From Spirochaetales bacterium (GTDB lineage: Bacteria; Spirochaetota; Spirochaetia; SZUA-6; DRHE01): a DNA stretch of 64,000 nucleotides. The stretch lies in contig JAUWZD010000002.1 of the NCBI GenBank assembly GCA_030615505.1, forward strand, positions 2,436 to 66,435. Reading direction: 5' to 3'. The notes beneath the pieces are model-generated. The model had not been told where the DNA came from and did no database searches. It saw only the letters and a list, made by a program, of their open reading frames with translations. This document shows positions 1 to 64,000 of this stretch, in pieces. A program made the position numbers and the translations under genes. Numbering within the stretch: the first letter of the stretch is position 1; the number at the start of each line of letters is the position of its first letter.

Positions 1-545
1 CCAATGTAGAAACCATATTTCAGGTGGGGAACACATCCCTGGCCATGGCCGGGGAACTGGTGACGGATATTAAAAAACTCGATGTGATGAGCAGCCTGGC
101 CGATAAGCTACGGCAAAGCCACTGCATGTTTGCATCTTCCAATACTTTTAAGAAAACCTATATTCTGGAGATTTCATACTGGACCGAAGGCATGCCGATC
201 TCTCTGTATAGAAGATTCCTCAAAAAGTATGGTTTTCCCGACCTGCAGCCGGCTGGCGGTACGCCTGAAATCATTCGCACAGTTAAGCGGGATATTGATG
301 ACCTCGGAAGAATGGGCCTCACCACCATTCCGGATATCGGGCGAAAGGTGCAAGTGGACATGGAAGGCTGCACAGCTTGCATGAATTGCGTGAAAGAATG
401 TCCTGAAAACGCCATCACCGTCATCGCAGAAGCTGATCCCGCAACGGTTGTGCTGGACCAATCCTTATGCAGCGGTGTGGCATGCAGGCGCTGTGAGAGA
501 TCTTGTCCTGAAAAGAGTTTTAAGCTCATCAGCTTTTTTTTGTGA
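1..545 (+). CDS. 4Fe-4S dicluster ferredoxin-domain protein. It is probably 5'-partial, because the frame is open to the window start and the track start at 24 is a GTG.
   Basis: Two CxxCxxCxxxCP motifs (CTACMNCVKECP and CSGVACRRCERSCP). No in-frame stop between nt 3 and 24. Confidence 0.5.
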   Translation, partial: NVETIFQVGNTSLAMAGELVTDIKKLDVMSSLADKLRQSHCMFASSNTFKKTYILEISYWTEGMPISLYRRFLKKYGFPDLQPAGGTPEIIRTVKRDIDDLGRMGLTTIPDIGRKVQVDMEGCTACMNCVKECPENAITVIAEADPATVVLDQSLCSGVACRRCERSCPEKSFKLISFFL

Positions 546-563
546 AGTAAACGGGGAATCACC

Positions 564-1352
564 ATGGGGAATCACCATATGGGAGTACTCGGTATTCTTA
601 CCTGCGAAATATTGGAACTCGAATTTGCCCATCTGCTTGTTACAGATAACGAACTGTCCCGGATTACAATTCTGGAAGATATCCGATCCTTCCGCTTGAT
701 CGAGGCGCTGGAATCAAAAAAGGTCAAGAAATTAAGACGAATCCCTCATATTAATAGTTTTTCTCCTGATCATTCAGAGCAGCCGGAGGTGCTTGTACGC
801 GTATTGGAACTGGCGCTTCACCGAACAAGGAAAAGATTGCAGGAAGGATTGGTCAATGCGGCCCGCGAGATGAGTCACCATGTGGATGCATTGCTTCTCG
901 GGTATGGTTTGTGCGGTAACGCACTTGAAAACCCGGGCGAGCTGCTTGATGTTGACCTGCCCGTCTTTATCCCCATGGACAGGGATCATCCTGTGGATGA
1001 CTGTGTCGGTCTGCTCCTCGGGGGACGGGACTGTTACTATGCGGAACAATGCAAAACCCCCGGAACATTTTTTATGATACCGGGATGGACGTACCATTGG
1101 AAGACAATATTCGGCCGAGACTGCAGCGATATGGATCCGGACATGGCAAAGCTCCTGTTGGCCAATTACGAGCGATCTCTTCTGGTTTTAACGCCTGTGG
1201 TGTCCAAAGATGAAATGAAAAAAAATGTGGAAGAATTCAACAAACTGTTTGGCTTACGGAGCGAAGCGCGTGAAGGAACGATGGAAATTTTAAATGAAAC
1301 CTGGAAAGACGCCAAAGCGTTTCTGAAGACTAAAATGGGGAATAGATTATGA
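564..1352 (+). CDS. Hypothetical protein, tentatively DUF1638-like.
   Basis: 262-aa ORF. The N-terminal [14 protein letters not shown] motif resembles DUF1638 (tentative, from memory). Its 3' end overlaps the start of the next gene by 4 nt. Confidence 0.4.
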
Positions 1353-4300
1353 AAATATCGAAACAGGGCCTGGCATCGCTGCAATGTATTCATGAGGGCG
1401 CCAATTCCCTCATTTACCGTCAGGACACAAGCGAGTACGGGAAACCAGTCATTATTAAACTCCTGAAACACGACTATCCTACATCTGAGCAGATTGTTCT
1501 GTTCAGCAATGAGTACGAATTAACGAAAGACCTCAGCATCCCGGGAATTCGCAAAGCATACGACACAGGCAGGATTGATGGCACACCTGCCCTCGTGTTG
1601 GACTATGTTGAAGGTGAGACCATCCGGGAAGCATTTGTTAAGCAGCGCAAGGGCCTGGCAGAGATGCTCACGGTAACAATCTCAATCGCGCAGGCATTGG
1701 GGGAAATCCATTACCACAACATCATTCACAAAGACATCAATAGCCGTAACATTCTGGTCAATCTCGAACAGCAGACAGCCACTATTATTGATTTCGGCAT
1801 GGCGTCGCAGGTCGATCTCAAGACCCGCTATATAGGGGATTTTGAAGTGTTGGGAGGGACTCTTCACTATATGTCGCCCGAGCAGACCGGCAGAATGAAT
1901 CGGTTTATCGATTATCGCACCGACCTCTATTCTCTGGGCGTTGTACTGTACGAGATGCTCACAGGGAAATTACCGTTTGACACAACTGATGTGTCGGAGC
2001 TCGTCCATTGCCACATTGCCAGACGTCCGACCCCGCTGTGCGAGATCAACTCCGACATCCCCCAGGCGATCTCGGACATTGCGATGAAACTGCTGGCAAA
2101 GAATGCTGAAGACCGCTATCAGTCTGCGTATGGCTTAAAGGCAGATTTAGAGAACTGCCTGAATCAATTAAGAAAAACAGGCACGATCGAAGGCTTTGAA
2201 TTAGCAAAAGAGGATTTTTCAGGGAGATTTCAGATTCCTCAGAAACTGTATGGCAGAGAACAGGAAATTCAAACCCTGATACAGGCATTTGAATGGGTGA
2301 ATAGAGGCACAAGTGAAATTCTTTTGGTATCGGGCTATCCAGGTGTGGGGAAATCTTCAATAGTCATGGAAATTCAAAAAATTGTCACGGAAAAGCAGGG
2401 ATGTTTCATCTCGGGGAAGCACGATCAATATCAGCAGAATACCCCCTATTATGGCTTGATTCAGGCGTTTACCGATCTTGTCAACATGATGCTGACGGAA
2501 AGTGACGAGCGATTTGCCCAATGGAAAGCAAAGATCGTGAAGGCGGTCGGGGAAAACGGACAGTTGTTGATTGAGGTGATTCCAAGTTTAGAATTGATTA
2601 TCGGCAGGCAGCCGCCTGTTCAGGAACTGGACCCCACAAAGGCACAACATCGCTTTCATTATGTGTTTCAAAACTTTGTTAAAGCCATTTCTCAAAAAGA
2701 ACATCCGCTGGTGTTATTTATCGATAATTTACAGTGGGCGGATGTTGCCTCTTTAGATTTCTTGAAATTGTTGATGAGCGGCGTAGAAAATCAGTATTTA
2801 TTGTTCATAGGCGCATATCGGGATAATGAGGTCGGGAAATCCCATCCGTTAATGATGACGGTCGAAGATATGAAAAAGAAAAAGGCTATTATCAACACGA
2901 TTCATTTGGCAAATCTTTCTCATGACACACTGAACCTTTTGATCTCGGACACTTTACAATGCGAACCGTCTTATGCGCAATCATTATCGGAACTGGTATA
3001 TGAAAAAACAGGTGGGAATACATTTTTTGCTATTGAATTTTTGAAATCGTTATATGAGGAAGGCTTGCTGACCTTTCATTTTGATATGCATAGATGGAAA
3101 TGGGATATTACTCAAATTCGGGAAAAGAATATTCCAGACGATGTGGCCGTGTTAATGATCCATAAAATCGAAAAATTACCTGAGGACACTCGAAAAATAC
3201 TGACACTGGCCGCATGTATAGGGCACAGGTTTGATCTGAAAATGCTGGCCGCCATTGCGGAACAATCGCTAAAAGATACATTTGACAATCTATGGAAGGC
3301 CGTTGAAGAGGGATTGGTACTGCCTTTGGATGATAATTATAAAATAATGGCGGCGCTTCCGAATGGACAACAATCGGGAGTAAAAAGCCATTTCGAATTT
3401 TTGCATAACAGAACCCGACAAACCTTCTATGCGCTGATTCGCAAAAAACAGAGAAAAACGATTTCTCTTACGATTGGGAGATTATGCTTACAGGATACGG
3501 AAGAGACTGATTTGGAAGAAAACATATTTGATATTGTGAATCAGTTCAATGAGGGGTTTCAATACATCAAAGATGAACAGGAGAAACTCAAGTTAGCAGA
3601 ATTAAATCTCATAGCCGGACGCAAAGCGAAGAACGCAACGGCATATAAGACGGCTATCTGGTATTTAAGTATGGGGATAGGACTGCTGCCGCCAAGAGAT
3701 AAATGGGAGGCTCAATATGACCTGGCGCTCAGCCTGTATATGGAAGCCGTGGAAGCCGAATACTTAATGACTACCTTTGAACGGGCGGAACTACTCTCCA
3801 AAGAAGTTCTCCAACATGCCAGAGGTCTCCTGGAGAAAATCAAAATTTATGATCTCCAGATCTTGTTTTACACAGCCCAAAACAAAAATGACAAAGCCAT
3901 AGAGTCTGCGCTGGAAGCCCTGGAGATGCTGGACGTCTCTCTGCCCACCGAACCGGAGGAGATAAATGTTTATGCTGAAAAGTTGCAGGAAGAATTGTCT
4001 GAAAAAGTCGACCGGATCGATGATTTAGCCGACTTGCCGGTAATGAAGGAGCCGTATCAATTGGCAGCGATGCGGATCTTGATGAATATGGCTGCTCCGG
4101 CTCATCAGGCGAATCCCGGATTGTTGCCGGCGATTATCTTCAAAATGGTTCTCATGTCCGTCAAATATGGGAATTCGCCCCTGGCAGCTTTTGCCTATGG
4201 TTGGTATGCCGCATTTTTATGCGGAGCATACGGTGACATCGAGAAGGGGCATCAGTTTGGACAACTGTCGGTGAAAGTGCTGGAGCAGTTTAACGCCACA

Positions 4301-7300
4301 GAACTCAAAGCTAAAGTTATCTTTCTGTTTAACGTTTCTGTAAGACACTGGAAAGAACATGCCGGCGAAACGATAAAACCTTTGCAGAAAGTACATCAAA
4401 GTGGGGTTGAAACAGGAGATTTGGAGTATGGGTATTATGGGGCTGCCCACTATTGCGGCTATTTGTTTTGTATCGGAGAATCCCTGGAACTTATTCGTCA
4501 GAAGCAGGCGGAATATCTGGAGACAACAAAAAGGTTTCGACTGGAGTTTCATAGTTATTTCATCAAGATATGGGCACAAATGGTTTTGAATCTCCTGGGC
4601 AGGTCCGCGGACCCGTGCCGGTTGACAGGGGAACTGCTTGATGAATCGGAAATGCTGCCGGTTTGGATAGAGCAAAACAATCTTACCCTGGTTTTTTGCG
4701 CTTCTTGCTGCCGGACAATCTTGCTGTACTTGTTTAAAAACTATGCTGAGGCGATCGAATCGGCCCGTTTGGGGGAAGAATACGAAAAAGGCGGAGAAGG
4801 ATTTATTTATCTTCCTGAGCACAAGTTTTACTATGCCCTGGCGCTTTTGGCTCACTATCCCGAGGTCGAACCCGGGACGAAGAAACAATATCTGGATATA
4901 GTGGCCTCGATTCAAGAAAAAATGAAACAATGGGCATGCCATGCCCCCATGAATTTTCAGCATAAATACGACCTGATCGAGGCAGAGAGAGGCCGGATAT
5001 CAGGTGAAACCCTCAAAGCAATGGAACATTACGGCCGGGCTATAAAAGGCGCCCGGGAACATGAATATATTCAGGAAGAGGCACTGGCGTATGAACGCGA
5101 AGCAGAGTTTTATCTTGCTTTGGGCAGAGAGGAATTTGCCCAGCTCTGCATAACCAAAGCCCTGGATGGCTACCGACTTTGGGGCGCAACACGCAAAGTT
5201 GACGATTTGGAAGCACAGTACAGGCATCTAATGCTGACAACTCTCACCCCGACCATGACTATACCAGAAAGTAAAGGAATGAGTTCCACTTCCACATCCG
5301 GAGTATCCGCTTCATTAGATACGGCAGCCATTATAAAAGCATCCCACATGCTCTCCCAGGAAATCCATTTGGAACGACTGCTTGACAAAATGATACACAT
5401 CGTCATTGAAAGTGCAGGCGCGGAAAAAGGCATTTTGATTGAGAACAGGAACTACAGGCTGATAATACAGGCAAAAGGCAAAGTCGGGCAGGAACAGGTC
5501 GAAACGATGCAGGAAATCCCCATCGAACAGAGCGGAGAAATTCCCCTCTCAGTTGTAAATTACGTAGCACGAACGCAAACGCCTGTCGTTTTGAATGATG
5601 CCTGTCATGACAACTCCTACGCCGCCGACAGATACATCCTAATCCATCAACCCAAATCGCTGCTGTGTCTGCCGATTGTCCATCAGGGAAAACTCTCAGC
5701 GCTGTTGTATTTGGAGAACAATCTGACAACAGACGCCTTTACTCCGGATCGTTTGGAATTATTGAGGACACTGTCCTCACAGGCAGCAATTTCAATAGTT
5801 AATGCCGACCTTTATGTCAGGTTGGAGGAAAAAATCAGGGCGCACAGGAAGGCTGAAAAGGAGTTAAAAAAGCACCGGGATCGCCTTGAAGAACTGGTGA
5901 AAGCGCGTACAAGAAATCTTGAAGCTGCCAACAAAGAACTCAATAAGGCCAAAGAAGAGGCCGAAACCGCCACCCAGGCAAAGAGCGAATTCCTGGCCAG
6001 CATGAGCCATGAGCTGCGTACCCCTCTCAATGCCATTATCGGCTTTTCGGAAATCCTCGGGGAAAAAACTTTTGGCGAACTGAATGAGAAACAGGCAAAA
6101 TACGTCAACCATGTCCTCACAAGCGGCCGCCACCTGCTCCAACTGATCAGCGACATCCTGGATCTTTCCAAGGTGGAAGCGGGCAAGATGGAACTTGAAC
6201 CATCCAGGGTGAACATAAAGGGTCTTCTTGAAAACAGTCTCGTCATGATCAAGGAAAAGGCTATGAAGCATAGCCTCAGGCTCGACCTGCACATCTCTGA
6301 GGAGCTAATGGATCTCGAGATATCGGTAGATGAGCGTAAACTCAAGCAGATTATGTTCAACCTGCTTTCCAATGCTGCCAAGTTCACCCCTGACGGCGGA
6401 GAAATCCACATCACTGCCCAATCAACAATCAACAATCATCAATCATCAATCCAGATCAGCGTAGCCGATACCGGCATCGGCATCAAACCCGAAGATCAGG
6501 AACGAATCTTTGGCGAGTTCGAGCAGGCGGACTCAACCTATGCCCGCGAGCAGGAAGGGACCGGCCTGGGCCTGGCGCTGACCCGCAAACTGGTCGAGCT
6601 GCACGGCGGTGGCATTTGGGTGGAAAGTAAAGGCGAGGGCAAAGGCAGCACCTTCACCTTTGTGATTCCTATTGAGGCTTTGGAGCGGGAGGGCGAGGTC
6701 TCCATCGAGCCGGAAGAACCTTTACCTTCCCGACCAGACGTGGACGATTCCCGGCCCCTGGTCCTGGTGGTGGAAGACGACCGCCAGGCGAGTGAGCTGA
6801 TCAGTCTTTATCTATCCGAAGCAGGCTATAGGGTGGCCCACGCCTTTGATGGGGAGCAGGCGATTAAAATAGCGCGGGAACTGAGACCTTATGCGATCAC
6901 CCTGGACATTATTCTGCCGAAGAAAGACGGCTGGGAGGTGCTGGCAGAGCTGAAATCCCTGCCTGAGGTGAAAGATATCCCTGTAGTCATCGTGTCAACA
7001 GTAGAAAAGCGACCGTTTGGCCTCAATTTGGGGGCCGTTGAATACTTTGTTAAGCCAGTGAACAAGGAGCAGTTAATCGAGGCCGTGCGCAAGATCGGGG
7101 CCGTGACTGTGGTTGTGGTTGACGACGAGCCCCAGACCGTTGAACTGTTGACCGACATGCTCCAGGCCGAGGGATTCACTGTGCTTCAGGCATATGGTGG
7201 TCAACAGGGCGTAGATCTTGCCATTGAGAAGCACCCCGACCTCATTATTGTTGACCTGATGATGCCTGAGGTGAGCGGGTTCGACGTGGTGGAGCAATTG

Positions 7301-7486
7301 CGGGCGCACCCTGAAGTTATGGAGATTCCGATCATGATTTACACCTCCAAAGATCTCACCGCAGAGGATCGACAACGGCTCAACAGTCACGTACAGGCGA
7401 TCGCCTCCAAGTCGGCTTCGGGCAAGAAGGACTTACTTCGGGCGCTTGAGAGGCTGGGAAAGAGGAAGGGCGGAAAATCAAATTGA
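1349..7486 (+). CDS. Giant multidomain signalling protein: Ser/Thr protein kinase, P-loop NTPase (AAA/NB-ARC-like) with a helical repeat region, GAF, coiled coil, HisKA, HATPase_c and two REC domains.
   Basis: Kinase motifs [16 protein letters not shown] and HYMSPEQ. Walker A motif [12 protein letters not shown]-like block around aa 1300–1460. H-box [18 protein letters not shown]. HATPase N/G boxes ([24 protein letters not shown]). Two receiver domains with [11 protein letters not shown] and [11 protein letters not shown]. Confidence 0.85.
6419..6453 (+). repeat. Heptanucleotide tandem repeat, in frame inside the HATPase domain: CAATCAA x2, CAATCAT x2, CAATCCA.
   Basis: Read directly from the sequence. 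It encodes the [11 protein letters not shown] linker between the N and G1 boxes. Confidence 0.6.
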
Positions 7487-7498
7487 CGAGGTTGTGAA

Positions 7499-7882
7499 AT
7501 GGCAAGCGAAAAGATACTGATCGTCGAGGACAATCCCATGAACATGGAACTGGCAACGGACCTGCTGGAAGCGGCAGGTTACGTCGTCATCCAGGCCGGG
7601 ACGGCTAAGGAGTGTATAGAGCTGGCGAGAGCCGAATTCCCCGACCTCATTCTCATGGACATCGGCCTGCCGGGCATGGACGGACTGGAGGCAACCGGGG
7701 TTCTGAAACAAGACCCTGCGACAAAAGATATTCCCGTCATTGCCCTGACGGCTCACGTGATGAAGGGAGATGAAGAAAGAGCGCTGGCGGCCGGCTGTGC
7801 CGGCTACATCACGAAGCCCATCGACACGAGTGAATTTCCCAAGGCGGTGGCTCGGTTCATTGAGTCTGCCGGGGTTCCATAA
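7499..7882 (+). CDS. Single-domain response regulator (CheY-like receiver).
   Basis: ILIVEDNPMNMEL, DLILMDIGLPGMDGLEA and ITKPID motifs. Confidence 0.85.
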   Translation: MASEKILIVEDNPMNMELATDLLEAAGYVVIQAGTAKECIELARAEFPDLILMDIGLPGMDGLEATGVLKQDPATKDIPVIALTAHVMKGDEERALAAGCAGYITKPIDTSEFPKAVARFIESAGVP

Positions 7883-7898
7883 AAGGAGGCACGTATTA

Positions 7899-10310
7899 AT
7901 GAAAATCCTTATTGTAGATGACATAAAAGCGAACCTCGAGCTGCTGGAAGCCAGGCTGGAGGGGAGCGGCTACGAAGTTGCATCTGCCAGGAACGGGGCA
8001 GAGGCACTGGAGAGCTTAAAAAGGGACTCCATTGACATGATCATCTCTGACATCCTCATGCCCAAGATGGACGGCTACCAGCTGTGCAGGGAGTGTAAGA
8101 GAGACGACACGCTAAGAAATATACCTTTCGTATTCTACACCGCTAATTACACAAACAAGAAGGACGAGGAGTTTGCTTTGAGCCTGGGTGCTGAGAGATT
8201 TATTGTGAAGCCAATGGAACATAAGCGCTTTATGGAGACAATCGAGGATACATTAAAGAATCACAAAAAAGGCCTCATGCCCTCTCCTGAAATGCCGGTA
8301 GAAAAAGAAGAGGCTGACTTCTTGAAGGAGCATAGCGAGCGGCTGATCAAGAAACTTGATCAGAAGGTATTCCAACTGGAGGAGACCGAAAGGACACTTC
8401 AGAATCGTACGTATGATCTTAAAGAGCGGGTCAAGGAGCTTGATTGCCTCTATAGTATTTCTAAACTTGCTGAGGAGGAGGGCATTTCGTTAGAGAAGAT
8501 AACTCAAGGGGTTGTTAATCTCATTCCCCCAGCATGGCAGTATCCGGAGATCACTTGTGCACGAGCAATTTTAGAGGGCCAAGAATTCAGAACGGGAAAT
8601 TTCAAAGAAACCGTCTGGAAGCAGGCAAGCGACATCAAAGTTCATGGCAAGTGGATCGGAACTGTGGAGGTCTATTACCTAGAAGAAAAGCCAGAAATAG
8701 ATGAGGGGCCTTTTCTGAAAGAGGAAAAAGCACTGATCATCGACATTGCCGAGCGATTGGGGAGAATTATCGAGCGAAAGCGGGCGGAGGAGTTGTTGAG
8801 GGAAAGCGAGGAAAAGTTCAGGGAGTTGTTCGATGGCAGCACCGACGCCATTTTTATCGCCAACCCCGAGACGAGGAAGTTGGTTGACTGCAACAAACAG
8901 GCCCAAAAGATCACCGGGTACTCAAGAGAAGAAATCCTTTCTATGAGAGCAGACCAGCTCCATCCCAAAGACAAGGTCAAAAAGACGATGGAAGGCTTCA
9001 AGAAACATGTCGCTGGCGAGTTTTTATTTGTCGAATCAGAAGTCCTGACCAAGGACAAGAAAAGAGTCCCGGTCAGCATCAGTTACTCTCTACTCGAAAT
9101 CGCCAGCGAGAAATATCTCCAGTGCATTTTCAGGGACATTACCGAGAGTAAGCAGGCAGAGCAAAAAATACAGGAATACTCTCAAAACTTGGAACGTATG
9201 GTGGAAGAGAGAACCAAAGAACTTAACCGAGCCCTTTATGACACAGAAGCGGCACGGGACAGGATAGATGGTATCCTCAAGTCTATTGGTGACGGCCTGA
9301 TCGTCACCGATATGTATAACAGGATTATTTTGATGAACCTTGCTGCTGAAGATCTGCTGCGTGTACGCTTTAGTGAGGCGATTGATCGATCCATCGATTT
9401 TACCATCAAGGATAAAACCCTTAGGGATCGAATCAAAACAACCCTGGATAAAAAGAAGGGAGGATATGAGTTTGATTTTGAACTGCCGGGAGAGGATACC
9501 AAGCATCCCCGTATTATGCGTGCCAGGACATCGGTGATTGATGATAAGACCGGTAAGCATACCGGTAGTATAACCATTATCCATGATGTGTCCTACGAGC
9601 GCGAGGTGGACAGAATGAAGACAGAGTTCCTCTCAACAGTAGCCCATGAATTAAGAACCCCTCTCACCTCCATCCAGGGTTTCTCAGAGATTCTCTTAAC
9701 GCGGGATGGTATCAAAGAGGAAGAGAAAGAAGAGTGTCTCTCCTACATCAACAAACAATCGGTAAATCTGGCCACTCTTATCAACGATCTTTTGGATATC
9801 TCCCGTATTGAATCCGGTAAGGTATTTACTCTGAACAAGACTCCCTGCAATATTGCCGATATCATCAAATACACAATTCCCTATTTTCAGACACTGTCTC
9901 CAAAACACAGCTTTGAGGTGGTCTTGCCAGAAGAATCCGTGGAATTGATGGTGGATAAGGAAAAGATGGGGCAGGTGTTAGAGAACCTTCTGAGCAATGC
10001 GGTAAAGTATTCTCCCGAAGGCGGCTCTATTTCCGTGTCGGCAAAAAGGATTGAGGAATTGGAAGGAGACGAAAAACAATCCGCAATCGAGATCAGCGTA
10101 GCTGATACGGGCATGGGGATGAGCCCTGAGCAGGTGGAGAAGATATTTGATAAATTCTACCGTGCAGATGCCTCCAACACTGCCATTCCAGGTACTGGTC
10201 TGGGCATGAACATTGTCCAGTGCATTGTGGAGACCCATGGGGGCAAGGTTTGGGTGGGGAGTGAGCTGGGGAAAGGAACAACGGTTAAATTTACAATACC
10301 AACAAAATGA
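7899..10310 (+). CDS. Hybrid sensor histidine kinase (REC, coiled coil, GAF/PAS-like, PAS, HisKA, HATPase_c).
   Basis: Start chosen at ATG 7899, which has an AAAGGAGG SD, rather than the upstream 7770 start that overlaps the preceding gene. REC (MIISDILMPKMDGYQ), PAS (FDGSTDAIFIANPETRKLVDCN), H-box VAHELRTPLTSIQGFSEILL, and HATPase (DTGMGMSPEQ, GTGLGMNIV). Confidence 0.85.
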   Translation: MKILIVDDIKANLELLEARLEGSGYEVASARNGAEALESLKRDSIDMIISDILMPKMDGYQLCRECKRDDTLRNIPFVFYTANYTNKKDEEFALSLGAERFIVKPMEHKRFMETIEDTLKNHKKGLMPSPEMPVEKEEADFLKEHSERLIKKLDQKVFQLEETERTLQNRTYDLKERVKELDCLYSISKLAEEEGISLEKITQGVVNLIPPAWQYPEITCARAILEGQEFRTGNFKETVWKQASDIKVHGKWIGTVEVYYLEEKPEIDEGPFLKEEKALIIDIAERLGRIIERKRAEELLRESEEKFRELFDGSTDAIFIANPETRKLVDCNKQAQKITGYSREEILSMRADQLHPKDKVKKTMEGFKKHVAGEFLFVESEVLTKDKKRVPVSISYSLLEIASEKYLQCIFRDITESKQAEQKIQEYSQNLERMVEERTKELNRALYDTEAARDRIDGILKSIGDGLIVTDMYNRIILMNLAAEDLLRVRFSEAIDRSIDFTIKDKTLRDRIKTTLDKKKGGYEFDFELPGEDTKHPRIMRARTSVIDDKTGKHTGSITIIHDVSYEREVDRMKTEFLSTVAHELRTPLTSIQGFSEILLTRDGIKEEEKEECLSYINKQSVNLATLINDLLDISRIESGKVFTLNKTPCNIADIIKYTIPYFQTLSPKHSFEVVLPEESVELMVDKEKMGQVLENLLSNAVKYSPEGGSISVSAKRIEELEGDEKQSAIEISVADTGMGMSPEQVEKIFDKFYRADASNTAIPGTGLGMNIVQCIVETHGGKVWVGSELGKGTTVKFTIPTK

Positions 10311-10386
10311 TTTTGGATTGCAGGTTATGGATCACATCGCAAATCTAATATCTGAGAGATAGAAATGAAAAGGAGGAATCGTAAGG

Positions 10387-10752
10387 ATGAAAAAGATTCT
10401 CGTAGTAGATGACCAGCCAGAGGTTAGGAAGCTGGTGGAGATGACCCTCAAGGTTGAGGATTACCAGGTTCTCCAGGCTAAAAGCGGGGAGGAAGCCGTT
10501 GAGATTGGTAAGGCGGAAAAACCTGACCTGATCATCATGGACATCATGATGCCAGGTGATATACATGGACTTGAGGCCACCCGTATTCTAAAAGATGACC
10601 CGGAAACCAAAGAATGCACTATCATTATGTTGACAGCCAAAGGCCAGGAGGCTGACAAGGAAGAGGGGTTTAAAGCAGGAGCAGATGACTATTTTACTAA
10701 ACCCTTCAGCCCTTTGGAATTGATAAGGAAGGTGGAAGAGGTTCTGGAGTAG
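10387..10752 (+). CDS. Single-domain response regulator (CheY-like receiver).
   Basis: KILVVDDQPEVRKL, DLIIMDIMMPGDIHGLEA and FTKPFSPLEL motifs. Confidence 0.85.
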   Translation: MKKILVVDDQPEVRKLVEMTLKVEDYQVLQAKSGEEAVEIGKAEKPDLIIMDIMMPGDIHGLEATRILKDDPETKECTIIMLTAKGQEADKEEGFKAGADDYFTKPFSPLELIRKVEEVLE

Positions 10753-10793
10753 TTGAAACTCGAAACTTGATACTGGAAATTGCGATGTATACT

Positions 10794-10820
10794 ATCGAGC
10801 ATCGAGCATCAAGCATCCAA
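10794..10820 (+). repeat. Heptanucleotide tandem repeat (ATCGAGC x2, ATCAAGC, ATCCAA) in the leader of the HD-GYP gene.
   Basis: Read directly. It lies between the REC stop (10752) and the best start of the HD-GYP gene (ATG 10839, SD GGGGAG). Confidence 0.6.
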
Positions 10821-10838
10821 TATCCAGGGGAGATTTTC

Positions 10839-11639
10839 ATGGAAATAAATGACTTTCCGAAAGATTCTTCTAATTCGAATCAATTAGAAAAATATGCAAA
10901 GGATCTCGCCGAAGTTTGCAAATCTGAAAAGGAAAAAAGAAAAGAGCTTGAAGCTGCAAATCAGCAACTTGTGAAATATGCCGATGACCTGAACAAGACC
11001 ATCTTAGAACTAAAGGGCAGCCAACAAGAACTACAGAAAGCCTACCTTGACACTATTCACCGTCTTGTGCTTGCGGCTGAATATAAAGATGAAGACACGG
11101 GCGACCATATCATGCGCATGAGTCGTTACAGTGCCTTGATTGCTGAAAAACTTGGTCTGTCGGCCAACGAGGTTCAAAATATACTCTATGCTGCCTCCAT
11201 GCATGATGTGGGAAAAATCGGCATACCGGATAGCATTTTAATGAAGCCGGGCAAATTGACAGACGAAGAATTCGGAACCATGAAAACCCATAGCGTAATA
11301 GGGGCAAATATCCTGGCGTATTCAAAGGCTGAGATCCTCAAACTTGCAGAGCAGATAGCCATTTCCCATCATGAAAAATGGAATGGTAAGGGATATCCGC
11401 AGGGCCTTGGCGGTGATAATATTCCTCTCGCAGTCAGGATTGTTGGCCTGGCAGATGTCTTTGACGCTCTTACTTCCAAACGTCCTTACAAAGATCCTTT
11501 TCCTGTAGAAGTTGCGATCGATATTATTAAGAAAGAGCGTGGTGAACATTTTGACCCAGATGTGGTAGATGTTTTTTTGGAAAATATAGATGAAATCGTA
11601 AAAATCAAAGAAGAAGTGGATTCAACAGAAGTTGTGTAA
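10839..11639 (+). CDS. HD-GYP domain phosphodiesterase (c-di-GMP hydrolase family).
   Basis: HDVGKIGIPDSIL and HHEKWNGKGYPQGL motifs. An N-terminal coiled coil. The track start at 10767 is a TTG; ATG 10839 has a good SD. Confidence 0.8.
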   Translation: MEINDFPKDSSNSNQLEKYAKDLAEVCKSEKEKRKELEAANQQLVKYADDLNKTILELKGSQQELQKAYLDTIHRLVLAAEYKDEDTGDHIMRMSRYSALIAEKLGLSANEVQNILYAASMHDVGKIGIPDSILMKPGKLTDEEFGTMKTHSVIGANILAYSKAEILKLAEQIAISHHEKWNGKGYPQGLGGDNIPLAVRIVGLADVFDALTSKRPYKDPFPVEVAIDIIKKERGEHFDPDVVDVFLENIDEIVKIKEEVDSTEVV

Positions 11640-12211
11640 ATGAATAATAAATCCGGGAAAAGAGAATTTAATCGTTTTCCAATTGGACTAGGGGACGTCC
11701 ATTTGTAATTAAATAACTGTAAGACGAGAGTAAGGGATTGGGGCGTAATGTTAAAAATAGAGGTCGGTGATCTACAATTTTGTCGGATGGGGTCAGATCC
11801 GCTGTATAGAAAATGATCCAGACATACCTGAGGCAGTATTGATGATTGTCGATTGAAAAACAAAGAAGGTTTTTGTTTTAAGGAAATATGGTACTTTGTG
11901 GGATGGTTTTAAACAGACTATGGAAAACGCCTATAAATATCTCTTCGGTGCAAGAAGCGGATCAGTTCGAATGTGTCACCTGACAACTTGAGGCCGAGCC
12001 GATAATCTCCGATCCTTAAGCGGTAGTAGCTGGGAAAACCTGCAATCTTTTTGACTCCTTTTAGTCCTGCCGGGGAGTCTAACCTTTTCGATCCGGCAAG
12101 GGAAATAAGCCGATCCCCAGCCGTAAAAAACCGGGGATCGGCTCGCGCTGCAATACTTAAAAGAGCTTGTACACGGCGTCGTTGGACATGTCGAAAAGCC
12201 CGGTATCATCT

Positions 12212-12909
12212 TCATAGGCCTTCGAACGGCTGTCTGGAGAAACAACGATCGTGGGTTGGAACCCCTCCATGACCTTCGATCAGTCTATCGACAAGTTGTT
12301 CCTCCCCGCCCCAGCCGCGGATAACTTTTTCGGGCGGCGCCACATCTCTCTGGGTGTTGTATGGCCTATTCTCCAGGCCCCAGCGAAGGTACATCTCAGA
12401 TCCGAGAATCGACAGCGCCCGGGTAGCCTCCACCACCAGGACCTGGGACAGGGCACCCCCTTTGAGAACCCGGGCGGGGTAGATATCTCCCACCTTTCTC
12501 TGAGGATACAAGTCCAACCCTGATTCTCCGTCGGTAAACAGAAGAGTGACAATTCAAAAGGGGTCCATCCTGATGACGCTCCTGCATACCCCAGCCAGTC
12601 CGTCTATCCCCGTGCGAAAATCTACCGCTTCCACCGCCAGCAGAATCCGCATCTGCGGCGTGATCTGTATCAACGCCTTCGATCCAACAACGGCGGTAAA
12701 GCCTCAACCCGCTGCTTCAACCTCGTGTAGTCCAGGACCAGTGTCTGCGCAATATCGCTGATGGAGTGCCGCTCCGACAACTCGGCCGCCGCCTGCCACA
12801 AGCGCTGCGGTATTCGCGAACCCCTTTTTCTGACGCTGCACCAGCTTTGGAACTCCTTCAACACTTCCGCCGGTGTCCGCCGTCCGTCCGGCAAATTCTC
12901 CTGTTTCAT
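12212..12909 (-). other. GC-rich (~60%) degenerate foreign fragment with short ORFs, including one transposase-like HTH. Unassigned mobile-element remnant.
   Basis: Local GC is clearly higher than the flanks. The ORF 12670..12909 (RRTPAEVLKEF...ISDIAQTL) looks like a transposase N-terminal HTH. A perfect 11-bp inverted repeat lies at 12108–12143. No intact gene. Confidence 0.25.
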
Positions 12910-13112
12910 CAGCCATCCTCCTCGTGATCTTTGGATAGCCTATGCTACACCCTCCGGCTGCGATTTCCACGCACGCTCACCGAAAGGACACGATGAATTG
13001 ACCTTGGCATCACGGTATTCCAAAAGCAGAATGACACCTCCCGCCGTAATAAGTATATGTGGGCTCAAAAGCTCAAATAAACCAAACGCTTACAGAACCT
13101 CTATCTTCCTAA

Positions 13113-13783
13113 TATACCCATATACCAAGAGGGCAAAATGTCCTGCAAACGGTATTCAAAGAACATTTTGATGATTTCAGAGAAGTGTATGATGAGAAAT
13201 ATTCAAAAGCATACGGCAAATATCGTATTGATAGAATTAAAGAAGTTGTAGAAGAATTCATAAAATTCGGAGACTATAAAGAAGGTCTTGCTAGAATAAA
13301 ATCCACAGGATGAAACCATGTACCAACCCTGACTGCGGTCATCCACAGGATGCCCGCTGGGTGCCCGCAGGGTGAAACCAAAACCATGATTATTTTGTTC
13401 CCCTATCCTGCAAGGGATTCTATCTATGTCCGTCTTGTCATCAGAAAAGAACCCTCTTGTTTGCAGAACAGATCACACAAGAAGCTCTCTTAAGGCTTCC
13501 GCACAGACAGTGGGTTTTTTGTATTCCCAAGTGCCTTCGAGTGTTTTTCAAGCATGACAGAATGCTGTTCTCCGATATATCCAGGTTGATCTTTCAGATG
13601 CTCCAATCCTACTATGATAAGGTTTTAGCTAATTCTATCCAAACCGGCGGCACCCTGGACGGATCATCCGGATGGGCACATGACATCGAGCAACCCCGCA
13701 CGTACTACGAGAACTCATGCGTTTACTTGAAGTCCTTGTGTCGGGCAGTTCCCTGTGTAAAGCTCATTCAAATGATTGTTTGA
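13113..13783 (+). pseudogene. IS91-family (rolling-circle, HUH Y2) transposase N-terminal fragment. It has no start codon, is interrupted by two repeat-element insertions, and is truncated after the zinc-binding/N-terminal domain.
   Basis: Translation gives FKEHFDDFREVYDEKYSKAYGKYRIDRIKEVVEEFIKFGDYKEGLARIK, then [insert] CTNPDCGH [insert] DYFVPLSCKGFYLCPSCHQKRTLLFAEQITQEALLRLPHRQWVFCIPKCLRVFF. This matches the conserved IS91-family N-terminus (GF-RvrC-CG-SCK-CPSC...HRHWVFTlP). Confidence 0.7.
13302..13386 (+). repeat. Repeat-element copy A. A 17-bp short form (13302–13318) and a 45-bp long form (13342–13386) flank 23 bp of transposase coding sequence.
   Basis: TCCACAGGATGAAACCA, and TCCACAGGATG CCCGCTGGGTG CCCGCAGGGTG AAACCAAAACCA. 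Deleting both restores the transposase reading frame. Confidence 0.7.
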
Positions 13784-13945
13784 AGGGAGCAGAACATGGG
13801 CAAGCAATTCGAACTGTTCGAAGCGGAGGAGAGACATTGGATCGACAGACTGTGGCAGTCGATGCCGCCGAAAGCACGGGGCGAGGTAATCGGAATTAGT
13901 ATCATCTTCTTGACGTATGTGGGATCACCGGTACTCTGATAGCCG

Positions 13946-15213
13946 ATGAGGAAGGTTCCACAGGAGAAATGGCATACGCTTTTGAAAGATCATCACGAGG
14001 GCTATATCTCATGGGAGCAGTTTGAAATAAACCGAAAACGCATCGGGTCGAACGGGCGGCCAGGAAAGGGCCCAGGAGCACCACGGGAGGGGGATGGACT
14101 TCTGCAAGGGATCATTCTCTGCGGACGCTGTGGAAGAAGGATGAGAATCGCTTACGGAAAAGGCTCCAGGCCGACCCATTATAGCTGCGCACAAGCGCGC
14201 AAGCAAACAGGTGCTCCGGTGTGTCAGAGTTTTGGAGCACGCCGGCTGGAGCAAGCAGTGGAAGGACTCTTGTTGGATTGCCTGTCACCGCTGGGCGTAG
14301 AGGCTATGCTGGAAGCGGCGAAGGTGTATACCGAGGATAACGAGGTGGAACGGACCCGATGGAAACAAAACATCGAGAGAGCACACTACGAGATGAATCT
14401 CGCTCGCCGGCAGTATGATGCGGTGGATCCAGAGAATCGGCTTGCCGGAAGGTCCCGACCTTGGGGTTGCTCGGGAGCTGGAAAGACGGTATGAAAAGGC
14501 ACTTAGAGCCATAGAAGAGATTGAGTCGGAAGCGTATTGCCCGATGTCTGATCGAGAACGTAGTGGTAACCTCACCGCGAGAAGGCACAATGCTTATAGC
14601 CCAGGTGCACTGGAAAGGCGGCGAGGTTACAAAGCTCGATGTACTCAAGGGCAAGAGTGGCATTCACCGTTATGTGTCGCCTCTTGAACTCGTTGAGTTA
14701 ATACGTACGCTGGCAACTGAGTTTTCAGACATCCAGATCGCACGCATTTTGCACCGCAAGAGACTGAAGACACCAAAGGGTCGGCCTTTCATGGCTTACC
14801 ATGTAGCCAACGTGCGAAATAAATATAACATTCCTAAGGGTCTACGGGTGCCACTACGAGGGGAAGACGTCTATACGGCAGAAAAAGCAGCAGAACTGTT
14901 GGGTGCCTGTCGAAGTACAATTATCCGGTGGTTAGAAGTTGGCTTGCTACGCGGTTCACAATTGACATCTGGAGCTCCGTGGCGTATCGTAGTAACCAAA
15001 GAGGACATCGAAAGGCTAAAACCGAATGAGGTTGGTGAAGGTAGGTATCCGCTTAAGGGAGCGGCTTCGGCCTTAGGGGTGAGCCAGCAGACCGTTTTGC
15101 AAAAGGTTAAGTCGGGAGAGCTTGAAGCCATTCGAGTGCGAACAGGCAGGCGTGTAGGCTGGAGAATTCGTTTACCCATAAGCATTTACGACAATCAACC
15201 AGCCTTGTTTTAA
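13946..15213 (+). pseudogene. Large serine recombinase, C-terminal two-thirds, split over three frames by frameshifts. The catalytic resolvase domain is absent.
   Basis: Recombinase domain and zinc beta-ribbon (LLQGIILCGRCGRRMRIAY...YSC). A coiled coil in frame 0 (ELERRYEKALRAIEEIE). A C-terminal segment in frame 1 with two excisionase-type HTH motifs. Frames 2, 0 and 1 meet at about 14415–14687. Confidence 0.65.
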
Positions 15214-15232
15214 TGGTTTTATGATTTTGTAT

Positions 15233-15586
15233 CTAAAAGGCTTTTTCCTTAAAATCTCTAAATGTTATTATCTCGATCCTTTTAAACGGATTTAAAACAA
15301 GTAAATCTTTATCACCTGTTATTATATAATCAGCTCCTCCATTTACGGCAGTTTCTAAAATAAAATTATCCTTAACATCTCGACACGCATTTACTCTTTG
15401 CTTTATTTCAACTTTAATACTCCACCTTTGCAGCAAGCGTAACAGAACTAAACGTCTTCTTTTAATAATATATTGTTGAAGTTTAGGCCTTGTAATTACT
15501 CTGAATAATTCGTTAAGCTGCTTCCGGGATGTTAATATTAGCAGATCTTTACTTTCTATTGCATTTTCGAACTCTACTACCTTCAC
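15233..15586 (-). CDS. PIN-domain toxin-like protein (PIN_3-like). It is N-terminally short and may lack the first catalytic Asp.
   Basis: C-terminal DNFILETAVNGGADYIITGDKDLLVLNPF matches the PIN_3 consensus. GTG start, with an in-frame stop 5 codons upstream. Confidence 0.5.
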   Translation of the reverse strand: MKVVEFENAIESKDLLILTSRKQLNELFRVITRPKLQQYIIKRRRLVLLRLLQRWSIKVEIKQRVNACRDVKDNFILETAVNGGADYIITGDKDLLVLNPFKRIEIITFRDFKEKAF

Positions 15587-15800
15587 GATACATCTTCTCT
15601 CTTACTGCTTCAACTTCTTCTGTTATCTCTTCAAATGTAACAGGAATATCTTTTAATTCTTCCTTGACCCTGCTCCACTGGGCAAATAATGTTTTATCAT
15701 CCAGATACTCTGCTAATTTCTCCTGTTCATCAAACGGGAGCTGGTCAATAATATTTTTCACCTGATTAAAATCCAAGTCTATTTTCAAATTGACAGACAT
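15549..15800 (-). CDS. Putative antitoxin partner of the PIN protein.
   Basis: 83-aa acidic ORF directly upstream, overlapping the toxin start by 38 nt. No family recognised. Confidence 0.35.
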   Translation of the reverse strand: MSVNLKIDLDFNQVKNIIDQLPFDEQEKLAEYLDDKTLFAQWSRVKEELKDIPVTFEEITEEVEAVREKMYREGSRVRKCNRK

Positions 15801-15945
15801 ATGTTTCTCCTTCTTCTGTTAATATACAGTATTTATTGTTCTTTTTCTATTCCTTTGCTTTCCTGCCTGATTTAACTGTCAAGAGGCTAGTACTTTTAGG
15901 GAGCGCTTTCAGATAGATAGGTGATGAGGATATTCCCACTCCGCC

Positions 15946-18285
15946 TTAAAACACCTTCTCTAAGACTTCTTCCATACGGTTCACGGGGTGAAACTGAATC
16001 CCCTTTTTTATATGTCCAGGTATCTCTTCAAGATCCTTCTCATTCTGACCGGGAATAATGATCTCCTTAATATTATTTCTCTTTGCAGCTATTACTTTTT
16101 CTTTTAATCCGCCTATGGGGAGAACCTGTCCGACCAAAGACAGCTCTCCTGTCATGGCCAGGGATTTTTTGATCTTCTTTTTTCTTACTAAAGAGAGCAG
16201 ACAGGAAGCCATGGTGATTCCGGCTGAAGGGCCGTCCTTAGGGGTCGCACCGGCGGGGACGTGAAGATGTATCTGATTGTTCTCAAAAAACTCGTGTTTT
16301 ACGCCGAAGTCTTCTGCAATATGCCGTACATAGGTGTAGGCAATATTAGCGGATTCCTGCATGACATTTCCAAGCTGACCGGTTAATCGAAAGCCTTCCT
16401 TTCCGGGATTGGCCACTGCCTCCACAATAAGAATCTCGCCTCCCATTTGAGTCCATGCCAATCCAATGGCCATACCTGGCCTGGTTATCTTTTTAATCCC
16501 CTCTTCAAAAAAGATTGGTTTCCCGAGATATTTTTCCAATTCCTCCTTGGTGATGATTAGCGGTAAAGAGATATTTTCCAATATCACCTGCTTAGCTACT
16601 TTACGATGAATTTTATCCAAAGCCTTTTCATAATTACGAAGACCCGCTTCCCGTGCATATCCTTCCGCTATTTGGAGCAAAGCCGGTTTTTCATATTTTA
16701 TATCAGATCTTTTAATGCCGGTACGCCCTAAGGATTTTGGAATGAGGTATTTTTTTGCAATCGTCATCTTTTCTGAGTTTATATATCCCGAGAGGCGGAT
16801 CACTTCCATGCGGTCTAAAAGCGGGGCCGGTATGGTGTCCACTGTATTTGCCGTGGTCAGGAACAGGATATGGGAGATATCAAAGGGAAGATCCAGGTAA
16901 TGATCACGGAAGGCTACATTCTGTTCGGGATCCAGGACTTCAAGGAGAGCGGATGAGGGATCGCCCTGAAAAGAAACTCCCAGTTTATCGATCTCGTCGA
17001 TCATAAAAACAGGATTCTTCACCTTTACAATTTTCAGGCCCTGGATAATTTTTCCCGGCATGGCCCCAACGTAGGTTCTCCTGTGGCCTTTAATCTCGGC
17101 CTCATCTCTCATTCCTCCCACTGAGAACCGGAAGAATTTTCTGCCTAAGGCCCGAGATATGGATTTCCCCACTGAGGTTTTGCCCACTCCCGGAGGTCCC
17201 ACTAAACAGACAATGGAGCCCTTGGTGTCTTTCTTGAGCTTTCTTACAGCAAGGTATTCTAAAATTCGTTCCTTAACATCTTCAAGCCCATAATGATCCG
17301 CCTCCAGTATTTTTTGAGCCCGTTTCATGTCGATGGCTTCTGGTTTTGGATTATTCCAGGGGAGAGAGATGATGGTTTCTAAGTAATTTCTGGTAACTAT
17401 GAATTCCGATGAGTTTGCATCCATTAAGGAAAACTTCTCCAGTTCCTGCTCAACCTGCTCTGCCACCTCTTTCTCCAGTTTAAGCTTGCTGACTGCTTCC
17501 TTGAACCTTAAATATTCACTGCTCTTAGAATCAACAGGCATACCTAGTTCGGATTTTATTGCCTTGAGCTCTTCTTTAAGGAAATATTCCCTCTGGCTCT
17601 TGGTAATTTTCTCCTGGATCTGTTTCTGGATCTTCTTCTGAATGCTAAGAAGCTCCTGTTCTTTCTTGATAAAAATTAACGCCCTCATCATGCGCTCGTG
17701 CACGTCTACAAGCTCTAGAATCTTCTGCTGTTCCATTCTGTCAATATTAAGTATTGAGGTGATGAAATCGGCTATTTTTCCCGGGTGGTCGATGTTCACC
17801 ATATTCAGGCGCATCTCTTCTGAAAAGAGGGGATTATTTTCCGAAATCTGTTTCATTTCGCTTATCAGGGATCGAGTAAGGGCCCGGACTTCATCTGTCT
17901 CAACATTCTCGTCTTCCAGATAGTTTACGGCTACGCCTATGGGATTTTCCTTATGTATAAACTTCTTGATACTGAAGCGCTTCAGTGTCGAAATAAAGAG
18001 ATTGACCCCGCCGTCCGGCAGGTTTATCTTCTTAATAATCTTAACAGCTGTGCCGATTGTGAATAGATCATCCCCTGACGGGTTTTCAACCTCTGGAGAA
18101 CGGGTAAGAACAAGACCGATAAAGCCGTCGCTGGATATTGATTTTTCCACTATCTTCACATCATCTTCAGTTAGGATCATAAGTGGCATGAAAATACCGG
18201 GGAAAATGGGCTTTCCCGTGATTGGAATTATATATAATTTATTTGGAAGCACCTGGGATGTGGGCACAATCTGTTTGTCAGGCAT
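15946..18285 (-). CDS. lon: ATP-dependent protease Lon.
   Basis: LON N-terminal domain, AAA+ Walker A GPPGVGKTS, and S16 protease Ser in PKDGPSAGITMASCLLSL. Confidence 0.95.
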   Translation of the reverse strand: MPDKQIVPTSQVLPNKLYIIPITGKPIFPGIFMPLMILTEDDVKIVEKSISSDGFIGLVLTRSPEVENPSGDDLFTIGTAVKIIKKINLPDGGVNLFISTLKRFSIKKFIHKENPIGVAVNYLEDENVETDEVRALTRSLISEMKQISENNPLFSEEMRLNMVNIDHPGKIADFITSILNIDRMEQQKILELVDVHERMMRALIFIKKEQELLSIQKKIQKQIQEKITKSQREYFLKEELKAIKSELGMPVDSKSSEYLRFKEAVSKLKLEKEVAEQVEQELEKFSLMDANSSEFIVTRNYLETIISLPWNNPKPEAIDMKRAQKILEADHYGLEDVKERILEYLAVRKLKKDTKGSIVCLVGPPGVGKTSVGKSISRALGRKFFRFSVGGMRDEAEIKGHRRTYVGAMPGKIIQGLKIVKVKNPVFMIDEIDKLGVSFQGDPSSALLEVLDPEQNVAFRDHYLDLPFDISHILFLTTANTVDTIPAPLLDRMEVIRLSGYINSEKMTIAKKYLIPKSLGRTGIKRSDIKYEKPALLQIAEGYAREAGLRNYEKALDKIHRKVAKQVILENISLPLIITKEELEKYLGKPIFFEEGIKKITRPGMAIGLAWTQMGGEILIVEAVANPGKEGFRLTGQLGNVMQESANIAYTYVRHIAEDFGVKHEFFENNQIHLHVPAGATPKDGPSAGITMASCLLSLVRKKKIKKSLAMTGELSLVGQVLPIGGLKEKVIAAKRNNIKEIIIPGQNEKDLEEIPGHIKKGIQFHPVNRMEEVLEKVF

Positions 18286-18312
18286 ATTTTACCTCTTATC
18301 TTTGTAATAGAA

Positions 18313-18339
18313 ATTATAATCCTCCCGGGCAGATGTCAA
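18313..18339 (-). promoter_or_regulatory. Sigma70-like promoter candidate for lon.
   Basis: Minus strand has TTGACA, a 15-nt spacer, then TATAAT about 25 nt upstream of the lon ATG, with SD AAGAGG. Confidence 0.4.
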
Positions 18340-18431
18340 GTTAATATGTTTCGGACAATTGCGGTCTTAGACTGCGATTGGATGGAGCATATTGCTTTGC
18401 CTGGGCTTTCTAAACTATTATACTAAAAGCG

Positions 18432-19187
18432 ATGTTCAGGAATTCCACCACTTTAGCTATAGTGCTCCGTAAGGTCCGAATCGGGGAGATTCATAAAAGA
18501 TTGACAATGCTGACCCCGGAAGCAGGCATGATCAGTGCCATGGCTCACGGCGCCTGTAAGATCAAAAGCCGCTTCAGAACCCTGTCGGAACCTTTTGGCT
18601 ATTTAAGAGTCTATCTTTACCATGATCCTGTAAAAGATCAGTATAAAATTACTGATATGGAGAGCATCGATCCGTTTGAGAGTATTCGAAAGAGTATTGT
18701 TAAGATTTATACTGCTTCTCTGTGGGCTGAGGTTGTTTTAAAAGCTTTTGGCGGTGGAGAAAGCTCAGGCAGCCTTTTCCGCCTATTTTCAAGCTCACTT
18801 AAAGCCTTGAATGAATCCCGTGAGGGAAAGGAGATAATGGTATCGATACAGTTTCTCTTTAGATTTCTATGCTTAATGGGATTCAGCCCGGTGCTTGAGA
18901 CCTGCAGTCAGTGTGCCTCGGCTTTTAAAACCAATGAACCAAGCTTCTTTTCCAGCCGGGATTTATCTTTTCTCTGTTCTCGCTGTGCCAGGCTTAAATC
19001 CATTATACTGCCTGCAGGAGGACGGCGATATTTGGCCAAAACCTCCACCCATTCCCTGGGCAAAGCGCTCAAGGTAGGATTGGAAGATGATTCGGTACGT
19101 GCTTTGAAAGAGGTGCTATATCAGCTCGTACAGGGCGTTTTAGAAGTGAATCTCAACTCCATTAAATCAGGCTCGGGTATTCTATGA
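18432..19187 (+). CDS. recO: DNA repair protein RecO.
   Basis: N-terminal OB-fold region (LTPEAGMISAMAHGACKIKSRF, LSEPFGYLRV) and a C-terminal zinc finger CSQC...CSRC. Confidence 0.65.
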   Translation: MFRNSTTLAIVLRKVRIGEIHKRLTMLTPEAGMISAMAHGACKIKSRFRTLSEPFGYLRVYLYHDPVKDQYKITDMESIDPFESIRKSIVKIYTASLWAEVVLKAFGGGESSGSLFRLFSSSLKALNESREGKEIMVSIQFLFRFLCLMGFSPVLETCSQCASAFKTNEPSFFSSRDLSFLCSRCARLKSIILPAGGRRYLAKTSTHSLGKALKVGLEDDSVRALKEVLYQLVQGVLEVNLNSIKSGSGIL

Positions 19188-19735
19188 GAGTTTTTGCCGC
19201 ACTGCCGATTCCTGAAGCAGTAATCAGCGCCCTCACCGGGGTTGCTGGGACTCTTAAAAAACATTATCATCGTTTGAAAGTGATAAAGCCACAGGGTATT
19301 CATATTACTCTTCTCTTTTTCGGGGAATTAAGTGAAGAACGGATACAGCCGATTATGGAGATCATGGAAAGCCCTGATTTGCATATTGAGAGGATTAAGG
19401 CATCTTTAGGCCCTATAGGCTGTTTCCCTGTGCGGGGAAATCCCAGGGTGATCTACTGCCGTATCGAGGCGGGAAAGGATCAAATTACCGCTTTTTATGG
19501 AAAATTCTATGCTATGGTAAAAAAGTTGAGTGGCCACTATATTAATAATGAGAAGGATTTCATTCCACACATTACCCTGGCCAGAAACAAGTATGAAAGG
19601 ATAGATGCCGGGGTATTCAAGCATCTGCCTGAATTGAAGCAGTCATTCACTATTGACAGCTTTGTTCTCTTTCAATCTATCCTCAAGCCCCAGGGTGCTG
19701 AGTATAGGCCTTTGAAGACCGTGAAATTCCGTTAG
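19184..19735 (+). CDS. thpR: RNA 2',3'-cyclic phosphodiesterase (2H phosphoesterase, LigT/ThpR).
   Basis: Two H-x-T-x motifs (HITLLF and HITLAR). Confidence 0.8.
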   Translation: MRVFAALPIPEAVISALTGVAGTLKKHYHRLKVIKPQGIHITLLFFGELSEERIQPIMEIMESPDLHIERIKASLGPIGCFPVRGNPRVIYCRIEAGKDQITAFYGKFYAMVKKLSGHYINNEKDFIPHITLARNKYERIDAGVFKHLPELKQSFTIDSFVLFQSILKPQGAEYRPLKTVKFR

Positions 19736-19743
19736 GGGCCAGC

Positions 19744-21054
19744 ATGAGAGCTGTGGATCTTATAATGAAGAAGAGAGACGGGAAGGAGCTGTCCAGGCAA
19801 GAGATCGATTTCCTTATTCAGGGTTATGTGAGAGAAGAGATACCTGATTACCAGGTTTCGAGTTTTGCCATGGCCGTTTTTTTTAATGGTATGAGCTTTA
19901 AAGAAACCGGCTATTTAACCCGGGCCATGATTGATTCAGGGGATGTGATAGACCTTTCAAAATTAAATGGAGCTCTGGTGGATAAGCATTCTACCGGTGG
20001 GGTGGGTGATAAGGTCTCTCTGATTCTGGCGCCTTTAGCCGCTGCCTGCGGGCTTATGGTTCCAATGATGAGCGGTAGAGCTTTGGGCCATACCGGGGGT
20101 ACCCTGGATAAGCTCGAATCCATTCCGGGCTACCGGACGGACCTTTCCGTAGATTCTTTCATCATGGGCCTTGAGAAGGTAGGTTTCGCTATGACCGGTC
20201 AGAGCGAGAAGGTGGTGCCGGCAGACCGGAAGATGTATGTACTAAGGGATGTTACAGCTACGGTGGAATCCATTCCCCTTATCACTGCCAGCATTATGTC
20301 TAAGAAGTTTGCCGAGGGGGCGGAGGCTTTTGTTTTCGATGTGAAATGCGGAACCGGAGCTTTTATGAAGAGCATTGAGGATGCTGAAACCCTGGCAGTC
20401 TCTTTGGTCAATACGGGAAAGAGCCTGGACAGGCGCATCAGCGCAGTAATCAGTGATATGAACCAGCCCCTGGGACTCACAGTCGGCAATTTTTTAGAGG
20501 TACGCGAGGCGATTGAATGTCTTAACGGCAGGGGACCGAAAGATCTGATGGATCTCACCCTCCGCTTAACCGGCCACATGCTGCTTTTAAGCGGAATTGC
20601 CTGTAATATTGGATCTGCTGAAGAATTGTGCCGCGTGAAGATAGAAGACGGCTCTGCATGGCAGAAGTTTCTGGATAATGTGGAACTTCAGGGCGGAGAT
20701 CCTGAAATTGTCCTGAATCCGGAAAAAGGACCCAAAGCCGGCCGTGTGGTTTCGCTGTCAGCGCGGGAAGAGGGCTATGTGGAGCGGGTCGATGCATATC
20801 TGGTAGGCCTGGCCGCGGGGCTGCTGGGCTCAAGCCGGGCCAGGAAGGAAGACCCTGTACTGCCGGAGGTAGGGGTAGAGCTTGTAAAAATACAGGGAGA
20901 TTCAGTTAAATTCGGGGATGAGCTTTGCCTTATTCACGGCAGGGATCCCGATAAGATACGGGAAGCTGAAAAGCTTCTAAACAAGGCCTATAAGCTGTCT
21001 GATGAGAAGATATTGCCCTCAAAACGGGTTATGAAAGAAATTGTAAATCAATGA
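19744..21054 (+). CDS. Pyrimidine-nucleoside (thymidine) phosphorylase family protein.
   Basis: DKHSTGGVGDK motif and glycosyltransferase family 3 organisation. Confidence 0.85.
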   Translation: MRAVDLIMKKRDGKELSRQEIDFLIQGYVREEIPDYQVSSFAMAVFFNGMSFKETGYLTRAMIDSGDVIDLSKLNGALVDKHSTGGVGDKVSLILAPLAAACGLMVPMMSGRALGHTGGTLDKLESIPGYRTDLSVDSFIMGLEKVGFAMTGQSEKVVPADRKMYVLRDVTATVESIPLITASIMSKKFAEGAEAFVFDVKCGTGAFMKSIEDAETLAVSLVNTGKSLDRRISAVISDMNQPLGLTVGNFLEVREAIECLNGRGPKDLMDLTLRLTGHMLLLSGIACNIGSAEELCRVKIEDGSAWQKFLDNVELQGGDPEIVLNPEKGPKAGRVVSLSAREEGYVERVDAYLVGLAAGLLGSSRARKEDPVLPEVGVELVKIQGDSVKFGDELCLIHGRDPDKIREAEKLLNKAYKLSDEKILPSKRVMKEIVNQ

Positions 21055-23171
21055 TATGGGAAAAAATTGAAACAGACCCCGATGAAGTAAGGGAGATCGC
21101 CAGACAGAACGATCTTGACCTGATCTCCTCATCCATACTGATTAGAAGGAATTTAACGGACAGCCGTTCCCTACGTTTCCTGCTCGAGGATGATCTGCTT
21201 CTCCTTCACAATCCCTTTTTGTTCCGGGATATGGAGAAGGCGGTAAACCGTGTAAACCGCGCCATAGATCGGAAAGAGAAGATTATGGTTTTCGGCGACA
21301 GGGATGTAGACGGCATTACATCAACCGTTTTACTGGTCCAGCTCATAAGGGATTTAAGCGGCAGGGTTGAGTGGAAGCTTCCCGGGGAGAATGAAGACTA
21401 TGGGCTCACTCGCCAGGTAATTGAGGATTCGTCTGCCTCTGCCTGCAGCCTGATAATTACAGTAGATTGTGGAATCTCAAATATCGATGAAATAGCCTTA
21501 GCCAGGGAAAGAGGAATAGATACAGTGGTCATAGATCATCATATTCCACAGGATACGCTTCCTGAGGCCGCGGCAATAATAAATCCGAAACAGGCGGGAA
21601 GTACCTACCCGTTCAGAGATCTTGCAGGATGCGCTGTGGCTGCGAAATTTGCCTGGGCTGTGGTTTTCTCAAGCACGCCAATGTACGGCAAACCTGTGTG
21701 GCTTTTAAATATTAAACCGGACAACGAAACCTATTCTGTAGAAGCTGTAAAACTTGTGAACCTGGTGGAAAGAGAGCGCCTGGTTTTAAGTCTGCTTCCC
21801 GAACTTTCAAGCTCGCAGAAAAAACGGCTTTTACCCCTGATGTCGGCAGATGATATTGTAGTTTATGACTCAGCCGGCATGAGGAAACTTATAGACAGAA
21901 TAGGATTAGGTGCTGAGAACCTGAAGCTTACGGATATTCGTCCAATGGTAGGAAAATTCTTTCCGGATTTAGAGGGTAAGAGCCTGCTTAAAATCAAGAG
22001 CCTGATAAGGCCGGCCCAATATGGAAGCCGGGGCTCCGGTGAGCTTGATATGCTGATCAGCCTCCATAATACTGTTATACTGAAACAGGAAAATGCTCTC
22101 CTATCAAAGCAGAATTATTTTATGGATCTGGCGGCCTTAGGTACCCTGGCCGATTTGATGCCCTTAGCTGATGAGAATAGAATCATCGTGAAGAGGGGAT
22201 TGGAAGTTTTAAATCAGATGGGACGCCACGGCCTGCGCGAACTCATTATAAAACAGAGGCTTTACGGAAAGAGAATTACTACCACGGATGTTACCTGGCA
22301 GATTACACCGGTGCTTAATGCCGCCGGAAGGATGGGTGAGCCGGAAAAAGCAGCCTCTCTACTGCTCTCAAATGATCCACATGAGGTTGAAGAACTGGTG
22401 GATTATATTCTCGATCTGAATAGAAAACGAAAATATCTGGGAGATAATGTCTGGAAAAGATGTTTTACCCGGTTCAAAGAGAGCCTCGATAAGGCTGATG
22501 GGAAGTTTATCCTGGTCTATGATCATTCAATTCCAAGAGGAATAACCGGGATCCTGGCCTCCAGATTAATTAATTATTTCAAAGTTCCGGCCATAGCCAT
22601 TGCCGTAAGCCATGATAAAGCTGTCGGTTCTCTTCGCAGTCCGTACTCGCTAGAAGGATTTCTAGATCATTATGCCGATCTTTTTCTAAATTACGGCGGT
22701 CATGATTGCGCGGCAGGTTTCAGCCTGGCCAGTTCCATTATTCCCGAATTTGAATCGAGATTTTACAGGATGATAAGGGAACTTAATCCTCCCGATCATA
22801 GTGGAGAAAAATTGATCATCGATGCTGAGGTGCCTCCCGACTACCTCAATCCAAATTTAATCAGTGTTGTAGAGCTTTTTGAGCCTTACGGAGAAGGCAG
22901 CCCTGTCCTAATTTTCTTGACCCGGCAAGTTAGGATTGAAGCACTGGATATCATCGGTAAAAGCGGTATGTCCCACCTGAAGCTGCTTATCGGAGCCGGG
23001 AAATACAGATGGCCGGCAATTTACTGGAACGCGGCGGAAAGAGCCGGAAAGGATTTTACGGTTCACGACACTGTAGATATCGCATACCGACTGGCAAGAA
23101 ACTATTTTCAGAATACAGAAACCCTTCAGCTTACTATTTTAGATCTGAAACCATCCACAGGATGCCCATAG
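21051..23171 (+). CDS. recJ: Single-stranded-DNA-specific exonuclease RecJ. Its last 6 codons are supplied by repeat element B.
   Basis: DHH motifs (FGDRDVDGITS, VVIDHH) and DHHA1 (GGHDCAAGF). Confidence 0.9.
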   Translation: MIWEKIETDPDEVREIARQNDLDLISSSILIRRNLTDSRSLRFLLEDDLLLLHNPFLFRDMEKAVNRVNRAIDRKEKIMVFGDRDVDGITSTVLLVQLIRDLSGRVEWKLPGENEDYGLTRQVIEDSSASACSLIITVDCGISNIDEIALARERGIDTVVIDHHIPQDTLPEAAAIINPKQAGSTYPFRDLAGCAVAAKFAWAVVFSSTPMYGKPVWLLNIKPDNETYSVEAVKLVNLVERERLVLSLLPELSSSQKKRLLPLMSADDIVVYDSAGMRKLIDRIGLGAENLKLTDIRPMVGKFFPDLEGKSLLKIKSLIRPAQYGSRGSGELDMLISLHNTVILKQENALLSKQNYFMDLAALGTLADLMPLADENRIIVKRGLEVLNQMGRHGLRELIIKQRLYGKRITTTDVTWQITPVLNAAGRMGEPEKAASLLLSNDPHEVEELVDYILDLNRKRKYLGDNVWKRCFTRFKESLDKADGKFILVYDHSIPRGITGILASRLINYFKVPAIAIAVSHDKAVGSLRSPYSLEGFLDHYADLFLNYGGHDCAAGFSLASSIIPEFESRFYRMIRELNPPDHSGEKLIIDAEVPPDYLNPNLISVVELFEPYGEGSPVLIFLTRQVRIEALDIIGKSGMSHLKLLIGAGKYRWPAIYWNAAERAGKDFTVHDTVDIAYRLARNYFQNTETLQLTILDLKPSTGCP

Positions 23172-23221
23172 GGTGCCCACAGGGTGAAACCAAAACCAAA
23201 ACCATCCACAGGATGAAACCA
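23154..23221 (+). repeat. Repeat-element copy B: a 51-bp long form plus a 17-bp short form in tandem, inserted between recJ and the M23 peptidase gene.
   Basis: TCCACAGGATG CCCATAGGGTG CCCACAGGGTG AAACCAAAACCAAAACCA, then TCCACAGGATGAAACCA, then TG. Confidence 0.75.
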
Positions 23222-24300
23222 TGAGATCATCCCTGATTCTTCTACTGCTGTATCTTTCCTTCCATCTTCCGGCAGAGATCCTCTGCCTCAGTCCGGAAGA
23301 GGATTCATACTGTTACGTTTCACCGGAAGCGGATTACCTTTGGGCTGAAGGAAAACTGATGCCCAGGCAGGGGTTGTTCTCCTATTTTTCGGGGCAAGGT
23401 TCACACTTGCTTCCTGAAGTTATTTATTCTGAAGAATTTGACCGGGGGAATATACTCTGCGGATTTATTATTATCGATTGTGTTATTGAACATTTTTCCG
23501 TAGAGCTTGAGGATCAGGATGGAAATCCTATAGCAGAAGCTGGAGGATTTAAAATAGGTAATAGACAGGGATTTGAAGTTTGGTGCTTTCTATTGGGTAT
23601 CCCGAGTGATCTGACAGGGGGAATTTACAGGCTTACAATAATGGGAGGGCAGGGGAATCGTCATTTCCGTTACCTGGGAGCAGTAAAGGTAGGAGCTAAA
23701 CAGTACGCTTTTGAGCGGATTTTACTGGATAAGGGTCTTGAGGATCTGGTGTCAAAACCTGATGTGCGAAAAGTGAAAGAGGCCAGAAATTTAAGGGAAC
23801 TTCTTTTATCCTTTCGTTCTGATGCCTTCTATCATACCGGATCCTTTATACTGCCGGTTTCAGGAGCCAGGATAAGCTCCAATTTTGCTGCCAGGCGTAA
23901 ATATCAGTTTATGGGAGGAGGATTCTCTTCTGTTCATAATGGAATTGATCTGGCAGCGCCGCAGGGAACACCGGTTATGGCCTGCGGCTCCGGTAAGGTT
24001 GTTTTTGCAGGCTACAGGATCATGAGCGGTAATACCGTGGTGCTTGAACATCTACCCGGAGTATATACCCTGTACTTTCATCTACTGGATCTGAAGGTCA
24101 GGGACGGCGATATGGTGAAAAGCGGCGGGATCTTAGGAAGTATCGGCATGACCGGCCTGGCAACAGGACCCCATCTCCACTGGGAGTTGCGAGTTTCCGG
24201 TGTTGCAGTGGACCCCGGAGCCGTCCTTCAGTCCGGCCTTATTGACAAAACTGCCGTTTCAGGTATCATTAAAGAGATTATTTTAGAAGGAAGGAGGTGA
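23221..24300 (+). CDS. M23 family metallopeptidase (LytM domain), secreted.
   Basis: N-terminal signal peptide. [14 protein letters not shown] (HxxxD) and HLHWE (HxH) motifs. Confidence 0.85.
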
Positions 24301-24515
24301 TTTATATAGCTGCAATTACTGTAGGAGAAGATGAAGTTCTTGATAAGGCAATTAAGCGCTTCAAGCGAATGATTGAGAAAGAAGGCGTTATAAGAGAGTG
24401 GAAGAGAAGAGAGTTTTTCGAAAAGCCTTCTACAATTCGAAATAGAAAAAGAAAAGCTTTAGAGAGAAAGCGCTTAAAAAAAATGCGTAAAATCCATTCT
24501 TTTAAAAGATATTGA
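24297..24515 (+). CDS. rpsU: 30S ribosomal protein S21.
   Basis: [18 protein letters not shown]...[17 protein letters not shown] matches S21. GTG start overlaps the peptidase stop. Confidence 0.8.
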
Positions 24516-24525
24516 TTGAGTGCAT

Positions 24526-24554
24526 AAAGAGGTCTTTTAAAGACCTCTTTTTTA
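24526..24554. terminator. Rho-independent terminator between the convergent rpsU and ABC-ATPase genes.
   Basis: 11-bp perfect stem AAAGAGGTCTT / AAGACCTCTTT with loop TTAA, followed by a T-run. Confidence 0.6.
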
Positions 24555-25283
24555 TAGAATATGATCCAAAAATTTCCTGGTTCTTTCCTTCAGGGGATTG
24601 TTAAACAGCACTTCAGGGGGAGCAGTTTCTATTATTTCGCCGTTATCCATGAATACCACTTTATTTGCTGCTGCCCTGGCAAAGCCCATTTCATGAGAGA
24701 CTACCAGCATGGTCATGCCGTCCTCTGCAAGATCGAGCATGACATCTAAAACCTCTTTGATCATTTCCGGGTCTAAAGCCGATGTAGGTTCATCAAAGAG
24801 CATTACCTTGGGGTTCATGGCCAAGGCACGGGCAATTGCAACCCGCTGCTGCTGCCCTCCGGAGAGCTGATCCGGATAGGTTACTATTTTATCCAGTAAG
24901 CCGACCCGCTTTAAAAGCTTTCGTGCAGCCTCATTTGCTTCTTCTTCAGACATTTTCTTTACAATGCGGGGGGCCATGGTGATATTCTTCAAGGCATTCA
25001 GGTGGGGGAAGAGGTTGAAGGACTGGAATACCATCCCCACCTCTTCTCTGATCCTGCGTATATTGGCTTGAGGATCGGATACGCACTCATCATCAATCCA
25101 TATCTCCCCGGATGTGAGATTCTCAAGCCGGTTTATACAGCGGAGCAGGGTGCTTTTACCGCTGCCCGAGGGGCCGATCACCAGCACGACTTCCCCCTTT
25201 TTCACTATTATATTGGCATTGCGAACGGCTTCAAGCTTGCCGAAGCTCTTGTTTGCATTGATTATTCTAACCCTATCCTTCAC
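24552..25283 (-). CDS. Polar amino-acid ABC transporter ATP-binding protein.
   Basis: Walker [14 protein letters not shown], signature [15 protein letters not shown], Walker [12 protein letters not shown]. Confidence 0.9.
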
Positions 25284-26058
25284 GTTTTTGTAACCTTTCC
25301 TCCATTATCCCGACGAGTTTTGAGAAGAAGAGAGTAAGGATAAGATATACCAAAGCTACGACCGTATAGGTTTCAAAATAGTAGAAGGTTTTGGAAGCGA
25401 ATTCTCTGCCTCTTCTTAGAAGATCAGAAACAGCAAGGATGGATACTAAGGAGGAATCTTTAAGCAGGGCAATAAATTCGTTTCCCACAGGCGGAAGAAC
25501 TACTTTAACGGTTTGGGGCAGTATGATCCTTCTCATGGCCTGCATCCTGGACATTCCAAGTGCTAATGCTGCTTCCATCTGGCCCTTTGGAATGGACTGA
25601 ATTCCTGCCCGGAATATTTCACCGAGGTAGGCCCCGTAACAGACAGTCATGGCCGTGATGGCTGCTATCAGCCGGGGCACCCGGATGAGCTTTCCCATTG
25701 CGTAGTAGATGTAAAAGAGCTGTACTAAAAGGGGAATCCCGCGGATGATTTCAACATAAATGGTAGCGATTTTATTGACTACTTTATTGCGGGAGATTCT
25801 ACCCAGGCCGGTAAAAAGGCCCACGATGAGGGAAAAGATTATGGAGAGTACGGTTACCTGGAAGGTCCGCAAGATACCATCGGGCAGAAAGTAGATAATC
25901 TGCCGGTATGGTTCCGATCTGATTAGTGGGAGGATGATGAGCAGGCCCAGGGCCCCGAAAAAGGAGATCCGCCAGGCACTTAGGCCTGCCTTTTCCCCCT
26001 TTTCCGGGATAAGGGCCCCGTCCGAGACATCAATTTTAATTTTTTTTATCTCAGCCAC
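25273..26058 (-). CDS. Polar amino-acid ABC transporter permease.
   Basis: Multi-TM protein with the EAA-like loop typical of His/Gln/Glu-family permeases. Lies in an operon with the ATPase. Confidence 0.85.
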
Positions 26059-26810
26059 TTTTCTTCAATTTCAGTGTAGGTGGGTGTGTTCAGGACCTTT
26101 TTAAGGCCCCGATTTATGGCTTCCAGCACCTCAGTGTTTCCCTTTTTAACGACAATGCCGTAGTACTCATCGGTGAAGGGTTTGCCGACGATCTTCAGCT
26201 TTCCCTTATAATTCTCATTCTGAAGTGCAAAATCGGCGGCCACGGGGGTGTCGGCCACGCATCCATCGATCCTTCCGTTGACCAGGTCCATAAAGGCGAG
26301 TCCTATCTCATCATAGGTCTTCAGATCTACTCCGGAAACCTCTTCAATGGCAAACGAGCCTGTAGTGCCGATCTGGGCGCCTACGGATTTACCCTTCATG
26401 TCTTCCAGCGTCTCCACCCCCTCGCTTTCGGTACGGACAATCAGAACCTGACCGGCGTTGATATACGGGTCAGAGAAATCCATGGTTTTCTTTCTTTCCT
26501 CCGTGATGGTTACTGAGGACATGACAGCATCGTATTGTCCGGCAGGAAGTCCGGCAAAGATGCCGTCCCAGGCTGTGTTCTTAAACTCCATCGTGAAACC
26601 GCCCGCTTCAGCGATGGCATTCATTAGATCAATATCGAAGCCCACAATTTCCTTGTTCTCATCTACCATCTCCATGGGGGGCCATGTAGCATCCGTGGCA
26701 ACTACAATATGGAGCTTTTCAACCTTTTCTTCTTTCTTAGCACATCCTGTCATGAGCAGTCCGGCCACTGCGGCCAGGATAACAAATAAAAGAATCGTCT
26801 TTTTCAGCAT
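26046..26810 (-). CDS. Amino-acid ABC transporter substrate-binding lipoprotein (family 3 SBP).
   Basis: Signal peptide with lipobox (LMTGC). SBP_bac_3-like sequence. Confidence 0.85.
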   Translation of the reverse strand: MLKKTILLFVILAAVAGLLMTGCAKKEEKVEKLHIVVATDATWPPMEMVDENKEIVGFDIDLMNAIAEAGGFTMEFKNTAWDGIFAGLPAGQYDAVMSSVTITEERKKTMDFSDPYINAGQVLIVRTESEGVETLEDMKGKSVGAQIGTTGSFAIEEVSGVDLKTYDEIGLAFMDLVNGRIDGCVADTPVAADFALQNENYKGKLKIVGKPFTDEYYGIVVKKGNTEVLEAINRGLKKVLNTPTYTEIEEKWLR

Positions 26811-26880
26811 AGAAGCCTCCTTATTAAATATAAATAATATATTAGATCATAATAGAATTGAGGTCATTGTCAAGTCAATC

Positions 26881-26940
26881 TACAGGGTGCCCACAGGATG
26901 CCCGCAGGGTGCCCACAGGGTGAAACCAAAACCAAAACCA
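26881..26940 (+). repeat. Repeat-element copy C (60 bp) in the divergent intergenic region upstream of modA.
   Basis: TACAGGGTG CCCACAGGATG CCCGCAGGGTG CCCACAGGGTG AAACCAAAACCAAAACCA, then TGG. Confidence 0.75.
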
Positions 26941-27003
26941 TGGAAAGTTTAAAAGAATTGCAACTCAGTTGCATAAATTTATTTTAACAGATATACTCAA
27001 ATT

Positions 27004-27744
27004 ATGAAGGATAGAATAATAATACGCAGTTTTGCCTGGTTATTAGCTTTAATGTTGTCCATCTCCACTATACAGCCCCTTCAGGCCGATGCCGATGTAG
27101 TGGCCGTTGCAGCGGGTATTGCTCCCTGCGTGGAGGAGGTTATGCAGGCCTTCATTGATCAGGGCGGAGAACAATTGCAGATGGTAAAGGGAGCCTGCGG
27201 CCCCCTGGCACGACAGATGGCGGCAGGAGCACCTTACGACCTGCTGCTTGCATCGGAGCCGCGCTGGCCGAACTGGCTGAAAGAAAAGGGTGTACTCCCC
27301 AATCTAATCGTTTTTGCCATAGGACAACTTACGTTATGGCACGATAAGGCTGCTCCTCCTGAGCTGGCTATCCTTAAGGGGTCGCTGGTAGCTGTGCCGG
27401 AACCGGAGACAACAGCCTACGGAATGCTGGCAAAGGAATACCTGATCCGGGAAGGACTGTGGAGAGATGCCCTGGAAGGCAAGAGAATAATCTTCTTAGG
27501 AAGCGCTCCCCAGGCAGTGCTGGCGGTTCGCCATGGAGCTGCTGCAGCTGCCTTCATTCCCCACAGTATGGCAATAAAAGCAAAGGGAAGCTGCCTGATT
27601 ATCCCTGGAGCAGTAATAGATCAGGTGGGGGGACTTCCACTGAAAGCTGGAAAAAGCGCTGGAGATTTCTGGTCCTTCTGCCGTTCCCGCAAAGCTGAGC
27701 CCATATGGCGCAGGTGGGGCTTTAAACCGGTGCAGGTTGAGTGA
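27004..27744 (+). CDS. modA: Molybdate/tungstate ABC transporter substrate-binding protein.
   Basis: Signal peptide, ModA-like length and motifs, and context with modB and modC. Confidence 0.75.
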   Translation: MKDRIIIRSFAWLLALMLSISTIQPLQADADVVAVAAGIAPCVEEVMQAFIDQGGEQLQMVKGACGPLARQMAAGAPYDLLLASEPRWPNWLKEKGVLPNLIVFAIGQLTLWHDKAAPPELAILKGSLVAVPEPETTAYGMLAKEYLIREGLWRDALEGKRIIFLGSAPQAVLAVRHGAAAAAFIPHSMAIKAKGSCLIIPGAVIDQVGGLPLKAGKSAGDFWSFCRSRKAEPIWRRWGFKPVQVE

Positions 27745-27750
27745 GGCTAA

Positions 27751-28395
27751 ATGAAACAGGCTCTAATCATAAGTCTAAAGGTGCTGGCCGTGGATATGCC
27801 CCTGCTGTTTCTACTCGGTACTGCCATTGGATGGATTTTGGCTAAGAAGCGCTTTAAAGGCAGGGAAATTCTCTCCCTGCTTGTACTGCTTCCTGTCGCC
27901 CTTCCACCATCTGTTCTGGGCCTCTACCTGCTTATGTTCATAGGGCATGTACCTTTTCTAAAGCATCTGGGATTGCTGTTCTCCTTTCCTGCCGCCGCAC
28001 TGGCGGCTTTGGTGCCTGCGCTTCCAATCATGATTCAGGCAGCTCGTTCCGGCTTTGCATCTGTGCCTGAGGAGCTTGAGGATGCAGCCAGAACTCTGGG
28101 CGACGGTGAGTGGCGTGTTTTCCGGCGGGTAACACTATTGCTCAGCCGGCGTTCCCTCGTGGCGGGACTGGCTTTAGCCTCAGCACGAACCTTAGGAGAT
28201 TTCGGTATTACACTCATGATTGCAGGCAACATCCCCGGCAGAACACAGACACTGCCGCTATATATATTCAGCCAGATGGAAGCGTTGGAATTTGCCAAAG
28301 CCAACCTGGCAGCAGCCTTGCTGGTTGTCGTGGGAATTGTGAGTCTGGCCTTGGTAAAACGCATGGAGGAGGGCAGGTATGAGCGCCTGGTTTGA
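27751..28395 (+). CDS. modB: Molybdate ABC transporter permease.
   Basis: 5-TM CysT/ModB-type permease of 214 aa. Confidence 0.8.
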   Translation: MKQALIISLKVLAVDMPLLFLLGTAIGWILAKKRFKGREILSLLVLLPVALPPSVLGLYLLMFIGHVPFLKHLGLLFSFPAAALAALVPALPIMIQAARSGFASVPEELEDAARTLGDGEWRVFRRVTLLLSRRSLVAGLALASARTLGDFGITLMIAGNIPGRTQTLPLYIFSQMEALEFAKANLAAALLVVVGIVSLALVKRMEEGRYERLV

Positions 28396-29494
28396 AGCAT
28401 CCCTGGACCATCAGGTAGGGGAATTCAGGCTTCAGATAGACCTCTTTCTGGAAAGAGAAATTGGAGTGCTATTCGGTCCCAGCGGCTCAGGGAAAAGCCT
28501 CACTCTGAGATTGCTTGCCGGACTCGACACCCCTAAACGCGGGCAGGTGCATCTGGGAGGACGACAGCTTCTTGAGGTGCCGGGCGGCATTATTCAGCCC
28601 CCCCGGCAGAGGAGGATCGGGCTGGTATTTCAGCAGCTTGCCCTCTTCCCTCACTTGAATGCACTGGAGAACGTGGCCTACGGACTTTCCGGGAGCAGAC
28701 GGTATGACATCGCACGGGAATGGCTGGCCAGGGTAGATCTTAAGGGCATGGACCAGCGCTATCCGGCACAGCTCTCGGGTGGACAGAAACAGAGGGTGGC
28801 TCTGGCCCGGGCGCTGGCGCCGGAACCGGATCTGCTGCTCCTGGATGAGCCTTTCAATACCTTAGACAGCCCCTTAAGAAGAAGCCTGCGAAGGGAATTA
28901 AAGCGTCTTCACCGGGAGACAGGAGTACCCCTGCTCTATGTTACTCATTACATTGAGGATGTCTGCTCTATGGGAGGCCGTATATTTTTCCTCAAAGATG
29001 GACAGCTTACAGGAAACATCAATGTAGACCAGCTATGGAACACCAGCTCTCAAGTCGGGGCCTGGCATGCCCTGGGCTGGGGGAATCTGCTCCACGGTGA
29101 GGTATGCCGGAGGGAGGGGGGCACATGGTTCGTATGGGGGGAGGGTGCCCTGGAGCTGCCCGCATCTGTACAGATCATGGGACCTGTATCGGTCTTTATT
29201 CCCCCGAATCATGTAAAGATTCTATACCAGGATATTCCGGTGGATCCGCAGCTTGTCCCGAACGTGATGCATGGGCGTGTGGTGGAGAGAGTCTCAATAG
29301 GAAGCACTACAAGCCTCTATGTAGCTGCTGCAGGATTGCAGTGGCAGTTGGAATTTCCCATTAAATCCTATGATCGTCTCGACCTGAAGGAGGGAGCTGA
29401 TGTGCGCATTGCAGTGAGGCCGGGATCTATTTCCCTTCTTGAGCATGACAGAGGAGGATCTGAATATGAAAATACGAATACTGCCCCTGGATGA
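28379..29494 (+). CDS. modC: Molybdate ABC transporter ATP-binding protein with a C-terminal TOBE domain.
   Basis: Walker [13 protein letters not shown], signature LSGGQKQRVALARAL, and a C-terminal Mo-binding beta domain. Confidence 0.85.
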   Translation: MSAWFEASLDHQVGEFRLQIDLFLEREIGVLFGPSGSGKSLTLRLLAGLDTPKRGQVHLGGRQLLEVPGGIIQPPRQRRIGLVFQQLALFPHLNALENVAYGLSGSRRYDIAREWLARVDLKGMDQRYPAQLSGGQKQRVALARALAPEPDLLLLDEPFNTLDSPLRRSLRRELKRLHRETGVPLLYVTHYIEDVCSMGGRIFFLKDGQLTGNINVDQLWNTSSQVGAWHALGWGNLLHGEVCRREGGTWFVWGEGALELPASVQIMGPVSVFIPPNHVKILYQDIPVDPQLVPNVMHGRVVERVSIGSTTSLYVAAAGLQWQLEFPIKSYDRLDLKEGADVRIAVRPGSISLLEHDRGGSEYENTNTAPG

Positions 29495-30488
29495 GGCACT
29501 GGGGCTTCGCCTCTCCCATGACCTCACCCAGATCGTCCCGGAAACAGGTTACAAGGGGCCCCGCTTTAAGAAGGGGCATGTTGTAACAGAGGAGGACGTA
29601 CCCACCCTGCGCACCATGGGCCGGGAGCACCTCTCCATTATAGAGATTAGCGAGGATGAAGTACACGAGGATGAGGCGGCACTGAGGCTCTCTGAAGTGC
29701 TGGCGGGAGAAGGTATGGAAGTAAAGGGTCCCAGTGAAGGCAAATGTGTTTTAGTTGCCTGTAGAGACGGCCTGCTTATATTTGATGAAGATATGGTCAA
29801 CCGGGTGAATGATGATCCTGAGTGGATTCTCGCCACACTTCCACCAAAGGTGCCGGTACACAAGGGGGAGCAGGTGGCGGCCTTCCGCATACGTCCTCTG
29901 GTTGTGCAGGAAGAGCAGGTGGCACGGGCTGAGAAAGCGGGCAGGAGCATTAACGTTCTCCCCTTCCTTCCTTTGAAAGTGGGACTTGTAACCACCGGCA
30001 GGGAGATTGCCGATGGACGCATTAAGGACACATTCCGGCCCAGGATGGAACGCAAGGCGGAGCGCTTCGGAGGAACATTGCTGGGACAGAGGATCGTGGC
30101 GGATGATAAGGATGAAATCTGCCGCAGCATTTCAACTTTCTTAGAAGAAGGCGCAGAACTGATTATTTGCACAGGAGGTATGAGTGTTGATGCTGACGAT
30201 CTTACACCTGCTGCGATCAGTGACGTATCTGATAAGGTGCTTTTCCATGGGGTTCCCTCCCTGCCGGGTTCTATGCTCATGCTTGGTGTAAAGGGAAGGG
30301 CGGCTATAGTAGGAGCCCCGGCTTGTGTCGTACATGACGAATGGACCACCCTTGACCTGCTTCTCCAGCAGCTCTTTGCAGGCCTAATACCGGCCATAAG
30401 AGAAATACGAAGATGGGGAGTCGGCGGGCTCTGCCGCCGCTGTGAAGTCTGTATCTATCCGAACTGTGCTTTTGCCCAACGCCCATGA
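29439..30488 (+). CDS. MoeA-like molybdopterin-binding protein (MoeA_N plus MoCF_biosynth domain) with a Cys-rich C-terminus in place of MoeA_C.
   Basis: LVTTGREIADGRIKD and ICTGGMSVD motifs. C-terminal CRRCEVCIYPNC. Likely start at ATG about 29466 (MKIRILPLDEAL). Confidence 0.6.
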   Translation: MSMTEEDLNMKIRILPLDEALGLRLSHDLTQIVPETGYKGPRFKKGHVVTEEDVPTLRTMGREHLSIIEISEDEVHEDEAALRLSEVLAGEGMEVKGPSEGKCVLVACRDGLLIFDEDMVNRVNDDPEWILATLPPKVPVHKGEQVAAFRIRPLVVQEEQVARAEKAGRSINVLPFLPLKVGLVTTGREIADGRIKDTFRPRMERKAERFGGTLLGQRIVADDKDEICRSISTFLEEGAELIICTGGMSVDADDLTPAAISDVSDKVLFHGVPSLPGSMLMLGVKGRAAIVGAPACVVHDEWTTLDLLLQQLFAGLIPAIREIRRWGVGGLCRRCEVCIYPNCAFAQRP

Positions 30489-30919
30489 CAGCAGAAGAAA
30501 TCCTTACAAAGGCCGGCGTGCGCCCCACTCATGTGCGGGATGCGGTTCTGAAGCGCCTCTATGAAGCAGGATGCCCGCTCTCACATGGAGAGATTGCAGC
30601 GCACCCGGGAATGAAGCGTTATGACCGGGTAACAATCTATCGCACTCTTTATACTCTTGAGGGAGCAGGGCTGGTTCACACCGTGCAGGGAATAGACGGG
30701 GCCTGGCGCTTCTGTGCACATCCTCCGGACCGTACAGGATGCCCCGGAAATCATCCACACTTTCTCTGCCTTAAGTGTGGGAAGATGCAATGCCTCACAG
30801 GGCAGCGCCTCCCCTGGGTAGAAGTGCCCGAAAGAGTTAGGGTAAAGGGAAAACAGTTGGTGATCTACGGGATCTGCACGGCCTGTGGTACGGCAGAGGA
30901 AAGGAATAAAAACAAATGA
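30485..30919 (+). CDS. Fur-family transcriptional regulator embedded in the Mo cluster.
   Basis: Winged-helix N-terminus (RPTHVRDAVLKRL), HPHFLCLKCG and CTACG metal-site motifs. Confidence 0.75.
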   Translation: MTAEEILTKAGVRPTHVRDAVLKRLYEAGCPLSHGEIAAHPGMKRYDRVTIYRTLYTLEGAGLVHTVQGIDGAWRFCAHPPDRTGCPGNHPHFLCLKCGKMQCLTGQRLPWVEVPERVRVKGKQLVIYGICTACGTAEERNKNK

Positions 30920-31668
30920 CTATACTAAAGAAAGCGCAGAAACTATTTATTCAGGTTCTTATGAAGAAAAATATTTCTTTAGATGAACATATAGCCGCAG
31001 AACCCCTCGGGGTAGAGGAAGCATTAGGTGATCCGTCTCCGTATAAGGACTTTGCCTTACAGAGGGGAGTGGAGAAGCTCGTTGAGGTGAAATACAGGGA
31101 GGCTCGAGGACAGGCATTCACCTCATGCCCCCTTCGATGGAAGGGAACTTTAGGGGAGGTCCTGGATCTTCCCCTTGAGAGTGACAGGGAAAGAGCTCTC
31201 CTTGTAGCATCGATGAACGCAGTGGGGCGCTGTCTGGATCTGGCGGATAAAACTGTACACTGTAAGGATGATGGACCGGAGCGCTGCGGCAAAAAGATGG
31301 CTGCGGAACTGGTGGAGAAGTATGGTATGGACCAGGTTATTGGGATTGTCGGTTATCAACCGGCCCTGCTGAAAAACATAGTAAGCCGATTCGGGCCGGA
31401 GAAAGTCCGTACAGCAGACCTCAACCCCGAAAATATTGGCAAAGTGGCCTGCGGTGTGCCGATTTGGGACGGCGAAAAAGATCTTGACCGTATTGCAGAA
31501 GAATGCTCCCTGTGCATGGCAACAGGTTCCTCTCTTTCAAACAACACATTAGACAGAATTTTGGAGGCTTTCTGCAGAAAAGATAAAAAAGTGATCTTTT
31601 ACGGCACTACAATTGCGTTTCCCGCTGTCCTTTTGGGTCTTGACCGGCTCTGCTTCGAATCGAAATGA
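30916..31668 (+). CDS. Hypothetical Rossmann-like protein, possibly DUF364/DUF4213 (putative metal chelation).
   Basis: GIVGYQP glycine-rich motif. Context with Mo genes. Family assignment is tentative. Confidence 0.35.
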   Translation: MTILKKAQKLFIQVLMKKNISLDEHIAAEPLGVEEALGDPSPYKDFALQRGVEKLVEVKYREARGQAFTSCPLRWKGTLGEVLDLPLESDRERALLVASMNAVGRCLDLADKTVHCKDDGPERCGKKMAAELVEKYGMDQVIGIVGYQPALLKNIVSRFGPEKVRTADLNPENIGKVACGVPIWDGEKDLDRIAEECSLCMATGSSLSNNTLDRILEAFCRKDKKVIFYGTTIAFPAVLLGLDRLCFESK

Positions 31669-31779
31669 TACCCTTGAGGCCCGCCGTTGGCATTTTAAGG
31701 GATTGAAATTGCTATTTGCAGAATATACAGCAAAATTTTACCTGGTAAAGCGGCCTGAACAGGCAAGGCAGGGAGCTTC

Positions 31780-32577
31780 ATGTTAGACAGATTTGACAGG
31801 GAAATAAATTATCTTCGTATATCTGTAACTGACAAATGTAATCTGCGCTGTGTGTACTGTATGCCGGAAGAGGGTGTTCCGCTGCACCGGCATGATGATT
31901 TTTTAAGTCTCGAAGAAATTACGCAAACGGTTAAGGCGGGTGTCAAGCTGGGTCTTACCAGGATCCGCTTAACCGGTGGCGAACCCCTGGTTAAGCGGGG
32001 TATCGTGGATCTGGTCGGAATGATAAAAGGTGTTAAAGGTGTTGAGAGCCTTGCCATGACCAGCAACGGTACTTTAGTAGAAAGGATGGCGGGAGAATTG
32101 AAGAGGGCGGGCTTGGATAGTATGAATATTTCACTGGATACGCTGGATCCGGCACGCTACCGGAAGATCACCCGTATCGGCGATATTCAATCTGCCTTGC
32201 GAGGGATAGAAGCCGCGCTTAAGGCAAGATTCCCGCTCAAGCTCAATATGGTCGTATTAAATGATACTGGTGCTGAAGAGGTAAGGCAGATGAAGCGCTT
32301 CTGTGCTCAAAAAGGGATCAAACTCCAATTGATCAATCACTATTCTCTGACTGAGGAGAAGATGAATAATTACCGGTATGACCGTCCCCCCGATTGTGCC
32401 AACTGCAATCGTATCCGCATGCTGGCCGATTGTAAACTGAAGCCCTGCCTCCACTCCAATATAGAGATAAAACTGGATTTAAATAATATCGAATCTTCTC
32501 TAATCAAAGCTATCGAGTATAAACCTGAAAGAGGATCTGTCTGTTTAAACAGGCAAATTGTTGAGATTGGAGGCTAA
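31780..32577 (+). CDS. moaA: GTP 3',8-cyclase MoaA (radical SAM), short form.
   Basis: CNLRCVYCMPEEG radical-SAM cluster and a C-terminal CANCNRIRMLADCKLKPC cluster. 265 aa. Confidence 0.85.
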   Translation: MLDRFDREINYLRISVTDKCNLRCVYCMPEEGVPLHRHDDFLSLEEITQTVKAGVKLGLTRIRLTGGEPLVKRGIVDLVGMIKGVKGVESLAMTSNGTLVERMAGELKRAGLDSMNISLDTLDPARYRKITRIGDIQSALRGIEAALKARFPLKLNMVVLNDTGAEEVRQMKRFCAQKGIKLQLINHYSLTEEKMNNYRYDRPPDCANCNRIRMLADCKLKPCLHSNIEIKLDLNNIESSLIKAIEYKPERGSVCLNRQIVEIGG

Positions 32578-32581
32578 AATC

Positions 32582-33034
32582 ATGAAATTTAGCCATCTGG
32601 ATGAAGAGGGTAGGGCCGTTATGGTGGATGTTTCCCATAAACCTAAAGTAAGGCGAGAGGCTACTGCTTTCGGTAGAGTGTACCTCAGACCGGAAACGAT
32701 TCAACTGATCAGAAAGAGCCTTATTAAGAAGGGAGATGTTCTAACTGTAGCCAGGATTGCTGCCATAAGCGGAGCCAAAAGAACGGCAGACCTGATCCCC
32801 CTCTGCCATAATATTACAATCGATCAGGTTGATATCGATTTTACGGTTGCGGAGGAGGCAGTTGAGATACGGAGTTATGCAGTTTGTACCGATAAAACGG
32901 GAATTGAAATGGAAGCGCTTACAGCTGTCTCCATAGCGGCCTTAACGATCTATGATATGTGTAAAGCTGTTGACAGATCTATTAAGATATCAGATATCCG
33001 GCTGCTGGAAAAAACCAAAGATGAGCCAATTTGA
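32582..33034 (+). CDS. moaC: Cyclic pyranopterin monophosphate synthase MoaC.
   Basis: MoaC family sequence (LIPLCHNI). Start at ATG 32582 with a GGAGG SD, directly after the moaA stop. Confidence 0.85.
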   Translation: MKFSHLDEEGRAVMVDVSHKPKVRREATAFGRVYLRPETIQLIRKSLIKKGDVLTVARIAAISGAKRTADLIPLCHNITIDQVDIDFTVAEEAVEIRSYAVCTDKTGIEMEALTAVSIAALTIYDMCKAVDRSIKISDIRLLEKTKDEPI

Positions 33035-33074
33035 GGTCCTTTATGCTCTTAACCCATAAGATTTTATTATTTTG

Positions 33075-33087
33075 TCCACAGGATGAA
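33075..33087 (+). repeat. Partial (13-nt) copy of the repeat-element 5' end (TCCACAGGATGAA) upstream of the MOSC gene.
   Basis: Exact 13-mer shared with copies A and B. Confidence 0.4.
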
Positions 33088-33107
33088 GACACATAAATTT
33101 TAGTCAA

Positions 33108-33569
33108 GTGCAGACTAAAGGCCGCGCTGTGAAACATGAATTTAAAATCCTATCGATTAATATCTCTGCCTGTAAGGGTGAACGGAAAAAGCCTGTAGAT
33201 AGAGTCAAGATTAAAGAAAATTGCGGAATTGAGGGGGACGCCCATGCCGGTACCTGGCACCGTCAAATCTCCCTGCTGGCAAACGAGGATATCGAGCTGA
33301 TGCGTCAAAGAGGAATCGAGTTGAACTATGGTGATTTTGCAGAGAATATCACCAGCGAAGGTGTTGATCTCAGTTCTCTGCCCATCGGAACAAAACTCTA
33401 TCTCGGCAATACGATTATGGAAGTAACCCAGATCGGCAAGGAATGCCGTCACGGCTGTACCATCTATCAGGCATTAGGAGACTGCGTTATGCCTCATAAA
33501 GGCATTTTTGCCAGAGTGTTAAAAGGAGGCGAAATCTCAAGTGAAACTTATTGTTATTACGATCTCTGA
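33108..33569 (+). CDS. MOSC domain-containing protein.
   Basis: GDAHAGTWHRQISLL and the beta-barrel MOSC pattern. 153 aa. Confidence 0.7.
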   Translation: MQTKGRAVKHEFKILSINISACKGERKKPVDRVKIKENCGIEGDAHAGTWHRQISLLANEDIELMRQRGIELNYGDFAENITSEGVDLSSLPIGTKLYLGNTIMEVTQIGKECRHGCTIYQALGDCVMPHKGIFARVLKGGEISSETYCYYDL

Positions 33570-34008
33570 CCGTGCCGCAAAGGGGATCTATCAGGATCTA
33601 TCCGGCCCGGAAATTGAAGGAATTATCAGGAAAAGCTTTCCGAACTCAAGAATTACTAAAGAGATCGTGCCGGATAAAAAAGAGGCCATCCTGGCTGCTT
33701 TTACTAAATACGCCGGAGCCGATTATATTCTGACAGCCGGGGGTACGGGCATCTCCCCTCGGGATATTACACCTGAAGTAACCGAGCAGTACTGCGACAG
33801 GGCTCTTCCGGGTATTGCCGAAATCCTGAGGGCGGAATCTTACAAAAAAACTAAAAATGCCATGCTGTCCAGGGGCTATGCCGGCTTGAAGGGAAATACC
33901 ATTATTGTCAACTTCCCGGGATCAGTTAAAGCGGTCCGGCTCTGCACTAAAACCCTGGTGCCGATCATGGAGCATGGACTTAAGATGCTGCGAGGCGAGG
34001 GACACTGA
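33541..34008 (+). CDS. moaB: Molybdenum cofactor biosynthesis protein MoaB/MogA family.
   Basis: ILTAGGTGISPRDITPE motif, MoCF_biosynth fold. Confidence 0.8.
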   Translation: MKLIVITISDRAAKGIYQDLSGPEIEGIIRKSFPNSRITKEIVPDKKEAILAAFTKYAGADYILTAGGTGISPRDITPEVTEQYCDRALPGIAEILRAESYKKTKNAMLSRGYAGLKGNTIIVNFPGSVKAVRLCTKTLVPIMEHGLKMLRGEGH

Positions 34009-34087
34009 AAGAAATTTCACGCAGGGATCGCGGAGTCCGCAGGGAGCTTGACACTTTATAAGCATTTTGGTATATTCCGTTTGGCAA

Positions 34088-34160
34088 CGCAGGGTAGAGC
34101 AGTTGGAAGCTCGTCGGGCTCATAACCCGGAGGTCGCAGGTTCGAGTCCTGCCCCTGCTA
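34088..34160 (+). tRNA. tRNA-Met (anticodon CAT) with initiator-type features.
   Basis: The cloverleaf folds by hand: acceptor CGCAGGG/CCCTGCT with an unpaired C1·U72, D-arm GAGC/GCTC, anticodon stem with three G:C pairs next to the loop CTCATAA, and T-arm GCAGG-TTCGAGT-CCTGC. It is close to E. coli tRNA-fMet. No CCA is encoded. Confidence 0.85.
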
Positions 34161-34255
34161 TGTGTAAATCTATATAATATATAGACTTATAAACCACAAA
34201 ATAATTGATGTAACCAGTATTGACACATTTTTAAAACGGTGATAAGCTCTTCTCC

Positions 34256-35431
34256 GTGCCTCGATATAAGGAGCCGTTTTCTCTCTATCCCAGAAAAACA
34301 AAAAAGGGCGTTGCCGTCTGGTATTATCGAACTTACGATAAGGATGGCGAGCGTACTTATGGCCGATCTACCGGCGAATCTTCAAAGACTCTTGCCCGAC
34401 AATATTGTCAGTCTCTGATTTCCAAAGGCAGATTGATTCCTCAGAAATCACCTACGCTCGCAGAGTGGACAGAGAAAAGGCGATGGTGGATATGGGGAGA
34501 GTGTCTGTATATCAAGGGTCGGCTTGCTCGCTCAGATGTGGATAGACCGGGAATTACTCATCGTTATTGCGATTTGAATTATCAAGTTATGATGAAGAAA
34601 ATTCTATCGATTCATGGAGACAAGCAGCTTGACTCTATTATGCCCGAGGATTGTGAAAAACTATTATTCTCTTGGGCAAATCAGGGAGTCAGTTATAAGA
34701 CTGCAAATAATTGGGCTTCAGTATATCGGGTTATGATGGGCGAGGCAGCCAGATTAAGGATGATAGACGAAAATCCCTGGAAGCGAGTGCTTTCATTATC
34801 TTCCAGCACAAAGAGGCGGGGGATTCTCACGATGGCCGAAGCCCGAACGCTTCTGAATCCGGCGACAATAAACGAAGTGTGGGACAAACACCATATGTAT
34901 TATTGCATCAACCTGATTGCATCTCTCACAGCGATGAGACAGGGGGAGATCCTCGCACTGAGGAAAGAAGATGTGTTCTCCGATCATTTGCATATCAGGC
35001 ATTCATGGTCTGCAAAATATGAGTTGGGGAAAACTAAGACAAAAGAAATTGGCGATGCGCCGATCCCCGGATTTCTGTATCGAGAAATTGAAAAGTATCT
35101 GGAATATGATGGTTATATTTTCAGCTTCAATGGGGGGAAGAGGCCAGCTACAGGGAACCGTGTAACCGAATGGCTATATCGTGCCATGAGAAATATCGGG
35201 ATTTCAGAGCATGAGAGGGTGGAGCGGAATTTAACCTTCCATAGTTGGCGTCATTTTTTCAATACGTATCTGCGGAGCCGGGGCGTGCCAGATTCGCAAA
35301 TAAGGAAAGTTACCCGGCATAAAACCGAAGAAATGACAGAGCATTATACAGAATTCGGATTGGAACATTATAAAGAAACATACGATGCTCAGGATGGATT
35401 CGGGGAATTGATACAGGAGGAAAAAGGATGA
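34256..35431 (+). CDS. Tyrosine-type phage integrase.
   Basis: C-terminal catalytic R...HSWRHFFNTYL...Y pattern and an N-terminal arm-binding region (KKGVAVWYYR). Confidence 0.85.
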   Translation: MPRYKEPFSLYPRKTKKGVAVWYYRTYDKDGERTYGRSTGESSKTLARQYCQSLISKGRLIPQKSPTLAEWTEKRRWWIWGECLYIKGRLARSDVDRPGITHRYCDLNYQVMMKKILSIHGDKQLDSIMPEDCEKLLFSWANQGVSYKTANNWASVYRVMMGEAARLRMIDENPWKRVLSLSSSTKRRGILTMAEARTLLNPATINEVWDKHHMYYCINLIASLTAMRQGEILALRKEDVFSDHLHIRHSWSAKYELGKTKTKEIGDAPIPGFLYREIEKYLEYDGYIFSFNGGKRPATGNRVTEWLYRAMRNIGISEHERVERNLTFHSWRHFFNTYLRSRGVPDSQIRKVTRHKTEEMTEHYTEFGLEHYKETYDAQDGFGELIQEEKG

Positions 35432-35595
35432 AAGAAAATAATATCGCTGGATTGCGCAGAAGGACGAAAATAACCTGTCCCAAATGTGGCAGATTTCTCC
35501 ATACTCACGATGAGAGGGATGGGATATGTCCTGTTTGTGAAAAGGAGAAATATGACGGGCTAAAGGGACTCGGCGCAGTGGAGGAAAAACCATGA
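35428..35595 (+). CDS. Small zinc-ribbon protein (55 aa), not in the ORF track.
   Basis: CPKCG...CPVCEK. ATG overlaps the integrase stop (ATGA), and its own stop overlaps the next ATG. Confidence 0.4.
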   Translation: MKENNIAGLRRRTKITCPKCGRFLHTHDERDGICPVCEKEKYDGLKGLGAVEEKP

Positions 35596-35846
35596 AAGAA
35601 TATCAGACCAGATTTGACGGTCGATATATCGGACTGAGGGCGGGAAAAGATACTGATGGTTGTGGCGATGTTGCACAGATGGTATCCGTAGCAAAAACGA
35701 CAGTAACCTATTATTCTGTCAGTGATGGATCATTCAAGACCGCAAAGGCAATGATGAAATGTGATGCTTGCGGGAAAGATGATCTTGAAACTGATTATAA
35801 TTATTGCCCGAACTGTGGGCTGAAATTTGAGAAGAAAGGTAAATAA
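35592..35846 (+). CDS. Small zinc-ribbon protein (84 aa).
   Basis: DGCGD...CDACG...CPNCG. Confidence 0.45.
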   Translation: MKEYQTRFDGRYIGLRAGKDTDGCGDVAQMVSVAKTTVTYYSVSDGSFKTAKAMMKCDACGKDDLETDYNYCPNCGLKFEKKGK

Positions 35847-35868
35847 GAGGCAAGTAAATTACAAATTC

Positions 35869-36144
35869 TCACGGTTCTGTCAAGTCTATCGTTTCATAAG
35901 TCTGTCTTATCCGATCCACATCAACCATATATTCAACGAGCTGCAGCCAGAAATCAAGAGGCATGTATATCAAGCCATTCTGCATATATAACTGCCCCGT
36001 AGAATCAGGCGGAACAGGCCATTCAATCTGAATCGGGATCGGCTCGACCTCTACGGGCAAGCTCGGACATGATAGAAAGAGAAGCGTCAAACTTATCAGC
36101 ATCAGAACCGGAACGTAGCTTCTTTTTTTTCTTTGCCGTTTCAT
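35869..36144 (-). CDS. Outer-membrane lipoprotein, o-spanin-like (Rz1-like).
   Basis: Lipobox LLFLSC, Pro-rich mature part, and a 122-nt out-of-frame overlap with the upstream TM/coiled-coil gene. Confidence 0.5.
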   Translation of the reverse strand: MKRQRKKRSYVPVLMLISLTLLFLSCPSLPVEVEPIPIQIEWPVPPDSTGQLYMQNGLIYMPLDFWLQLVEYMVDVDRIRQTYETIDLTEP

Positions 36145-36334
36145 TGTAAATTTCCTCCATACGCTTGATTATGTGGCCTCGGCGGTCTATTTCTTTAGCG
36201 AATTTATTAGCCCGTGCTTTTTCTCTTTTCGCTTTCTTGCGGAACTTCCAGGCAGCATATAGAGCTAGGCCAGCGACGCCGGTTGTGATGATCGAATACA
36301 AGATCATGATGTACCTCCTGCGATCCAGTGCCAT
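36023..36334 (-). CDS. i-spanin-like protein (N-terminal TM plus charged helical domain).
   Basis: One TM (IMILYSIITTGVAGLALYAAW) followed by a Lys/Arg/Glu-rich helix. Overlaps the lipoprotein gene. Confidence 0.45.
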   Translation of the reverse strand: MALDRRRYIMILYSIITTGVAGLALYAAWKFRKKAKREKARANKFAKEIDRRGHIIKRMEEIYNETAKKKKKLRSGSDADKFDASLSIMSELARRGRADPDSD

Positions 36335-36855
36335 TGGTCTACAAAGTCTCTGTTGTGGATTTCTACCTTGAGTTTGACGGCCTGGAGCATGTAATAATAG
36401 TCGGTGAGATTAGCAGCCACATAATCGAATAGAATCGTGTCGGCAGCATCCAGGATGTAGATATGCCATGGTTCAGGCGTCCAGGGTGATTCAAGAACGG
36501 TTATGCTTACGCTTGCCTGTCCTTCTGCCTCGCCGTCTGAGATAATAATCTGCACGGCGTATACTGTTTCGATTTCCGGGGATTTGGAGAAGAGAAACGC
36601 TGATTCAGTTTCTCCTAGTTGCTCTATCCCGTCTATAGACCACTGGTATGAATGCATATCGCCTACATCTGGATCGTCAACCTCGGCTGTGAGAAGATGA
36701 TTCTGGCCGTTTTCGATTATCGTATCGCCGCCAAGTATTATTACCGTCGGTGCTATGTTCGGCGCCTCTTCAGTTTTTTCTAATTCGGGTGCGGTTGTTT
36801 GAGCACACGCCATGAGAAACAGAAAAATTATCAGGATCGGTAATAATAGTCTCAT
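36304..36855 (-). CDS. Lipoprotein with an Ig-like/beta-sandwich domain.
   Basis: Signal peptide with lipobox LMAC. No family assigned. Confidence 0.5.
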   Translation of the reverse strand: MRLLLPILIIFLFLMACAQTTAPELEKTEEAPNIAPTVIILGGDTIIENGQNHLLTAEVDDPDVGDMHSYQWSIDGIEQLGETESAFLFSKSPEIETVYAVQIIISDGEAEGQASVSITVLESPWTPEPWHIYILDAADTILFDYVAANLTDYYYMLQAVKLKVEIHNRDFVDQWHWIAGGTS

Positions 36856-37085
36856 GGTGTCGCCTCCACTATCCGCTCCTCCTGGATTTCGTAGAGATCG
36901 TCAGGATGGTCTCTATTGTGAAGTTCGCAGGTAAGCCGTGCACGATAGAGAAAGTCTGCATAATGTTTCGCATCCTTGATGGTCTCAGTCTGTGTATGAC
37001 TCGCTCCCTTGATGCGGATTCGGGAGGGGAGCATTTGCTCCGTTATTTCCTCCAGCTTGAAAACCGGTACGAATTGTTTTGCCAT
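36852..37085 (-). CDS. Hypothetical small phage protein.
   Basis: The track ORF 36852..37226 overlaps the tail fiber gene. The internal ATG at about 37085 (MAKQFVPVFKLEE) avoids that overlap. Confidence 0.3.
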   Translation of the reverse strand: MAKQFVPVFKLEEITEQMLPSRIRIKGASHTQTETIKDAKHYADFLYRARLTCELHNRDHPDDLYEIQEERIVEATP

Positions 37086-37095
37086 ATTAGCCTCC

Positions 37096-38133
37096 TTAAC
37101 TTGCCTTATATTCCCGGCCCCAAATATACATGTGCCCCACCAGCGCCCGTGGATCGTTGGTCTTGCCGGTGCGTGGCGTGCCGTTGACGCCGTCGGTGAT
37201 GGGATCTTGAACATGATTTTCATCAAAACTTACGCTTCCTACACCTCTGGATGAAGTTTCTGTGATTTGGGGATAACTTCCAGCTACATGTCTTTTTAAA
37301 TCATGCCAGTGCCCCTGCCCCCGGTCTCTCCGTCTCATCCCCGCAATACACTCGCCGTCGGCATCGTTCGCCGCTACCATCACGCCACCAGGTCGTTCGA
37401 ATACCCGTGCGGTCGTGCTGCTGCCGGGTATACGATGCTGATAGAATTCTGCTATTGCAGTTACGCCCCCTGAGCCGTCGGATGCGGTTACGGGGAATGT
37501 GATTGTACGTGCTGAAGGATCAATTCCGCTGAGAGCATACTCCCCTGCGGGAATATTGCCGATTGCATCCGGCAGAGTAACGCTGCGATAACCATTGAAA
37601 TCGCCATGAACCAGGTTGTCTTCGGTATAATCGGAGAGTAGAGCTTTCTCAGCCGTCTGATCTGCGAATGTCAGCGTGCCGACATTTGAAGATACAGCCC
37701 AATTGATTACATCAAACTGGTATTTTTCGCCTGTGATGCCTTCATTGTAGATTGCTCGGAGAGTCCGCAGATCCGGTACTAAGTCGGACCAGTTTGCTAC
37801 GGCAATATCATGGTCTCCGTCGTCGAGACAGAGTGCAGGAAAATAATCTTCCGGGCTGTCCTTGTTGAATGCTGCTGGAGCTTTATACTTGTTGAGGAAA
37901 AACAATTCCCCAAGAGGCTTACCATGCGCTATCGCAAGTCCTTTGATCGCCGCCAATACGTACTTGTTCGTTCCCGCAGCCTCGGCAATAGAAAGCTCAT
38001 CCTCGATGCCCCGTAGTTCATCCTGCACATCGTTACCCCAATTTGCCGTGTGATACGTCCCTGTGGGGTTCGTTACTGGGTCGTAATCTTTGAAAGTATA
38101 GTTTACGTGGCCTGGGCCAGCGATTTTTCTCAT
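37096..38133 (-). CDS. Tail fiber protein.
   Basis: Position after the baseplate genes, Gly/Thr-rich beta sequence, and a C-terminal collar-like region. Confidence 0.6.
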   Translation of the reverse strand: MRKIAGPGHVNYTFKDYDPVTNPTGTYHTANWGNDVQDELRGIEDELSIAEAAGTNKYVLAAIKGLAIAHGKPLGELFFLNKYKAPAAFNKDSPEDYFPALCLDDGDHDIAVANWSDLVPDLRTLRAIYNEGITGEKYQFDVINWAVSSNVGTLTFADQTAEKALLSDYTEDNLVHGDFNGYRSVTLPDAIGNIPAGEYALSGIDPSARTITFPVTASDGSGGVTAIAEFYQHRIPGSSTTARVFERPGGVMVAANDADGECIAGMRRRDRGQGHWHDLKRHVAGSYPQITETSSRGVGSVSFDENHVQDPITDGVNGTPRTGKTNDPRALVGHMYIWGREYKAS

Positions 38134-38765
38134 TCTTGTCCCCTTCCTACCTGCATGAGACCGACCATTCCCAGGCCGACTTCGCTGGTAGCTGTTTGAT
38201 TTCTGATAGTAATTTCAAATACCGGCTCCATTTCTTTCGGCATAATCCTATCGAGTAGATTTTCAAGCCCCCGCAAATCTATAGCGTCGTTCACTTCACC
38301 GGCAACCCGGTAATAATGCACGGGAAATGTGCCGTCTGTAGACGGACTTGCCAGCCAGGACGGATAGCCTTGCACCTGCATATCGCCTACCATGCCAAGA
38401 CCGACCATATTCTCAGGATTAACGTCGGTTTCGATAAGATGCACATCAGGATAAGCTTTCTGAATCTGCGCTTCAAGATAGTCCTTGTTTTGCCCGCCTA
38501 GCGATGTGTACGCCTGATCTGCCCGAGCCTGTCTGTTTGCAAGCGTCTGCGTAGGATCGTATTTCAGGCCAAACGCCTCAAACCATTCAGGAAGCGTATC
38601 ATCTGCCGTACCTGGTAGCGATTCTGTCAGTATGCCCAGAAAAAATGTCCGGATACGTGCGAATGACATGGCGAGTGCTTCTACCAGGTCGCCTAGTGCG
38701 CCTGTAAGCGTCCAGGCGTGACCGGGCGGGAATAATCGGCGTAAGACTCGATTCATTAGACCCAT
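38130..38765 (-). CDS. Phage tail protein, DUF2313 / Mu gp48 / P2 gpI-like.
   Basis: N-terminal LRRLFPPGHAW motif typical of DUF2313 (YmfQ). Confidence 0.6.
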   Translation of the reverse strand: MGLMNRVLRRLFPPGHAWTLTGALGDLVEALAMSFARIRTFFLGILTESLPGTADDTLPEWFEAFGLKYDPTQTLANRQARADQAYTSLGGQNKDYLEAQIQKAYPDVHLIETDVNPENMVGLGMVGDMQVQGYPSWLASPSTDGTFPVHYYRVAGEVNDAIDLRGLENLLDRIMPKEMEPVFEITIRNQTATSEVGLGMVGLMQVGRGQE

Positions 38766-39853
38766 GTCAAATCCCTCAATACCGATAGCTCATGATCCTG
38801 GAGCGTGTAGGATGTGATTGGGCTTCCGCCTGCATTTTTCAGGGTAACGGTCAATATCTTTGCTCCGGCTGCGATTGCAATAAAATAGATTTCACCTGCC
38901 GAAACAACATTTATTGGATTAACTTCATCCTCGTATTGCTGGGGTCTGCGAGCATACATGTAGGCGGTTATAACTGTCTCAATATTCGCTTTTGTAATTG
39001 CATCGTTCGGAGATAGATCGGCTATATCGACATCAAAATCAAGCTCCGTCATTGCGAGTGCCAATACTGTGGCACCGAACGGTTTCCGTTTTGTTTCGTT
39101 GAGATAGTCTTCTACTTCGGTTAGTTTTCCGCTGCTCGGGATCCTATTTGCTAGGTCTGGATCGTCTGTCAACGGATACACGTTCACAAATCCTGGAGTC
39201 GGCCTGAAAGCATATGCCTCTGCAATCCCAGCAACCTTAATTGCCCAACCGATATAATCGGATGCAGCCCCACCCTGGGGCTTATCTTTTTCCCGTTGCA
39301 TTATCCGCTTGCGGAAGTTCTCGATGCTCTCTTGATCCTCGCCGGTGGTAATCGTGCCTGTTACGGTCGCCTCATCGTCTATGCCTGCAATCGGTGAGGC
39401 GATTTTCAGGGTATCGTCAACGAGCAGATTCCCAGCGTCGCCTGCGGTCAGACATTCATTTGTGATCGTAGCCACGCCCGCCGTAATTACGACCGTCTCT
39501 TGCTGCTGATAGACCAGACCGTTATCATCGCCGATCCAGAGGGTGCCCCCGGGGATCTGGATGTCGTCATCGCCGGTCGCCTGGGCCGTGTGCTTGGCCC
39601 TAACTGCCGGGGAACGCGAGAGGCCGTACTGTGCGCCTCGCCTGATAAGTGCCTCTTCATCGGCAGTAGCCGCGAAAATCTGTTTATAGCACCACAGGCC
39701 GACGCGGTAGGCGAGGGTCTGGATACCGGCGAGAGCTTTGGCGAGTATGCGTATGAAGTTTTTCGGCAACCAGGGCACGGTAATGCCGAGCTTGCCTTCG
39801 ATATCGCTGATAATCTGATCTTTGATTTCTTTCGTTGTGGGGATTGTTACCAC
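38756..39853 (-). CDS. Baseplate J-like protein (Mu gp47 / P2 gpJ family).
   Basis: Size, position and Baseplate_J-like sequence. Confidence 0.7.
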   Translation of the reverse strand: MVTIPTTKEIKDQIISDIEGKLGITVPWLPKNFIRILAKALAGIQTLAYRVGLWCYKQIFAATADEEALIRRGAQYGLSRSPAVRAKHTAQATGDDDIQIPGGTLWIGDDNGLVYQQQETVVITAGVATITNECLTAGDAGNLLVDDTLKIASPIAGIDDEATVTGTITTGEDQESIENFRKRIMQREKDKPQGGAASDYIGWAIKVAGIAEAYAFRPTPGFVNVYPLTDDPDLANRIPSSGKLTEVEDYLNETKRKPFGATVLALAMTELDFDVDIADLSPNDAITKANIETVITAYMYARRPQQYEDEVNPINVVSAGEIYFIAIAAGAKILTVTLKNAGGSPITSYTLQDHELSVLRDLTWV

Positions 39854-39965
39854 TATTTACGCCTCTTTTTCCGATTCTTTTTCTTTTTTGTGTAGAAGCT
39901 TTTGGGATGTTTTCCGTAATCCCTTCTCGATTTTTTAACTCCATAGCCAGATAAAAATACCGGCA

Positions 39966-40412
39966 TTATGCCACCCCCATGCTAACTCGCTGATTTTCCC
40001 AATTAATCTGATAGCGGAACTCCGCCACGGTCCCGTCCGGCTGGTAGATTCTCACAACGAGACCAAGAAAACCGGTGCGGGGGATAGACGCCTCCGCCTC
40101 AATCTTTGCTGCGATGCCCTGCCGTTTCATCCAAGCAAGTGCCTGCAGAGCGTATTCCTCGGCATCAAGGCGGGTCTGATTGTCCAAGTTCCGAGAGAAT
40201 AGCGATTCAAGTTTGCTCTCGCATTTCTCATCCCTCTCGGATATGGCATTAACCCAATAGTCGCCTGAGAAAAGAGAGATATAGGCGGCGGTCTCAAGGC
40301 CGTCGTCCATAACCGTCTGCCCTTTTTCGATTGTGATTTGCCCGCCGTCGTCGGTCGGGATAAGCTTCACGTCGCCGTCGTAGTTCATTCCTTTTTCCTT
40401 GGCCTCGGCCAT
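39966..40412 (-). CDS. Baseplate wedge protein gp46/GPW/gp25-like.
   Basis: About 148 aa. LETAAYISLF fits the GP46 family. Confidence 0.6.
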   Translation of the reverse strand: MAEAKEKGMNYDGDVKLIPTDDGGQITIEKGQTVMDDGLETAAYISLFSGDYWVNAISERDEKCESKLESLFSRNLDNQTRLDAEEYALQALAWMKRQGIAAKIEAEASIPRTGFLGLVVRIYQPDGTVAEFRYQINWENQRVSMGVA

Positions 40413-40512
40413 TCAATTTTAAAATGCTCTTCGCATCGTAGGCAAATAAAATCAGCAACATTAGGATTGTCCATTTTGTGACCGAATAATTTACAAATCA
40501 ATTTTTTCATCT

Positions 40513-41031
40513 TCATCCTCCAGTCCTCACTGTCTGCGTTTCCGCAGCCGATATATCCAGGGTAAGTGCCCCTACCGTCCCGCCCCCATCAAGTTTCGTG
40601 CCGAAGGTCGTATTGATAGCCGTTACAAGTGCCTGTAAAGCGGTATTTAAAGCGGCGTAGGTTACGAGTTTCTTGCTATCGCCGTTCAGGTCGATATTGC
40701 CGTCGCCATCCAGGTCGATCCTGGCCTTGACGGTTTTGCCGTCGGGAGTCGTGGAGTAGATCGTTGTCTCGCCCTCGGCTACCTGGATATCGAGTTCGTA
40801 ATTGTGGGTAGCGACAATAACGCCATAGCGACGGGACCCTCCAAGCGGGATAAATATACCCCTTGCACCCCCTGGAGGCGCAGAGTAGATGCCGGGCTGC
40901 TGATAGAGTTCAGGTGTAATCACGTCGCCCTTTGTTGCTTCAGCCTGGCATATCACAGCATCGCCGGGAGCGTTGCCCTTCCTGCCGATCTTGGAGGATG
41001 CAATTTTGACGAGTCGATCCATTAATCCCAC
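40513..41031 (-). CDS. Baseplate assembly protein V / spike (Mu gp45-like).
   Basis: 172 aa with an OB-fold N-terminus and a C-terminal Gly-rich beta-helix region. Confidence 0.6.
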   Translation of the reverse strand: MGLMDRLVKIASSKIGRKGNAPGDAVICQAEATKGDVITPELYQQPGIYSAPPGGARGIFIPLGGSRRYGVIVATHNYELDIQVAEGETTIYSTTPDGKTVKARIDLDGDGNIDLNGDSKKLVTYAALNTALQALVTAINTTFGTKLDGGGTVGALTLDISAAETQTVRTGG

Positions 41032-42272
41032 GGATATGCCTCCGGCATTTCGATTGTATAGGTTTCCGGCAACGCCAAGCGCAGATCGGCTACACGTCCC
41101 TGAACCTCATCAATACGAAGCGTTAAACCGGCCACCGTGAACGGGGATTCTCGGTAGATCATTAAAGAAGGGGCGTATAGCGTAATCGGATCGGTCTTAT
41201 TCCAGAGGGACCGGTCCGGAGTCCGCCAACCGGAGACGGTAACATTCAGTCCGACCGAATCAGCAAGCGCCATCGTGCGCCGCCACTTGGCTGCTGTCTC
41301 GGCGTTCTTGCCGTCTGCATCAATACCGATCTCGACTTTGGGACGATAGCAGGGTATTCCCATATCTTCAGCTTGGCCGATATAGGAGGGATTCCCGTCT
41401 TGCTGTAAAAGCACTTTGTATCGAGAAAATCGCTTCGTGCCGTCATAGACAGCCGAGCCGCCGATGAAAGGTGATTCTCCCTCGATGATAGCAGCTACTG
41501 GGCTGCCGGCAGGATTTGATTTCCTTATGATGAGCTTATCCCCGGAATCCGAGGAAGGCAGCATTCCCTTTCCCTGAGCGAGTCGATTAATAAATTCATA
41601 TATTTTTTGTCCTGGTTCAGTCCTGGTCTCCTGGATCGCATCGGTATCGCCGTCGGGCATTTCTACGATGATCCCGAAAAGCTCGCATAACCATCTTGCG
41701 ATTCCGCCAAGAGTTTGCCCTCTGAATTCATGACCCGATCCTTCGATACAATTGTCAACCAAAAATCCTGTCAAAGAGCGCCCCTGTACTGTGATTGTTA
41801 TGTCATCCTTTGAAAATGTAGGTTCGATTTTTTCAACATAGCCTTTCAGGATTTTTTCTTTGCCGATATAGAGTTTACAGGGCTGATAGCCAAATGGCCT
41901 GAACCGCTCCCGCATCTCTTTTCGGGTAGGATCGAAAGGAGCTACAAGGGCAAATGCATCATCACAGATGTCTATTGATCGATCTATCGTAACCCCCTCC
42001 CAGCCGGAAAATAGCTGGCCGGCTACGGCAAGAGAAACCTCGTCTTGATCTATCTCGCCGGATAACTCGAATTCAGGACGTGTTTCATCTGGCAGATCGG
42101 GAATAATCGCAATTTCACCCGGATGTATGAGATTAGGACGGCCACTGCGGAAATTGGAAGCTCGCCAAATGCCGTACCATTTTGATTGATCGCCATATTT
42201 CTTGGCTGCGATTTTCGGGAGGGTATCGCCTTTTACAACCGTATAGCGTTCAGACATAATACGCCACCTCAC
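41022..42272 (-). CDS. Baseplate hub protein (P2 gpD / Mu P-like) with an N-terminal LysM domain (X-D fusion).
   Basis: LysM (YTVVKGDTLPKIAAKKYGD...HPGEIAIIP) followed by a late-control-D-like body. Confidence 0.65.
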   Translation of the reverse strand: MRWRIMSERYTVVKGDTLPKIAAKKYGDQSKWYGIWRASNFRSGRPNLIHPGEIAIIPDLPDETRPEFELSGEIDQDEVSLAVAGQLFSGWEGVTIDRSIDICDDAFALVAPFDPTRKEMRERFRPFGYQPCKLYIGKEKILKGYVEKIEPTFSKDDITITVQGRSLTGFLVDNCIEGSGHEFRGQTLGGIARWLCELFGIIVEMPDGDTDAIQETRTEPGQKIYEFINRLAQGKGMLPSSDSGDKLIIRKSNPAGSPVAAIIEGESPFIGGSAVYDGTKRFSRYKVLLQQDGNPSYIGQAEDMGIPCYRPKVEIGIDADGKNAETAAKWRRTMALADSVGLNVTVSGWRTPDRSLWNKTDPITLYAPSLMIYRESPFTVAGLTLRIDEVQGRVADLRLALPETYTIEMPEAYPWD

Positions 42273-43467
42273 GGCCTCGTGGGATCATGAAAATCTCATC
42301 TCCCTGCAGGCGGTTTTGTTCGATGAATTCATCGAGGTGGTCGATGTCGTCATAGAGTTCATATATCAGGTCAAGCGGCGTACGGTCTCCCTCGAGCGTG
42401 ATCCGCCTCTCGGCTTTCAGGGAGAAGGACTTCTCTAATAGCATGGCTGCAGCTCGAGCAAGAATATCTCTGAGCCAGGCCATAATATCCGCAGGCGCAG
42501 AATAACCGGGAATAGTCCCCTCCACCGATTCAATCAGCTCAATAGCAGATGAGATTGCATCCCATAACGCCTCACATGCCAGTACTGCCTCAGAGCGGCT
42601 TGCAAAACTACCTGTCAGCGTTGATTCTGCCATGCCGGCGAGTATGCCAACCGTCTGAAGCGTTCTTGTAGCTGCCTGCGATTTTGTCTCGGGCGCCACA
42701 TAGCCTGCCAGGCTTTCCAGCATTGTTTTGTAACCGGCGATCTTTGAAGTGATTTTCGTTACCATCCGCCCCGGCACGCGGAATAGCTGTACGAATGAAT
42801 AGCCGAGGGTGATGGGGTCGAGAATGAGCTGATCCATCGTGCTCTCGAATTCGCTTACCCTACGATTGATTTCCTCAGATAGTTCTTCATTTGCAGCGAT
42901 TATGCCGGAGATGTTCTCAGAAAAATCGTTCAAAGAGTCTTTTAGTGATTTTTTCGAGACAGCGCTATCGGCTGCACTCTCAGGATCGAATTGTTTGCCG
43001 AACGCCTCACCTGTAGCCTCTCCCGTAGAATCGAGAGAATCCTCTATAGACGCTTCGGTCTGAACGATGGTTGTCGGGTAGGCTACCTCGCCGACTCGCA
43101 CAAACTCGATCTCGAATCGAGCTCGCCCCATTCCGTCTACAAAAGATTCGCCCTGAGTGTGGGTGAGGGAGAGGACAGATACGTCGCCCCATCGTGGGTG
43201 TTGGAGAATGGCAGGGCCTTTTTCGGCGAGTGCATTCCAGAATGAATCGGCTACCTGGTCATAATCTGCGCCTGTGAAAAATAGCTCGATAGCAAAGCGG
43301 TTTGCCAGATTGCCTAGATCCTGGACATTCGGATCATCTTGCTGAGGGAATTCATGCACAGTTGCTTTTTTCCCGCCTGCACGTTTTAGGTCGTTAAAAT
43401 TGAATTCGAATTCAGAGCCGGAAGGCGAGACATATTTTGCTGTGCGGAGACGATCAAGATAGCTCAT
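42250..43467 (-). CDS. Mu-like DNA circulation protein (DNA_circ_N family).
   Basis: N-terminal W..L..ASFRGV..F-like region: YVSPSGSEFEFNFNDLKRAGGKKATVHEFPQQDDPNVQDLG. Confidence 0.65.
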   Translation of the reverse strand: MSYLDRLRTAKYVSPSGSEFEFNFNDLKRAGGKKATVHEFPQQDDPNVQDLGNLANRFAIELFFTGADYDQVADSFWNALAEKGPAILQHPRWGDVSVLSLTHTQGESFVDGMGRARFEIEFVRVGEVAYPTTIVQTEASIEDSLDSTGEATGEAFGKQFDPESAADSAVSKKSLKDSLNDFSENISGIIAANEELSEEINRRVSEFESTMDQLILDPITLGYSFVQLFRVPGRMVTKITSKIAGYKTMLESLAGYVAPETKSQAATRTLQTVGILAGMAESTLTGSFASRSEAVLACEALWDAISSAIELIESVEGTIPGYSAPADIMAWLRDILARAAAMLLEKSFSLKAERRITLEGDRTPLDLIYELYDDIDHLDEFIEQNRLQGDEIFMIPRGREVAYYV

Positions 43468-43469
43468 TG

Positions 43470-44885
43470 CTATCGACCTCCTGCATAGCCACGGGGAAGA
43501 TTGATATTCGGAGCTGTCACTCCTTGACCATGAGTTCGTGCTCGTGCAGTAGTACCCGGAGGAGCATTAGGGATATTAATATCTACGGTTACATTTACGG
43601 GCTCTTTTTCGCGCTGTAAAGCTTCTATTGCCCCACTTAGGCCAAGCCAATCGGCTGGTTTTCCAGCTCTTGATTCTTTCGTGACAGGAGCCGATATTTC
43701 TCCTTTAACTCCAAATACATTTCCCATACCAAAAGGATTTCTTGCGAATGCTTCAACATCACGTTTGAAATAATCCAGGAAGCCATGTTTTGCTATATCC
43801 TTTTGTACCTGCGGCCATACTCTTATTAAATCTACAAGTGCTTTAACAAATAATGCAATTGCAGCGGCCATCGCTAAATATGGATTTGCGTTCATAACTA
43901 AATTGAGAGCTGCCTGCGCAACTGACCAAGCTTTAACAGCTACAGCAATTCCCAAAACCCATGGCCCCCATTTTTTTATAATTGGCCAGAGTTCTTTAAT
44001 TATTTCCCATGCTCTCTGTAATTTAGGAACTAGTTTCCTAAATCCTTCTTTTATTTTGTATATGTATTCATTGAATTTCTGTTTGATAATTTCTTTATTC
44101 GCCGCCCACCAGGCTGTAATTTTATCGATAATAGGTATGATCGCTGGAAGCAATTTTTCCATAATCATGATTTTGACGCCCCAGAGACTTGCTTTCAAAT
44201 CTGTCATTGAATCTACGAATTCCTCAGCATTTTTAGCAGCTACATCTGACAATATGCCACCATATTTGCGGGCTTCCTCTCGCAGGGCTTCAATAGCCTC
44301 TGTCCCGCCTTCGGCAAGAATCAGCATATTTTTCCCGGATCGCCCAAATGCAGCATTGGCAAGAGCAGCTTTTTCCATTTGATTCGGGAGCTTTTCGATT
44401 TCTTTGACTAGAAGAGCAAATGCTTGCTCAGAATTATCAACAAGCTTCAATTGCTCTAGTAATGCTGGATTTGTTTTATTTAGAAGGGTCGTTAGCGTTC
44501 CTGTTCCTGCTCTGGCTTCACCGACGTTTTTATTCATCTTCTGTAAGGATTTTGTGAAATCTTCAGTTGTGATTCCCTGTCGTTCGGCTGCAAATTGTAA
44601 TTCTTGCAAAGCTTCGGCAGTTAAACCGATCTGTCGAGCTGTTTTCGATATCTCATCACCTTTCTTGGCAAAGTCATTAATGACTTTGCCTATCATTCCG
44701 GTTGTTAGTGCGATTGCAACGCCGGTAATAAGCCTACGCATATTTCTCAAGCCTTTGTTCATCCCACCGAAACCACGCTGAGCGGACTTAGAGAATCCTG
44801 TAACGGATTTCTTCATCTGCTTTGTCGGGCCTGTGATCCGATCTATAGCCTGAAATATGCTTGAGATTTTAAATTTACTTGCCAC
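43470..44885 (-). CDS. Tail tape measure protein (GTG start).
   Basis: Coiled-coil N-terminus, hydrophobic segments, and position after the chaperone gene. Confidence 0.7.
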   Translation of the reverse strand: MASKFKISSIFQAIDRITGPTKQMKKSVTGFSKSAQRGFGGMNKGLRNMRRLITGVAIALTTGMIGKVINDFAKKGDEISKTARQIGLTAEALQELQFAAERQGITTEDFTKSLQKMNKNVGEARAGTGTLTTLLNKTNPALLEQLKLVDNSEQAFALLVKEIEKLPNQMEKAALANAAFGRSGKNMLILAEGGTEAIEALREEARKYGGILSDVAAKNAEEFVDSMTDLKASLWGVKIMIMEKLLPAIIPIIDKITAWWAANKEIIKQKFNEYIYKIKEGFRKLVPKLQRAWEIIKELWPIIKKWGPWVLGIAVAVKAWSVAQAALNLVMNANPYLAMAAAIALFVKALVDLIRVWPQVQKDIAKHGFLDYFKRDVEAFARNPFGMGNVFGVKGEISAPVTKESRAGKPADWLGLSGAIEALQREKEPVNVTVDINIPNAPPGTTARARTHGQGVTAPNINLPRGYAGGR

Positions 44886-45063
44886 GTTTTATACCCATTA
44901 TTTTCGCTTGTAGTTCAATTTCCTCTTCGGATAACCAGCGGCATCCTTCATTCCAGAAGTGAAGTTCCGATAGTTTCATCTGCCAGATATTCTCCCTCCC
45001 AAATCTACCGGCGACCGACCAAATTACTTGATTTATCTCCGCCGCCGGAATTAGGCGAAAAAA
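44875..45063 (-). other. -1 programmed frameshift extension of the tail assembly chaperone (slippery TTTTTTC at 45057–45063, 59-codon extension ending at the tape-measure start).
   Basis: Minus strand reads acT TTT TTC gcc TAA. The -1 frame stays open for 59 codons to a TAA at 44875–44877, which overlaps the tape-measure GTG. Confidence 0.45.
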
Positions 45064-45434
45064 GTGAATACTCCTCCAGTGAGAGTCAGGTCTTTTTGCT
45101 TAAGTCGGTCGAGTACGCCGAGAGGATGGCCGGTAATGGAAGAAAGCAGCCGAAGCACTGATTCAAAATCATCTTTGGCCTTGTCGGCATCCCTGAGTTG
45201 CCGGGCGTCTGGTTCTTCGAGCTTGAGGAAGGTTATTGTCTCCCCATTTTCGAGTCGGATCGGTTTGCGGAGCTGGATTGTAAATATCTCGGCTTTTTTA
45301 TCGAAAATGATTCGACCGTCCATAAGGGCACGTACAATAGATTCTCGGGTCCCGAGATCAAGCGTAACCCTGAAGAGTTCAGACCATCCCTCAACCTCTT
45401 TCTCCGCAGCTTCCCTGCAAATTTTATCAGCCAT
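45051..45434 (-). CDS. Tail assembly chaperone (P2 gpE / lambda gpG-like position).
   Basis: Small acidic protein between the tube and tape-measure genes, ending in a slippery heptamer. Confidence 0.55.
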   Translation of the reverse strand: MADKICREAAEKEVEGWSELFRVTLDLGTRESIVRALMDGRIIFDKKAEIFTIQLRKPIRLENGETITFLKLEEPDARQLRDADKAKDDFESVLRLLSSITGHPLGVLDRLKQKDLTLTGGVFTFFA

Positions 45435-45443
45435 ATCAGCTCC

Positions 45444-45830
45444 TTATATCTGTTCGAATTTAGCGCCACGCATTTCAAGGGTGAGCGTGCCGTCTCCTGT
45501 GGCTTTGGCAACATCCCCTATCGGGATTAATGAGCCAGAGTATGTGATCCCGCTTGCTAGTGTGATCGTAATTGGAACCAATTTGCCTGCATCGACAATC
45601 TCCTGGATATATTCCAGGTCTTGTCGGCTATCATCTATCGAGACCGGGCAATCTGAGAATCCGGCCACTTTCCGGCGCTGTGTAATGTGCATTGAACCAT
45701 TGCCGTTGATCCCAACCTCATCGGCAAAGCCACCGAGATCAATGTTGACGTTGGCATCCTCGCCTTTTACATCGAGCTCACGGCCCTTAACCATGAATTG
45801 TCGTATATCACCTGCACGTACTATTGACAT
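45444..45830 (-). CDS. Tail tube protein.
   Basis: 128 aa, directly downstream of the sheath gene. Confidence 0.6.
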   Translation of the reverse strand: MSIVRAGDIRQFMVKGRELDVKGEDANVNIDLGGFADEVGINGNGSMHITQRRKVAGFSDCPVSIDDSRQDLEYIQEIVDAGKLVPITITLASGITYSGSLIPIGDVAKATGDGTLTLEMRGAKFEQI

Positions 45831-45841
45831 GTATTACCTCC

Positions 45842-47338
45842 TTAACTCAGCGATGTGAAGCTCCAGGAGAGCTTGACCGCTATTATTTTTAGACCGACCG
45901 CCATATCGTCCGGCACCTGTATGTTGATACGTTCCGGATTCCCCGGACCGATTTCGCAGACGATCCCAGCTACAACGGCATCCCGATTTTTTGTGAGCGC
46001 TTTTGGAACCCAGAGCTCATCGATGAGTTTGATCGCATACGCTTTCACGGTTTTGGGCCTGATCGCATAATCGACATCGGTTACAGCAGCATCGTCTACG
46101 ACAACGCCGCTAACAAAGGGCTCGGAGTTGAAAATCGTATCGATTGAATAGATTTTCGCCTGGATGTTGGCGATCCTCTCGGTTGCCCGCATAGAAGAGT
46201 CATCCTCTTCAAGATCATTTTTTGTGCGGGTGGTAATCAGGTCTTCGATGCGTACTTTGCCGTCGCTGGATACTTTGAACGTCGAGCCACCTGCCTTGAC
46301 AACCTGGTCTCTCTGTCCATAAGTCCACAGTGCCCCCGTACCAGGCAAAATGCTCGGGAGCGTGAGAGCACGGTATGGCCTGCCCGGATTTGCCTGGGCT
46401 CGCCTGGCAGCTACGCCTATCAATGCCGATGCGATTTCAAGCGGCATATTTGGACTATCTTCAACCGGAAACGGGGTTGTCCATGCGGAATTACGATCAT
46501 CTAACCAAGTCAGGAAATTGGACCGAGTATCGACATATCCACAGACGCCTGCAAATTGTCGTTTTACAGCCGGGTCGTTTCTGTCATTTCCGGCAGCCTC
46601 CAGCACATCGAGAAGCGTATCATCGTTGTAGGGATAATCGGTCCAGGTGTACCAAGTGTCGCCGAAATTCTCGAACGGGTTGGTGCCCGATGCGAAAGTA
46701 GGATCGGTGGCGCCGTTGCTCATGGCGACAATTGCGATTGTTACTCCGGCAGGTTCGTTAATATCATCTCCAACGCCCAGATCGAGCTTGATCGAGATGT
46801 CGTTTCCGGTCGTTCCCTTCCATTTTGCCGTCAGGGTGACGACACCGGTGGCAGCCGCGCCTGTTGCCGGCAGATTTGGGTTTGCCGTGATCGCTGCGGC
46901 GATAAGGGTGGCAATTTCGTCCACAGTCTTTACGCCCGATACGCCCACGGCCACGCGTTTACCGGCGATATACAGAGCTATAGTCCCGGAGCCTGTTGAC
47001 GGAGTGGATACCGTAATCGTACCGTTGTTGGCCGCCGTTCCGGCTCCTGCATCTGGCACTGGAAACGCCGTAACGGGCACAGTGCCCTTACCCTTCCAGA
47101 GGGCCTCGATCATGATTGCCAGCATCGAGCCAGGGCCGTATAGAGTCTTTGCCTCGGCTACAGACGAGATTAATCGGGGCAGATAGTCATCCGGTGTTTT
47201 ACCGGAATTATATTGCCCAATTGCAGCAATTTTCTGCGGTATTATAATATCGCCGAATGAACGCTTCTCGTATTCCTGTTCGATGAATACGTTGGATGCA
47301 GCCGCATCGGCAGGAACATAATCAAATGATACTCCCAT
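45842..47338 (-). CDS. Contractile tail sheath protein.
   Basis: 498 aa, the first gene of the tail module. Confidence 0.65.
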   Translation of the reverse strand: MGVSFDYVPADAAASNVFIEQEYEKRSFGDIIIPQKIAAIGQYNSGKTPDDYLPRLISSVAEAKTLYGPGSMLAIMIEALWKGKGTVPVTAFPVPDAGAGTAANNGTITVSTPSTGSGTIALYIAGKRVAVGVSGVKTVDEIATLIAAAITANPNLPATGAAATGVVTLTAKWKGTTGNDISIKLDLGVGDDINEPAGVTIAIVAMSNGATDPTFASGTNPFENFGDTWYTWTDYPYNDDTLLDVLEAAGNDRNDPAVKRQFAGVCGYVDTRSNFLTWLDDRNSAWTTPFPVEDSPNMPLEIASALIGVAARRAQANPGRPYRALTLPSILPGTGALWTYGQRDQVVKAGGSTFKVSSDGKVRIEDLITTRTKNDLEEDDSSMRATERIANIQAKIYSIDTIFNSEPFVSGVVVDDAAVTDVDYAIRPKTVKAYAIKLIDELWVPKALTKNRDAVVAGIVCEIGPGNPERINIQVPDDMAVGLKIIAVKLSWSFTSLS

Positions 47339-47347
47339 ATTTTCCTC

Positions 47348-47941
47348 CTATGTATATGTATAAAGCGTTTTCCAGAGCTCCTTGAGGCTGTCCTCGATGC
47401 TCAGTTCTGCCAGAGCGACGAAAGCCTGATCCTCCGGCTGCCAGGCATATTCGACATCAAATGTCCAGCGTCCCCCGATGATCTGTTCCTCCGGCATTTT
47501 TGAATCGGTCTGAAACAGGCTGAATCGGGGCCAGCCTTTGCGGGCGATAGTACCGGCGGGGAAACCGAAGTCGGCGTTGACCAGCTTGTAGAGCGCATGT
47601 TTGGTCTGTTGTGCCAGATACTTCAGCCGGACATAAGCGATTTCATCGGAGGCGATTGGCGTCTCCCCTACCTGTTCAGTGCCCTTGGCAATCAGATCAA
47701 CGTTGTATGTCGCTGATTCCTGCTCATATGTTTTCGAGCCGGGATCCTCCGGGTTCAGATCGGATATCCATACATTGACGAGCGGTTTTGCCAATTTCCC
47801 AATTGGCCGACTCCTTCCCTGGGACACATCAAATCCGACCAGGGGATCTATCGCTGCTTGTTTGTTGGAAAAGTCCTTAAGAACCTGGACGATTTTAGTT
47901 TCGATTTGATCGAATAATCCGAGTGCGATTATCTCTGCCAT
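47348..47941 (-). CDS. Hypothetical neck / tail-completion protein.
   Basis: Assigned by position only. Confidence 0.35.
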   Translation of the reverse strand: MAEIIALGLFDQIETKIVQVLKDFSNKQAAIDPLVGFDVSQGRSRPIGKLAKPLVNVWISDLNPEDPGSKTYEQESATYNVDLIAKGTEQVGETPIASDEIAYVRLKYLAQQTKHALYKLVNADFGFPAGTIARKGWPRFSLFQTDSKMPEEQIIGGRWTFDVEYAWQPEDQAFVALAELSIEDSLKELWKTLYTYT

Positions 47942-48289
47942 TTATACCCTCGCCAATACGGTGAGCCTTCCAGACGTATAATCCGGCATCGGAGCCTGAC
48001 AATAGCCAACGAAAGCGGCGCCAGTAATATCGGTGCTCTCCACTTTCCAGCCTTCCTCCGGTATGATCCCTTCAAGCGAACTAAGCCGAACCGTGAACGC
48101 TGCCGTGCTGCCTCGGACCATGAGACCGGTCTCGGGGTCAACCTCGACTGAAATCCGGGTGAATTGACCTTTCACGGTCTTGGTTTGCAGCTCATCGGGG
48201 CTTGTGAACGTGATCTCGACCCCGAATCCCGCTACATCATCCTCCAGGAGGATGGCGTTATCGGCCTCGGCCTGTTCCCGCAGATTCAT
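47942..48289 (-). CDS. Putative head-tail connector protein.
   Basis: Assigned by position only. Confidence 0.35.
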   Translation of the reverse strand: MNLREQAEADNAILLEDDVAGFGVEITFTSPDELQTKTVKGQFTRISVEVDPETGLMVRGSTAAFTVRLSSLEGIIPEEGWKVESTDITGAAFVGYCQAPMPDYTSGRLTVLARV

Positions 48290-48471
48290 TTTTTCTTTGA
48301 CCTCGGCTCCGCAGGCGGATCCATGTCCACGATTGTGCCGGATTCAAGAGCTTCCTTGATTCCAGCTTTTCCCCATGCAGTGAGAATCTCATCCGGCACA
48401 GGTCTGCCCGCTTTCCAGCTCTGGCCGCCACGATAAAGCGTACGGCCTTTCCCGACTATGTATTGAGGCAT
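48286..48471 (-). CDS. Hypothetical small phage protein.
   Basis: 61-aa ORF coupled to its neighbours. Confidence 0.25.
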   Translation of the reverse strand: MPQYIVGKGRTLYRGGQSWKAGRPVPDEILTAWGKAGIKEALESGTIVDMDPPAEPRSKKK

Positions 48472-48474
48472 AGG

Positions 48475-48858
48475 CTATTTCTCCGCCTGAGCCAGTTCGA
48501 TAGCTTCGACAAGTTCTTTTTCTTTCATCTTGTCGGGCTTCTTGATGCCGAGTTCGGCGGCAATCTTGAGAAGTTCTTTGCGCTGGTCTTTGGCGGACTT
48601 GGCCCTCTTTTTTGCGTCGGCTTCAGCTTTGGCCTTTTTCTCGGCAGCCGCTTCTTTTTCCGCCTCGGCCTTCAGCTCTTCCTCTGTCGGACCATGCTTC
48701 TTCCTGTAGATCCGCTCATCAATGATCGAGCCCTCCTTCAGGAGCACTTTGACATCCTTCGGCTCAAGGCCGAGTTCTTCGGCAGGGAATTCCTTCCCCG
48801 CCGTATACAATAGTCCGCCATGGGTTATGGCGAGATCTTCATTTACATAAAATTTCAC
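48475..48858 (-). CDS. Hypothetical phage protein with a Lys/Glu/Ala-rich C-terminus (Rho_N/SAP-like tail).
   Basis: KELLKIAAELGIKKPDKMKEKELVEAI. Confidence 0.3.
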   Translation of the reverse strand: MKFYVNEDLAITHGGLLYTAGKEFPAEELGLEPKDVKVLLKEGSIIDERIYRKKHGPTEEELKAEAEKEAAAEKKAKAEADAKKRAKSAKDQRKELLKIAAELGIKKPDKMKEKELVEAIELAQAEK

Positions 48859-48871
48859 GTTGCGCCTCCTC

Positions 48872-49948
48872 TTAATCCACGTTGTAGAGATCGCCGAATG
48901 TATCGATAGCAGTCGGGATCATTACGGGTGCGGACTGCACGCCAGCCATGAGTGCAGCAGGTGGTTTCTCGTATGCAAATGGCGTGATTTGGCCTGGCTG
49001 GAATTCCGGTACCATCGGCATACCGAGGCGTCTGTATTCTTCCTGGAATTGAGGAAGGATTTCCACAGCGCCGAACGCTTTGACCAGGCGGGCAGCACGA
49101 TTGAGCATAATCATGCTGTCGGTGGTGACATATGGAGTAGCGACAGGCGGAACTGCCGTAGTTTCGTAAAACTCATCATAGATGTAGATGTCGAACACAT
49201 ACTGCCCGATAGTCAGCCTGCCCCAGAGCTTTGCGCCCTGTACCACGTCTCCAGGTGCGAGTCTGCCGGGTTCGACGTATCTGGTATTGAGATACGCAAG
49301 CACTTTGTCGTTGCCGATGAAAACCGTGAATGCGGTTGCTCCGAAAATGAGTGTATCCGGCTTCATTTTCCCGTCATGGAAAACAACATCGGCCAGGGCC
49401 TGGATGTCGGCGATGGGAGTGCCTGTCGTGGGCGCCCATTTTGTACCCGGTGTTACGTGGTGGGTGGCCTTCTTCTTGAAATCAAGGCTGTCGGAATTGA
49501 CCAGAGTAATTTTCCCGGTGAGAAATGCCTGAGCCGCTTGATATTCCATGGCACGCCTGATTTTCAGAGCCTGTTTTGCCTGTATTTTCGCGGCATGATA
49601 AGCGAGCGCCTGCATACGGTCTACGGGCTGGAATGGATCGAATCCGGGGAGCCGTTTGTTGAGCATGGCTGCGGTAATAGCAGCTTCCTCCCAGTATAAC
49701 GGCACCTGGTATTCGTGGGCCGTGAACCGATTTGATTCGTTTTTATTTCCAGCAGCCCCGCCGCGAGTCACGTCAACGGCGAGCTCCCTGCTATCCCGGA
49801 TCACGTCAACATCGATTTTTTCCGTTTCCGACAGATACAGTTCGGAGGGATTTTTCCCGAACAGATTTGAGAGAAACATCGGTGGCTGCGCAAGTATACT
49901 TTCGTCATAGGCAGCCATCATGTAGTGCTTGAAAAGTTTATCAGCCAT
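48872..49948 (-). CDS. Major capsid protein (lambda gpE-like).
   Basis: 358 aa, position after the protease/scaffold and D-like genes. Fold assignment is tentative. Confidence 0.6.
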   Translation of the reverse strand: MADKLFKHYMMAAYDESILAQPPMFLSNLFGKNPSELYLSETEKIDVDVIRDSRELAVDVTRGGAAGNKNESNRFTAHEYQVPLYWEEAAITAAMLNKRLPGFDPFQPVDRMQALAYHAAKIQAKQALKIRRAMEYQAAQAFLTGKITLVNSDSLDFKKKATHHVTPGTKWAPTTGTPIADIQALADVVFHDGKMKPDTLIFGATAFTVFIGNDKVLAYLNTRYVEPGRLAPGDVVQGAKLWGRLTIGQYVFDIYIYDEFYETTAVPPVATPYVTTDSMIMLNRAARLVKAFGAVEILPQFQEEYRRLGMPMVPEFQPGQITPFAYEKPPAALMAGVQSAPVMIPTAIDTFGDLYNVD

Positions 49949-49962
49949 AAGATTTTCCTCCT

Positions 49963-50649
49963 TTAGCTGTTATCATAATTTTCGAGAATACTACCGGTCT
50001 GGGTTATAATCCCGACCGCCCGCAGATGATCGTAGTACGATTTATCGCGGACACGTGTTGCGAGCGTTTCCGATCCCTGGAAAACCATCATCGTGGCGCT
50101 TATCAAGCAAGGACCAAGCACATCACAATCTACGTCTGCCGCAAGCGCATCAATCTCACGAGGAGCGATGTACTGCGGGATCTCTGAGCCATCAACTGAA
50201 GTTGTTACAGTCTCTTTGAGCTTGAGCGAGCCTGCCGCGACCGTGATGACAAAATAATCATCTACTGCGAAGTCCGTTGAGCCGTCGGTGATTTTGAAGG
50301 TAATGCCTGCGCCGGTGAAAACGATGACACCCCCTGCGCCTGCCGCGATAGTAATGTCATGAGCAATGAGCTTGCCGTTCGGATCGACGAGTTTGAAAAC
50401 TCCGCTGTTTATGATTGCCTCAATACAGGTTAGTCTGCAATCACCTACAATTGCAGGGCCACCTGCAGCGAGAGCCAGCTCAGTACACGTCCCGTTTCCG
50501 GTTCCAACTACTGCTGCTGCGGTTACGGCGCCTAGTGTTATCTCTCCAAGTGGCGAACCTTTTGCGATTTTAGCGCCTGCATCCTGCAGGATGGTTTTCA
50601 GTAATTTGTACGCTCCGCCAATTACTAGCGGTCTATTATCAAGATCCAT
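49963..50649 (-). CDS. Putative head decoration protein (gpD-like position), Gly/Ala-rich.
   Basis: Assigned by position between the protease and capsid genes. Confidence 0.35.
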   Translation of the reverse strand: MDLDNRPLVIGGAYKLLKTILQDAGAKIAKGSPLGEITLGAVTAAAVVGTGNGTCTELALAAGGPAIVGDCRLTCIEAIINSGVFKLVDPNGKLIAHDITIAAGAGGVIVFTGAGITFKITDGSTDFAVDDYFVITVAAGSLKLKETVTTSVDGSEIPQYIAPREIDALAADVDCDVLGPCLISATMMVFQGSETLATRVRDKSYYDHLRAVGIITQTGSILENYDNS

Positions 50650-50659
50650 AATTTCCTCC

Positions 50660-51910
50660 TTAGCCTATTTTCCGAATCTTTTTGCGGAAGGCGTCGAGCT
50701 GGACCTTGTCTGGCTCTTCTTCCTCTCCAGTCTCCCCGCTGCCGGTTTTCGTGGTACCGGTAGCGACATCACCTGGAGTATCGTCGCCTGCCTGGCCCTT
50801 CCCATCTTTTCCTGCCTGAGCCGCTTTTCGGATAGCTCCCTCAATGAGCGGATGAGCCTCTTCCATCGATTTGCCGGAGATGATTGCCTCGGCTACAACT
50901 TCCTTACATTCGGGTACGTTCTCCGCCCATGACATGAACTGCGTTACCCGCTTGTGTTCCTCAGATATCCCCGTCTCACGGCCTTTTTTGAGTACCTCCG
51001 CATACAGGCCGGGATTCTCTGCCCTAAATTCTTCAAGAGTCATAAGTTTGACCCCCTTATTTTTTGTTTTAGTCGCTCCTGGAGCGGCTTCATCCGGGGC
51101 AACGCCCTCGGTTTCTCCAATGTCCTGTTTTGATATTCCCTGTATTTTGTCGATCATGCCTACATTTTTCGCATCTTCAGCTACGAGAACCGCACCTCTA
51201 CCATAATCAGAGTTAACTTTCTCAGACGTTGTTTTGCGCCCCTCGGCTACACGAGAAGCGAAGACTCCATGAAGATCGTCCAATTCTTTCTGCCAGACCT
51301 TCTCGCCTTTTTTCGTAAGCGGTTCATATGCAGCTTTCTTTTCCGGTGCATCTGTCGAGGCTATGAGTACACGATCAAGCCCCTGCTCTTTGAAATACCG
51401 GGTGGGATCGAGGAAATCTATTATTACGCCGATGCTGCCGAACATTGCTACCGGGCTTGTGGCGGTGATTTTATCCGCTTGTGAAGCGATCCAATACGCA
51501 GCGGAAGCAGCAAGATTATCGATCCTCGCTTCAGTCGGTTTGTCGGCGCTTCCAACTGCCTGAGCGGATACATCTACGCCGTCTAAATATCCGCCCGGCG
51601 AATTGACATCCAGGACAATTTTTTCAACCTGCGGATCTGTATCCGCCTGGCCAAGTGCCTCGGCAATCTGATCATAAGTGAGTTTTGTGGCGGTCCCGAG
51701 GATCATGTCGATCCAACTGATTTTTCGGGTAAGTACACCGGAGACGGGGATATGTGCCTCGCCATTAACGACATTGTATAGTTTTGGTTTATCTGGCTTA
51801 TCTTTTTCTTCCAGAAGATCAAAAAGAGTTTCAATATTAACGATTGACAGGGCTTGTTCTTGGCGCTTGATATAATCAATAAGAAAGGTTTTTTCTAAGA
51901 GATATTTCAC
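50660..51910 (-). CDS. Head maturation protease (S49 / lambda gpC-like) fused to a scaffold-like C-terminus.
   Basis: VNSPGGYLDG S49 motif. The C-terminal half is acidic and helical. Confidence 0.7.
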   Translation of the reverse strand: MKYLLEKTFLIDYIKRQEQALSIVNIETLFDLLEEKDKPDKPKLYNVVNGEAHIPVSGVLTRKISWIDMILGTATKLTYDQIAEALGQADTDPQVEKIVLDVNSPGGYLDGVDVSAQAVGSADKPTEARIDNLAASAAYWIASQADKITATSPVAMFGSIGVIIDFLDPTRYFKEQGLDRVLIASTDAPEKKAAYEPLTKKGEKVWQKELDDLHGVFASRVAEGRKTTSEKVNSDYGRGAVLVAEDAKNVGMIDKIQGISKQDIGETEGVAPDEAAPGATKTKNKGVKLMTLEEFRAENPGLYAEVLKKGRETGISEEHKRVTQFMSWAENVPECKEVVAEAIISGKSMEEAHPLIEGAIRKAAQAGKDGKGQAGDDTPGDVATGTTKTGSGETGEEEEPDKVQLDAFRKKIRKIG

Positions 51911-52158
51911 TTTCCGCCTCCGTTCTTAGAGCCAAACTTCTCTATCACGCCAACACCCAGGAGTCCTGCGCCTGCATATATCAGTGTCTTGCCAGCCGCC
52001 AGTGCAGTATGGGGATCGGCGACTATTCTGGAAAGAGAAACGACGCCGACTATGCCGAGAAAAACCCCTCCAGCACCTATCAGAATTGTCCCGATCAGGC
52101 GCTTGCTACTTTTATTTCCTTGAGAATCATAAAAAAAGCCTGTTTTAATTTCATTCAT
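51907..52158 (-). CDS. Small two-TM membrane protein (holin-like).
   Basis: Gly-zipper TM segments GAGGVFLGIVGVV and AGAGLLGVGV. Confidence 0.4.
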   Translation of the reverse strand: MNEIKTGFFYDSQGNKSSKRLIGTILIGAGGVFLGIVGVVSLSRIVADPHTALAAGKTLIYAGAGLLGVGVIEKFGSKNGGGK

Positions 52159-52759
52159 ATTTCAGTTCCTTGTAGATAATTGCAAATTTTTTTACGTTCC
52201 GATCGAATTCGTCGATATCCAGACGTCTATTGAATCCATTCCCGTCTGCGAATCTGTCGGGCCAGGAGTCATTGAAAATAATCTCATCGGTTTTATTATC
52301 GTAGGCAACGACAGCGATAAAATGACCGGGTTCCACAAGGCAGATCTGGGCTGCGCATCCGAGCTTCAAATATGCGGCCAGTTTTCTAAAACTGCTAAGC
52401 CAAACGAATGTGCCATCGGCGTTGAAAACCTGTTTGACAGCAAACGGATACAATTGAGGGATTCGGTTGCCGGGGAATGAAACCGGGTCAACGTCATGGC
52501 GGATTTTTTCAAGCTCCTCATAATTCCGGGGATCGTTGAAAAAATCCATAAGAACCTCTTCGGGTTGCGGCTTATACGGCCCCGGACAATAGATTTTCAG
52601 GTTGTAGCCAAAGGCAGCTAGGCAATTTACGGCAGCCGTTGGTCCGCAGGATTCGAGCCAGCCTTCTCCCTTTCGCTTTTTGAGGAGCTGTTCGGTGGGA
52701 TTGTTAGTTTGACAATAATATTTGTCGGGATCCGCCCAAAATTTAGCCCCGTGAATCAT
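52151..52759 (-). CDS. Papain-fold cysteine peptidase (Peptidase_C39_2-like). No signal peptide.
   Basis: Catalytic Cys in ESCGPTAAVNCLAAFGY, His in PGHFIAVVAYD, and Asn/Asp in IIFNDSW. Confidence 0.5.
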   Translation of the reverse strand: MIHGAKFWADPDKYYCQTNNPTEQLLKKRKGEGWLESCGPTAAVNCLAAFGYNLKIYCPGPYKPQPEEVLMDFFNDPRNYEELEKIRHDVDPVSFPGNRIPQLYPFAVKQVFNADGTFVWLSSFRKLAAYLKLGCAAQICLVEPGHFIAVVAYDNKTDEIIFNDSWPDRFADGNGFNRRLDIDEFDRNVKKFAIIYKELKYE

Positions 52760-52995
52760 TTAGTTACCAGCTCCTTAATCTCTTTTACATCGTCCGAAAT
52801 ATTATCCAGTTTCGTTTCAATCACCGCTTGCTGAACTGAAAGTATTCTGATCTGTCCCTCATGGCTTTTGATGTCATTCCGCATATCACGAGTGGGGATC
52901 GTAGCCATGGTTATAATGATGCCGCCGAAAAATATACAGACTGCAATTATCACCGCTACCCATTTCGCGGTCGAGCTCTTGTAATTCAATCCCAT
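52756..52995 (-). CDS. Small membrane protein with an N-terminal TM and a periplasmic coiled coil.
   Basis: WVAVIIAVCIFFGGIIITMA is the TM, followed by a heptad-rich helix. Confidence 0.4.
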   Translation of the reverse strand: MGLNYKSSTAKWVAVIIAVCIFFGGIIITMATIPTRDMRNDIKSHEGQIRILSVQQAVIETKLDNISDDVKEIKELVTK

Positions 52996-53005
52996 TCAGA
53001 CCCCC

Positions 53006-54703
53006 TCATCGCAATTCCTCTATTACCATTTCCGCAACTTCCTCTTTCGCTTCTTCTTTATCGCCGTCTCCATTTTCCCCTGAAGGCAGTATTGCTGGAG
53101 CCAGCGATTTCTTCGCTTCGGTCAGTTCTGGATTTTCAACTTTTAGACGTTCGATGTTTTCGGAGAATTCCGATCCGTTATAGATCCTCGCTTCCCGTTC
53201 TCCAGTTGTATGTCCGAGACCAGTTCTGAGTTGGACAGCCTTGACCTCTTTAAGCGGATCAATTGAGGGCTTGCTGATTCCAGTCCAAGAGCAATTGAGC
53301 CAGGCACGGCGGGTAACAGCGGTTTTCCATCCAAGCGCTTTAATCCGATTTGATTCAATCTCTCCACCCATCCAAGCTTCCAGTAGAGGATTGAGAATAT
53401 CTGCCCCGATATTGACTCGGTATATGGCGATATCGTTCCAAAATAGGATCAGAGTCGCACGGGAAGCGGAATAATTTTGATTGAATGACATTTCCACACA
53501 TTCATCCGGGATTCCGATTGATGCGGAGAGACCCGATTTTATGGATTTGACAAACGTATCACGATTTGCGCTGGGACGTTTTGTGTCGATTTCACTGATT
53601 TTCTCGCCTGGCCCAAGATTCTGGATTATAAGACCGGGCTTATGAATTACGCCGGTTGTAGGCGGGTTGATCTGCGTAGATTCAAATAATTCTGCGCCGG
53701 TATTCCTTAGCCGGATGCCATCAAAAGGTCTTGAAGAAGCTTTCCCTTCCGACGGCTCAATATAAGCTGCGATACAAGCGTTGATTATCATCGACTCGAT
53801 TTCTGCGACATCGGCGTCGGTAAGTTTTTGCAACTCATGGATCATGTTTGCCAGTATGGGAATTCCCCGTACCTGGCCGACGGAATCAATGAGAGGCGAA
53901 TGGATCATGAAAAGTTTCCCGGATTTAGGGCCTTTTCGGATTACGCGGGTTGGTTTTCCAGTTTCCTCATCGTGGACATAATAGGCGATTTCCTCACCCG
54001 TTTTGCTGATTTCGATACCGTCAACAATTTTGTTACCACGAAGTTTCGCAGCTTTGAGCATTTCGGAGCTGCCGGGAGTATATATTTGATCAGGCTGAAA
54101 AAATTGAACATAGAGTGGATTCATGCGGGAATTATCAGATGAATAATGAAGGCGTAAAAATGTTTCGCCGTCTCGGAGTCTGTTAAGAAATTCAAAAGTT
54201 TCAAGTTGATAGAGCGTCATACGACCCGAGGCACTCGGCTCTTTCGAGTTTGCCCAGAGGTGGTACCGAGACTCAGTGTTACGAATCCAGACTCGCTTTT
54301 CTTCTTCAGATGCCTTCAGCCAGCAGATTTCCCAGATCGGCGCAGATTCCAGCTTCAGCCCGGTATTGACGGTATTGTCTACGAGCCTACCTATAAGTGC
54401 TCGGCCATGTACGCTTTCCCAATATGCGATGCGAGACCGCCGGCGTAATTTTTCATGATCGAGATTCCAGCCGGAAGGATAACCAAGTGCGCCTGGATAT
54501 TTCCCGCCTGAAAATGTCGAGGTCAATCCGCTCTGGCCTGTCCAAGAAGACATGGCTATAGCGGAGTGTCGGAATAATCGGCGGAGAGATGCCCGCCCTA
54601 GATCGATTTGCGTGCCGGGAAACTCTCGATCCAGTTCCTGAATTGCAGTGGCATAATCTCGGTCAACGGATTTTCTTCGGCGGAATAGATTGAGCAATTT
54701 CAT
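53006..54703 (-). CDS. Portal protein (lambda gpB family).
   Basis: 565 aa, directly downstream of TerL and gpW. Phage_portal_2-like. Confidence 0.75.
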   Translation of the reverse strand: MKLLNLFRRRKSVDRDYATAIQELDREFPGTQIDLGRASLRRLFRHSAIAMSSWTGQSGLTSTFSGGKYPGALGYPSGWNLDHEKLRRRSRIAYWESVHGRALIGRLVDNTVNTGLKLESAPIWEICWLKASEEEKRVWIRNTESRYHLWANSKEPSASGRMTLYQLETFEFLNRLRDGETFLRLHYSSDNSRMNPLYVQFFQPDQIYTPGSSEMLKAAKLRGNKIVDGIEISKTGEEIAYYVHDEETGKPTRVIRKGPKSGKLFMIHSPLIDSVGQVRGIPILANMIHELQKLTDADVAEIESMIINACIAAYIEPSEGKASSRPFDGIRLRNTGAELFESTQINPPTTGVIHKPGLIIQNLGPGEKISEIDTKRPSANRDTFVKSIKSGLSASIGIPDECVEMSFNQNYSASRATLILFWNDIAIYRVNIGADILNPLLEAWMGGEIESNRIKALGWKTAVTRRAWLNCSWTGISKPSIDPLKEVKAVQLRTGLGHTTGEREARIYNGSEFSENIERLKVENPELTEAKKSLAPAILPSGENGDGDKEEAKEEVAEMVIEELR

Positions 54704-54945
54704 CCATGCCTCCGAAACTGCACGGCAAGTATGCCGGTATCCCCGGATTCCTCGGCGAGAGCTTTTTCATATTTCTGTTCCCAAAAAGATAGTAAACGAA
54801 TGAGATCTGAAAGATCTGCACGGGTTACGGACTGGATGCCTTGACCTGTGTCGAGTTTGTATGATTGGCCTAATTGGACAGTTTCTATAGCCGTTTCAAG
54901 TGCTGTGATTTTTGCTTTGATTTCCGTAGACGTGCGGAGGCTCAT
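54700..54945 (-). CDS. Head-tail joining protein gpW-like.
   Basis: 81 aa between the terminase and portal genes. Confidence 0.35.
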   Translation of the reverse strand: MSLRTSTEIKAKITALETAIETVQLGQSYKLDTGQGIQSVTRADLSDLIRLLSFWEQKYEKALAEESGDTGILAVQFRRHG

Positions 54946-55106
54946 ACAGAACCTCCGAAGGCGGAAGAATCACGAGGCCAGTTATCACTTTGTTTCGGGT
55001 TGGCTTCATCGGGGGTCATCACTCCCCGGACGGGACGCTGGGCTGTAGGTATGCCAACGCTCGCCATGATAGGTTATGAAAAAATATACATATTAGAAAA
55101 AAAGTG

Positions 55107-56969
55107 TCAAGTATGTTCTTGAAAACCTTTTTCTGCCCATTGCCAGAAAAGTTCCCAGGAGAATTCCTTGTCTCCAAACGTCATTTCCCAGCGCTTGACG
55201 GCAAAATAACGGAGAGCACCCATAGCATAGACTCGGCAATCATGAGCGTGATTATCCCGTCCGTGTTTCAAATGCCAGGCATAATGAGGTTTGCCGAATT
55301 TGTCTTTTTCGGAGAATTTCTCTTCAGCAGTGAGCTGCCGGAAGTATTTTTCCCCGTACTCGCCAGGGAAATGACAATATCCGTATGGATAATCCTGCCC
55401 GGGTTCGGGGACGCCCTTGGCAAGATAGGAATATAATTCCTGCTTCAGCGAATCCGTATACAAATCGATTCGTTTCACTTGGTGGCCCCTATCTGTCAGG
55501 CTTTTCTCTATGAAAAGTTGGGCCTTCTGTCCTACTCTCGCATCGCCCATGATCGGGAAAACCCCATCCACGAACTGATCGCAGAATTCATATACTGTCG
55601 GCGTATTATATCCAGCATCAATAAATGCCATTTTGCTTTCCAAATCCGCATGTTTGGATAGTAATATGTTTTTCAGTTTTTGCCAGACCTCGCCCTCGAT
55701 TTTTTCTGTCTGGCCTTCAAGAATGAGATGGTTTACGCTCCAGCTCTCTTTGTCTTTCCCCCAAGCTAGCAGCTCTACTACGATGTTGTCGGCATGTACG
55801 TCCACACCGACAGTAAGAAAAAATGCCTTGCCAGGGCAAGTGCCAGTCGAATAACCTTCGCGCCGGAGCATGATCCGCTCATACCGGGGAGCTATGCCCT
55901 TTTCTATCCAGGTTTCGCCGAATACGGTATTAACGAAAACTCGGAGCATGGGCGGATCATCTTTGACTGTGATCCATTCCTGGCAGATTGATTCCCAGGA
56001 GCGCATACCTACCGGGGAATAGAAAGAGGCAAGATGATAGCTGCGATAATTCGGCTCCGTCGGAATTACCGTCGGGCGCCATTCGCCAAAACCAAGAAAC
56101 TCGGTTTTATCTGAGTTTTTCATTTCTCGATTACACTTATCGCACTCATAAAATACAGCCGGCCAGATAAGCCTTCCCATCTCATCTTGTTTGTAATGCA
56201 TGTGATCCCATTTTAGCACCTGGAATGTTCCGCACTTCAAGCAGGGAATATTATAATATCGTTGATCGCCTTTCAGAAATGCTTGCTTGATCCGGCTCGT
56301 CTGTTCAATCAATGGGGTTGAGATATCGAGGATTTTTCGAATGCTTTCAAAAGCATCCGTTCGCCGATCAGTCAATTTGATCGGATCTCCTTCTTTTGAG
56401 ACTTCCTGCGGGTAGGCATCTATCTCGTCTCGCAGCATATATCTAATCGAGATCATGCGGAGCTTGCCCCCGCTGTTCGGACCGACGGCCAGGAGGAAGC
56501 CGCCCGCAAATTCCTTTTTTGATTTTGTATCACCGGTTTTTTTGGAATGTTTTTTTTCCGATTGTGAAAATATTTTTCGGGACAATCCCGCAGACTCGAT
56601 CATCCTGTCAACTCGCAGCTCGATGCTCTGCTCGGCAACGGTTTTGTCTGCCGACAAGAACATCGTAGGCCCAGGAACTGCATCAATAATATAGCCGAGT
56701 ACGTTTTCCAGGATGCCAACCGTGAATCCGAGTTGAGCGCCCTTCATGATGGCAACATGCTGAATCGGCGAGGATTCCGAAAAACAATCGGCGATCTCCC
56801 GAAGATACGGTGTCACTTCCCACCGGAAAGGCCCCGGCATTGGGCTTATACCAACTGGCAGGAATCGTTTCTGTTCCGCCCACTCGGAAACTTTGAGGCG
56901 CGTATCTACCCTGAATCCTTCGGCTATGAGATGGTCGATCCAGATAGTTTCATCAAGCTCGCTCTGCAT
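55107..56969 (-). CDS. Terminase large subunit (lambda GpA family).
   Basis: N-terminal GpA-type ATPase region and C-terminal nuclease. 620 aa. Confidence 0.85.
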   Translation of the reverse strand: MQSELDETIWIDHLIAEGFRVDTRLKVSEWAEQKRFLPVGISPMPGPFRWEVTPYLREIADCFSESSPIQHVAIMKGAQLGFTVGILENVLGYIIDAVPGPTMFLSADKTVAEQSIELRVDRMIESAGLSRKIFSQSEKKHSKKTGDTKSKKEFAGGFLLAVGPNSGGKLRMISIRYMLRDEIDAYPQEVSKEGDPIKLTDRRTDAFESIRKILDISTPLIEQTSRIKQAFLKGDQRYYNIPCLKCGTFQVLKWDHMHYKQDEMGRLIWPAVFYECDKCNREMKNSDKTEFLGFGEWRPTVIPTEPNYRSYHLASFYSPVGMRSWESICQEWITVKDDPPMLRVFVNTVFGETWIEKGIAPRYERIMLRREGYSTGTCPGKAFFLTVGVDVHADNIVVELLAWGKDKESWSVNHLILEGQTEKIEGEVWQKLKNILLSKHADLESKMAFIDAGYNTPTVYEFCDQFVDGVFPIMGDARVGQKAQLFIEKSLTDRGHQVKRIDLYTDSLKQELYSYLAKGVPEPGQDYPYGYCHFPGEYGEKYFRQLTAEEKFSEKDKFGKPHYAWHLKHGRDNHAHDCRVYAMGALRYFAVKRWEMTFGDKEFSWELFWQWAEKGFQEHT

Positions 56970-57513
56970 CTGAGATTTCCTTTAAGAACTTTCGCAAGTC
57001 GGAGTCCATGGATTCGCTGATCTCACGGGCAAGTTGCTGAGAGTCTATTTTATCAAGAACTTTATGAATTGCTTTTGCCTTGCTGAGCTTTTCAATATGC
57101 CGGATCAGGATCGAGGCAAGAGTGTGCGCATGTCGGGCGGGTAAGGTCATCATGTGAGATTTTATGAGGGTCAATTTCGGGAGGAGCCTTTTTTGAAGAT
57201 TTTCTTTTGAGATAAGATCTCCCTCTTTTTCCTTGAATTTCAGTTCTTTGAGCTTGTAATCAATCTGCTTATTGGCAGCGAGAAGCTTCTGATATGTATT
57301 ATCTTTGACCTGATTCTTGCCCGCACCCATACCGCGGCTTTGATGGTCCTTCTCAGGGTGTCGATTCTGCGCCCAGGCTATGCTCTGAGAGGCCCAATCT
57401 ATCTTGCCGGAGGGTGTTTTAATGATGCGGCCTGTACCGATAGCCTTGTTTACGACTTGGCGGGAGACTCCCATGCGGCGGGCGAATTCGCTTTGAGAAA
57501 TTAATTCGGGCAT
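56953..57513 (-). CDS. Putative terminase small subunit (N-terminal HTH).
   Basis: ISQSEFARRMGVSRQVVNKAIGTGRI HTH, and position directly upstream of TerL. Confidence 0.5.
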   Translation of the reverse strand: MPELISQSEFARRMGVSRQVVNKAIGTGRIIKTPSGKIDWASQSIAWAQNRHPEKDHQSRGMGAGKNQVKDNTYQKLLAANKQIDYKLKELKFKEKEGDLISKENLQKRLLPKLTLIKSHMMTLPARHAHTLASILIRHIEKLSKAKAIHKVLDKIDSQQLAREISESMDSDLRKFLKEISDAERA

Positions 57514-58182
57514 TTAGACCTCTGGGAAGAGCAAAATAACGTCTTTGAGGAATTTCTCAATCCGTTTTTGTTTTCTCCGGTTGATAATGTTGATTATTTT
57601 TCCGGCGATGATAGGACTGACCGATTCTGAAATATCGCCGATTTGGACAAAGGTCTTATCCGGTTTTTCTATTACTTCCGGCTCTGTTTCTTCTTCAGGA
57701 TCATCAATCAGAATATCCTCGATATTTATGTCTGGCAATTCCAAGTCATCAACATTGATTTCCAGGCCGTCTATGAATTCATGTAGACCTTCCAGGTCAA
57801 TTGTGCCGTATTTGCTATTCAGGCGGAGAAGTTTCTGCTTGGCATCATCAATATCTTTAGCATCCACTCTGCAGGCAGGGAATCGAGGGAGCTGTCCTCC
57901 GAGTTGGCTGAATATCTGTAGGGCTATCAGGCGACCATGGCCGTCGAGTACATAGCGGTGGCCGTCCAGATAGGCGTAGAAGAAGGGGAAGGAAAAACCA
58001 TAGTCCCGAATGCTGCGCAAGATTTTGATAATATCGCTTTCGGTGCGGGTTTTAAGCTCGCTCTGGAAATCCTCGAAATAATCGAGAGGAAGATTTTCAT
58101 TACCGTTGCATTCGATGCGTATTTGGAATGGGAACTCCTGATCTGAGAGCTCGTTGACAATTGCGCCGAGATTTAGATCCAT
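57514..58182 (-). CDS. ParB-like nuclease domain protein, first gene of the late operon.
   Basis: YVLDGHGRLIAL ParB/sulfiredoxin-fold motif. Confidence 0.6.
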   Translation of the reverse strand: MDLNLGAIVNELSDQEFPFQIRIECNGNENLPLDYFEDFQSELKTRTESDIIKILRSIRDYGFSFPFFYAYLDGHRYVLDGHGRLIALQIFSQLGGQLPRFPACRVDAKDIDDAKQKLLRLNSKYGTIDLEGLHEFIDGLEINVDDLELPDINIEDILIDDPEEETEPEVIEKPDKTFVQIGDISESVSPIIAGKIINIINRRKQKRIEKFLKDVILLFPEV

Positions 58183-58190
58183 AGTGCCTC

Positions 58191-58237
58191 CTGTATAAAA
58201 AACTATACAGGGGGAGGCGGTTTGTCAACCTTGTCAA
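58191..58237 (-). promoter_or_regulatory. Late-operon promoter/operator: a perfect palindrome CTGTATA-N6-TATACAG (58191–58210) overlapping a -10-like TATAGT and abutting the SD. Two TTGTCAAC direct repeats supply TTGACA -35 hexamers.
   Basis: Minus strand reads TTGACAaggTTGACA-15nt-TATAGT...TATACAGGAGGcactATG. Confidence 0.4.
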
Positions 58238-58368
58238 CTCGAAAAAAAAAGTTATCAGTTTACACGCTCAATACTACTCACGTTTACCCTCTGATTCTAC
58301 AAGATCGAGCACAGTACCTTAATCTATTAGCAATTATCATGCCATGCTCCGGGGAACGGGATGCATGC

Positions 58369-58402
58369 GGGGGGAATTTAGGGGGAATTTAGGGGGAATA
58401 TT
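58369..58402. repeat. Three direct repeats of GGGGGAATTTA (11-bp period) about 190 bp upstream of the late operon.
   Basis: Read directly: GGGGGGAATTTAGGGGGAATTTAGGGGGAATATTT. Confidence 0.5.
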
Positions 58403-58844
58403 TCAGCTATAAAAAAGGCAGCCATATAAGCTGCCCAACCGACTTACGTCAGGGAGTCGTAAATATATATTAATTCACGGAATCCATAGTATCAAGTGTT
58501 CTTTTAGCACCGCTCATTATCGCCTAAAAGTATCGCAATAAATACCGCTGAGACGAGCATGAAGGGGTCTACAAGCGACTTTGTTAGCCAAATGGTACTT
58601 GGACACCATCTTTGCCTCATAATATCACATCGCTACAAATGTAAATCCTTATATTATCAGTAAATAAATATCTACTATTTCACCCCTCTCACACCGCCGT
58701 TATTTGCCTCTTTTCCCCGATTCTGCTATACTAATCTCATGGCTAAATTCAGAAAACAATTAGGCAAAAGCAGAGTACAAAAAGGTGGCAATAACGGAAC
58801 GCCAGTAAATCCAAAGCCACAGGCTTTGCGTCCTAAACCTCCTC

Positions 58845-59501
58845 TTGAAGATGGTAAAACACATGGCTAAATCCATATTCAGTATCACCACCGATGTGAA
58901 GAAATACACAAAGCAAATGAACCGGGTCAACAAGGAGCTGCTGCCGAAGGCGATAGGTAATACAATGAATCGTGCTTGCAACGCATCTCATAGCCGGAGC
59001 ATACGGAATATTAAAAGCGATCTTATTCTCCGTAATCAATACACCGAACGATCCATGATCCTCTGGAAATCGAAATACAAGCCTGGCCGGAGCATCGACC
59101 GTATCAGTGCTACTACTGGCTCTAAATCTCCTTACCTCCCGCTCCAGGAAACAGGCGGAGTTGTGAGAGCAAAAAAGAGCAAGATCCCTGTCCCCACCCT
59201 GGCGGGCAGGCGAGGCAAGTGGAGAAAGCCGATCCCGCCAAGCTTGCGGATGAACCGGATGGGAGCGATAGGCACTGAAGGCTCTAAGTTCTTTTTTATG
59301 AAAAGCCCAGGCGGGAAAAAGGGGATTTTCTATCGTAAGTCAAAAAAGAAGATCGTCAAAGTAAGGGATATTTCCAGGCGGAGCTATCGGATCAAGGCTA
59401 CTCGTTGGCATAGTGAGGCAGTAAAGAAATTCGGCAATAAGCGTATTATGGGCCAGCTATTTGTCCAGGAGGCTAAGAGGCAGTTGGCGAAGGTGAGTTA
59501 G
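58845..59501 (+). CDS. Hypothetical very basic phage protein.
   Basis: 218-aa ORF, Lys/Arg-rich. Start uncertain (TTG at 58845, ATG at 58851 or 58866). Confidence 0.35.
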   Translation: MKMVKHMAKSIFSITTDVKKYTKQMNRVNKELLPKAIGNTMNRACNASHSRSIRNIKSDLILRNQYTERSMILWKSKYKPGRSIDRISATTGSKSPYLPLQETGGVVRAKKSKIPVPTLAGRRGKWRKPIPPSLRMNRMGAIGTEGSKFFFMKSPGGKKGIFYRKSKKKIVKVRDISRRSYRIKATRWHSEAVKKFGNKRIMGQLFVQEAKRQLAKVS

Positions 59502-59527
59502 GGGTGATTTTGCGAAGATACAGAAAA

Positions 59528-59842
59528 TCAGGTTATCGCCATGAGAGCGATGGTCCCGCCAAGAACAATCAGCATGATGTGTAAAATCGTGTATATCAAG
59601 GCCAACGGGATTTGTTTGGCGATCTCCTCTTTTTTTCTACGCTTGATCAACTCAATGAAGGTGTGAATATGATACAATGCTCCCAAAACACCCGCAATAA
59701 AGATAGTGATCTTCGCGGTACAAGCTAATCTGGGTGGAATTTCCCCTCCGAATCTAAACAGCGCGGAAATGCCAAAATATAGCAATAGAGATAGATAAGT
59801 GGTTCTTATTTGAACACCCTTCATAAACTGTATCTGATCCAT
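59528..59842 (-). CDS. Small polytopic membrane protein (accessory gene).
   Basis: Three or four TM helices. ATG 59842 has a GGAGG SD. Low-GC block. Confidence 0.45.
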   Translation of the reverse strand: MDQIQFMKGVQIRTTYLSLLLYFGISALFRFGGEIPPRLACTAKITIFIAGVLGALYHIHTFIELIKRRKKEEIAKQIPLALIYTILHIMLIVLGGTIALMAIT

Positions 59843-59895
59843 AGCGACCTCCAGCTTCAAGTATTTGACCCCTTCAGACACGGCTGGGGAGGGGT

Positions 59896-60258
59896 TTACC
59901 AAGTAAGTTTTTCTTGGCTAGCTTCTAATTGTTCTCTATACATCATAAAAATAGTCGAATAATTGCACATGCCAATTGAGCAATATGTCTCAATTACATT
60001 ATCTAATAATTTTCTGTTTTTCGCTTTCATCAATTTCTTAAATGCCTCAAGCTCTTCCTTTTCCATCATCCGTAATATTAACGGATCACCCATGCCGATA
60101 GCAGTATAGGTTTTTTTAACGTTCTCCTGAATAAAGGCGATAACTTCCTGTTTTTCTTTATCCGTTCCCTTGAAATCTAATGGATGAATAAAATCATCAG
60201 CAAATAGAGGCGCACAAACAAAAAATATAACAGTCAAGATAAATGCTTTTTTCTTCAT
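59896..60258 (-). CDS. Small secreted protein (accessory gene).
   Basis: Signal peptide MKKKAFILTVIFFVCAPLFA, SD AGGAGG. Low GC. Confidence 0.45.
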   Translation of the reverse strand: MKKKAFILTVIFFVCAPLFADDFIHPLDFKGTDKEKQEVIAFIQENVKKTYTAIGMGDPLILRMMEKEELEAFKKLMKAKNRKLLDNVIETYCSIGMCNYSTIFMMYREQLEASQEKLTW

Positions 60259-60293
60259 CTTTCCTATCCTCCTAGTTCCAACAAGGTAAAAAG

Positions 60294-60842
60294 TTAATTT
60301 AGCTTAAATTCAATCCAATGATTAACTATATAATCATCGCTTATATTCATTTCATGGGTGATCCACATTTCCGGGAACCATTTACCTACTATTAGCGTGC
60401 TGAAAGGAGCAAAGATAAGCTTTTTCTCTCCTTCATGAATTACATAATATGGGTCAAATTTCCTCTCGCCAATATTACTTTGAACATTATAGTCTTTGAC
60501 TAATTGATCGTTTATTTTCTTGAAATCCTCCCTATATTTAGCTTCGTCTCTGTATTCTCTAGAATCAAAAAACCAGTCAATATATACGAGTTCTTTATGC
60601 TGATTAAAATTAAAAACGACTTCAACATTTTCTTCAGCATAGTGCAAGCCTTTATATCGAAACTCGAAAGCATAAGGATGTTCTATTTCCTTGGTAGGCT
60701 CTCCATATTTCTCTTTTACATCTTCCAGAAACATATTCCAGTCAATTTCAAAAGGAAGCGTTAATTTTGATTCTGCAAAGACAAAGACAGCTATAAAAAG
60801 CAATAGAACGGTAATTGCGAAAGTGCCGATTATCTTTTTCAT
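60294..60842 (-). CDS. Secreted protein (accessory gene).
   Basis: Signal peptide MKKIIGTFAITVLLLFIAVFVFA, AGGAGG SD at ATG 60842. About 35% GC. Confidence 0.45.
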   Translation of the reverse strand: MKKIIGTFAITVLLLFIAVFVFAESKLTLPFEIDWNMFLEDVKEKYGEPTKEIEHPYAFEFRYKGLHYAEENVEVVFNFNQHKELVYIDWFFDSREYRDEAKYREDFKKINDQLVKDYNVQSNIGERKFDPYYVIHEGEKKLIFAPFSTLIVGKWFPEMWITHEMNISDDYIVNHWIEFKLN

Positions 60843-60956
60843 ATTTGCCTCCTGGTTCCAATATATCATTTCAAGTATTTTACATCCAGATAATTTTTAC
60901 AAGCAAAAAAATCAAAGATTATGCAGCCGGAGGCCGATTTTCGATATAAAGGGATT

Positions 60957-61325
60957 CTATGAATGAACCTGGTCAGTATTCTCTTTTTCTCTCCTAGCCT
61001 GTTCTGCCATCGATTTAAGTATTTCTCGAATAGCATTTAATTTGACATCGTTCAAGACCTTGAGATCTTCCACAATATCGGCGGGTGGAAGCCATTGAGC
61101 TTTTTTCCAAATTACCAAACTTTCAACAGTTGTTTCGAGAACTTTAGCAATCATGACGGCTCTATCCGCAGGAGGGAATCTATCCTCTGAAATCCAATTT
61201 GAAACTGTAGAAGATGCTAGATTTTCGCCAAATTTAAGAGCAATTGCTGCCCGAAGAGAAGCCCAACTATCATATCCCAATTCTTCCATCCTTTTTTCAA
61301 CTTTACCCCAGAAAAGGTTAATCAT
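60957..61325 (-). CDS. XRE-family HTH protein, putative prophage repressor.
   Basis: HTH ASSTVSNWISEDRFPPADRAVMIAKVL. Divergent from the early genes. Confidence 0.55.
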   Translation of the reverse strand: MINLFWGKVEKRMEELGYDSWASLRAAIALKFGENLASSTVSNWISEDRFPPADRAVMIAKVLETTVESLVIWKKAQWLPPADIVEDLKVLNDVKLNAIREILKSMAEQARREKENTDQVHS

Positions 61326-61412
61326 AATTTATTTATCGTAAATACGAGTAAAAAACGTAAATATTTTTATTTTACTATTGCATTATCTCGCAAACAGGAG
61401 TATAATCAGCTC

Positions 61413-61604
61413 ATGAAACGATCAAATGCTCCTAAACACGAGAATAAAAAACATCCTTTGACGGTGAACCTACCATTTACGGAAGAACAAGAGCGACTTT
61501 TCAATGAATATTGCCATAAATATCAAAAAATCAAAGGCCGTTTTGTTATAAGTCTTATTTTACAGGAAATCGAAAAAGAAGCTCTTGAGAGCGTGAAGAT
61601 ATAA
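61413..61604 (+). CDS. Small early protein (Cro-like position).
   Basis: 63 aa, the first gene divergent from the repressor. Confidence 0.3.
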   Translation: MKRSNAPKHENKKHPLTVNLPFTEEQERLFNEYCHKYQKIKGRFVISLILQEIEKEALESVKI

Positions 61605-61615
61605 GGAGCCAGTCC

Positions 61616-62113
61616 ATGAAGAATCCCATTGACTGTCCTACATTCCGAACATGCAATGCGATGCTTTGTCCCTTAGATGATGAAATCGAATATCGTTATT
61701 GGTATCCAGGAGAGAGTATTTGTTCTTACCAAGCTGCTAACAAGGGACTTGATTGGATTAGACGACAACGAGCCATTTCTAAAAAGGCAAAAAATAACGA
61801 AACCTGTTTTACCCTAAAGATGCTGAAGCGACATTGTAAGATTTGTAAGGGCATAGTTGGTATCAATCTTGAAAATGACCGAGAAACAGAGGAAAGACAG
61901 TGGCTTAAAAAACATCCAGAAATACGCAAAATGTCTGCTAAGGAAAAGACTAAAATAGCAGAACGTATGAATCTTGCGAGACACCGGAAAATATTGGCGT
62001 ATTCCGCTCAAAAAGAGGCTAAACGTGGGGCTTTAAATACCCCCGATGGAAAAAAGGTCTCTGGATACCCTAAACAAAAAGAACTATGGGAAATAACACG
62101 TACAGGCAAATAA
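61616..62113 (+). CDS. Hypothetical Cys-rich early protein.
   Basis: N-terminal CPTFRTCNAMLCP and CKICKG motifs. Basic C-terminus. Confidence 0.35.
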   Translation: MKNPIDCPTFRTCNAMLCPLDDEIEYRYWYPGESICSYQAANKGLDWIRRQRAISKKAKNNETCFTLKMLKRHCKICKGIVGINLENDRETEERQWLKKHPEIRKMSAKEKTKIAERMNLARHRKILAYSAQKEAKRGALNTPDGKKVSGYPKQKELWEITRTGK

Positions 62114-62125
62114 AGGAGCCAGCCC

Positions 62126-62713
62126 ATGCAGGACATGACGATTAAGCAGATAGCGGAGATATGCCAGGTAGACCAAAGAACAGTCCAATTATGGGCTAAT
62201 AAAGCGGGCGAAAATATTTCGTCCATCAAAGAAAGAATTTCGTCCAGTACATCAACATATCCAGCAAATTATACTCTTGACGAAACTCTTGCCATCATTC
62301 GAGCTGGTGGCCGTTCTACCTTAGCCGATCTCTTGGCCGAGAATGCTCAGCGATCGCAACCCTTGATCGGCGATACTCTAAGGGAACTAATTCCAGCAAT
62401 AACCGCAGCAATGACGGCTGCCATGGCACCACTAATCCGGGAACTACGGACGCCACAGGCTCCATCTCAGATGCGTCCGGGACAATTGGCTCTACTACCA
62501 GCGACCCCGCCATCCGGCGAATATTACACAATCAAAGCTTATGGTTCGATGCACGGTGTACATGTCAACAATACCAACGCCGTGATGCTTGGGCGTGAGG
62601 CTTCTAAGATTTCTCGTCAACGCAATATCGAAATTCGCAGAGTCCCTCACGAGGAATGGGGCGAAATCAATAGCTATCATATTTCAGTGCTCAAAGAAGT
62701 TTTCACGGTGTGA
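62126..62713 (+). CDS. HTH-domain early protein (possible antirepressor or regulatory protein).
   Basis: N-terminal IKQIAEICQVDQRTVQLWANKAG HTH. Confidence 0.4.
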   Translation: MQDMTIKQIAEICQVDQRTVQLWANKAGENISSIKERISSSTSTYPANYTLDETLAIIRAGGRSTLADLLAENAQRSQPLIGDTLRELIPAITAAMTAAMAPLIRELRTPQAPSQMRPGQLALLPATPPSGEYYTIKAYGSMHGVHVNNTNAVMLGREASKISRQRNIEIRRVPHEEWGEINSYHISVLKEVFTV

Positions 62714-62759
62714 AAAGCGCAAGCGTTGCTTGCAGTAAAAAATATAAGGAGGCACAAGT

Positions 62760-63002
62760 ATGAACGCAAAAGAATTAGCGGAGAAGAAAGCAGAGAGTAT
62801 TTCTAGGACTACAAAAATAATCGGTGAGATGCTCGATTCAGTTGGGGCCGAAGTCCAGAATTTTGAATGGGAGCTGTCCACCGTGGACGGAATTCATCAA
62901 TTCTTGACTATTAGAATTCTCTCACTACCACGCCCATACAAAGAAACAGGGACTCCCGATAAATGGCCATTTGGATTGAAAGACGAACCTGAGTTGAAAT
63001 AG
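62760..63002 (+). CDS. Hypothetical early protein.
   Basis: 80 aa, with an AAGGAGG SD. Confidence 0.35.
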   Translation: MNAKELAEKKAESISRTTKIIGEMLDSVGAEVQNFEWELSTVDGIHQFLTIRILSLPRPYKETGTPDKWPFGLKDEPELK

Positions 63003-63006
63003 TGCT

Positions 63007-63186
63007 CTATTCGTTCTTTAATTCCCCGGATTCAATATATTTCAAGAATTTTGTCGCTAAAGATTTAAGTTGTTCAAAGTCAAAAGCAATTCTTGGGCCT
63101 GTTGCATGGCCCGTTCTTATAGCTTCAATTTGCTTGAACCTTAAGGCGGCTTGCAATGCAGCAACCCGTTTTTCTTCATCTGTCAT
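63007..63186 (-). CDS. Small 59-aa protein, not in the ORF track.
   Basis: MTDEEKRVAALQAALRFKQIEAIRTGHATGPRIAFDFEQLKSLATKFLKYIESGELKNE, with an AGGAGGG SD 8 nt upstream. It competes with two overlapping plus-strand ORFs that lack an SD. Confidence 0.35.
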   Translation of the reverse strand: MTDEEKRVAALQAALRFKQIEAIRTGHATGPRIAFDFEQLKSLATKFLKYIESGELKNE

Positions 63187-63431
63187 AAAAATAGCCCTCC
63201 TTTTGGTTTTAGTTTCCCCTCCAAGTATTCTAAGCCATTTGGAGGGCTTTTACAAATTCCGGGGGATATTTGCTGTATGACCCTATCGCAGAAAAGAGCA
63301 AAAAGAGATCAAGAAATATCTTCTGCAAACAAGAGGCGTGTTGCCGACAAATTGCTATTTAGCGACATGGATCTAGAGGATGTCCATAATTATGAAGATA
63401 GAAGCGAATATAAACCAAGGAAGAGGCGGAG

Positions 63432-64000
63432 ATGAATAATATCGTGAGCCTCTCAGGAGGCAAGGACTCAACTGCGCTAGTCCACATGATGCTTGAGCGT
63501 GGAGAGCCTATTACAGATGTTGTTATGTTCGATACCGGCTGGGAATTCCCTCAAATGCACGACCATCTCAAGGAAATCGAGAGAAAGACCGGCATCACGA
63601 TTACCAGATTAAAGCCTGAAAAACCATTCACATATTTTCTGCTTGAACATCCGGTCAAGATCAGGAAAGGTCCCGAGAAAGGACAGATTAATAGAATCGG
63701 CAACGGCTGGCCTTCTCCTTTCCGTCGATGGTGTACAAGGATCAAGGTTGATACCATCGAGAAATACATCTCCAGATATAAAAATCCTGTCCAGCTCATC
63801 GGCTACGCTTACGAAGAAATGCATCGAATAAAATTCAATAGCAAATACCCGAAGCGATACCCGCTGATTGAATTGAAAATCACAGAAGATGATGCTCTGA
63901 AATATTGCCGGGAGCTCGGATATACCTGGGGCGGATTATACGATCATTTCAAGCGGGTGAGCTGCTTTTGCTGCCCGTTGCAAGGACTCAAGAATCTCAG
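63432..64000 (+). CDS. PAPS reductase / PP-loop ATP pyrophosphatase family protein (3' partial, runs off the window).
   Basis: SLSGGKDS PP-loop. Open frame to nt 64000. C-terminal CFCCP. Confidence 0.75.
   Translation, partial: MNNIVSLSGGKDSTALVHMMLERGEPITDVVMFDTGWEFPQMHDHLKEIERKTGITITRLKPEKPFTYFLLEHPVKIRKGPEKGQINRIGNGWPSPFRRWCTRIKVDTIEKYISRYKNPVQLIGYAYEEMHRIKFNSKYPKRYPLIELKITEDDALKYCRELGYTWGGLYDHFKRVSCFCCPLQGLKNL

Follow-up and report, generated by a model that had tools for sequence, protein, structure and literature searches.

The five co-directional, closely spaced genes that fill positions 1349-11639 of the window (i.e., the whole 64,000-nt stretch of DNA analysed; all features below are on its + strand) probably form the signalling tail of an operon for a corrinoid methyltransferase of the methanol type; the bacterium is uncultured and Spirochaetota-like. 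A phosphoryl flow between their products and a c-di-GMP output are proposed. According to the ORF listing, they encode in this order a dual kinase of 2045 aa, a receiver (REC127), a REC-PAS-PAS-HK kinase (HK2), a second receiver (REC121) and an HD-GYP protein; the gaps following the 2045-aa gene are 12, 16, 76 and 14-86 nt. All five signalling ORFs named in the preliminary description are present, and Pfam backs every domain it assigned. Its two stand-alone receivers are, however, not side by side, as the HK2 gene stands between them. New are the RACo-DUF1638 genes upstream, the conserved methyltransferase-operon context and the mosaic origin of the 2045-aa protein. Conserved neighbourhoods and mosaic origin are directly observed, as are the domain anatomy and the intactness of catalytic and acceptor residues.

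The window start cuts the gene of a RACo/RamA-type reductive activator for corrinoid enzymes, of which the 3' end alone is visible (3..545). This fragment comprises an ASKHA C-terminal domain and a 4Fe-4S ferredoxin domain (Pfam RACo_C_ter and Fer4, both E 7e-9). Next follows the gene of a 262-aa DUF1638 protein (564..1352; Pfam DUF1638 E 1e-33), whose TGA stop overlaps the ATG of the dual kinase gene (ATGA at 1349-1352). Genetic evidence links DUF1638 to RamA-like corrinoid reactivation (PMC5764234, PMC12478193). Since the window begins inside RACo, MtaB and MtaC are unseen in this organism and we infer them from its relatives. Within the clade, MtaC-MtaB-RACo are encoded 5' of the kinase gene in 6/7 distinct relative loci examined, across phyla. 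That is, L001, L047/48, L130, L131 and L135 show the order MtaC-MtaB-RACo-DUF1638-dual kinase and L136 the same order without DUF1638, while L049 carries a divergent B12-binding protein at its dual-kinase locus. The RACo and DUF1638 proteins of L001 are 83% and 78% identical to those of the window. In a neighbour-joining tree, the mta-linked relatives and the window protein form one clade; the mta context is absent from relatives at 43-47% identity and from the cyanobacterial loci examined. This is the less ordinary point of the locus: judging by gene order, the giant kinase gene appears, like those of its closest relatives, to close a methyltransferase operon of the corrinoid (methanol) type. 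The transcription unit probably ends at a terminator-like hairpin (11684..11701; consensus match only) 45 nt 3' of the HD-GYP stop.

The dual kinase itself (1349..7486) combines an STK-like domain, a STAND NTPase, a TPR-like solenoid, GAF, a coiled coil, HisKA/HATPase and two receivers, and is soluble and unexceptional within the large "dual protein kinase" (HstK/cbSTKIII) family. The preliminary description had called the domain combination rare, which does not hold: a search with the N-terminal 1200 aa yields 20,131 representatives of 50%-identity clusters at E<=1e-30. Of the best 150, nearly all align collinearly along almost the full query, and Pkinase, AAA_16, GAF and HATPase_c occur together in all of the best 120 of at least 8000 candidates. 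One full-length homologue (P0008) shows 43% identity over 99% of the query, and many Nostoc and Microcoleus proteins show 45% over 93%. The architecture has long been known, i.e., it is described in cyanobacteria (PMC2176072) and fungi (PMC6324907), and NCBI already has a product name for it. With regard to the host, a Lon protein shares 73-79% identity with proteins from Spirochaetales and Spirochaetota MAGs.

At the N-terminus, a Hanks-type Ser/Thr kinase domain (aa 13-258; 1385..2122; Pfam Pkinase E 7e-35) is matched by PknB structures in the PDB at E 2e-30 and has intact K37, E55, H127-K128-D129, N134, D148-F-G and S-P-E residues. The STAND module (2258..5233) consists of a P-loop NBD, helical and winged-helix parts that reach about aa 700, and an alpha-solenoid/TPR-like sensor arm at about 700-1295. 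AAA_16 is found at aa 299-487 (Pfam E 1e-40) with the Walker A motif GYPGVGKS (aa 329-336) and the Walker B residue D459, followed by N460; an Asn at this place is seen in 10/120 relatives, most of which have Asp. No PDB homologue of the module was found at sequence level. Its AlphaFold model (pLDDT 86.3, pTM 0.75) has the STAND-TPR protein 6mfv as top Foldseek match (E 5e-9), with MalT (8bob; E 9e-5, target TM 0.58) and Cdc6/Orc1 among the lower ones, such that the NTPase is predicted to be STAND-type with a TPR-like solenoid. The NB-ARC/AAA-like switch proposed earlier is retained as a switch-type P-loop in a STAND-like model, but is not NB-ARC by Pfam. A GAF domain (aa 1341-1483; 5369..5797; Pfam E 2e-15) and a coiled-coil signalling helix (5798..5977) lead to the transmitter (5978..6676; HisKA aa 1544-1612, HATPase_c aa 1661-1776), in which the H-box H1554 and the N, G1 and G2 boxes are present. 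The two C-terminal receivers (6761..7438) are REC1 (aa 1805-1914, acceptor D1853) and REC2 (aa about 1920-2030, acceptor D1969). REC2 is atypical (K-S vs. K-P, Ile at the aromatic switch position), and the D-D-D-T/S-K quintet is intact in all five island receivers.

Among the downstream genes, REC127 (127 aa, D54; 7499..7882; Pfam REC E 1e-28) precedes HK2 (803 aa; 7899..10310; REC, PAS, PAS, HisKA, HATPase_c). HK2 starts with ATG 7899 behind AAGGAGG, while the listed ORF (7770-10310) overlaps the REC127 gene. It carries D51 in its receiver and H583 in its H-box, has about 130 aa without domain match between the N-terminal REC and the PAS pair, and shows neither a C-terminal receiver nor HPt in domain searches. 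REC121 (121 aa, D52; 10387..10752; Pfam REC E 3e-31) is PhoB/OmpR-like without an output domain (NCBIfam PhoB receiver 122 bits, under the cut-off), and its orthology is ambiguous. The HD-GYP protein (10839..11639; Pfam HD_5/HD E 4e-35) is encoded in an ORF at 10767-11639 with the likely start ATG 10839 behind GGGGAG, which yields 266 aa; TTG 10767 and ATG 10785 are alternative starts. It consists of a coiled-coil linker and the HD-GYP domain with intact HDVGK and GKGYP motifs, and neither Pfam nor NCBIfam finds a receiver in it. The best profile match, the NosR-family REC-HD-GYP of NCBIfam, aligns only from position 114 (147.7 bits vs. cut-off 400). The protein is collinear with the fused REC-HD-GYP of L009, and all intact homologues examined are such fusions of 361-374 aa, the L021 copy being frameshifted. 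Compared to these, it appears to have lost, or to have been separated from, its receiver; its relation to REC121 may be one of gene fission or receiver loss. Degraded IS and recombinase sequences lie directly after the gene.

BLASTP segment boundaries show that the 2045-aa protein is a mosaic of two differently related blocks that meet at aa ~1496-1527, i.e., inside the coiled coil. At this junction, the similarity of the N-block to P0001-P0004 stops and that of the C-block to L007-L009 starts. The HK-REC-REC end is 68-78% identical in L007-L009 (in the L009 hybrid kinase, the counterparts of REC1 and REC2 are 75% and 68% identical), where it stands behind dCache, sCache-HAMP-PAS or CHASE8-HAMP-PAS sensors. 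Several parts recur behind unrelated sensors: HK-REC-REC, the 127-aa receiver 3' of it (72-83%), the HK2 receiver (66%, to that of the L009 REC-GAF-HK) and the HD-GYP protein (52%).

As Pfam finds no HPt domain in any of the five proteins, the genes do not encode a classical His-Asp-His-Asp relay, nor with it the complete multi-step phosphorelay of the preliminary description; a kinase cascade in two tiers is the likelier arrangement. We infer as follows how each phosphotransfer proceeds, what kind of signal is received and which activities the enzymes have. The N-terminal 1500 aa (Hanks kinase, STAND NTPase with TPR-like arm, GAF) would act as sensor. On the model of STAND proteins, a signal would switch the nucleotide or oligomer state of the STAND module, and this change would reach the HisKA/HATPase transmitter via GAF and coiled coil. 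H1554 would then serve the protein's own receivers (D1853, D1969) as well as REC127 and the N-terminal receiver of HK2. Once phosphorylated, the latter would tune the PAS-containing HK2 (H583), which in turn would serve REC121. These kinase-receiver pairs are proposed from adjacency and synteny only. The output would be c-di-GMP hydrolysis by the adjacent HD-GYP enzyme; given its separation from a receiver, control would be in trans or absent. The link to c-di-GMP turnover made earlier is plausible, as HK / stand-alone REC / REC-HD-GYP cassettes recur in relatives (triplets in L012, L025/26 and L041). The five-gene island encodes no DNA-binding response regulator either, hence no route back to methyltransferase transcription is visible.

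Other readings concern the dual kinase itself. Its glycine-rich loop is degenerate (E-G-A-N-S-L-I-Y-R), as in all 120 relatives profiled, so that real Ser/Thr kinase activity is uncertain. The domain might thus be a non-catalytic, pseudokinase-like scaffold or nucleotide sensor, i.e., the protein a histidine kinase whose cytoplasmic sensor is very large but which lacks Ser/Thr phosphorylation chemistry; this reading is compatible with the signalling-tail explanation, and we rate it as possible but somewhat doubtful. The HKD motif in place of HRD, PDB kinase alignments that begin only at about residue 25-32 and the "S/TK-related" label of the fungal homologues (PMC6324907) would fit it. Against it, the Pkinase score is far over the cut-off (121 vs. 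31.7 bits), and the column profiles of the 120 relatives show the beta3 Lys and DFG Asp to be invariant and the alphaC Glu (118/120), catalytic-loop Asn (116/120) and catalytic Asp (106/120) nearly so, all being present here; such conservation speaks for selection to bind nucleotide and to catalyse. That the ORF is an assembly chimera, joining an STK-AAA-GAF gene and an HK-REC-REC cassette from two genomes, is very improbable despite the sharp boundary between differently related halves, a GC3 of 0.63-0.67 in 5849-7882 vs. 0.51-0.55 in flanking genes and the lack of a second near-identical contig with the same junction in the metagenome collection. The independently built Logan contig L133 (SRR14872670_145447) equals window positions 18-6448 at 99.97% identity (2 mismatches, no gaps) and thus crosses the junction, ending more than 500 nt past it at a 7-mer tandem repeat. 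This argues for one gene, as the preliminary description had it. Furthermore, in tetranucleotide profile, 1-5800 agrees with the remaining window as well as other segments do (correlation r 0.86), GAF, coiled coil and HisKA follow the usual family order, C-terminal module swapping is general in the clade and GAF/HisKA shuffling is known for cyanobacterial dual kinases (PMC2176072). An anti-phage defence sensor (Avs or kinase-type) is hardly credible: beside the STAND fold and a prophage elsewhere in the window, it draws on the PADLOC models PD-T4-6, mad6 and MkoA, which match aa 12-280, i.e., the generic Hanks kinase domain and nothing of the NTPase or TPR part. Its effector end is a standard histidine-kinase transmitter, its neighbours are metabolic and two-component genes and the prophage is >22 kb distant.

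For the island as a whole, the five genes could be a chance gathering of independent two-component genes, linked neither to each other nor to the corrinoid genes. Receivers and kinases are very common and often occur in clusters, the downstream gene order differs between the window and L009, REC121 lacks a clear orthologue and the mta-linked relatives differ among themselves in C-terminal modules and downstream genes. Still, we consider this unlikely, as HK-REC-REC, 127-aa REC, REC-x-HK and HD-GYP co-occur in MAGs that carry different phylum labels, at 52-83% identity, the pattern of dual kinase, REC and REC-x-HK repeats in L001, L047/48 and L130, the ATGA overlap with DUF1638 is kept in L001, L047/48 and L131 and the intergenic gaps are short. 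It is equally improbable that the HD-GYP gene, its receiver part gone, is a relic in decay or without regulation, in which case c-di-GMP would not be the kinases' regulated output here. The protein starts at the linker where its intact homologues are REC fusions, small tandem repeats fill the spacer and degraded mobile sequences follow the gene; but its frame is open, both motifs are intact, identity to homologues is 48-57% across the whole catalytic domain, RBS and start are plausible and a receiver gene lies 14-86 nt upstream.

The signalling-tail reading can be related to several known systems. The AraC-regulated bacterial methanol:corrinoid methyltransferase operon likewise encodes a dedicated regulator, there a one-component AraC-type activator, here a dual kinase with receivers and no visible DNA-binding output. 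RpfC/RpfG of Xanthomonas pair a hybrid sensor kinase, which has an HPt, with a REC-HD-GYP c-di-GMP phosphodiesterase. As there, the island pairs a hybrid histidine kinase with an adjacent HD-GYP enzyme, both motifs of which (HD and GYP) are intact, and in relatives of the window cassette this enzyme is a REC-HD-GYP fusion. Unlike RpfG, the window HD-GYP protein is without receiver; unlike RpfC, the window kinase is without HPt; and the island has an extra kinase tier (REC-PAS-HK) between the two. With STAND-TPR NTPases (Pyrococcus PH0952-type 6mfv, MalT 8bob), the dual kinase shares P-loop NBD, helical/winged-helix parts, alpha-solenoid and conserved Walker A and B motifs, but it has an N-terminal STK domain and, unlike MalT, a histidine-kinase transmitter as effector instead of a DNA-binding domain.

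Fungal group X kinases (Candida albicans Chk1, S. pombe Mak2/Mak3) show the same domain order, with S/TK-related domain, GAF, HK and REC in one large soluble protein (PMC6324907, PMC5383687). The Chk1 TPR model PF25503 matches the window protein weakly (E 4e-5, 23.5 bits, below the gathering score of 27). In contrast to the HPt-free island, these kinases signal to an HPt protein (Mpr1/Ypd1) and into a MAPK pathway, and their roles in oxidant sensing and morphogenesis are not transferable. The cyanobacterial dual protein kinases (cbSTKIII; HstK/Alr2258, Pkn40/Pkn41 of Anabaena PCC 7120) share Ser/Thr kinase, AAA_16, long helical region, GAF and HisKA/HATPase, often followed by REC, at 43-45% identity over 93-99% of the length, and degenerate Gly loop and invariant catalytic residues are common to both. 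They differ in that the window host is a non-photosynthetic, Spirochaetota-like bacterium and that its protein has two C-terminal receivers, a transmitter end from a cassette otherwise found on Cache or CHASE8 sensors, and a place in a distinct clade tied to MtaC/MtaB/RACo/DUF1638 genes.

The island comprises five ORFs within 1349-11639, all on the forward strand, in the order megaprotein, REC, REC-PAS-HK, REC and HD-GYP with gaps of 12, 16, 76 and 14-86 nt. The megaprotein, i.e., the 2045-aa dual kinase encoded at 1349-7486, is composed of the Pfam domains Pkinase (aa 13-258), AAA_16 (aa 299-487), GAF (aa 1341-1483), HisKA (aa 1544-1612), HATPase_c (aa 1661-1776) and two receivers (aa 1805-1914 and about 1920-2030), with a weak, sub-threshold match to TPR_CHK1 at aa 1153-1243. 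It is followed by a 127-aa receiver (REC127; 7499-7882), the second kinase HK2 (7899-10310; REC-PAS-PAS-HisKA-HATPase), a 121-aa receiver (REC121; 10387-10752) and a protein with an HD_5/HD match and HD-GYP signatures (10767-11639). The mechanical ORF of HK2 (7770-10310) overlaps the preceding gene; the ATG at 7899, located behind AAGGAGG, yields a product of 803 aa. For the HD-GYP protein, the ATG at 10839 behind GGGGAG is the most plausible start. Pfam confirms every domain named in the preliminary description. The locus is real, intact and well annotatable, and its centrepiece belongs to a very common known family.

No convincing membrane segment is found in the megaprotein, HK2 or the HD-GYP protein. 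Consensus promoter and terminator scans are at background level (20 vs. 17.6 and 18 vs. 14.8 expected, respectively), and the sole item worth noting from them is a terminator-like hairpin behind the last gene, 45 nt past the last stop of the island. Rfam and tRNA scans report nothing within 1-14 kb. Within HK2, the stretch from the receiver to the first PAS (about 130 aa, aa ~165-300; 8390-8800) is without Pfam match. This region carries the motif LDCLYSISKL, is kept in the counterpart from the relative locus L007 (46% identity over aa 1-340) and probably represents a sensor or linker domain not yet described.

The Pkinase domain of the megaprotein scores 121 bits in Pfam (cut-off 31.7) and is matched by PknB structures with E 2e-30. 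For a residue check, we aligned the first 560 residues of the megaprotein with its 120 best homologues. The beta3 Lys (K37), the alphaC Glu (E55), H127-K128-D129, N134, D148-F-G and S-P-E are present, and the respective positions are invariant or kept in at least 106/120 relatives. The Gly-rich loop is degenerate throughout these homologues. GAF, HisKA and HATPase_c all exceed their Pfam cut-offs as well. Both transmitters show the H-box His (H1554 in the megaprotein, H583 in HK2) along with N, G1 and G2 boxes, and the full Asp-Asp-Asp-Thr/Ser-Lys set is found in 5/5 receivers of the island, including the second receiver of the megaprotein, which is atypical in having K-S for K-P and Ile at the aromatic switch position. 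A tandem repeat of CAATCAA (4.7 copies, 6419-6451) is located inside the HATPase_c coding part (protein INNHQSSIQ).

The AAA_16 domain reaches 140 bits, and both its Walker A motif (GYPGVGKS) and its Walker B Asp (hhhhD, D459) are invariant among the 120 best homologues. The subsequent residue (aa 460; 2726-2728) is Asn, which is shared by 10/120 relatives, while 110/120 have Asp. Since the residue after the Walker B Asp helps hydrolysis in STAND and AAA proteins, a megaprotein with Asn460 may bind nucleotide but hydrolyse it slowly. A PDB sequence search with aa 280-1340 gave no match, so we used a structure model and a fold search instead. The AlphaFold model of the NTPase/solenoid part, for which 42 sequences were aligned, is confident (pLDDT 86.3, pTM 0.75) and consists of an alpha/beta P-loop domain, followed by helical and winged-helix-like parts and a long alpha-solenoid. 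In a Foldseek search of the PDB, 6mfv ("STAND protein with a tetratricopeptide repeat") ranks first at E 5e-9, and MalT (8bob) and Cdc6/Orc1 are matched as well. The idea of a switch-type NTPase is thus supported. The NB-ARC part of its original label "NB-ARC/AAA-like" is not supported: NB-ARC (PF00931) is absent among the 17 Pfam families at E<=0.01, and the module type is AAA_16/STAND-TPR. By analogy, we infer that it could serve as a ligand- and nucleotide-dependent oligomerisation switch. An anti-phage defence reading was rejected, as the PADLOC models PD-T4-6, mad6 and MkoA match just the generic kinase domain (aa 12-280) and leave the STAND part unmatched.

To place the megaprotein among its relatives, we analysed the best 120 of at least 8000 candidates from a homology search. 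The combination of Pkinase, AAA_16, GAF and HATPase_c is present in 120/120 of these. Many are from Nostoc, Microcoleus and Scytonema and show 43-45% identity over 93-99% of the query. Individual values are 43% identity with 99% of the megaprotein covered for the protein P0008, and 45% over 93% for Nostoc and Cylindrospermum proteins. Furthermore, an exhaustive HMMER scan of the first 1200 residues versus 1.84 billion cluster representatives results in 20,131 proteins at E<=1e-30; of the best 150, nearly all align across almost the whole 1200-aa query. The domain combination had been called rare and a search for orthologous architectures suggested; given these counts and the abundance of end-to-end collinear homologues, the rarity claim is wrong. 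In cyanobacteria, the same architecture is called "dual protein kinases" (cbSTKIII; HstK, Pkn40/41), and domain shuffling is recorded there (PMC2176072). One match among the best homologues carries an NCBI product name starting with "trifunctional". By sequence, the megaprotein is best classified as a member of the dual protein kinase / HstK / trifunctional STK-ATP-binding-sensor HK family. No named orthologue is assignable, since the NCBIfam equivalogs (TorS, HrmK, BarA, LuxQ, NosR and others) are all far under their cut-offs. An exact look-up of the 2045-aa product gave no record. STK-AAA-GAF-HK "dual kinases" have appeared in catalogues since 2001-2007, with thousands now known, and cassettes of kinase, receiver and HD-GYP are standard c-di-GMP wiring. 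As first worded, the finding is no surprise to a specialist.

The most interesting outcome is the conserved linkage, across phyla, of one kinase clade to methanol-type corrinoid methyltransferase operons. At the left edge of the window lies part of a gene for a RACo/RamA-type corrinoid activator (3-545; RACo_C_ter and Fer4), which is followed by a DUF1638 gene (564-1352) whose stop overlaps the megaprotein start as ATGA. The preliminary description did not include this upstream context or the conserved operon setting. The gene order MtaC (B12-binding), MtaB, RACo, DUF1638, dual kinase is found in the relative loci L001, L047/L048 (Candidatus Sabulitectum), L131, L130 (Chloroflexota) and L135 (Anaerolineae), where the part of the kinase corresponding to the megaprotein's N-terminal block is 66%, 61%, 60%, 56% and 54% identical, respectively. 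The kinase genes of the clade are placed directly behind MtaC-MtaB-RACo-DUF1638, with overlapping stop/start codons in some. At L136 (53%), the order MtaC-MtaB-RACo-kinase is kept without DUF1638, and L049 (63%) shows a divergent B12-binding gene. A neighbour-joining tree built from the first 1500 residues unites the mta-linked relatives and the megaprotein in one clade. The linkage is absent at 43-47% identity (L002, L132) as well as in the cyanobacterial loci examined. The kinase clade appears to have spread between phyla along with the methyltransferase genes.

Nearest to the megaprotein in the tree of the N-terminal block are two proteins (P0044, P0010) with 68% identity over just 41% of the query. 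The label of one names a Candidatus Odinarchaeota MAG as its source, which might reflect misbinning or a transfer of the clade between domains. With regard to the window start within the RACo gene, a Logan contig of the same DNA starts just 17 nt further downstream, suggesting that assemblies break here at a repeat or strain-variable point, e.g., owing to paralogous mta/RACo clusters.

Genetic and proteomic data tie DUF1638 to the RamA-like reactivation of corrinoid enzymes (PMC5764234, PMC12478193), and the sole characterised regulator of a bacterial mta operon that we found is the AraC-type protein MtaR (PMC13602510). The searchable literature yielded no description of a kinase tied to mta operons, nor of a link between methylated substrates, a kinase and c-di-GMP. 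Within the very large dual-kinase family, we know of no member with a known signal. The monophyletic subgroup, repeatedly tied to a methanol-type corrinoid methyltransferase, its reductive activator and DUF1638, hence provides a concrete, testable input hypothesis and a possible partner for the still-uncharacterised DUF1638. Tentatively, and with more doubt than confidence, we propose that the clade might be a dedicated cytoplasmic sensor of anaerobic methylotrophy. Its STAND/TPR/GAF module would read methanol, methyl-corrinoid or the redox/activation state of cobalamin, possibly via DUF1638 or RACo, and convert it to two-component signalling, which here would reach c-di-GMP hydrolysis. If true, this would constitute a lifestyle or motility response to methylated substrates via c-di-GMP hydrolysis.

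The relatives of the megaprotein change at a junction at aa ~1496-1527. Up to about residue 1513, the megaprotein shares 56-66% identity with the mta-linked clade, and the C-terminal parts of these relatives are either unrelated to that of the megaprotein or just 30-44% identical. For residues 1496-2045, the identity is 68-78% with the C-terminal halves of ~900-aa hybrid kinases from L007, L008 and L009, the sensors of which are of dCache, sCache-HAMP-PAS or CHASE8-HAMP-PAS type. Behind the kinase, each of these three loci encodes a 127-aa receiver with 72-83% identity to REC127. L009 additionally encodes a REC-HD-GYP protein (52% identical to the HD-GYP protein of the window over the catalytic part) and a REC-GAF-HK with a receiver that shares 66% identity with that of HK2. 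Triplets of HK, stand-alone REC and REC-HD-GYP are also found in L012, L025/26 and L041, and a genome-contig scan with the whole megaprotein reports mostly matches to the HK end, not full-length orthologues. Since the same components recur behind other sensors, the island from about aa 1496 of the megaprotein to position 11639 is a recurrent output cassette, fused here at the pre-HisKA coiled coil to the STK-STAND-GAF sensor of the methyltransferase operon. It is a clean natural example of a sensor-module swap at this coiled coil, with the cassette behind Cache, CHASE8 or STAND sensors, and useful for rules of kinase rewiring.

Among 20 window genes sampled, the HK-REC-REC part together with REC127 (5849-7882) shows the highest GC3 (0.63-0.67 vs. 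0.33-0.57 elsewhere). Along with the 68-83% identity to foreign cassettes, which is likewise the highest, this would fit a transfer or recombination of the block in the relatively recent past. Downstream cassette genes seem prone to disruption: in L001 (10909-11726), the closest relative locus, an IS110 transposase gene interrupts the HK2-counterpart gene after 84 aa, and in L021 (2179-3343) the HD-GYP gene is split by a frameshift.

Two halves with different relatives, and a GC3 of 5849-7882 above that of the neighbouring genes, could also suggest that the megaprotein ORF is a chimera of two genomes, and an assembly chimera had been named beforehand as an outcome that would overturn the reading. 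We consider this very unlikely. Using the DUF1638 and Lon products, we located Logan contigs of run SRR14872670, one of which corresponds to window 18-6448 with 2 mismatches and no gaps. That is, an independently assembled contig, though probably derived from the same reads as used for the MAG, crosses the junction by more than 500 nt without a break there and ends at the CAATCAA repeat instead. Moreover, the tetranucleotide composition of 1-5800 is as near to the rest of the window as that of any other segment. A metagenome scan with the junction-spanning aa 1331-1730 found no near-identical second contig (best match 49% identical) and is therefore uninformative as to a chimera. The HD-GYP protein scores 121 bits for HD_5 (cut-off 27) and shows the motifs HDVGK and GKGYP. 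An N-terminally fused receiver is absent; the protein begins at the linker, and the NosR-family REC-HD-GYP profile of NCBIfam aligns just from position 114. The intact homologues examined in L009, L012, L014, L025 and L041 are fused REC-HD-GYP proteins of 361-374 aa. The fused 362-aa protein of L009 is collinear with REC121 (39%, in one frame) and the HD-GYP ORF (52%, in another frame). REC121 and the HD-GYP ORF might be products of a gene fission at the domain boundary, from an RpfG-like gene. Alternatively, the HD-GYP gene might have lost its receiver by deletion. REC121 is 36-43% identical to fused and 37-51% to stand-alone receivers and is thus not clearly orthologous to either class, which favours neither fission nor deletion. 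Under both, the HD-GYP enzyme is without a covalently attached receiver. The spacer between REC121 and HD-GYP (10753-10838) contains a 14-mer in 1.9 copies (10753-10779) and ATCGAGC in 3.4 copies (10794-10817); a copy-number change of the 7-nt unit would shift the reading frame.

The region after the island (11640-15213) comprises about 2.3 kb of short, frame-broken ORFs on both strands without Pfam match, including those at 12.2-13.0 kb, a strong 16-bp hairpin (12107-12144), a recombinase zinc-ribbon fragment (13946-14494) and an HTH_17 protein (14521-15213). It looks like degraded mobile-element DNA marking the right boundary of the island. Two ABC transporter sets are found at 24552-33034, i.e., an amino-acid type with SBP_bac_3 (reverse strand) and a molybdate/tungstate type with SBP_bac_11 (forward strand), followed by molybdenum-cofactor genes (a MoCF_biosynth protein, DUF364 and a radical-SAM MoaA-like protein). 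A prophage (34088-57000) appears to be integrated beside tRNA-Met (34088-34160), with genes for a tyrosine integrase (34256-35431), baseplate J (38756-39853), a Mu GpP-like hub (41022-42272), a DNA-circularisation-type protein (42250-43467), an S49 protease (50660-51910), a lambda-type portal (53006-54703) and terminase gpA (55107-56969). The Lon of the window is 73-79% identical to that of MAGs labelled Spirochaetales, Spirochaetia or Spirochaetota.

Domain anatomy, residue integrity, synteny and mosaicism of the locus are shown by the analysis, and the signalling steps below are inferred. A cytoplasmic signal tied to the methyltransferase system would act on the STAND/TPR/GAF sensor, and a nucleotide-dependent rearrangement would be passed via the coiled coil to the transmitter. 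H1554 would phosphorylate the megaprotein's own receivers, possibly sinks or autoregulators, as well as REC127 and the HK2 receiver. HK2 would integrate a second input via its PAS domains and phosphorylate REC121, which in turn would control the HD-GYP enzyme in trans. The latter is predicted to hydrolyse c-di-GMP, the level of which would be lowered. Given that none of the five island proteins matches Hpt (PF01627) at E<=0.01, the whole would form a two-tier kinase cascade and not a classical His-Asp-His-Asp relay. The initial wording of a "complete" and "multi-step" phosphorelay is thus too strong: the hybrid kinase with C-terminal receivers stands, while an HPt to carry the phosphate is missing from the five proteins.

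Compared with relays of the ArcB/BarA/TorS/RpfC type, the megaprotein shares the C-terminal receiver (here two, with complete acceptor quintets), whereas their HPt is absent in the island; the TorS, BarA and ArcB equivalog scores are far under the cut-offs (e.g., 334 vs. 676 bits). With RpfG-type REC-HD-GYP phosphodiesterases, the HD-GYP protein has the HD and GYP motifs in common, but not their fused N-terminal receiver. The domain order of the megaprotein is also that of fungal group X hybrid kinases, such as Chk1 and Mak2/Mak3 (PMC6324907, PMC5383687). Here, the Chk1-type TPR match is sub-threshold (PF25503 TPR_CHK1; E 4e-5, 23.5 bits vs. cut-off 27), while the order S/TKr, GAF, HK, REC is shared.

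Follow-up and report, generated by a model that had tools for sequence, protein, structure and literature searches.

The heptamer tract that precedes the HD-GYP phosphodiesterase gene in the window (the whole 64-kb stretch of DNA analyzed) is probably the 3' arm of an 86-nt palindrome with 7-nt periodicity, itself an ORF-less, decaying cassette of the intervening-sequence type inserted at the junction between a receiver gene and the HD-GYP gene; we give this reading a probability of roughly 70%. In the form proposed, the cassette would consist of short tandem units, here heptamers, arranged as a pair of inverted arrays that come together in a long stem, with a small PF05635 gene in the loop. 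It is through relatives at 80-88% identity that the window copy would be tied to this cassette.

A heptamer tract in the leader of the HD-GYP gene

The tract occupies positions 10794..10828 of the forward strand and is made up of five heptamers phased on ATC (ATCGAGC ATCGAGC ATCAAGC ATCCAAT ATCCAGG), two of them identical and three variant. Shifted one base to the left, the same array reads TATCGAG CATCGAG CATCAAG CATCCAA TATCCAG. An earlier reading made from the sequence alone (the sequence-only reading) had reported a heptamer tract here, and Tandem Repeats Finder returns it as a row of period 7 at 10794-10817 (3.4 copies, 94% matches, score 41). Upstream lies the gene for a single-domain receiver (10387..10752, forward strand; Pfam Response_reg, E 2.7e-31), whose ORF ends with TAG at 10750-10752. 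On its 3' side the array runs into the Shine-Dalgarno sequence GGGGAG (10827-10832), which is followed by the 6-nt spacer ATTTTC and by the ATG at 10839; this start region (10827..10841, forward strand) is kept in relatives with or without the insertion described below. The downstream gene (10839..11639, forward strand) encodes an HD-GYP phosphodiesterase, identified by its homologues, by its HHEKWNGKGYP motif and by a match to the HD_5 domain (Pfam PF13487, E 4e-35).

The N-termini of about 20 HD-GYP homologues conform to M[DEG][IKT]N[ND]FPK, which supports the ATG at 10839 as the start, and a database gene call (P0001, 266 aa) is 100% identical to the product initiated there. An in-frame extension of the HD-GYP gene through the tract, from the TTG at 10767 or the ATG at 10785, was ruled out by the same homologue N-termini. 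With the start fixed at 10839, the tract is not coding and belongs to the leader or the intercistronic region. The sequence-only reading had put it 3' of the receiver stop and 5' of the Shine-Dalgarno sequence and ATG of HD-GYP, a placement confirmed by the TAG at 10750-10752 and by the starts of the homologues. Searched as DNA against plasmids, the 1.4-kb region matched nothing but distant HD-domain coding sequence.

The tract is one arm of an imperfect palindrome

The tract does not stand alone as a microsatellite: it supplies the right arm of a larger, imperfect palindrome. All 86 nt that separate the receiver stop from the Shine-Dalgarno sequence are heptamer-periodic and belong to this palindrome: from 10753 the spacer runs TTGAAAC TCGAAAC TTGATAC TGGAAAT TGCGATG TATACT and continues with the five ATC units. 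The first four of these units form the left arm (10753..10780, forward strand), directly after the receiver stop, where Tandem Repeats Finder gives a row of period 14 (10753-10779). They can also be read as CTNGAWA units, which approximate the reverse complement of the NATCNAG units in the right half. Between the arms lies TGCGATGTATACT (10781..10793, forward strand), a putative loop remnant which, by comparison with the relative L182 (see below), corresponds to the site of the PF05635 ORF in relatives. The spacer itself contains no ORF.

Tested as a duplex, the two arms of the window copy pair with an energy of -17.7 kcal/mol (z -2.6, p ~0.015). This arm-against-arm test is more informative than folds of the whole spacer, which come out weakly better than shuffled sequence (z -1.7 to -1.8); the window stem is a weak one. 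In the predicted RNA fold, UUGA, CUCGA and CUUGAUA pair with UAUCGAG, UCGAG and UCAA, while in an alternative fold CUGGAAAUUGCGAUG pairs with CAUCCAAUAUCCAG. An H-type pseudoknot combining the two alternative hairpins was judged sterically implausible and the hairpins were taken as mutually exclusive folds. The interval 10200-11000 yielded neither a predicted terminator nor an Rfam match at E values up to 1. Miniature inverted-repeat and REP-like elements are characterized by terminal inverted repeats, a target-site duplication and multiple near-identical copies; the window contains inverted repeats and no second near-identical copy of the palindrome.

Integron attC sites are defined by R''/L''-L'/R' boxes, a GTTRRRY core and an adjacent IntI integrase. 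This assignment was considered and rejected, since on reading the sequence the right end of the palindrome has no GTTRRRY and the arms are tandem arrays, and no integrase was seen beside the island.

Empty, full, truncated and ORF-less junctions in relatives

The comparison set consisted of Desulfobacterales-related loci, the relatives being uncultured Desulfobacterales. Genome and metagenome scans turned up no relative closer than ~88% at the nucleotide level, and the comparisons are not between members of the same species. Receiver/HD-GYP junctions in the window and these relatives fall into five classes and display presence/absence variation, forming a series of empty, full, truncated and ORF-less states. 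Empty junctions measure 9-10 nt (9 nt in L003; also L082/83 and L176-181) and consist of TAG or TGA, then GAGGACTTTC or GGAAATTTTC, then ATG. Since this class spans several lineages, it was taken as ancestral. An unrelated hairpin of 65 nt, equal in length in 11 contigs from different samples, is found at other receiver/HD-GYP junctions, and the junction of L084 carries a 70-nt heptamer palindrome with three right-arm units.

The closest relative found, L182 (GCA_030615565.1), has a receiver gene 88.5% and an HD-GYP gene 88.6% identical in nucleotide sequence to those of the window. Its junction, 455 nt long as against 86 nt in the window, contains a gene for a 115-aa PF05635 protein, the "23S rRNA-intervening sequence protein" or S23p (E 2e-22), an Avd-like four-helix bundle. 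A left arm (4370-4404 of L182) lies 5' of this gene and reads CTTGAAA CTTGAAA CTGGAAA CTTGAAA TTTGGAT; the right arm, TATTTAG TTTCGAG TTTCAAG TTTCCAG TATCTAG, is followed by TAGGAGGATTTTC-ATG. Both arms of the window align to those of L182 without internal gaps, the left at 82% identity and the right unit for unit, its five units standing in the same order. At the centre of L182, GAAATTTGGAT and ATATAGTCTATTTAG enclose a segment that extends from AAACCT-ATG through the ORF to TAA-CGGGTGC, as against GAAATTGCGAT joined to GTATACTATCGAG in the window. When this segment is left out, the L182 centre (GAAATTTGGAT joined to ATATAGTC) is essentially that of the window (GAAATTGCGAT joined to GTATACTA). 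From this alignment we infer a deletion of the ORF at the window centre. The direction of change may have been either one, with the ORF lost in the window or gained in L182 by a pre-existing palindrome. Searches of the 64-kb window with tblastn (E up to 1) found no PF05635 gene, and no homologue of PF05635 or PF13366 was detected there by the same program.

A truncated state is represented by L081: of the L182-type gene it retains the 14 codons at the 3' end, along with the right arm, and further elements are nested within. In L091 a different PF05635 gene (E 1e-31) occupies the receiver/HD-GYP junction, between inverted arrays of 8-mers. The pattern TAG...TAG in L182, L084 and L081, with CAG in the window, could represent a 3-nt duplication of the stop codon, although as evidence of a target duplication it is only suggestive. 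In the window the element lies between two protein-coding genes and not within 23S rRNA.

In both the window spacer and L182 the terminal inverted repeats can form a stem. Pairing goes with the ORF, the arms of ORF-less copies pairing more weakly than those of ORF-bearing ones. Around intact ORFs the arms pair at -33.2 kcal/mol in L182 (z -8.0), whose full fold has a terminal stem of ~26 bp, and at -29.5 kcal/mol in L084 (z -5.8). The corresponding values for ORF-less copies are -17.7 kcal/mol in the window (z -2.6, p 0.015) and -20.2 kcal/mol in L084 (z -3.3). Relative to L182, three adjacent right-arm units of the window have TT changed to CA; the left arm carries no compensating changes, and 2x2 internal loops are opened as a result. 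This pattern looks like homogenization within the array accompanied by relaxed selection on the stem. The lack of compensation in the left arm argues against selection for pairing and hence against a conserved RNase III site in the window copy. Uncompensated decay of the stem also suggests that the element may be functionally neutral.

Related arrays in the signalling island and in the lineage

The spacer between the kinase and receiver genes (10311..10386, forward strand) is an element of the same kind as the receiver/HD-GYP spacer. It forms a second, weaker palindrome of about three units per arm (left, TTTTGGA TTGCAGG TTATGGA TCAC; right, ATCGCAA ATCTAAT ATCTGAG), followed by a Shine-Dalgarno sequence, and its right arm contributes to the ATC-N4 count given below. 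The pairing of its arms is not better than in shuffled sequence (z -0.8). In relatives this spacer either has about four units per arm and a length of 91 nt, the same in 7 contigs from different samples, or occurs as a 102-nt variant. The kinase-to-receiver junction of L084 harbors an intact PF05635 gene between the inverted arrays TTTTGAT/TTTGGAT and AAAATCC/AAAATCG.

Within the kinase gene, Tandem Repeats Finder identifies a heptamer array (6419..6451, forward strand) composed of CAATCAA x2, CAATCAT x2 and CAATCCAG. The array is in frame and encodes 12 residues in a beta-hairpin loop of the HATPase_c domain, as assigned with Pfam. Among 92 kinase homologues this loop comprises 8 aa in 67 and 17-41 aa in 17 others, as compared to 12 aa in the window. 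Those long-loop homologues that were examined carry translated repeat arrays, such as ...LISKFGVRISEL...SAICNLQSA; at the DNA level, examples of in-frame arrays in the kinase loop are found in L139 (909-1006) and L082 (45-139). Translated full palindromes are also seen in the HATPase_c loop of other kinase homologues.

The kinase tract and the HD-GYP tract are related, with a third, weaker member between them at 10311-10386. In the 64-kb window the pattern ATC-N4-ATC-N4-ATC occurs 7 times, at three loci, all within the signalling island; the mean in shuffled sequence is 1.15 and none of 100 shuffles reaches 7. A self-similarity scan of the window singles out lags 7 and 11, which alone exceed 21/28 matches, and its two period-7 loci are the receiver/HD-GYP spacer and the kinase tract. 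Across 1.28 Mb of related loci there are 33 tracts of period 7, whereas the other periods between 4 and 15 each give 1-14, and ATC recurs at period 7 in 73 instances, distributed over 31 loci, where 9.3 are expected. The contention of the sequence-only reading that the likeness to the kinase tract is no coincidence is upheld by these two excesses, which reveal one ATC-phased family strongly enriched in the lineage. Sense-strand arrays in relatives usually stop 14-38 nt short of a start codon provided with a Shine-Dalgarno sequence, at no fewer than 10 distinct junctions. The sequence of the unit varies by site (ATCGAGC, ATCGCAA, CAATCAA, AATCCAA, TTTCNAG, and 8-mers elsewhere), the ATC core alone being recurrent. 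Units of the same type as those of the tract make up arrays in L007, L081, L088, L091 and L182.

A putative hairpin cassette at the receiver/HD-GYP junction

According to the proposed cassette origin, insertion would have occurred between the receiver stop and the HD-GYP Shine-Dalgarno sequence, at an ancestral junction presumably of 9-10 nt, and would have left the Shine-Dalgarno sequence and the ATG intact. Because no terminator is predicted, the mRNA of the receiver/HD-GYP operon would presumably include the spacer. Its RNA would fold into an imperfect and modest stem-loop ending just 5' of a free Shine-Dalgarno sequence. Such a structure might act, at most, as a weak site for RNase III or other processing that uncouples the two cistrons, and could otherwise be neutral selfish DNA. 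The two identical units, as well as the TT-to-CA change common to three neighboring units, would have originated through slippage or gene conversion in the array and not as a regulatory switch. The receiver and HD-GYP genes were probably an ancestrally tight pair (9-10 nt apart) that was pried apart by a selfish hairpin element, and the insertion may affect mRNA processing or the stoichiometry of this c-di-GMP signalling pair.

Alternative interpretations of the tract

A hallmark of contingency loci is a long run of perfect tandem units, usually six or more. The sequence-only reading supposed that changes in the number of units would alter promoter or leader spacing; in a contingency locus of this sort, slipped-strand mispairing would switch or tune HD-GYP by that route. 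The tract is indeed a tandem array with two identical units, and lineages differ in steps of about 7 nt (three units in L084 against five here; 76, 91 and 102 nt in the sister spacer). Moreover, heptamer switches are known, that of hmw1A, (ATCTTTC)n, operating through a hairpin and RNase III (PMC12721329), and the arrays of Cyanothece strains differ by 7-nt indels (PMC4679880). Only two units of the tract are perfect, however, compared to at least 11 repeats in natural hmw alleles (PMC12721329), and L182 has the same five units. Analogous arrays are constant in length in 7 contigs (91 nt) and 11 contigs (65 nt) from different samples. The spacing between the Shine-Dalgarno sequence and the ATG lies outside the tract, and the sole promoter-like site is upstream of it (with a 2-nt overlap), is at chance level and does not enclose the tract between its hexamers. 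Being non-coding and 5' of the Shine-Dalgarno sequence, the tract sets through its length neither a reading frame nor -35/-10 or Shine-Dalgarno-to-ATG spacing, and in the kinase tract a slip of one unit would frameshift a 2045-aa protein. The postulated effect of unit number on promoter or leader spacing finds no support in these observations; a phase-variation switch is not supported, we consider a contingency locus very unlikely, and the tract at HD-GYP should not be annotated as one. The differences of about 7 nt between distant lineages indicate instead that slippage shapes these arrays over evolutionary time.

The remaining readings concern function at the RNA or promoter level, or deny the tract a history altogether. 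The tract could be a row of sites to which an RNA-binding protein (a cold-shock protein, S1 or CsrA) attaches immediately 5' of the Shine-Dalgarno sequence, so controlling translation; this would fit with the sense-strand ATC arrays that end 14-38 nt before start codons at 10 or more distinct junctions in relatives, and with the ATC phase being kept across sites. MacGregor (2015) argues along the same lines for the TAACTGA repeats of Beggiatoaceae, CspB binding one heptamer per protein (PMC4679880), and heptamer repeats near recF and recO of Nostoc affect expression (bioRxiv 10.1101/2022.06.06.494920). Nonetheless, the units differ widely from site to site (ATCGAGC, AATCCAA, CAATCAA, TTTCNAG, 8-mers), no candidate protein was identified and many orthologous junctions work without an array, whereas inverted pairs, enclosed ORFs and in-frame kinase arrays are more simply explained by a selfish palindrome; a binding-site array is therefore, in our estimate, unlikely. 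A CsrA-type reading based on GGA motifs in the left arms was dropped, array orientation and unit sequence being inconsistent between sites. Somewhat less likely still is an internal promoter that would give HD-GYP a transcript of its own, starting at ~10802, for which the tract would serve as 5' UTR. A promoter scan found a single sigma-70-like match, TTGATA-17-TACTAT (10767..10795, forward strand), in the left arm and centre; it fits at 9/12 positions, has the right place and orientation, and falls in an insertion that parts two genes otherwise 10 nt apart. The match is nevertheless at chance level (1 found, 1.1 expected in shuffles), its hexamers are plain heptamer units (TTGATAC) and are not conserved in L084 or L182, and such a promoter would be compatible with the cassette explanation rather than an alternative origin; the site is annotated as a possibility only. 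There is, finally, next to no likelihood that the tract is chance low-complexity sequence sharing no origin with the kinase tract. The repeat is admittedly short and degenerate, and Tandem Repeats Finder scores it at 41, short of the customary cutoff of 50, but the ATC-N4 count was equaled in 0/100 shuffles, lag 7 is an outlier in the window as it is in 1.28 Mb of related loci, and the arms align to L182, so that we count the chance reading as already refuted.

Resemblance to known repeat systems

The cassette explanation invites comparison with the intervening sequences of 23S rRNA. In Coxiella, the 23S rRNA intervening sequence contains an S23p ORF in the loop, has terminal inverted repeats that are cut by RNase III and includes 2 or 3 GACAGAT heptamers depending on the strain (PMC4990558). 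The present elements are like those of Leptospira and Coxiella burnetii in having a small ORF for a four-helix bundle in the loop of a long stem, in their terminal tandem heptamers, in the decay of the ORF while the RNA stem persists, and in a sporadic distribution that suggests mobility (PMC4990558). They are unlike them in their host sites, which are an operon intercistronic junction and a loop of the kinase gene instead of helix 25 or 45 of 23S rRNA. A further difference is that the window copy has no ORF and its arms are heptamer arrays in their entirety; RNase III cutting, known for the 23S elements, is here a candidate activity only.

Rickettsia palindromic elements, like other miniature inverted-repeat elements, insert in-frame into genes, as Ogata et al. 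reportedly described in 2000. The elements described here share with them the occurrence of short palindromes both between genes and, in frame, in permissive protein loops. The Rickettsia elements differ in being 100-150-nt copies of one consensus that have no internal tandem periodicity and no ORF-bearing form. The STRR heptamer arrays of cyanobacteria were reportedly described by Mazel et al. in 1990. Other heptamer families include the GGGAATC arrays of Xanthomonas, with 70-75 convergent (inverted) pairs and a function given as unknown, and the GGGGAYT repeats of Nostoc (PMC4692102), as well as TAACTGA repeats upstream of start codons in Beggiatoaceae; in the same report, Cyanothece strains are seen to differ by 7-nt indels (PMC4679880). 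Like all these, the arrays of the window and its relatives are tandem 7-mers between co-oriented genes, often near a start codon, and as with STRR-type arrays they occupy many sites (three in the window; 33 tracts in 1.28 Mb of relatives). Lengths differ in 7-nt steps, between related strains in those families and between more distant lineages here. Whereas an STRR-type family has one unit genome-wide and often many copies, the units here are site-specific, with a shared ATC core and few units per array.

In Haemophilus influenzae, the hmw (ATCTTTC)n repeat constitutes one arm of a 5'-UTR hairpin that is processed by RNase III (PMC12721329). The hmw1A and hmw2A arrays thus resemble the tract in being heptamer arrays that begin with ATC, lie in a gene leader and supply one arm of an RNA hairpin (PMC12721329). 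They differ from it in having at least 11 perfect repeats with measured changes in number, as opposed to five degenerate units and no polymorphism detected in the tract. The right arm of the hmw hairpin is a G-rich non-repeat region (PMC12721329), whereas both arms of the window palindrome are arrays.

PF05635 genes flanked by arrays elsewhere

Taken as a remnant of an intervening-sequence-like S23p cassette at an mRNA junction, the element suggests a link between heptamer arrays and PF05635. To our knowledge, heptamer arrays first drew notice 35 years ago in cyanobacteria, then in Xanthomonas and Beggiatoaceae, and neither an origin nor a function has been assigned to them; we also know of no role for S23p proteins outside diversity-generating retroelements. 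Both puzzles become testable given that arrays and PF05635 travel together, that empty, full and ORF-less states exist, that pairing tracks the ORF and that arrays occur in frame in kinase genes; one can ask if the cassette moves, if the arrays are bound by S23p and if operon mRNAs are cut by RNase III at these sites. A literature search of incomplete coverage found no report linking PF05635 genes to flanking arrays outside rRNA, nor do the Beggiatoaceae and Xanthomonas accounts (PMC4679880, PMC4692102) mention a PF05635 link to heptamer arrays. As a tentative generalization, to which we attach appreciably less than even odds, PF05635 genes (S23p, Avd-like) bracketed by inverted 7-8-mer arrays might be widespread and largely undescribed cassettes that target not only the stop-codon/Shine-Dalgarno junctions of operons but also helices of rRNA and permissive loops in proteins. 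A large share of the heptamer arrays left unexplained in Cyanobacteria, Xanthomonas, Bacteroidota, Beggiatoaceae and Desulfobacterales could then be remnants of such cassettes without the ORF, the three tracts of the window would be such remnants, and the encoded protein would act on the arrays.

Arrays of 7-8-mers around PF05635 genes appear to be general. Among the Desulfobacterales-related loci, 4 intact PF05635 genes and 2 remnants are accompanied by arrays. When two of the PF05635 proteins were compared with plasmids by tblastn, the matches were limited to cyanobacterial and Bacteroidota genes annotated as "four helix bundle" or "S23 ribosomal protein", plus a partial, unannotated match in Azospirillum. 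Eleven matching genes, on plasmids of Nostoc, Anabaena, Calothrix, Aulosira, Picosynechococcus, Pseudanabaena and Riemerella, were inspected. Tandem arrays of 7-8-mers flank 9 of the 11, and in 7 of the 11 they are present on both sides in inverted orientation, as in Nostoc edaphicum, where GGGAACA x3 on one side faces TGTTCCC x5 on the other. In L196 an array follows the gene but none precedes it, and in L191 the two flanking arrays are direct and not inverted. All but one of the 11 sampled genes adjoin at least one co-oriented gene, and 3 of them are located inside CRISPR-Cas operons.

Repeat arrays within kinase genes and at gene junctions

In-frame heptamer arrays and palindromes are hosted by one and the same β-hairpin loop of the HATPase_c domain in the window (positions 6419-6451) and in two loci from relatives, L139 (909-1006 and 4897-4991) and L082 (45-139). 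The array-bearing loop, seen in about a quarter of the homologues, spans 12 to 41 amino acids versus the canonical 8; in one kinase, the RKGAKAQRE portion of the loop insert is the translation of an array of CGCAAAGG-type 8-mers. The spacer between the kinase and receiver genes of the window (10311-10386) is a heptamer palindrome as well, with approximately three units per arm. Relatives carry 91-nt and 102-nt versions of this spacer, and an intact gene of the PF05635 family (23S rRNA intervening-sequence protein) lies at the same junction in locus L084.

Two further relatives depart from the window at the receiver/HD-GYP junction. In L081 (2270-4000), the junction has grown to 1.7 kb. Left-arm units are present there, together with two paired genes (DUF2283 and DUF4258) and what is left of a PF05635 C-terminus; a small GC-rich element lies within the right arm and is flanked by GTTTCAAG on either side. 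In L099 (approximately 2990-3000), a CAG triplet replaces the receiver stop codon, ahead of GAGGACTTTC-ATG, and the receiver ORF therefore continues beyond the junction.

Inverted short tandem arrays, for example of CGCAAAGG-type 8-mers, also bracket PF13366 (PDDEXK_3) genes in the relatives' loci (L082, 3700-4200; L101, 1080-1600; L039, 1780-2300). Array-flanked genes for four-helix-bundle proteins are found in the CRISPR-Cas operons of three plasmids (L188, L191 and L194, from Anabaena 90, Pseudanabaena galeata and Picosynechococcus), where they occupy the cas6/cas4 or the cas10/cmr3 gap.

Gene organization around the signalling island

Immediately 3' of the HD-GYP stop codon, the window retains 22 codons of a PilZ gene (MNNKSGKREFNRFPI...; 11640-11708). 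A full-length PilZ gene occupies this position in relatives, and is followed by a guanylate-cyclase-domain gene in L185 and L197. Farther downstream, recombinase debris (13946-15213), in which a Zn_ribbon_recom fragment accompanies an HTH_17 protein, suggests that a degraded integrated element adjoins the island. A separate single receiver-domain ORF (MASEKILIVEDNP...; 7499-7882) begins 12 nt past the stop codon of the large kinase. The REC-PAS-kinase gene, annotated at 7770-10310, would thus start inside this receiver ORF, so that its true start is probably later.

Other repeat families in the window

A second repeat family, made of 11-mer arrays (CACAGGGTGCC / CACAGGATGCC; 2.6 to 3.7 copies), is found between genes at three places in the window (13336-13385, 23148-23222 and 26873-26942). 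Its layout is an 11-mer array followed by (AAACCA)3 and then by ATCCACAGGATGAAACC, which runs into an ATG, as at the start at 23221. Short perfect tandem repeats are also present at 553-578 (GGGGAATCACCAT, two copies) and at 58370-58399 (GGGGGAATTTA, 2.7 copies).

Follow-up and report, generated by a model that had tools for sequence, protein, structure and literature searches.

The window analysed here, a stretch of 64,000 nucleotides from a Spirochaetales bacterium (GCA_030615505.1, JAUWZD010000002.1:2436-66435), contains a single real dispersed repeat family (family D1), which comprises five complete elements (E1 to E5), all on the plus strand, and one probable decayed copy. E1 and E2 lie within an N-terminal remnant of an IS91-family transposase gene of the Zn_Tnp_IS91/Y2_Tnp type (13125-13650, plus strand), which is truncated and followed by serine-recombinase fragments. 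E3 and E4 are located between recJ and a gene encoding an M23 peptidase, and E5 lies in the intergenic DNA that separates two divergent solute-binding-protein genes, where it is followed by an ATG and a 15-codon ORF. The probable decayed copy (TCCACAGGATGAAGACA, 33075-33091, plus strand, two mismatches) is intergenic, upstream of a MOSC-domain gene; it lacks a proper tail and is not followed by TG, and about one chance match is expected at three or fewer mismatches.

All complete elements follow the formula (YCYRYWGGRTG)n + (AAACCA)m and range in size from 17 to 62 nt, with units arranged head-to-tail in a single orientation and without linkers. E1 (13302-13318, 17 nt) is the minimal form, consisting of TCCACAGGATG and AAACCA. 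E2 (13342-13386, 45 nt) contains the three units TCCACAGGATG, CCCGCTGGGTG and CCCGCAGGGTG and the tail AAACCAAAACCA with two AAACCA hexamers, while E3 (23154-23204, 51 nt) combines TCCACAGGATG, CCCATAGGGTG and CCCACAGGGTG with three hexamers and is in tandem with E4 (23205-23221, 17 nt; one unit and one hexamer). The largest element, E5 (26879-26940, 62 nt), begins with the variant unit TCTACAGGGTG, followed by CCCACAGGATG, CCCGCAGGGTG, CCCACAGGGTG and three hexamers. The copies and the 17-bp minimal form (here E1 and E4) reported in an earlier note on this DNA are all present where it placed them; the tail that it wrote as GAAACC(AAAACC)1-2A is better described as (AAACCA)1-3.

The motif CCCRCAGGRTG occurs 17 times in the window at no more than one mismatch, compared with 3.07 expected matches, and none of 100 shuffles reached 17. 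Combined unit-and-tail 17-mers were found five times, exclusively on the plus strand, against approximately 0.0005 expected by chance. On the minus strand, an exact 11-mer at 987-997 belongs to the coding sequence of a DUF1638 gene, in which it is read in frame (DHPVDD); most likely it matches by coincidence. No copy was found in the prophage half of the window (34-64 kb), which fits a repeat accumulating in resident DNA. Since the family occupies four separate loci in the window as well as loci in unrelated contigs, a simple tandem repeat (VNTR) or a local duplication, which the earlier note had named as a possible refutation, does not account for it. The Logan contig L001 ends inside both E3 and E5.

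Each 11-nt unit can be drawn as a mini-hairpin with a 3-bp stem (YCY-NNN-RGR) and a trailing TG. In every unit, positions 2-8 and 3-7 are able to pair, and pair 1-9 is C-G in 12 units, T-A in eight, T-G in one and C-A in one. The loops vary (ACA, GCA, GCT or ATA) while the hairpin is conserved. This covariation could, however, reflect only two unit types inherited by descent, which would count against the reading favoured below. Folding energies were no different from those of shuffled sequences (z from -1.7 to +1.8), the 3-bp stem being very weak, and a scan of the window against Rfam 15 identified only a tRNA-Met at the gathering score, with E-value scans of the element regions returning noise.

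Insertion sites and coding properties

E1 sits between two codons (ATA AAA ^ TGT) of the transposase pseudogene, and E2, inserted 23 nt downstream in codon phase 2 (ca^t), introduces an in-frame TGA into a gene whose homologues have a contiguous CGHDYF. Removal of both elements restores the reading frame, as the earlier note had proposed, and yields one continuous Zn_Tnp_IS91 match (profile positions 8-89/90). In any case, the gene breaks off about 90 codons later and is thus a pseudogene. This disrupted remnant is the sole HUH gene in the window; a gene of the class that the earlier note suggested as a mobilising factor is therefore present, but as the host of the element and in non-functional form.

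E3 and E4 are inserted within the ATGA stop/start overlap of recJ and the M23 peptidase gene, for which the native site was reconstructed as ctgaaaccA^TGAgat. E3 now provides the last five codons and the TAG stop of recJ, RecJ relatives ending in ...LDLK(Q/K/R/QP), and the last A of E4 completes the ATG of the M23 peptidase gene, with the AGGA of E4 located 7 nt upstream. In the syntenic relative L139 the two genes overlap by GTGA and the orthologous site is empty, compared with five to six copies within 20 kb here.

In line with the earlier note, a Shine-Dalgarno-like AGGA/AGGG within the element precedes by 7 nt the ATG whose first letter the element supplies. Because its 3' end has the form AGGA/AGGG + 7 nt + A, it rebuilds a ribosome-binding site and an ATG at gene starts. 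The A|TG start described in the earlier note is present, but a more striking property is seen where the element falls between two codons, namely a TGA stop that overlaps a restart codon (ATG/GTG). Translation of the 17-mer in phase 0 gives STG-stop: the upstream frame ends with TCC ACA GGA TGA, and the downstream frame is reopened by the overlapping ATG/GTG AAA CCA. All 17-mer variants keep this [A/G]TGA overlap.

No target duplication was detected at any of the approximately eight sites examined. All four independent sites in the window are cut directly 5' of TG (P ~1.7e-5, given a TG frequency of 0.064 in the window), and outside the window L032 and L072 have TA as the 3' flank, the other sites TG. 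Of the A^TG preference named in the earlier note, the TG is borne out at the window sites, but the A is not general: L072 has C as its 5' flank, and other genomes have G at the IS91 site. On neither strand does conservation of the 5' flank extend past YA^ (bottom strand) or ^TR (top strand). A simple N^TG rule leaves the repeated use of a single codon boundary unexplained.

Recurrence and empty alleles in IS91-like genes

A new result of this analysis is that IS91-like genes from four or more lineages, which include Spirochaetota, a Planctomycetota-labelled MAG and metagenomes, carry the E1 17-mer at exactly the same position between codons, ARIQ^CxNPxC (L020, L079, L051, L078, L080 and L131). 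Both empty and filled alleles of this site were found at the DNA level: the empty L133 and the filled L020 share 95% flank identity, and the empty L134 shares 87-89% with the filled L078 and L131. Filled copies are nearer to empty copies than to one another, which indicates repeated gain or precise loss. Furthermore, in L072, another spirochaete MAG, the 17-mer splits a HAAS gene after residue 26, and its removal gives a continuous HAAS match (profile positions 1-54/55). Together, the frame restorations, the empty alleles and the empty recJ/M23 site bear out the view that these insertions are precise, lack target duplications and arose recently in comparison with their hosts.

Scans of 185,579 species genomes and JGI metagenomes recovered very few copies outside IS91-like genes, and only one other MAG with two non-IS copies. 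Related micro-insertions were identified in the same genes and in intergenic DNA, and the 14-mer core GATGCCCGCAGGGT is common to the window family and to GTAG-flanked modules in L020.

Relationship to known elements and possible origin

We consider it about an even call that the family represents very small, non-autonomous REP/SDR-like insertion elements moved in trans by an HUH-type enzyme. The functional module would be the 11-nt unit completed by the AAACCA tail, inserted precisely, in a single orientation and without target duplication directly 5' of T(G/A). The candidate mover is an HUH-type enzyme acting on hairpins in single-stranded DNA, either a RAYT/IS200-like Y1 or an IS91-like Y2 enzyme. 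After insertion, the numbers of 11-mers and AAACCA hexamers probably change by slippage, and new copies may insert at the ACCA^TG junction of a resident copy, which would produce tandems such as E3-E4. Copies would survive where the harm is small, as in intergenic DNA and in genes that are dead or redundant, IS copies among them, and also at gene starts and between codons, where a stop/restart junction can form. The anatomy, the precise insertion, the recurrence at one site, the empty alleles and the coding properties are observed directly, whereas we infer the single-strand mechanism, the enzyme, the slippage and the selection on survivors. No transposase was found near the L032 and L072 copies, no Y1 gene among the ORFs scanned and no RAYT in the DNA examined. 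To our knowledge, 17 nt is less than any element with demonstrated HUH-mediated movement. This small size, the lack of an identified mobilising gene, the scarcity of copies outside IS91-like genes, the weak stem and the repeated use of one codon boundary all count against this reading.

The earlier note did not recognise the elements as REP or BIME; this holds for membership, but the family is clearly REP-like, as the core shared with GTAG-flanked modules illustrates. REP and BIME are palindromic repeats tagged with GTAG or CGTC, their presumed mobilisers being RAYTs, which are Y1 HUH enzymes (PMC3733652; PMC3116915). Like these, the window elements are short, GC-rich hairpin repeats without coding capacity, which are dispersed, partly in mosaic arrays, can contribute a stop codon, and sometimes occur within genes at the same site of orthologous genes; the L020 module even has a GTAG adjoining the common core. 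REPs are excluded by size and stable stem-loop, with a palindrome of 20-40 nt (PMC3733652) compared to an 11-nt unit with a 3-bp stem and 3-nt loop, and by the GTAG/CGTC tag, which is absent from E1-E4, only the E5 first-unit variant TCTACAGGG containing CTAC. Additional differences are the A/C-rich (AAACCA)n tail and the location of copies at gene starts or inside genes rather than downstream of genes. BIMEs are likewise excluded, as the units form direct tandems and never inverted pairs, and linker motifs are lacking. A classical TIR-based MITE was rejected for the absence of both TIRs and target-site duplications at about eight sites, and an IS200/IS605-derived PATE for having one mini-hairpin in 17 nt and no fixed 5' tetra- or pentanucleotide.

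The small dispersed repeats (SDR) of Nostocaceae attributed to Elhai et al. 2008 (Genome Res 18:1484; see also PMC5861425 and PMC2884548) reportedly measure 21-27 nt. SDR share with the present family a mobile appearance far below MITE size, a mobilising activity likewise unassigned, perhaps a lineage-restricted abundance, and precise insertions revealed by comparison of otherwise identical sequences, including other mobile elements. An SDR-type pattern, shorter than about 30 nt and present or absent in near-identical sequences, was found here for L020 versus L133 and for L078/L131 versus L134. The window family differs in phylum, in its unrelated sequence and shorter minimal form (17 nt), and in its modular unit-and-tail structure, defined 3' flank (TG/TA) and stop/restart coding property. 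Rickettsia palindromic elements (RPE, to which PMC3733652 also refers), which measure ~100-150 nt and are translated in frame, and the GC clusters or 'byp' elements of yeast mitochondria, which are bypassed via matching take-off and landing codons, are also small GC-rich hairpin elements tolerated within protein-coding genes, whereas insertion of the 17-mer disrupts the frame and provides a stop/restart junction instead.

The best-surviving alternative, which we nevertheless regard as unlikely, is that the element depends on the IS91-like transposon as its parasite or regulatory passenger. The Y2 rolling-circle transposase would then take the mini-hairpin and tail for a minimal origin or terminus and copy them to new sites. 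The element would reside mainly at the ARIQ^C boundary, where it splits the N-terminal helical part from the zinc-binding domain, and copies elsewhere in the source genome would represent spill-over. Seven of the nine real loci in public data are IS91-like genes, all with the element at one fixed position, and a 53-nt double-hairpin micro-insertion is likewise shared by two IS copies at a single fixed position. The elements resemble IS91, IS801, ISCR and Helitrons in orientation-specific insertion without target duplication, a hairpin near one end and potential mobilisation in trans, and those considered here live inside IS91-family genes. Helitrons, the eukaryotic relatives of IS91, begin with TC, integrate between A and T and have a hairpin near the 3' end, a pattern that the A^TC...hairpin...^T arrangement recalls. 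IS91-family transposases do act in trans and produce insertions without target duplication and miniature derivatives (PMC3189936). However, the known derivatives are at least 229 nt long, the size of the smallest from IS801, and keep the IS right end, and IS91/IS801 require a tetranucleotide target (GTTC/CTTG, GAAC/CAAG; PMC3189936), which is absent from the element sites. As the element is unlike the host IS 3' region, and unlike the IS ends as far as these can be aligned, and no junction tetranucleotide of the GTTC/CTTG type is present, a miniature or one-ended IS91 derivative was ruled out. In addition, the complete Spirochaetaceae chromosome CP070696.1 contains an IS-borne copy but no second match to the 19-nt scan pattern, and the majority of filled IS copies have decayed to pseudogenes that carry several frame-breaking micro-insertions.

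Less probable still is a host-selected cassette, either a portable signal for translation initiation and coupling or an array of 11-bp protein-binding sites, which would be spread by recombination or gene conversion and kept at gene starts for its Shine-Dalgarno motif, start codon and stop/restart junction. Every copy in the window points the same way as the gene downstream of it, E4 equips the M23 gene with AGGA, 7-nt spacing and ATG, E5 precedes an ATG, and the [A/G]TGA overlap is kept in all 17-mer variants. GTAG REPs also donate stop codons and occur inside genes (PMC3733652). Such a cassette is difficult to reconcile with disruptive copies (the in-frame TGA of E2, the severed HAAS gene of L072 and the several frame-breaking insertions in each of L020 and L089), with the same operon lacking the element in L139, with the absence of the flanking differences expected to travel with gene conversion, and with the lack of any in-frame three-unit version among 5.8 billion proteins. 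Finally, we consider it very improbable that the element is removed or skipped in RNA or translation (as a mini-intron or through programmed bypassing or frameshifting) and that the genes remain functional: exact removal restores each reading frame and the E1 take-off codon AAA matches the tail AAA in frame with the downstream codons, but any precise insertion would give such restoration, in other genomes the same site is preceded by CAG, for which the right frame offers no landing codon that matches, slippery heptamers, stable structures and Rfam matches were not found, and the host genes decay independently.

The recurrence of the 17-mer insertion in IS91-type genes of other bacteria places it among the smallest apparently mobile elements. 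We also entertain, as an unlikely reading that ranks below the transposon passenger and above the host-selected cassette, that a 'stop-restart' micro-element of 17 nt homes to one specific site in IS91-family transposase genes, where the N-terminal part meets the zinc-binding part, acting as a transposon hyperparasite or as a means of host-side disabling or regulation, via a mechanism without target duplication that has not yet been described at such size. If this were true, the number of units would switch the host gene between a split (one or four units), a frameshifted (two units) and a linker-fused state (three units).

Copies and unit structure of the repeat

A single repeat is present in the window as five complete copies. 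Each lies on the plus strand and consists of (11-mer)n followed by (AAACCA)m: E1 (13302-13318, 17 nt) with one unit and one tail hexamer, E2 (13342-13386, 45 nt) with three units and two hexamers, E3 (23154-23204, 51 nt) with three and three, E4 (23205-23221, 17 nt), which directly abuts E3, with one and one, and E5 (26879-26940, 62 nt) with four and three. The usual first unit is TCCACAGGATG, and the other 11-mers are CCCACAGGGTG, CCCGCAGGGTG, CCCGCTGGGTG, CCCATAGGGTG, CCCACAGGATG and TCTACAGGGTG. The 11-mer pattern matches 17 times in the window versus 3.07 expected matches, and five unit-plus-tail junctions were observed versus about 0.0005 expected, which bears out the short-repeat family described in an earlier note on this DNA. 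A general repeat search of the window identified the element as the only real dispersed family. A sixth site (33075-33091), which matches exactly over 13 nt and diverges thereafter, is probably a decayed copy. An exact TCCACAGGATG also lies in frame (DHPVDD) in a DUF1638 gene (981-997, minus strand), followed by ATCCCTG, which pairs with it as a short palindrome; this 11-mer (at 987) is probably a coincidence. AAACCA is not a target duplication, since E1, E2 and E5 have none at their left, and the arrays are not nested insertions of one unit and one tail per event, because E2 and E5 each have one unit more than they have hexamers (3/2 and 4/3).

Across 22 units, positions 2-8 are C-G in all 22, positions 3-7 are C-G in 20 and T-G in two, and positions 1-9 are C-G in 12, T-A in eight, T-G in one and C-A in one (Fisher P = 2e-4). 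The loop is variable (ACA in 16, GCA in four, GCT and ATA in one each), and positions 10-11 are invariably TG (22/22). Judged from the sequence, this pairing pattern is that of a conserved mini-hairpin, much of which may be accounted for by descent, because the stem types largely coincide with 'first' versus 'later' units. No stable RNA or DNA structure of the element was found (z-scores about 0, hairpins thermodynamically negligible), and an Rfam search with the element regions returned no match. If structure matters, it would do so as a protein-recognized feature of single-stranded DNA or RNA. A tRNA 3'-end origin of the terminal ...ACCA was dropped, as the sole tRNA of the window, a tRNA-Met, is unrelated.

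Insertion sites and genomic context in the window

Both E1 and E2 lie within an IS91-family transposase gene, which they disrupt. Exact removal of their 17 and 45 nt joins ...GLARIK / CTNPDCGH / DYFVPLSCKGFYLCPSCHQKR..., and Zn_Tnp_IS91 then matches the rejoined protein without a break over profile positions 8-89 of 90. The proposal that removal restores intact coding sequence thus holds for the reading frame and the domain match, but the gene is still a truncated remnant, in which homology stops ~90 codons later and gives way to serine recombinase fragments. Directly after the truncated gene, 13946-15213 holds the remains of a large serine recombinase, with Zn_ribbon_recom first and an HTH_17 ORF behind it, and the region from 11.9 to 15.9 kb, which lacks long ORFs, looks like a mobile-element graveyard.

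The pair E3/E4 separates recJ from an M23 peptidase gene. With both taken out, the site reads ctg aaa ccA TGA gat, in which stop and start share four bases, and in a syntenic relative (public contig L139; recO-ligT-pynP-recJ-M23-rpsU) the two genes meet in a GTGA overlap with no insertion. The C-terminus of RecJ relatives consists of ...LDLK plus one to four residues; in the window, recJ is extended by five codons through the element. The native site, cTGAAACCA^TGA (with ^ as the insertion point), mimics the element's tail. At E5, a 15-codon ORF (MESLKELQLSCINLF, 26940-26987) begins at the ATG completed by the element, and the annotated start region of an SBP_bac_11 gene (27004) follows 17 nt beyond it; the ORF is possibly a leader peptide, or meaningless. 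The insertions are precise, and no site shows a target duplication. The cut falls directly 5' of TG at all four independent window sites (TG frequency 0.064; P ~1.7e-5).

The source organism is spirochaete-like, with the best named RecJ relatives in Spirochaetaceae or Spirochaetales MAGs (~50% identity) and the closest RecJ match (69%) in a subsurface metagenome. Within 34088-58200, the tRNA-Met (34088-34160) is followed by a tyrosine integrase gene (34256-35431), and from there on the window is a prophage. Its minus-strand genes encode Mu Gp48-like, Baseplate_J, GpP baseplate hub, DNA_circ_N and major capsid E proteins, an S49 protease, a lambda-type portal and a gpA terminase. Cumulative GC skew turns at ~35 kb, at the prophage boundary. 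The element is absent from the prophage part of the window, which is what one would expect of DNA that arrived recently. A short tandem repeat of CAATCAA/CAATCAT units (~6420-6450) within a 2045-aa ORF is probably variable or repeated, because a Logan contig (L137) ends there.

Copies in other genomes and their coding effects

A scan for YCCACAGGRTGAAACCAWR in one genome per species (185,579 species) yielded 64 loci, about the chance number, of which seven are real: five in IS91-like genes and two non-IS copies in one MAG. The source genome is not among the loci returned. A metagenome scan for CAGGRTGAAACCAAAACCA yielded 45 loci, two of them real and both in IS91-like genes. The host gene family was confirmed as Y2_Tnp plus Zn_Tnp_IS91; the normal gene is one ORF of ~445 aa with ARIQC contiguous, even in proteins 80-84% identical to the L080 copy. 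The five genomic loci carry the 17-mer TCCACAGGATGAAACCA or CCCACAGGGTGAAACCA at one identical codon boundary, ...ARIQ ^ C(T/I)NP(D/E)C..., and belong to a MAG labelled Planctomycetota (L020), a complete Spirochaetaceae chromosome (L051) and Spirochaetales or Spirochaetaceae MAGs (L078, L079 and L080). Both metagenomic copies (L089 and L095) occupy the same ARIQ^C site with a tail of two hexamers, and a further filled copy (CCTGCAGGGTGAAACCA, L131) was traced from a protein match beginning VKPC.

In alignments to intact copies, the 17 nt are the sole difference at the insertion point. The flanks of the empty L133 are 95% identical to those of the filled L020 (DNA alignment), and the empty L134 is 89% and 87% identical to the filled L078 and L131, respectively, while filled copies of different clades are mutually only 46-84% identical over the same flanks. 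The comparison with orthologous loci proposed in the earlier note thus revealed empty sites both in IS91-like genes (L133, L134) and at recJ/M23 (L139). Gain of the insertion, or its precise loss, took place more than once: the site has been a target repeatedly, or some lineages have lost an old insertion precisely, and each alternative implies a process that is specific and exact. Very short gene-conversion tracts may also have produced the filled/empty pattern.

The two non-IS copies (L032 and L072) lie at or near contig ends of one Spirochaetaceae MAG (CAZERV01). The L072 copy sits at a codon boundary in the HAAS (DUF1700-type) gene of a PadR-HAAS-DUF4097 operon, with the junctions ...KKEIL / STG* and MKP / YDYEEHF..., and cuts the HAAS domain after residue 26; once the protein is reconstructed, HAAS matches it continuously over profile positions 1-54 of 55. 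The view of these repeats as recent, precise insertions without target duplication largely stands, but target and flanks, as well as the relationship to REPs, needed correction. The presumed A^TG preference holds for the TG at all four window sites, but the 3' flank is TA in both L032 and L072, and in the IS91-like genes the upstream flank is AATAAAA^ in the window versus CATCCAG^ in the others, with the downstream flank (^TGYACCAAYCCTGA) conserved through the CxNPxC codons.

Inserted between codons, the 17-mer reads TCC ACA GGA TGA (S T G stop), and an ATG AAA CCA (M K P) overlapping the stop lies in the downstream frame; C/G variants have the same layout with GTG (..GGG TGA / GTG AAA CCA). 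Three units between codons form an open insert of 15-17 codons, two units shift the frame and four act like one. Before TG, the final A of the element completes an ATG, with AGGA or AGGG lying 7 nt ahead of it; the M23 gene now starts at such an ATG, so that the suggested creation of a Shine-Dalgarno-like motif plus start is borne out at the sequence level. With stop/restart and SD-ATG features of this kind, many insertions would be tolerable. Clear damage is done by several copies, including E2, which introduces an in-frame TGA into the transposase gene, the copy splitting the HAAS domain, and those in the broken IS genes of L020, L089 and L095, which contain several frame-breaking micro-insertions and point stops. 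Programmed bypass or frameshifting was rejected, as there is no consistent landing codon and no slippery site.

A viral scan for the element returned 18 loci, all chance, BLAST of the 62-mer against plasmids and phages gave merely tail-like chance matches, and the three-unit element translated in two open frames had no candidate among 5.8 billion proteins. A literature search with the 11-mers as words retrieved primers only, and a keyword search of the literature found no earlier description of the element.

REP-like modules and possible mobilization

The IS91-like genes contain other micro-insertions, namely the 21-mers GCCGAAGGTCCCCGCCAGGGG (L131:2890-2910) and TCGACGATGCCCGCCAGGGTA (L132:2937-2957) and a 53-nt double hairpin (L132, about 3033-3085), which is found again in a second IS copy (L133, about 505-560, minus-strand copy), likewise at the P^M codon boundary. 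Composite arrays of GC-rich modules are present inside the IS genes of L089 (1560-1690, minus strand) and L095, and an intergenic array is present in L020 (1850-1975, minus strand). The L020 and L089 arrays comprise GATGCCCGCTAGGGTA, CCGAAGGTSCCCGCAGG, TGTCTTCATCCCCGCAGG... and GTAGATGCCCGCAGGGTAGGGTGA, and some modules are GTAG-tagged like REPs, of which GTAG-tagged palindromes are a hallmark. In the L020 array, GTAGATGCCCGCAGGGTAGGGTGA shares the 14-mer GATGCCCGCAGGGT with E5, with GTAG adjoining. The syntenic relative L139 contains a CCGAAGGTGCCCACGGGG module outside IS genes. Between its rpsU and solute-binding-protein genes, the ABC ATPase gene is cut short and the permease gene is lacking; a CCGAAGGTGCCCACGGGGTAGGGGG module (6290-6330, minus strand) lies at this junction. 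REPs are known to lie inside genes, to occupy one and the same site across orthologous genes, and to contribute stop codons (PMC3733652). Given these habits and the shared 14-mer beside GTAG, the window family can be placed in a wider population of REP-like modules. The earlier 'not REP' is formally right, as the family differs from REPs in size, tag and inverted pairing, but misses this likeness. Very small REP/SDR-like repeats are an already known kind, of which the window family is a variant; it stands out by its 17-nt minimal form, its unit-plus-tail architecture, its stop/restart design and a target in IS91-family transposase genes that is hit exactly and repeatedly across phyla.

Any mechanism must account for the single orientation of the copies, for insertion that is exact and leaves no duplication, for a conserved 3' flank of one or two bases, for a module based on a hairpin, for reinsertion in tandem at an ACCA^TG junction made by the element, and for the one native site (recJ/M23) that mimics the tail. 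Taken together, these features most resemble the behaviour of elements that HUH enzymes process on single-stranded DNA (REP/RAYT, IS200/IS605, IS91/Helitron). Because of this resemblance, we favour a non-autonomous micro-element mobilized in trans by a candidate HUH-type enzyme on single-stranded DNA, whose 11-mers and hexamers would change in number by slippage after insertion. To our knowledge, nothing so small has been shown to move. Any likeness between the target downstream of the cut and the reverse complement of the element was not significant (P = 0.22 per site). It is attractive to regard the IS91-like Y2 transposase itself as the mobilizer and the element as a parasite or regulator of that transposon, since both share a habitat, but neither the IS ends nor the IS91 target rule match the element and its insertion sites. 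A deletion derivative of the host IS was rejected, the ends not being alike.

The elements break short-read assemblies, as Logan contigs of run SRR14872670 with exact window proteins terminate inside E3 and E5, and in annotation they give rise to false gene splits (the transposase and HAAS genes each appear as two ORFs), to extended C-termini and to spurious starts. Should these sequences of 17-62 nt prove mobile, they would match or fall below the smallest described mobile repeats (about 21-27 nt) in size, and the question would arise how little sequence is enough for a transposition system. The exact recurrent match at one codon boundary of an IS91-family transposase in several phyla provides a concrete, testable target, and suggests an interaction between micro-element and transposon, whether as parasite, regulator or graveyard.
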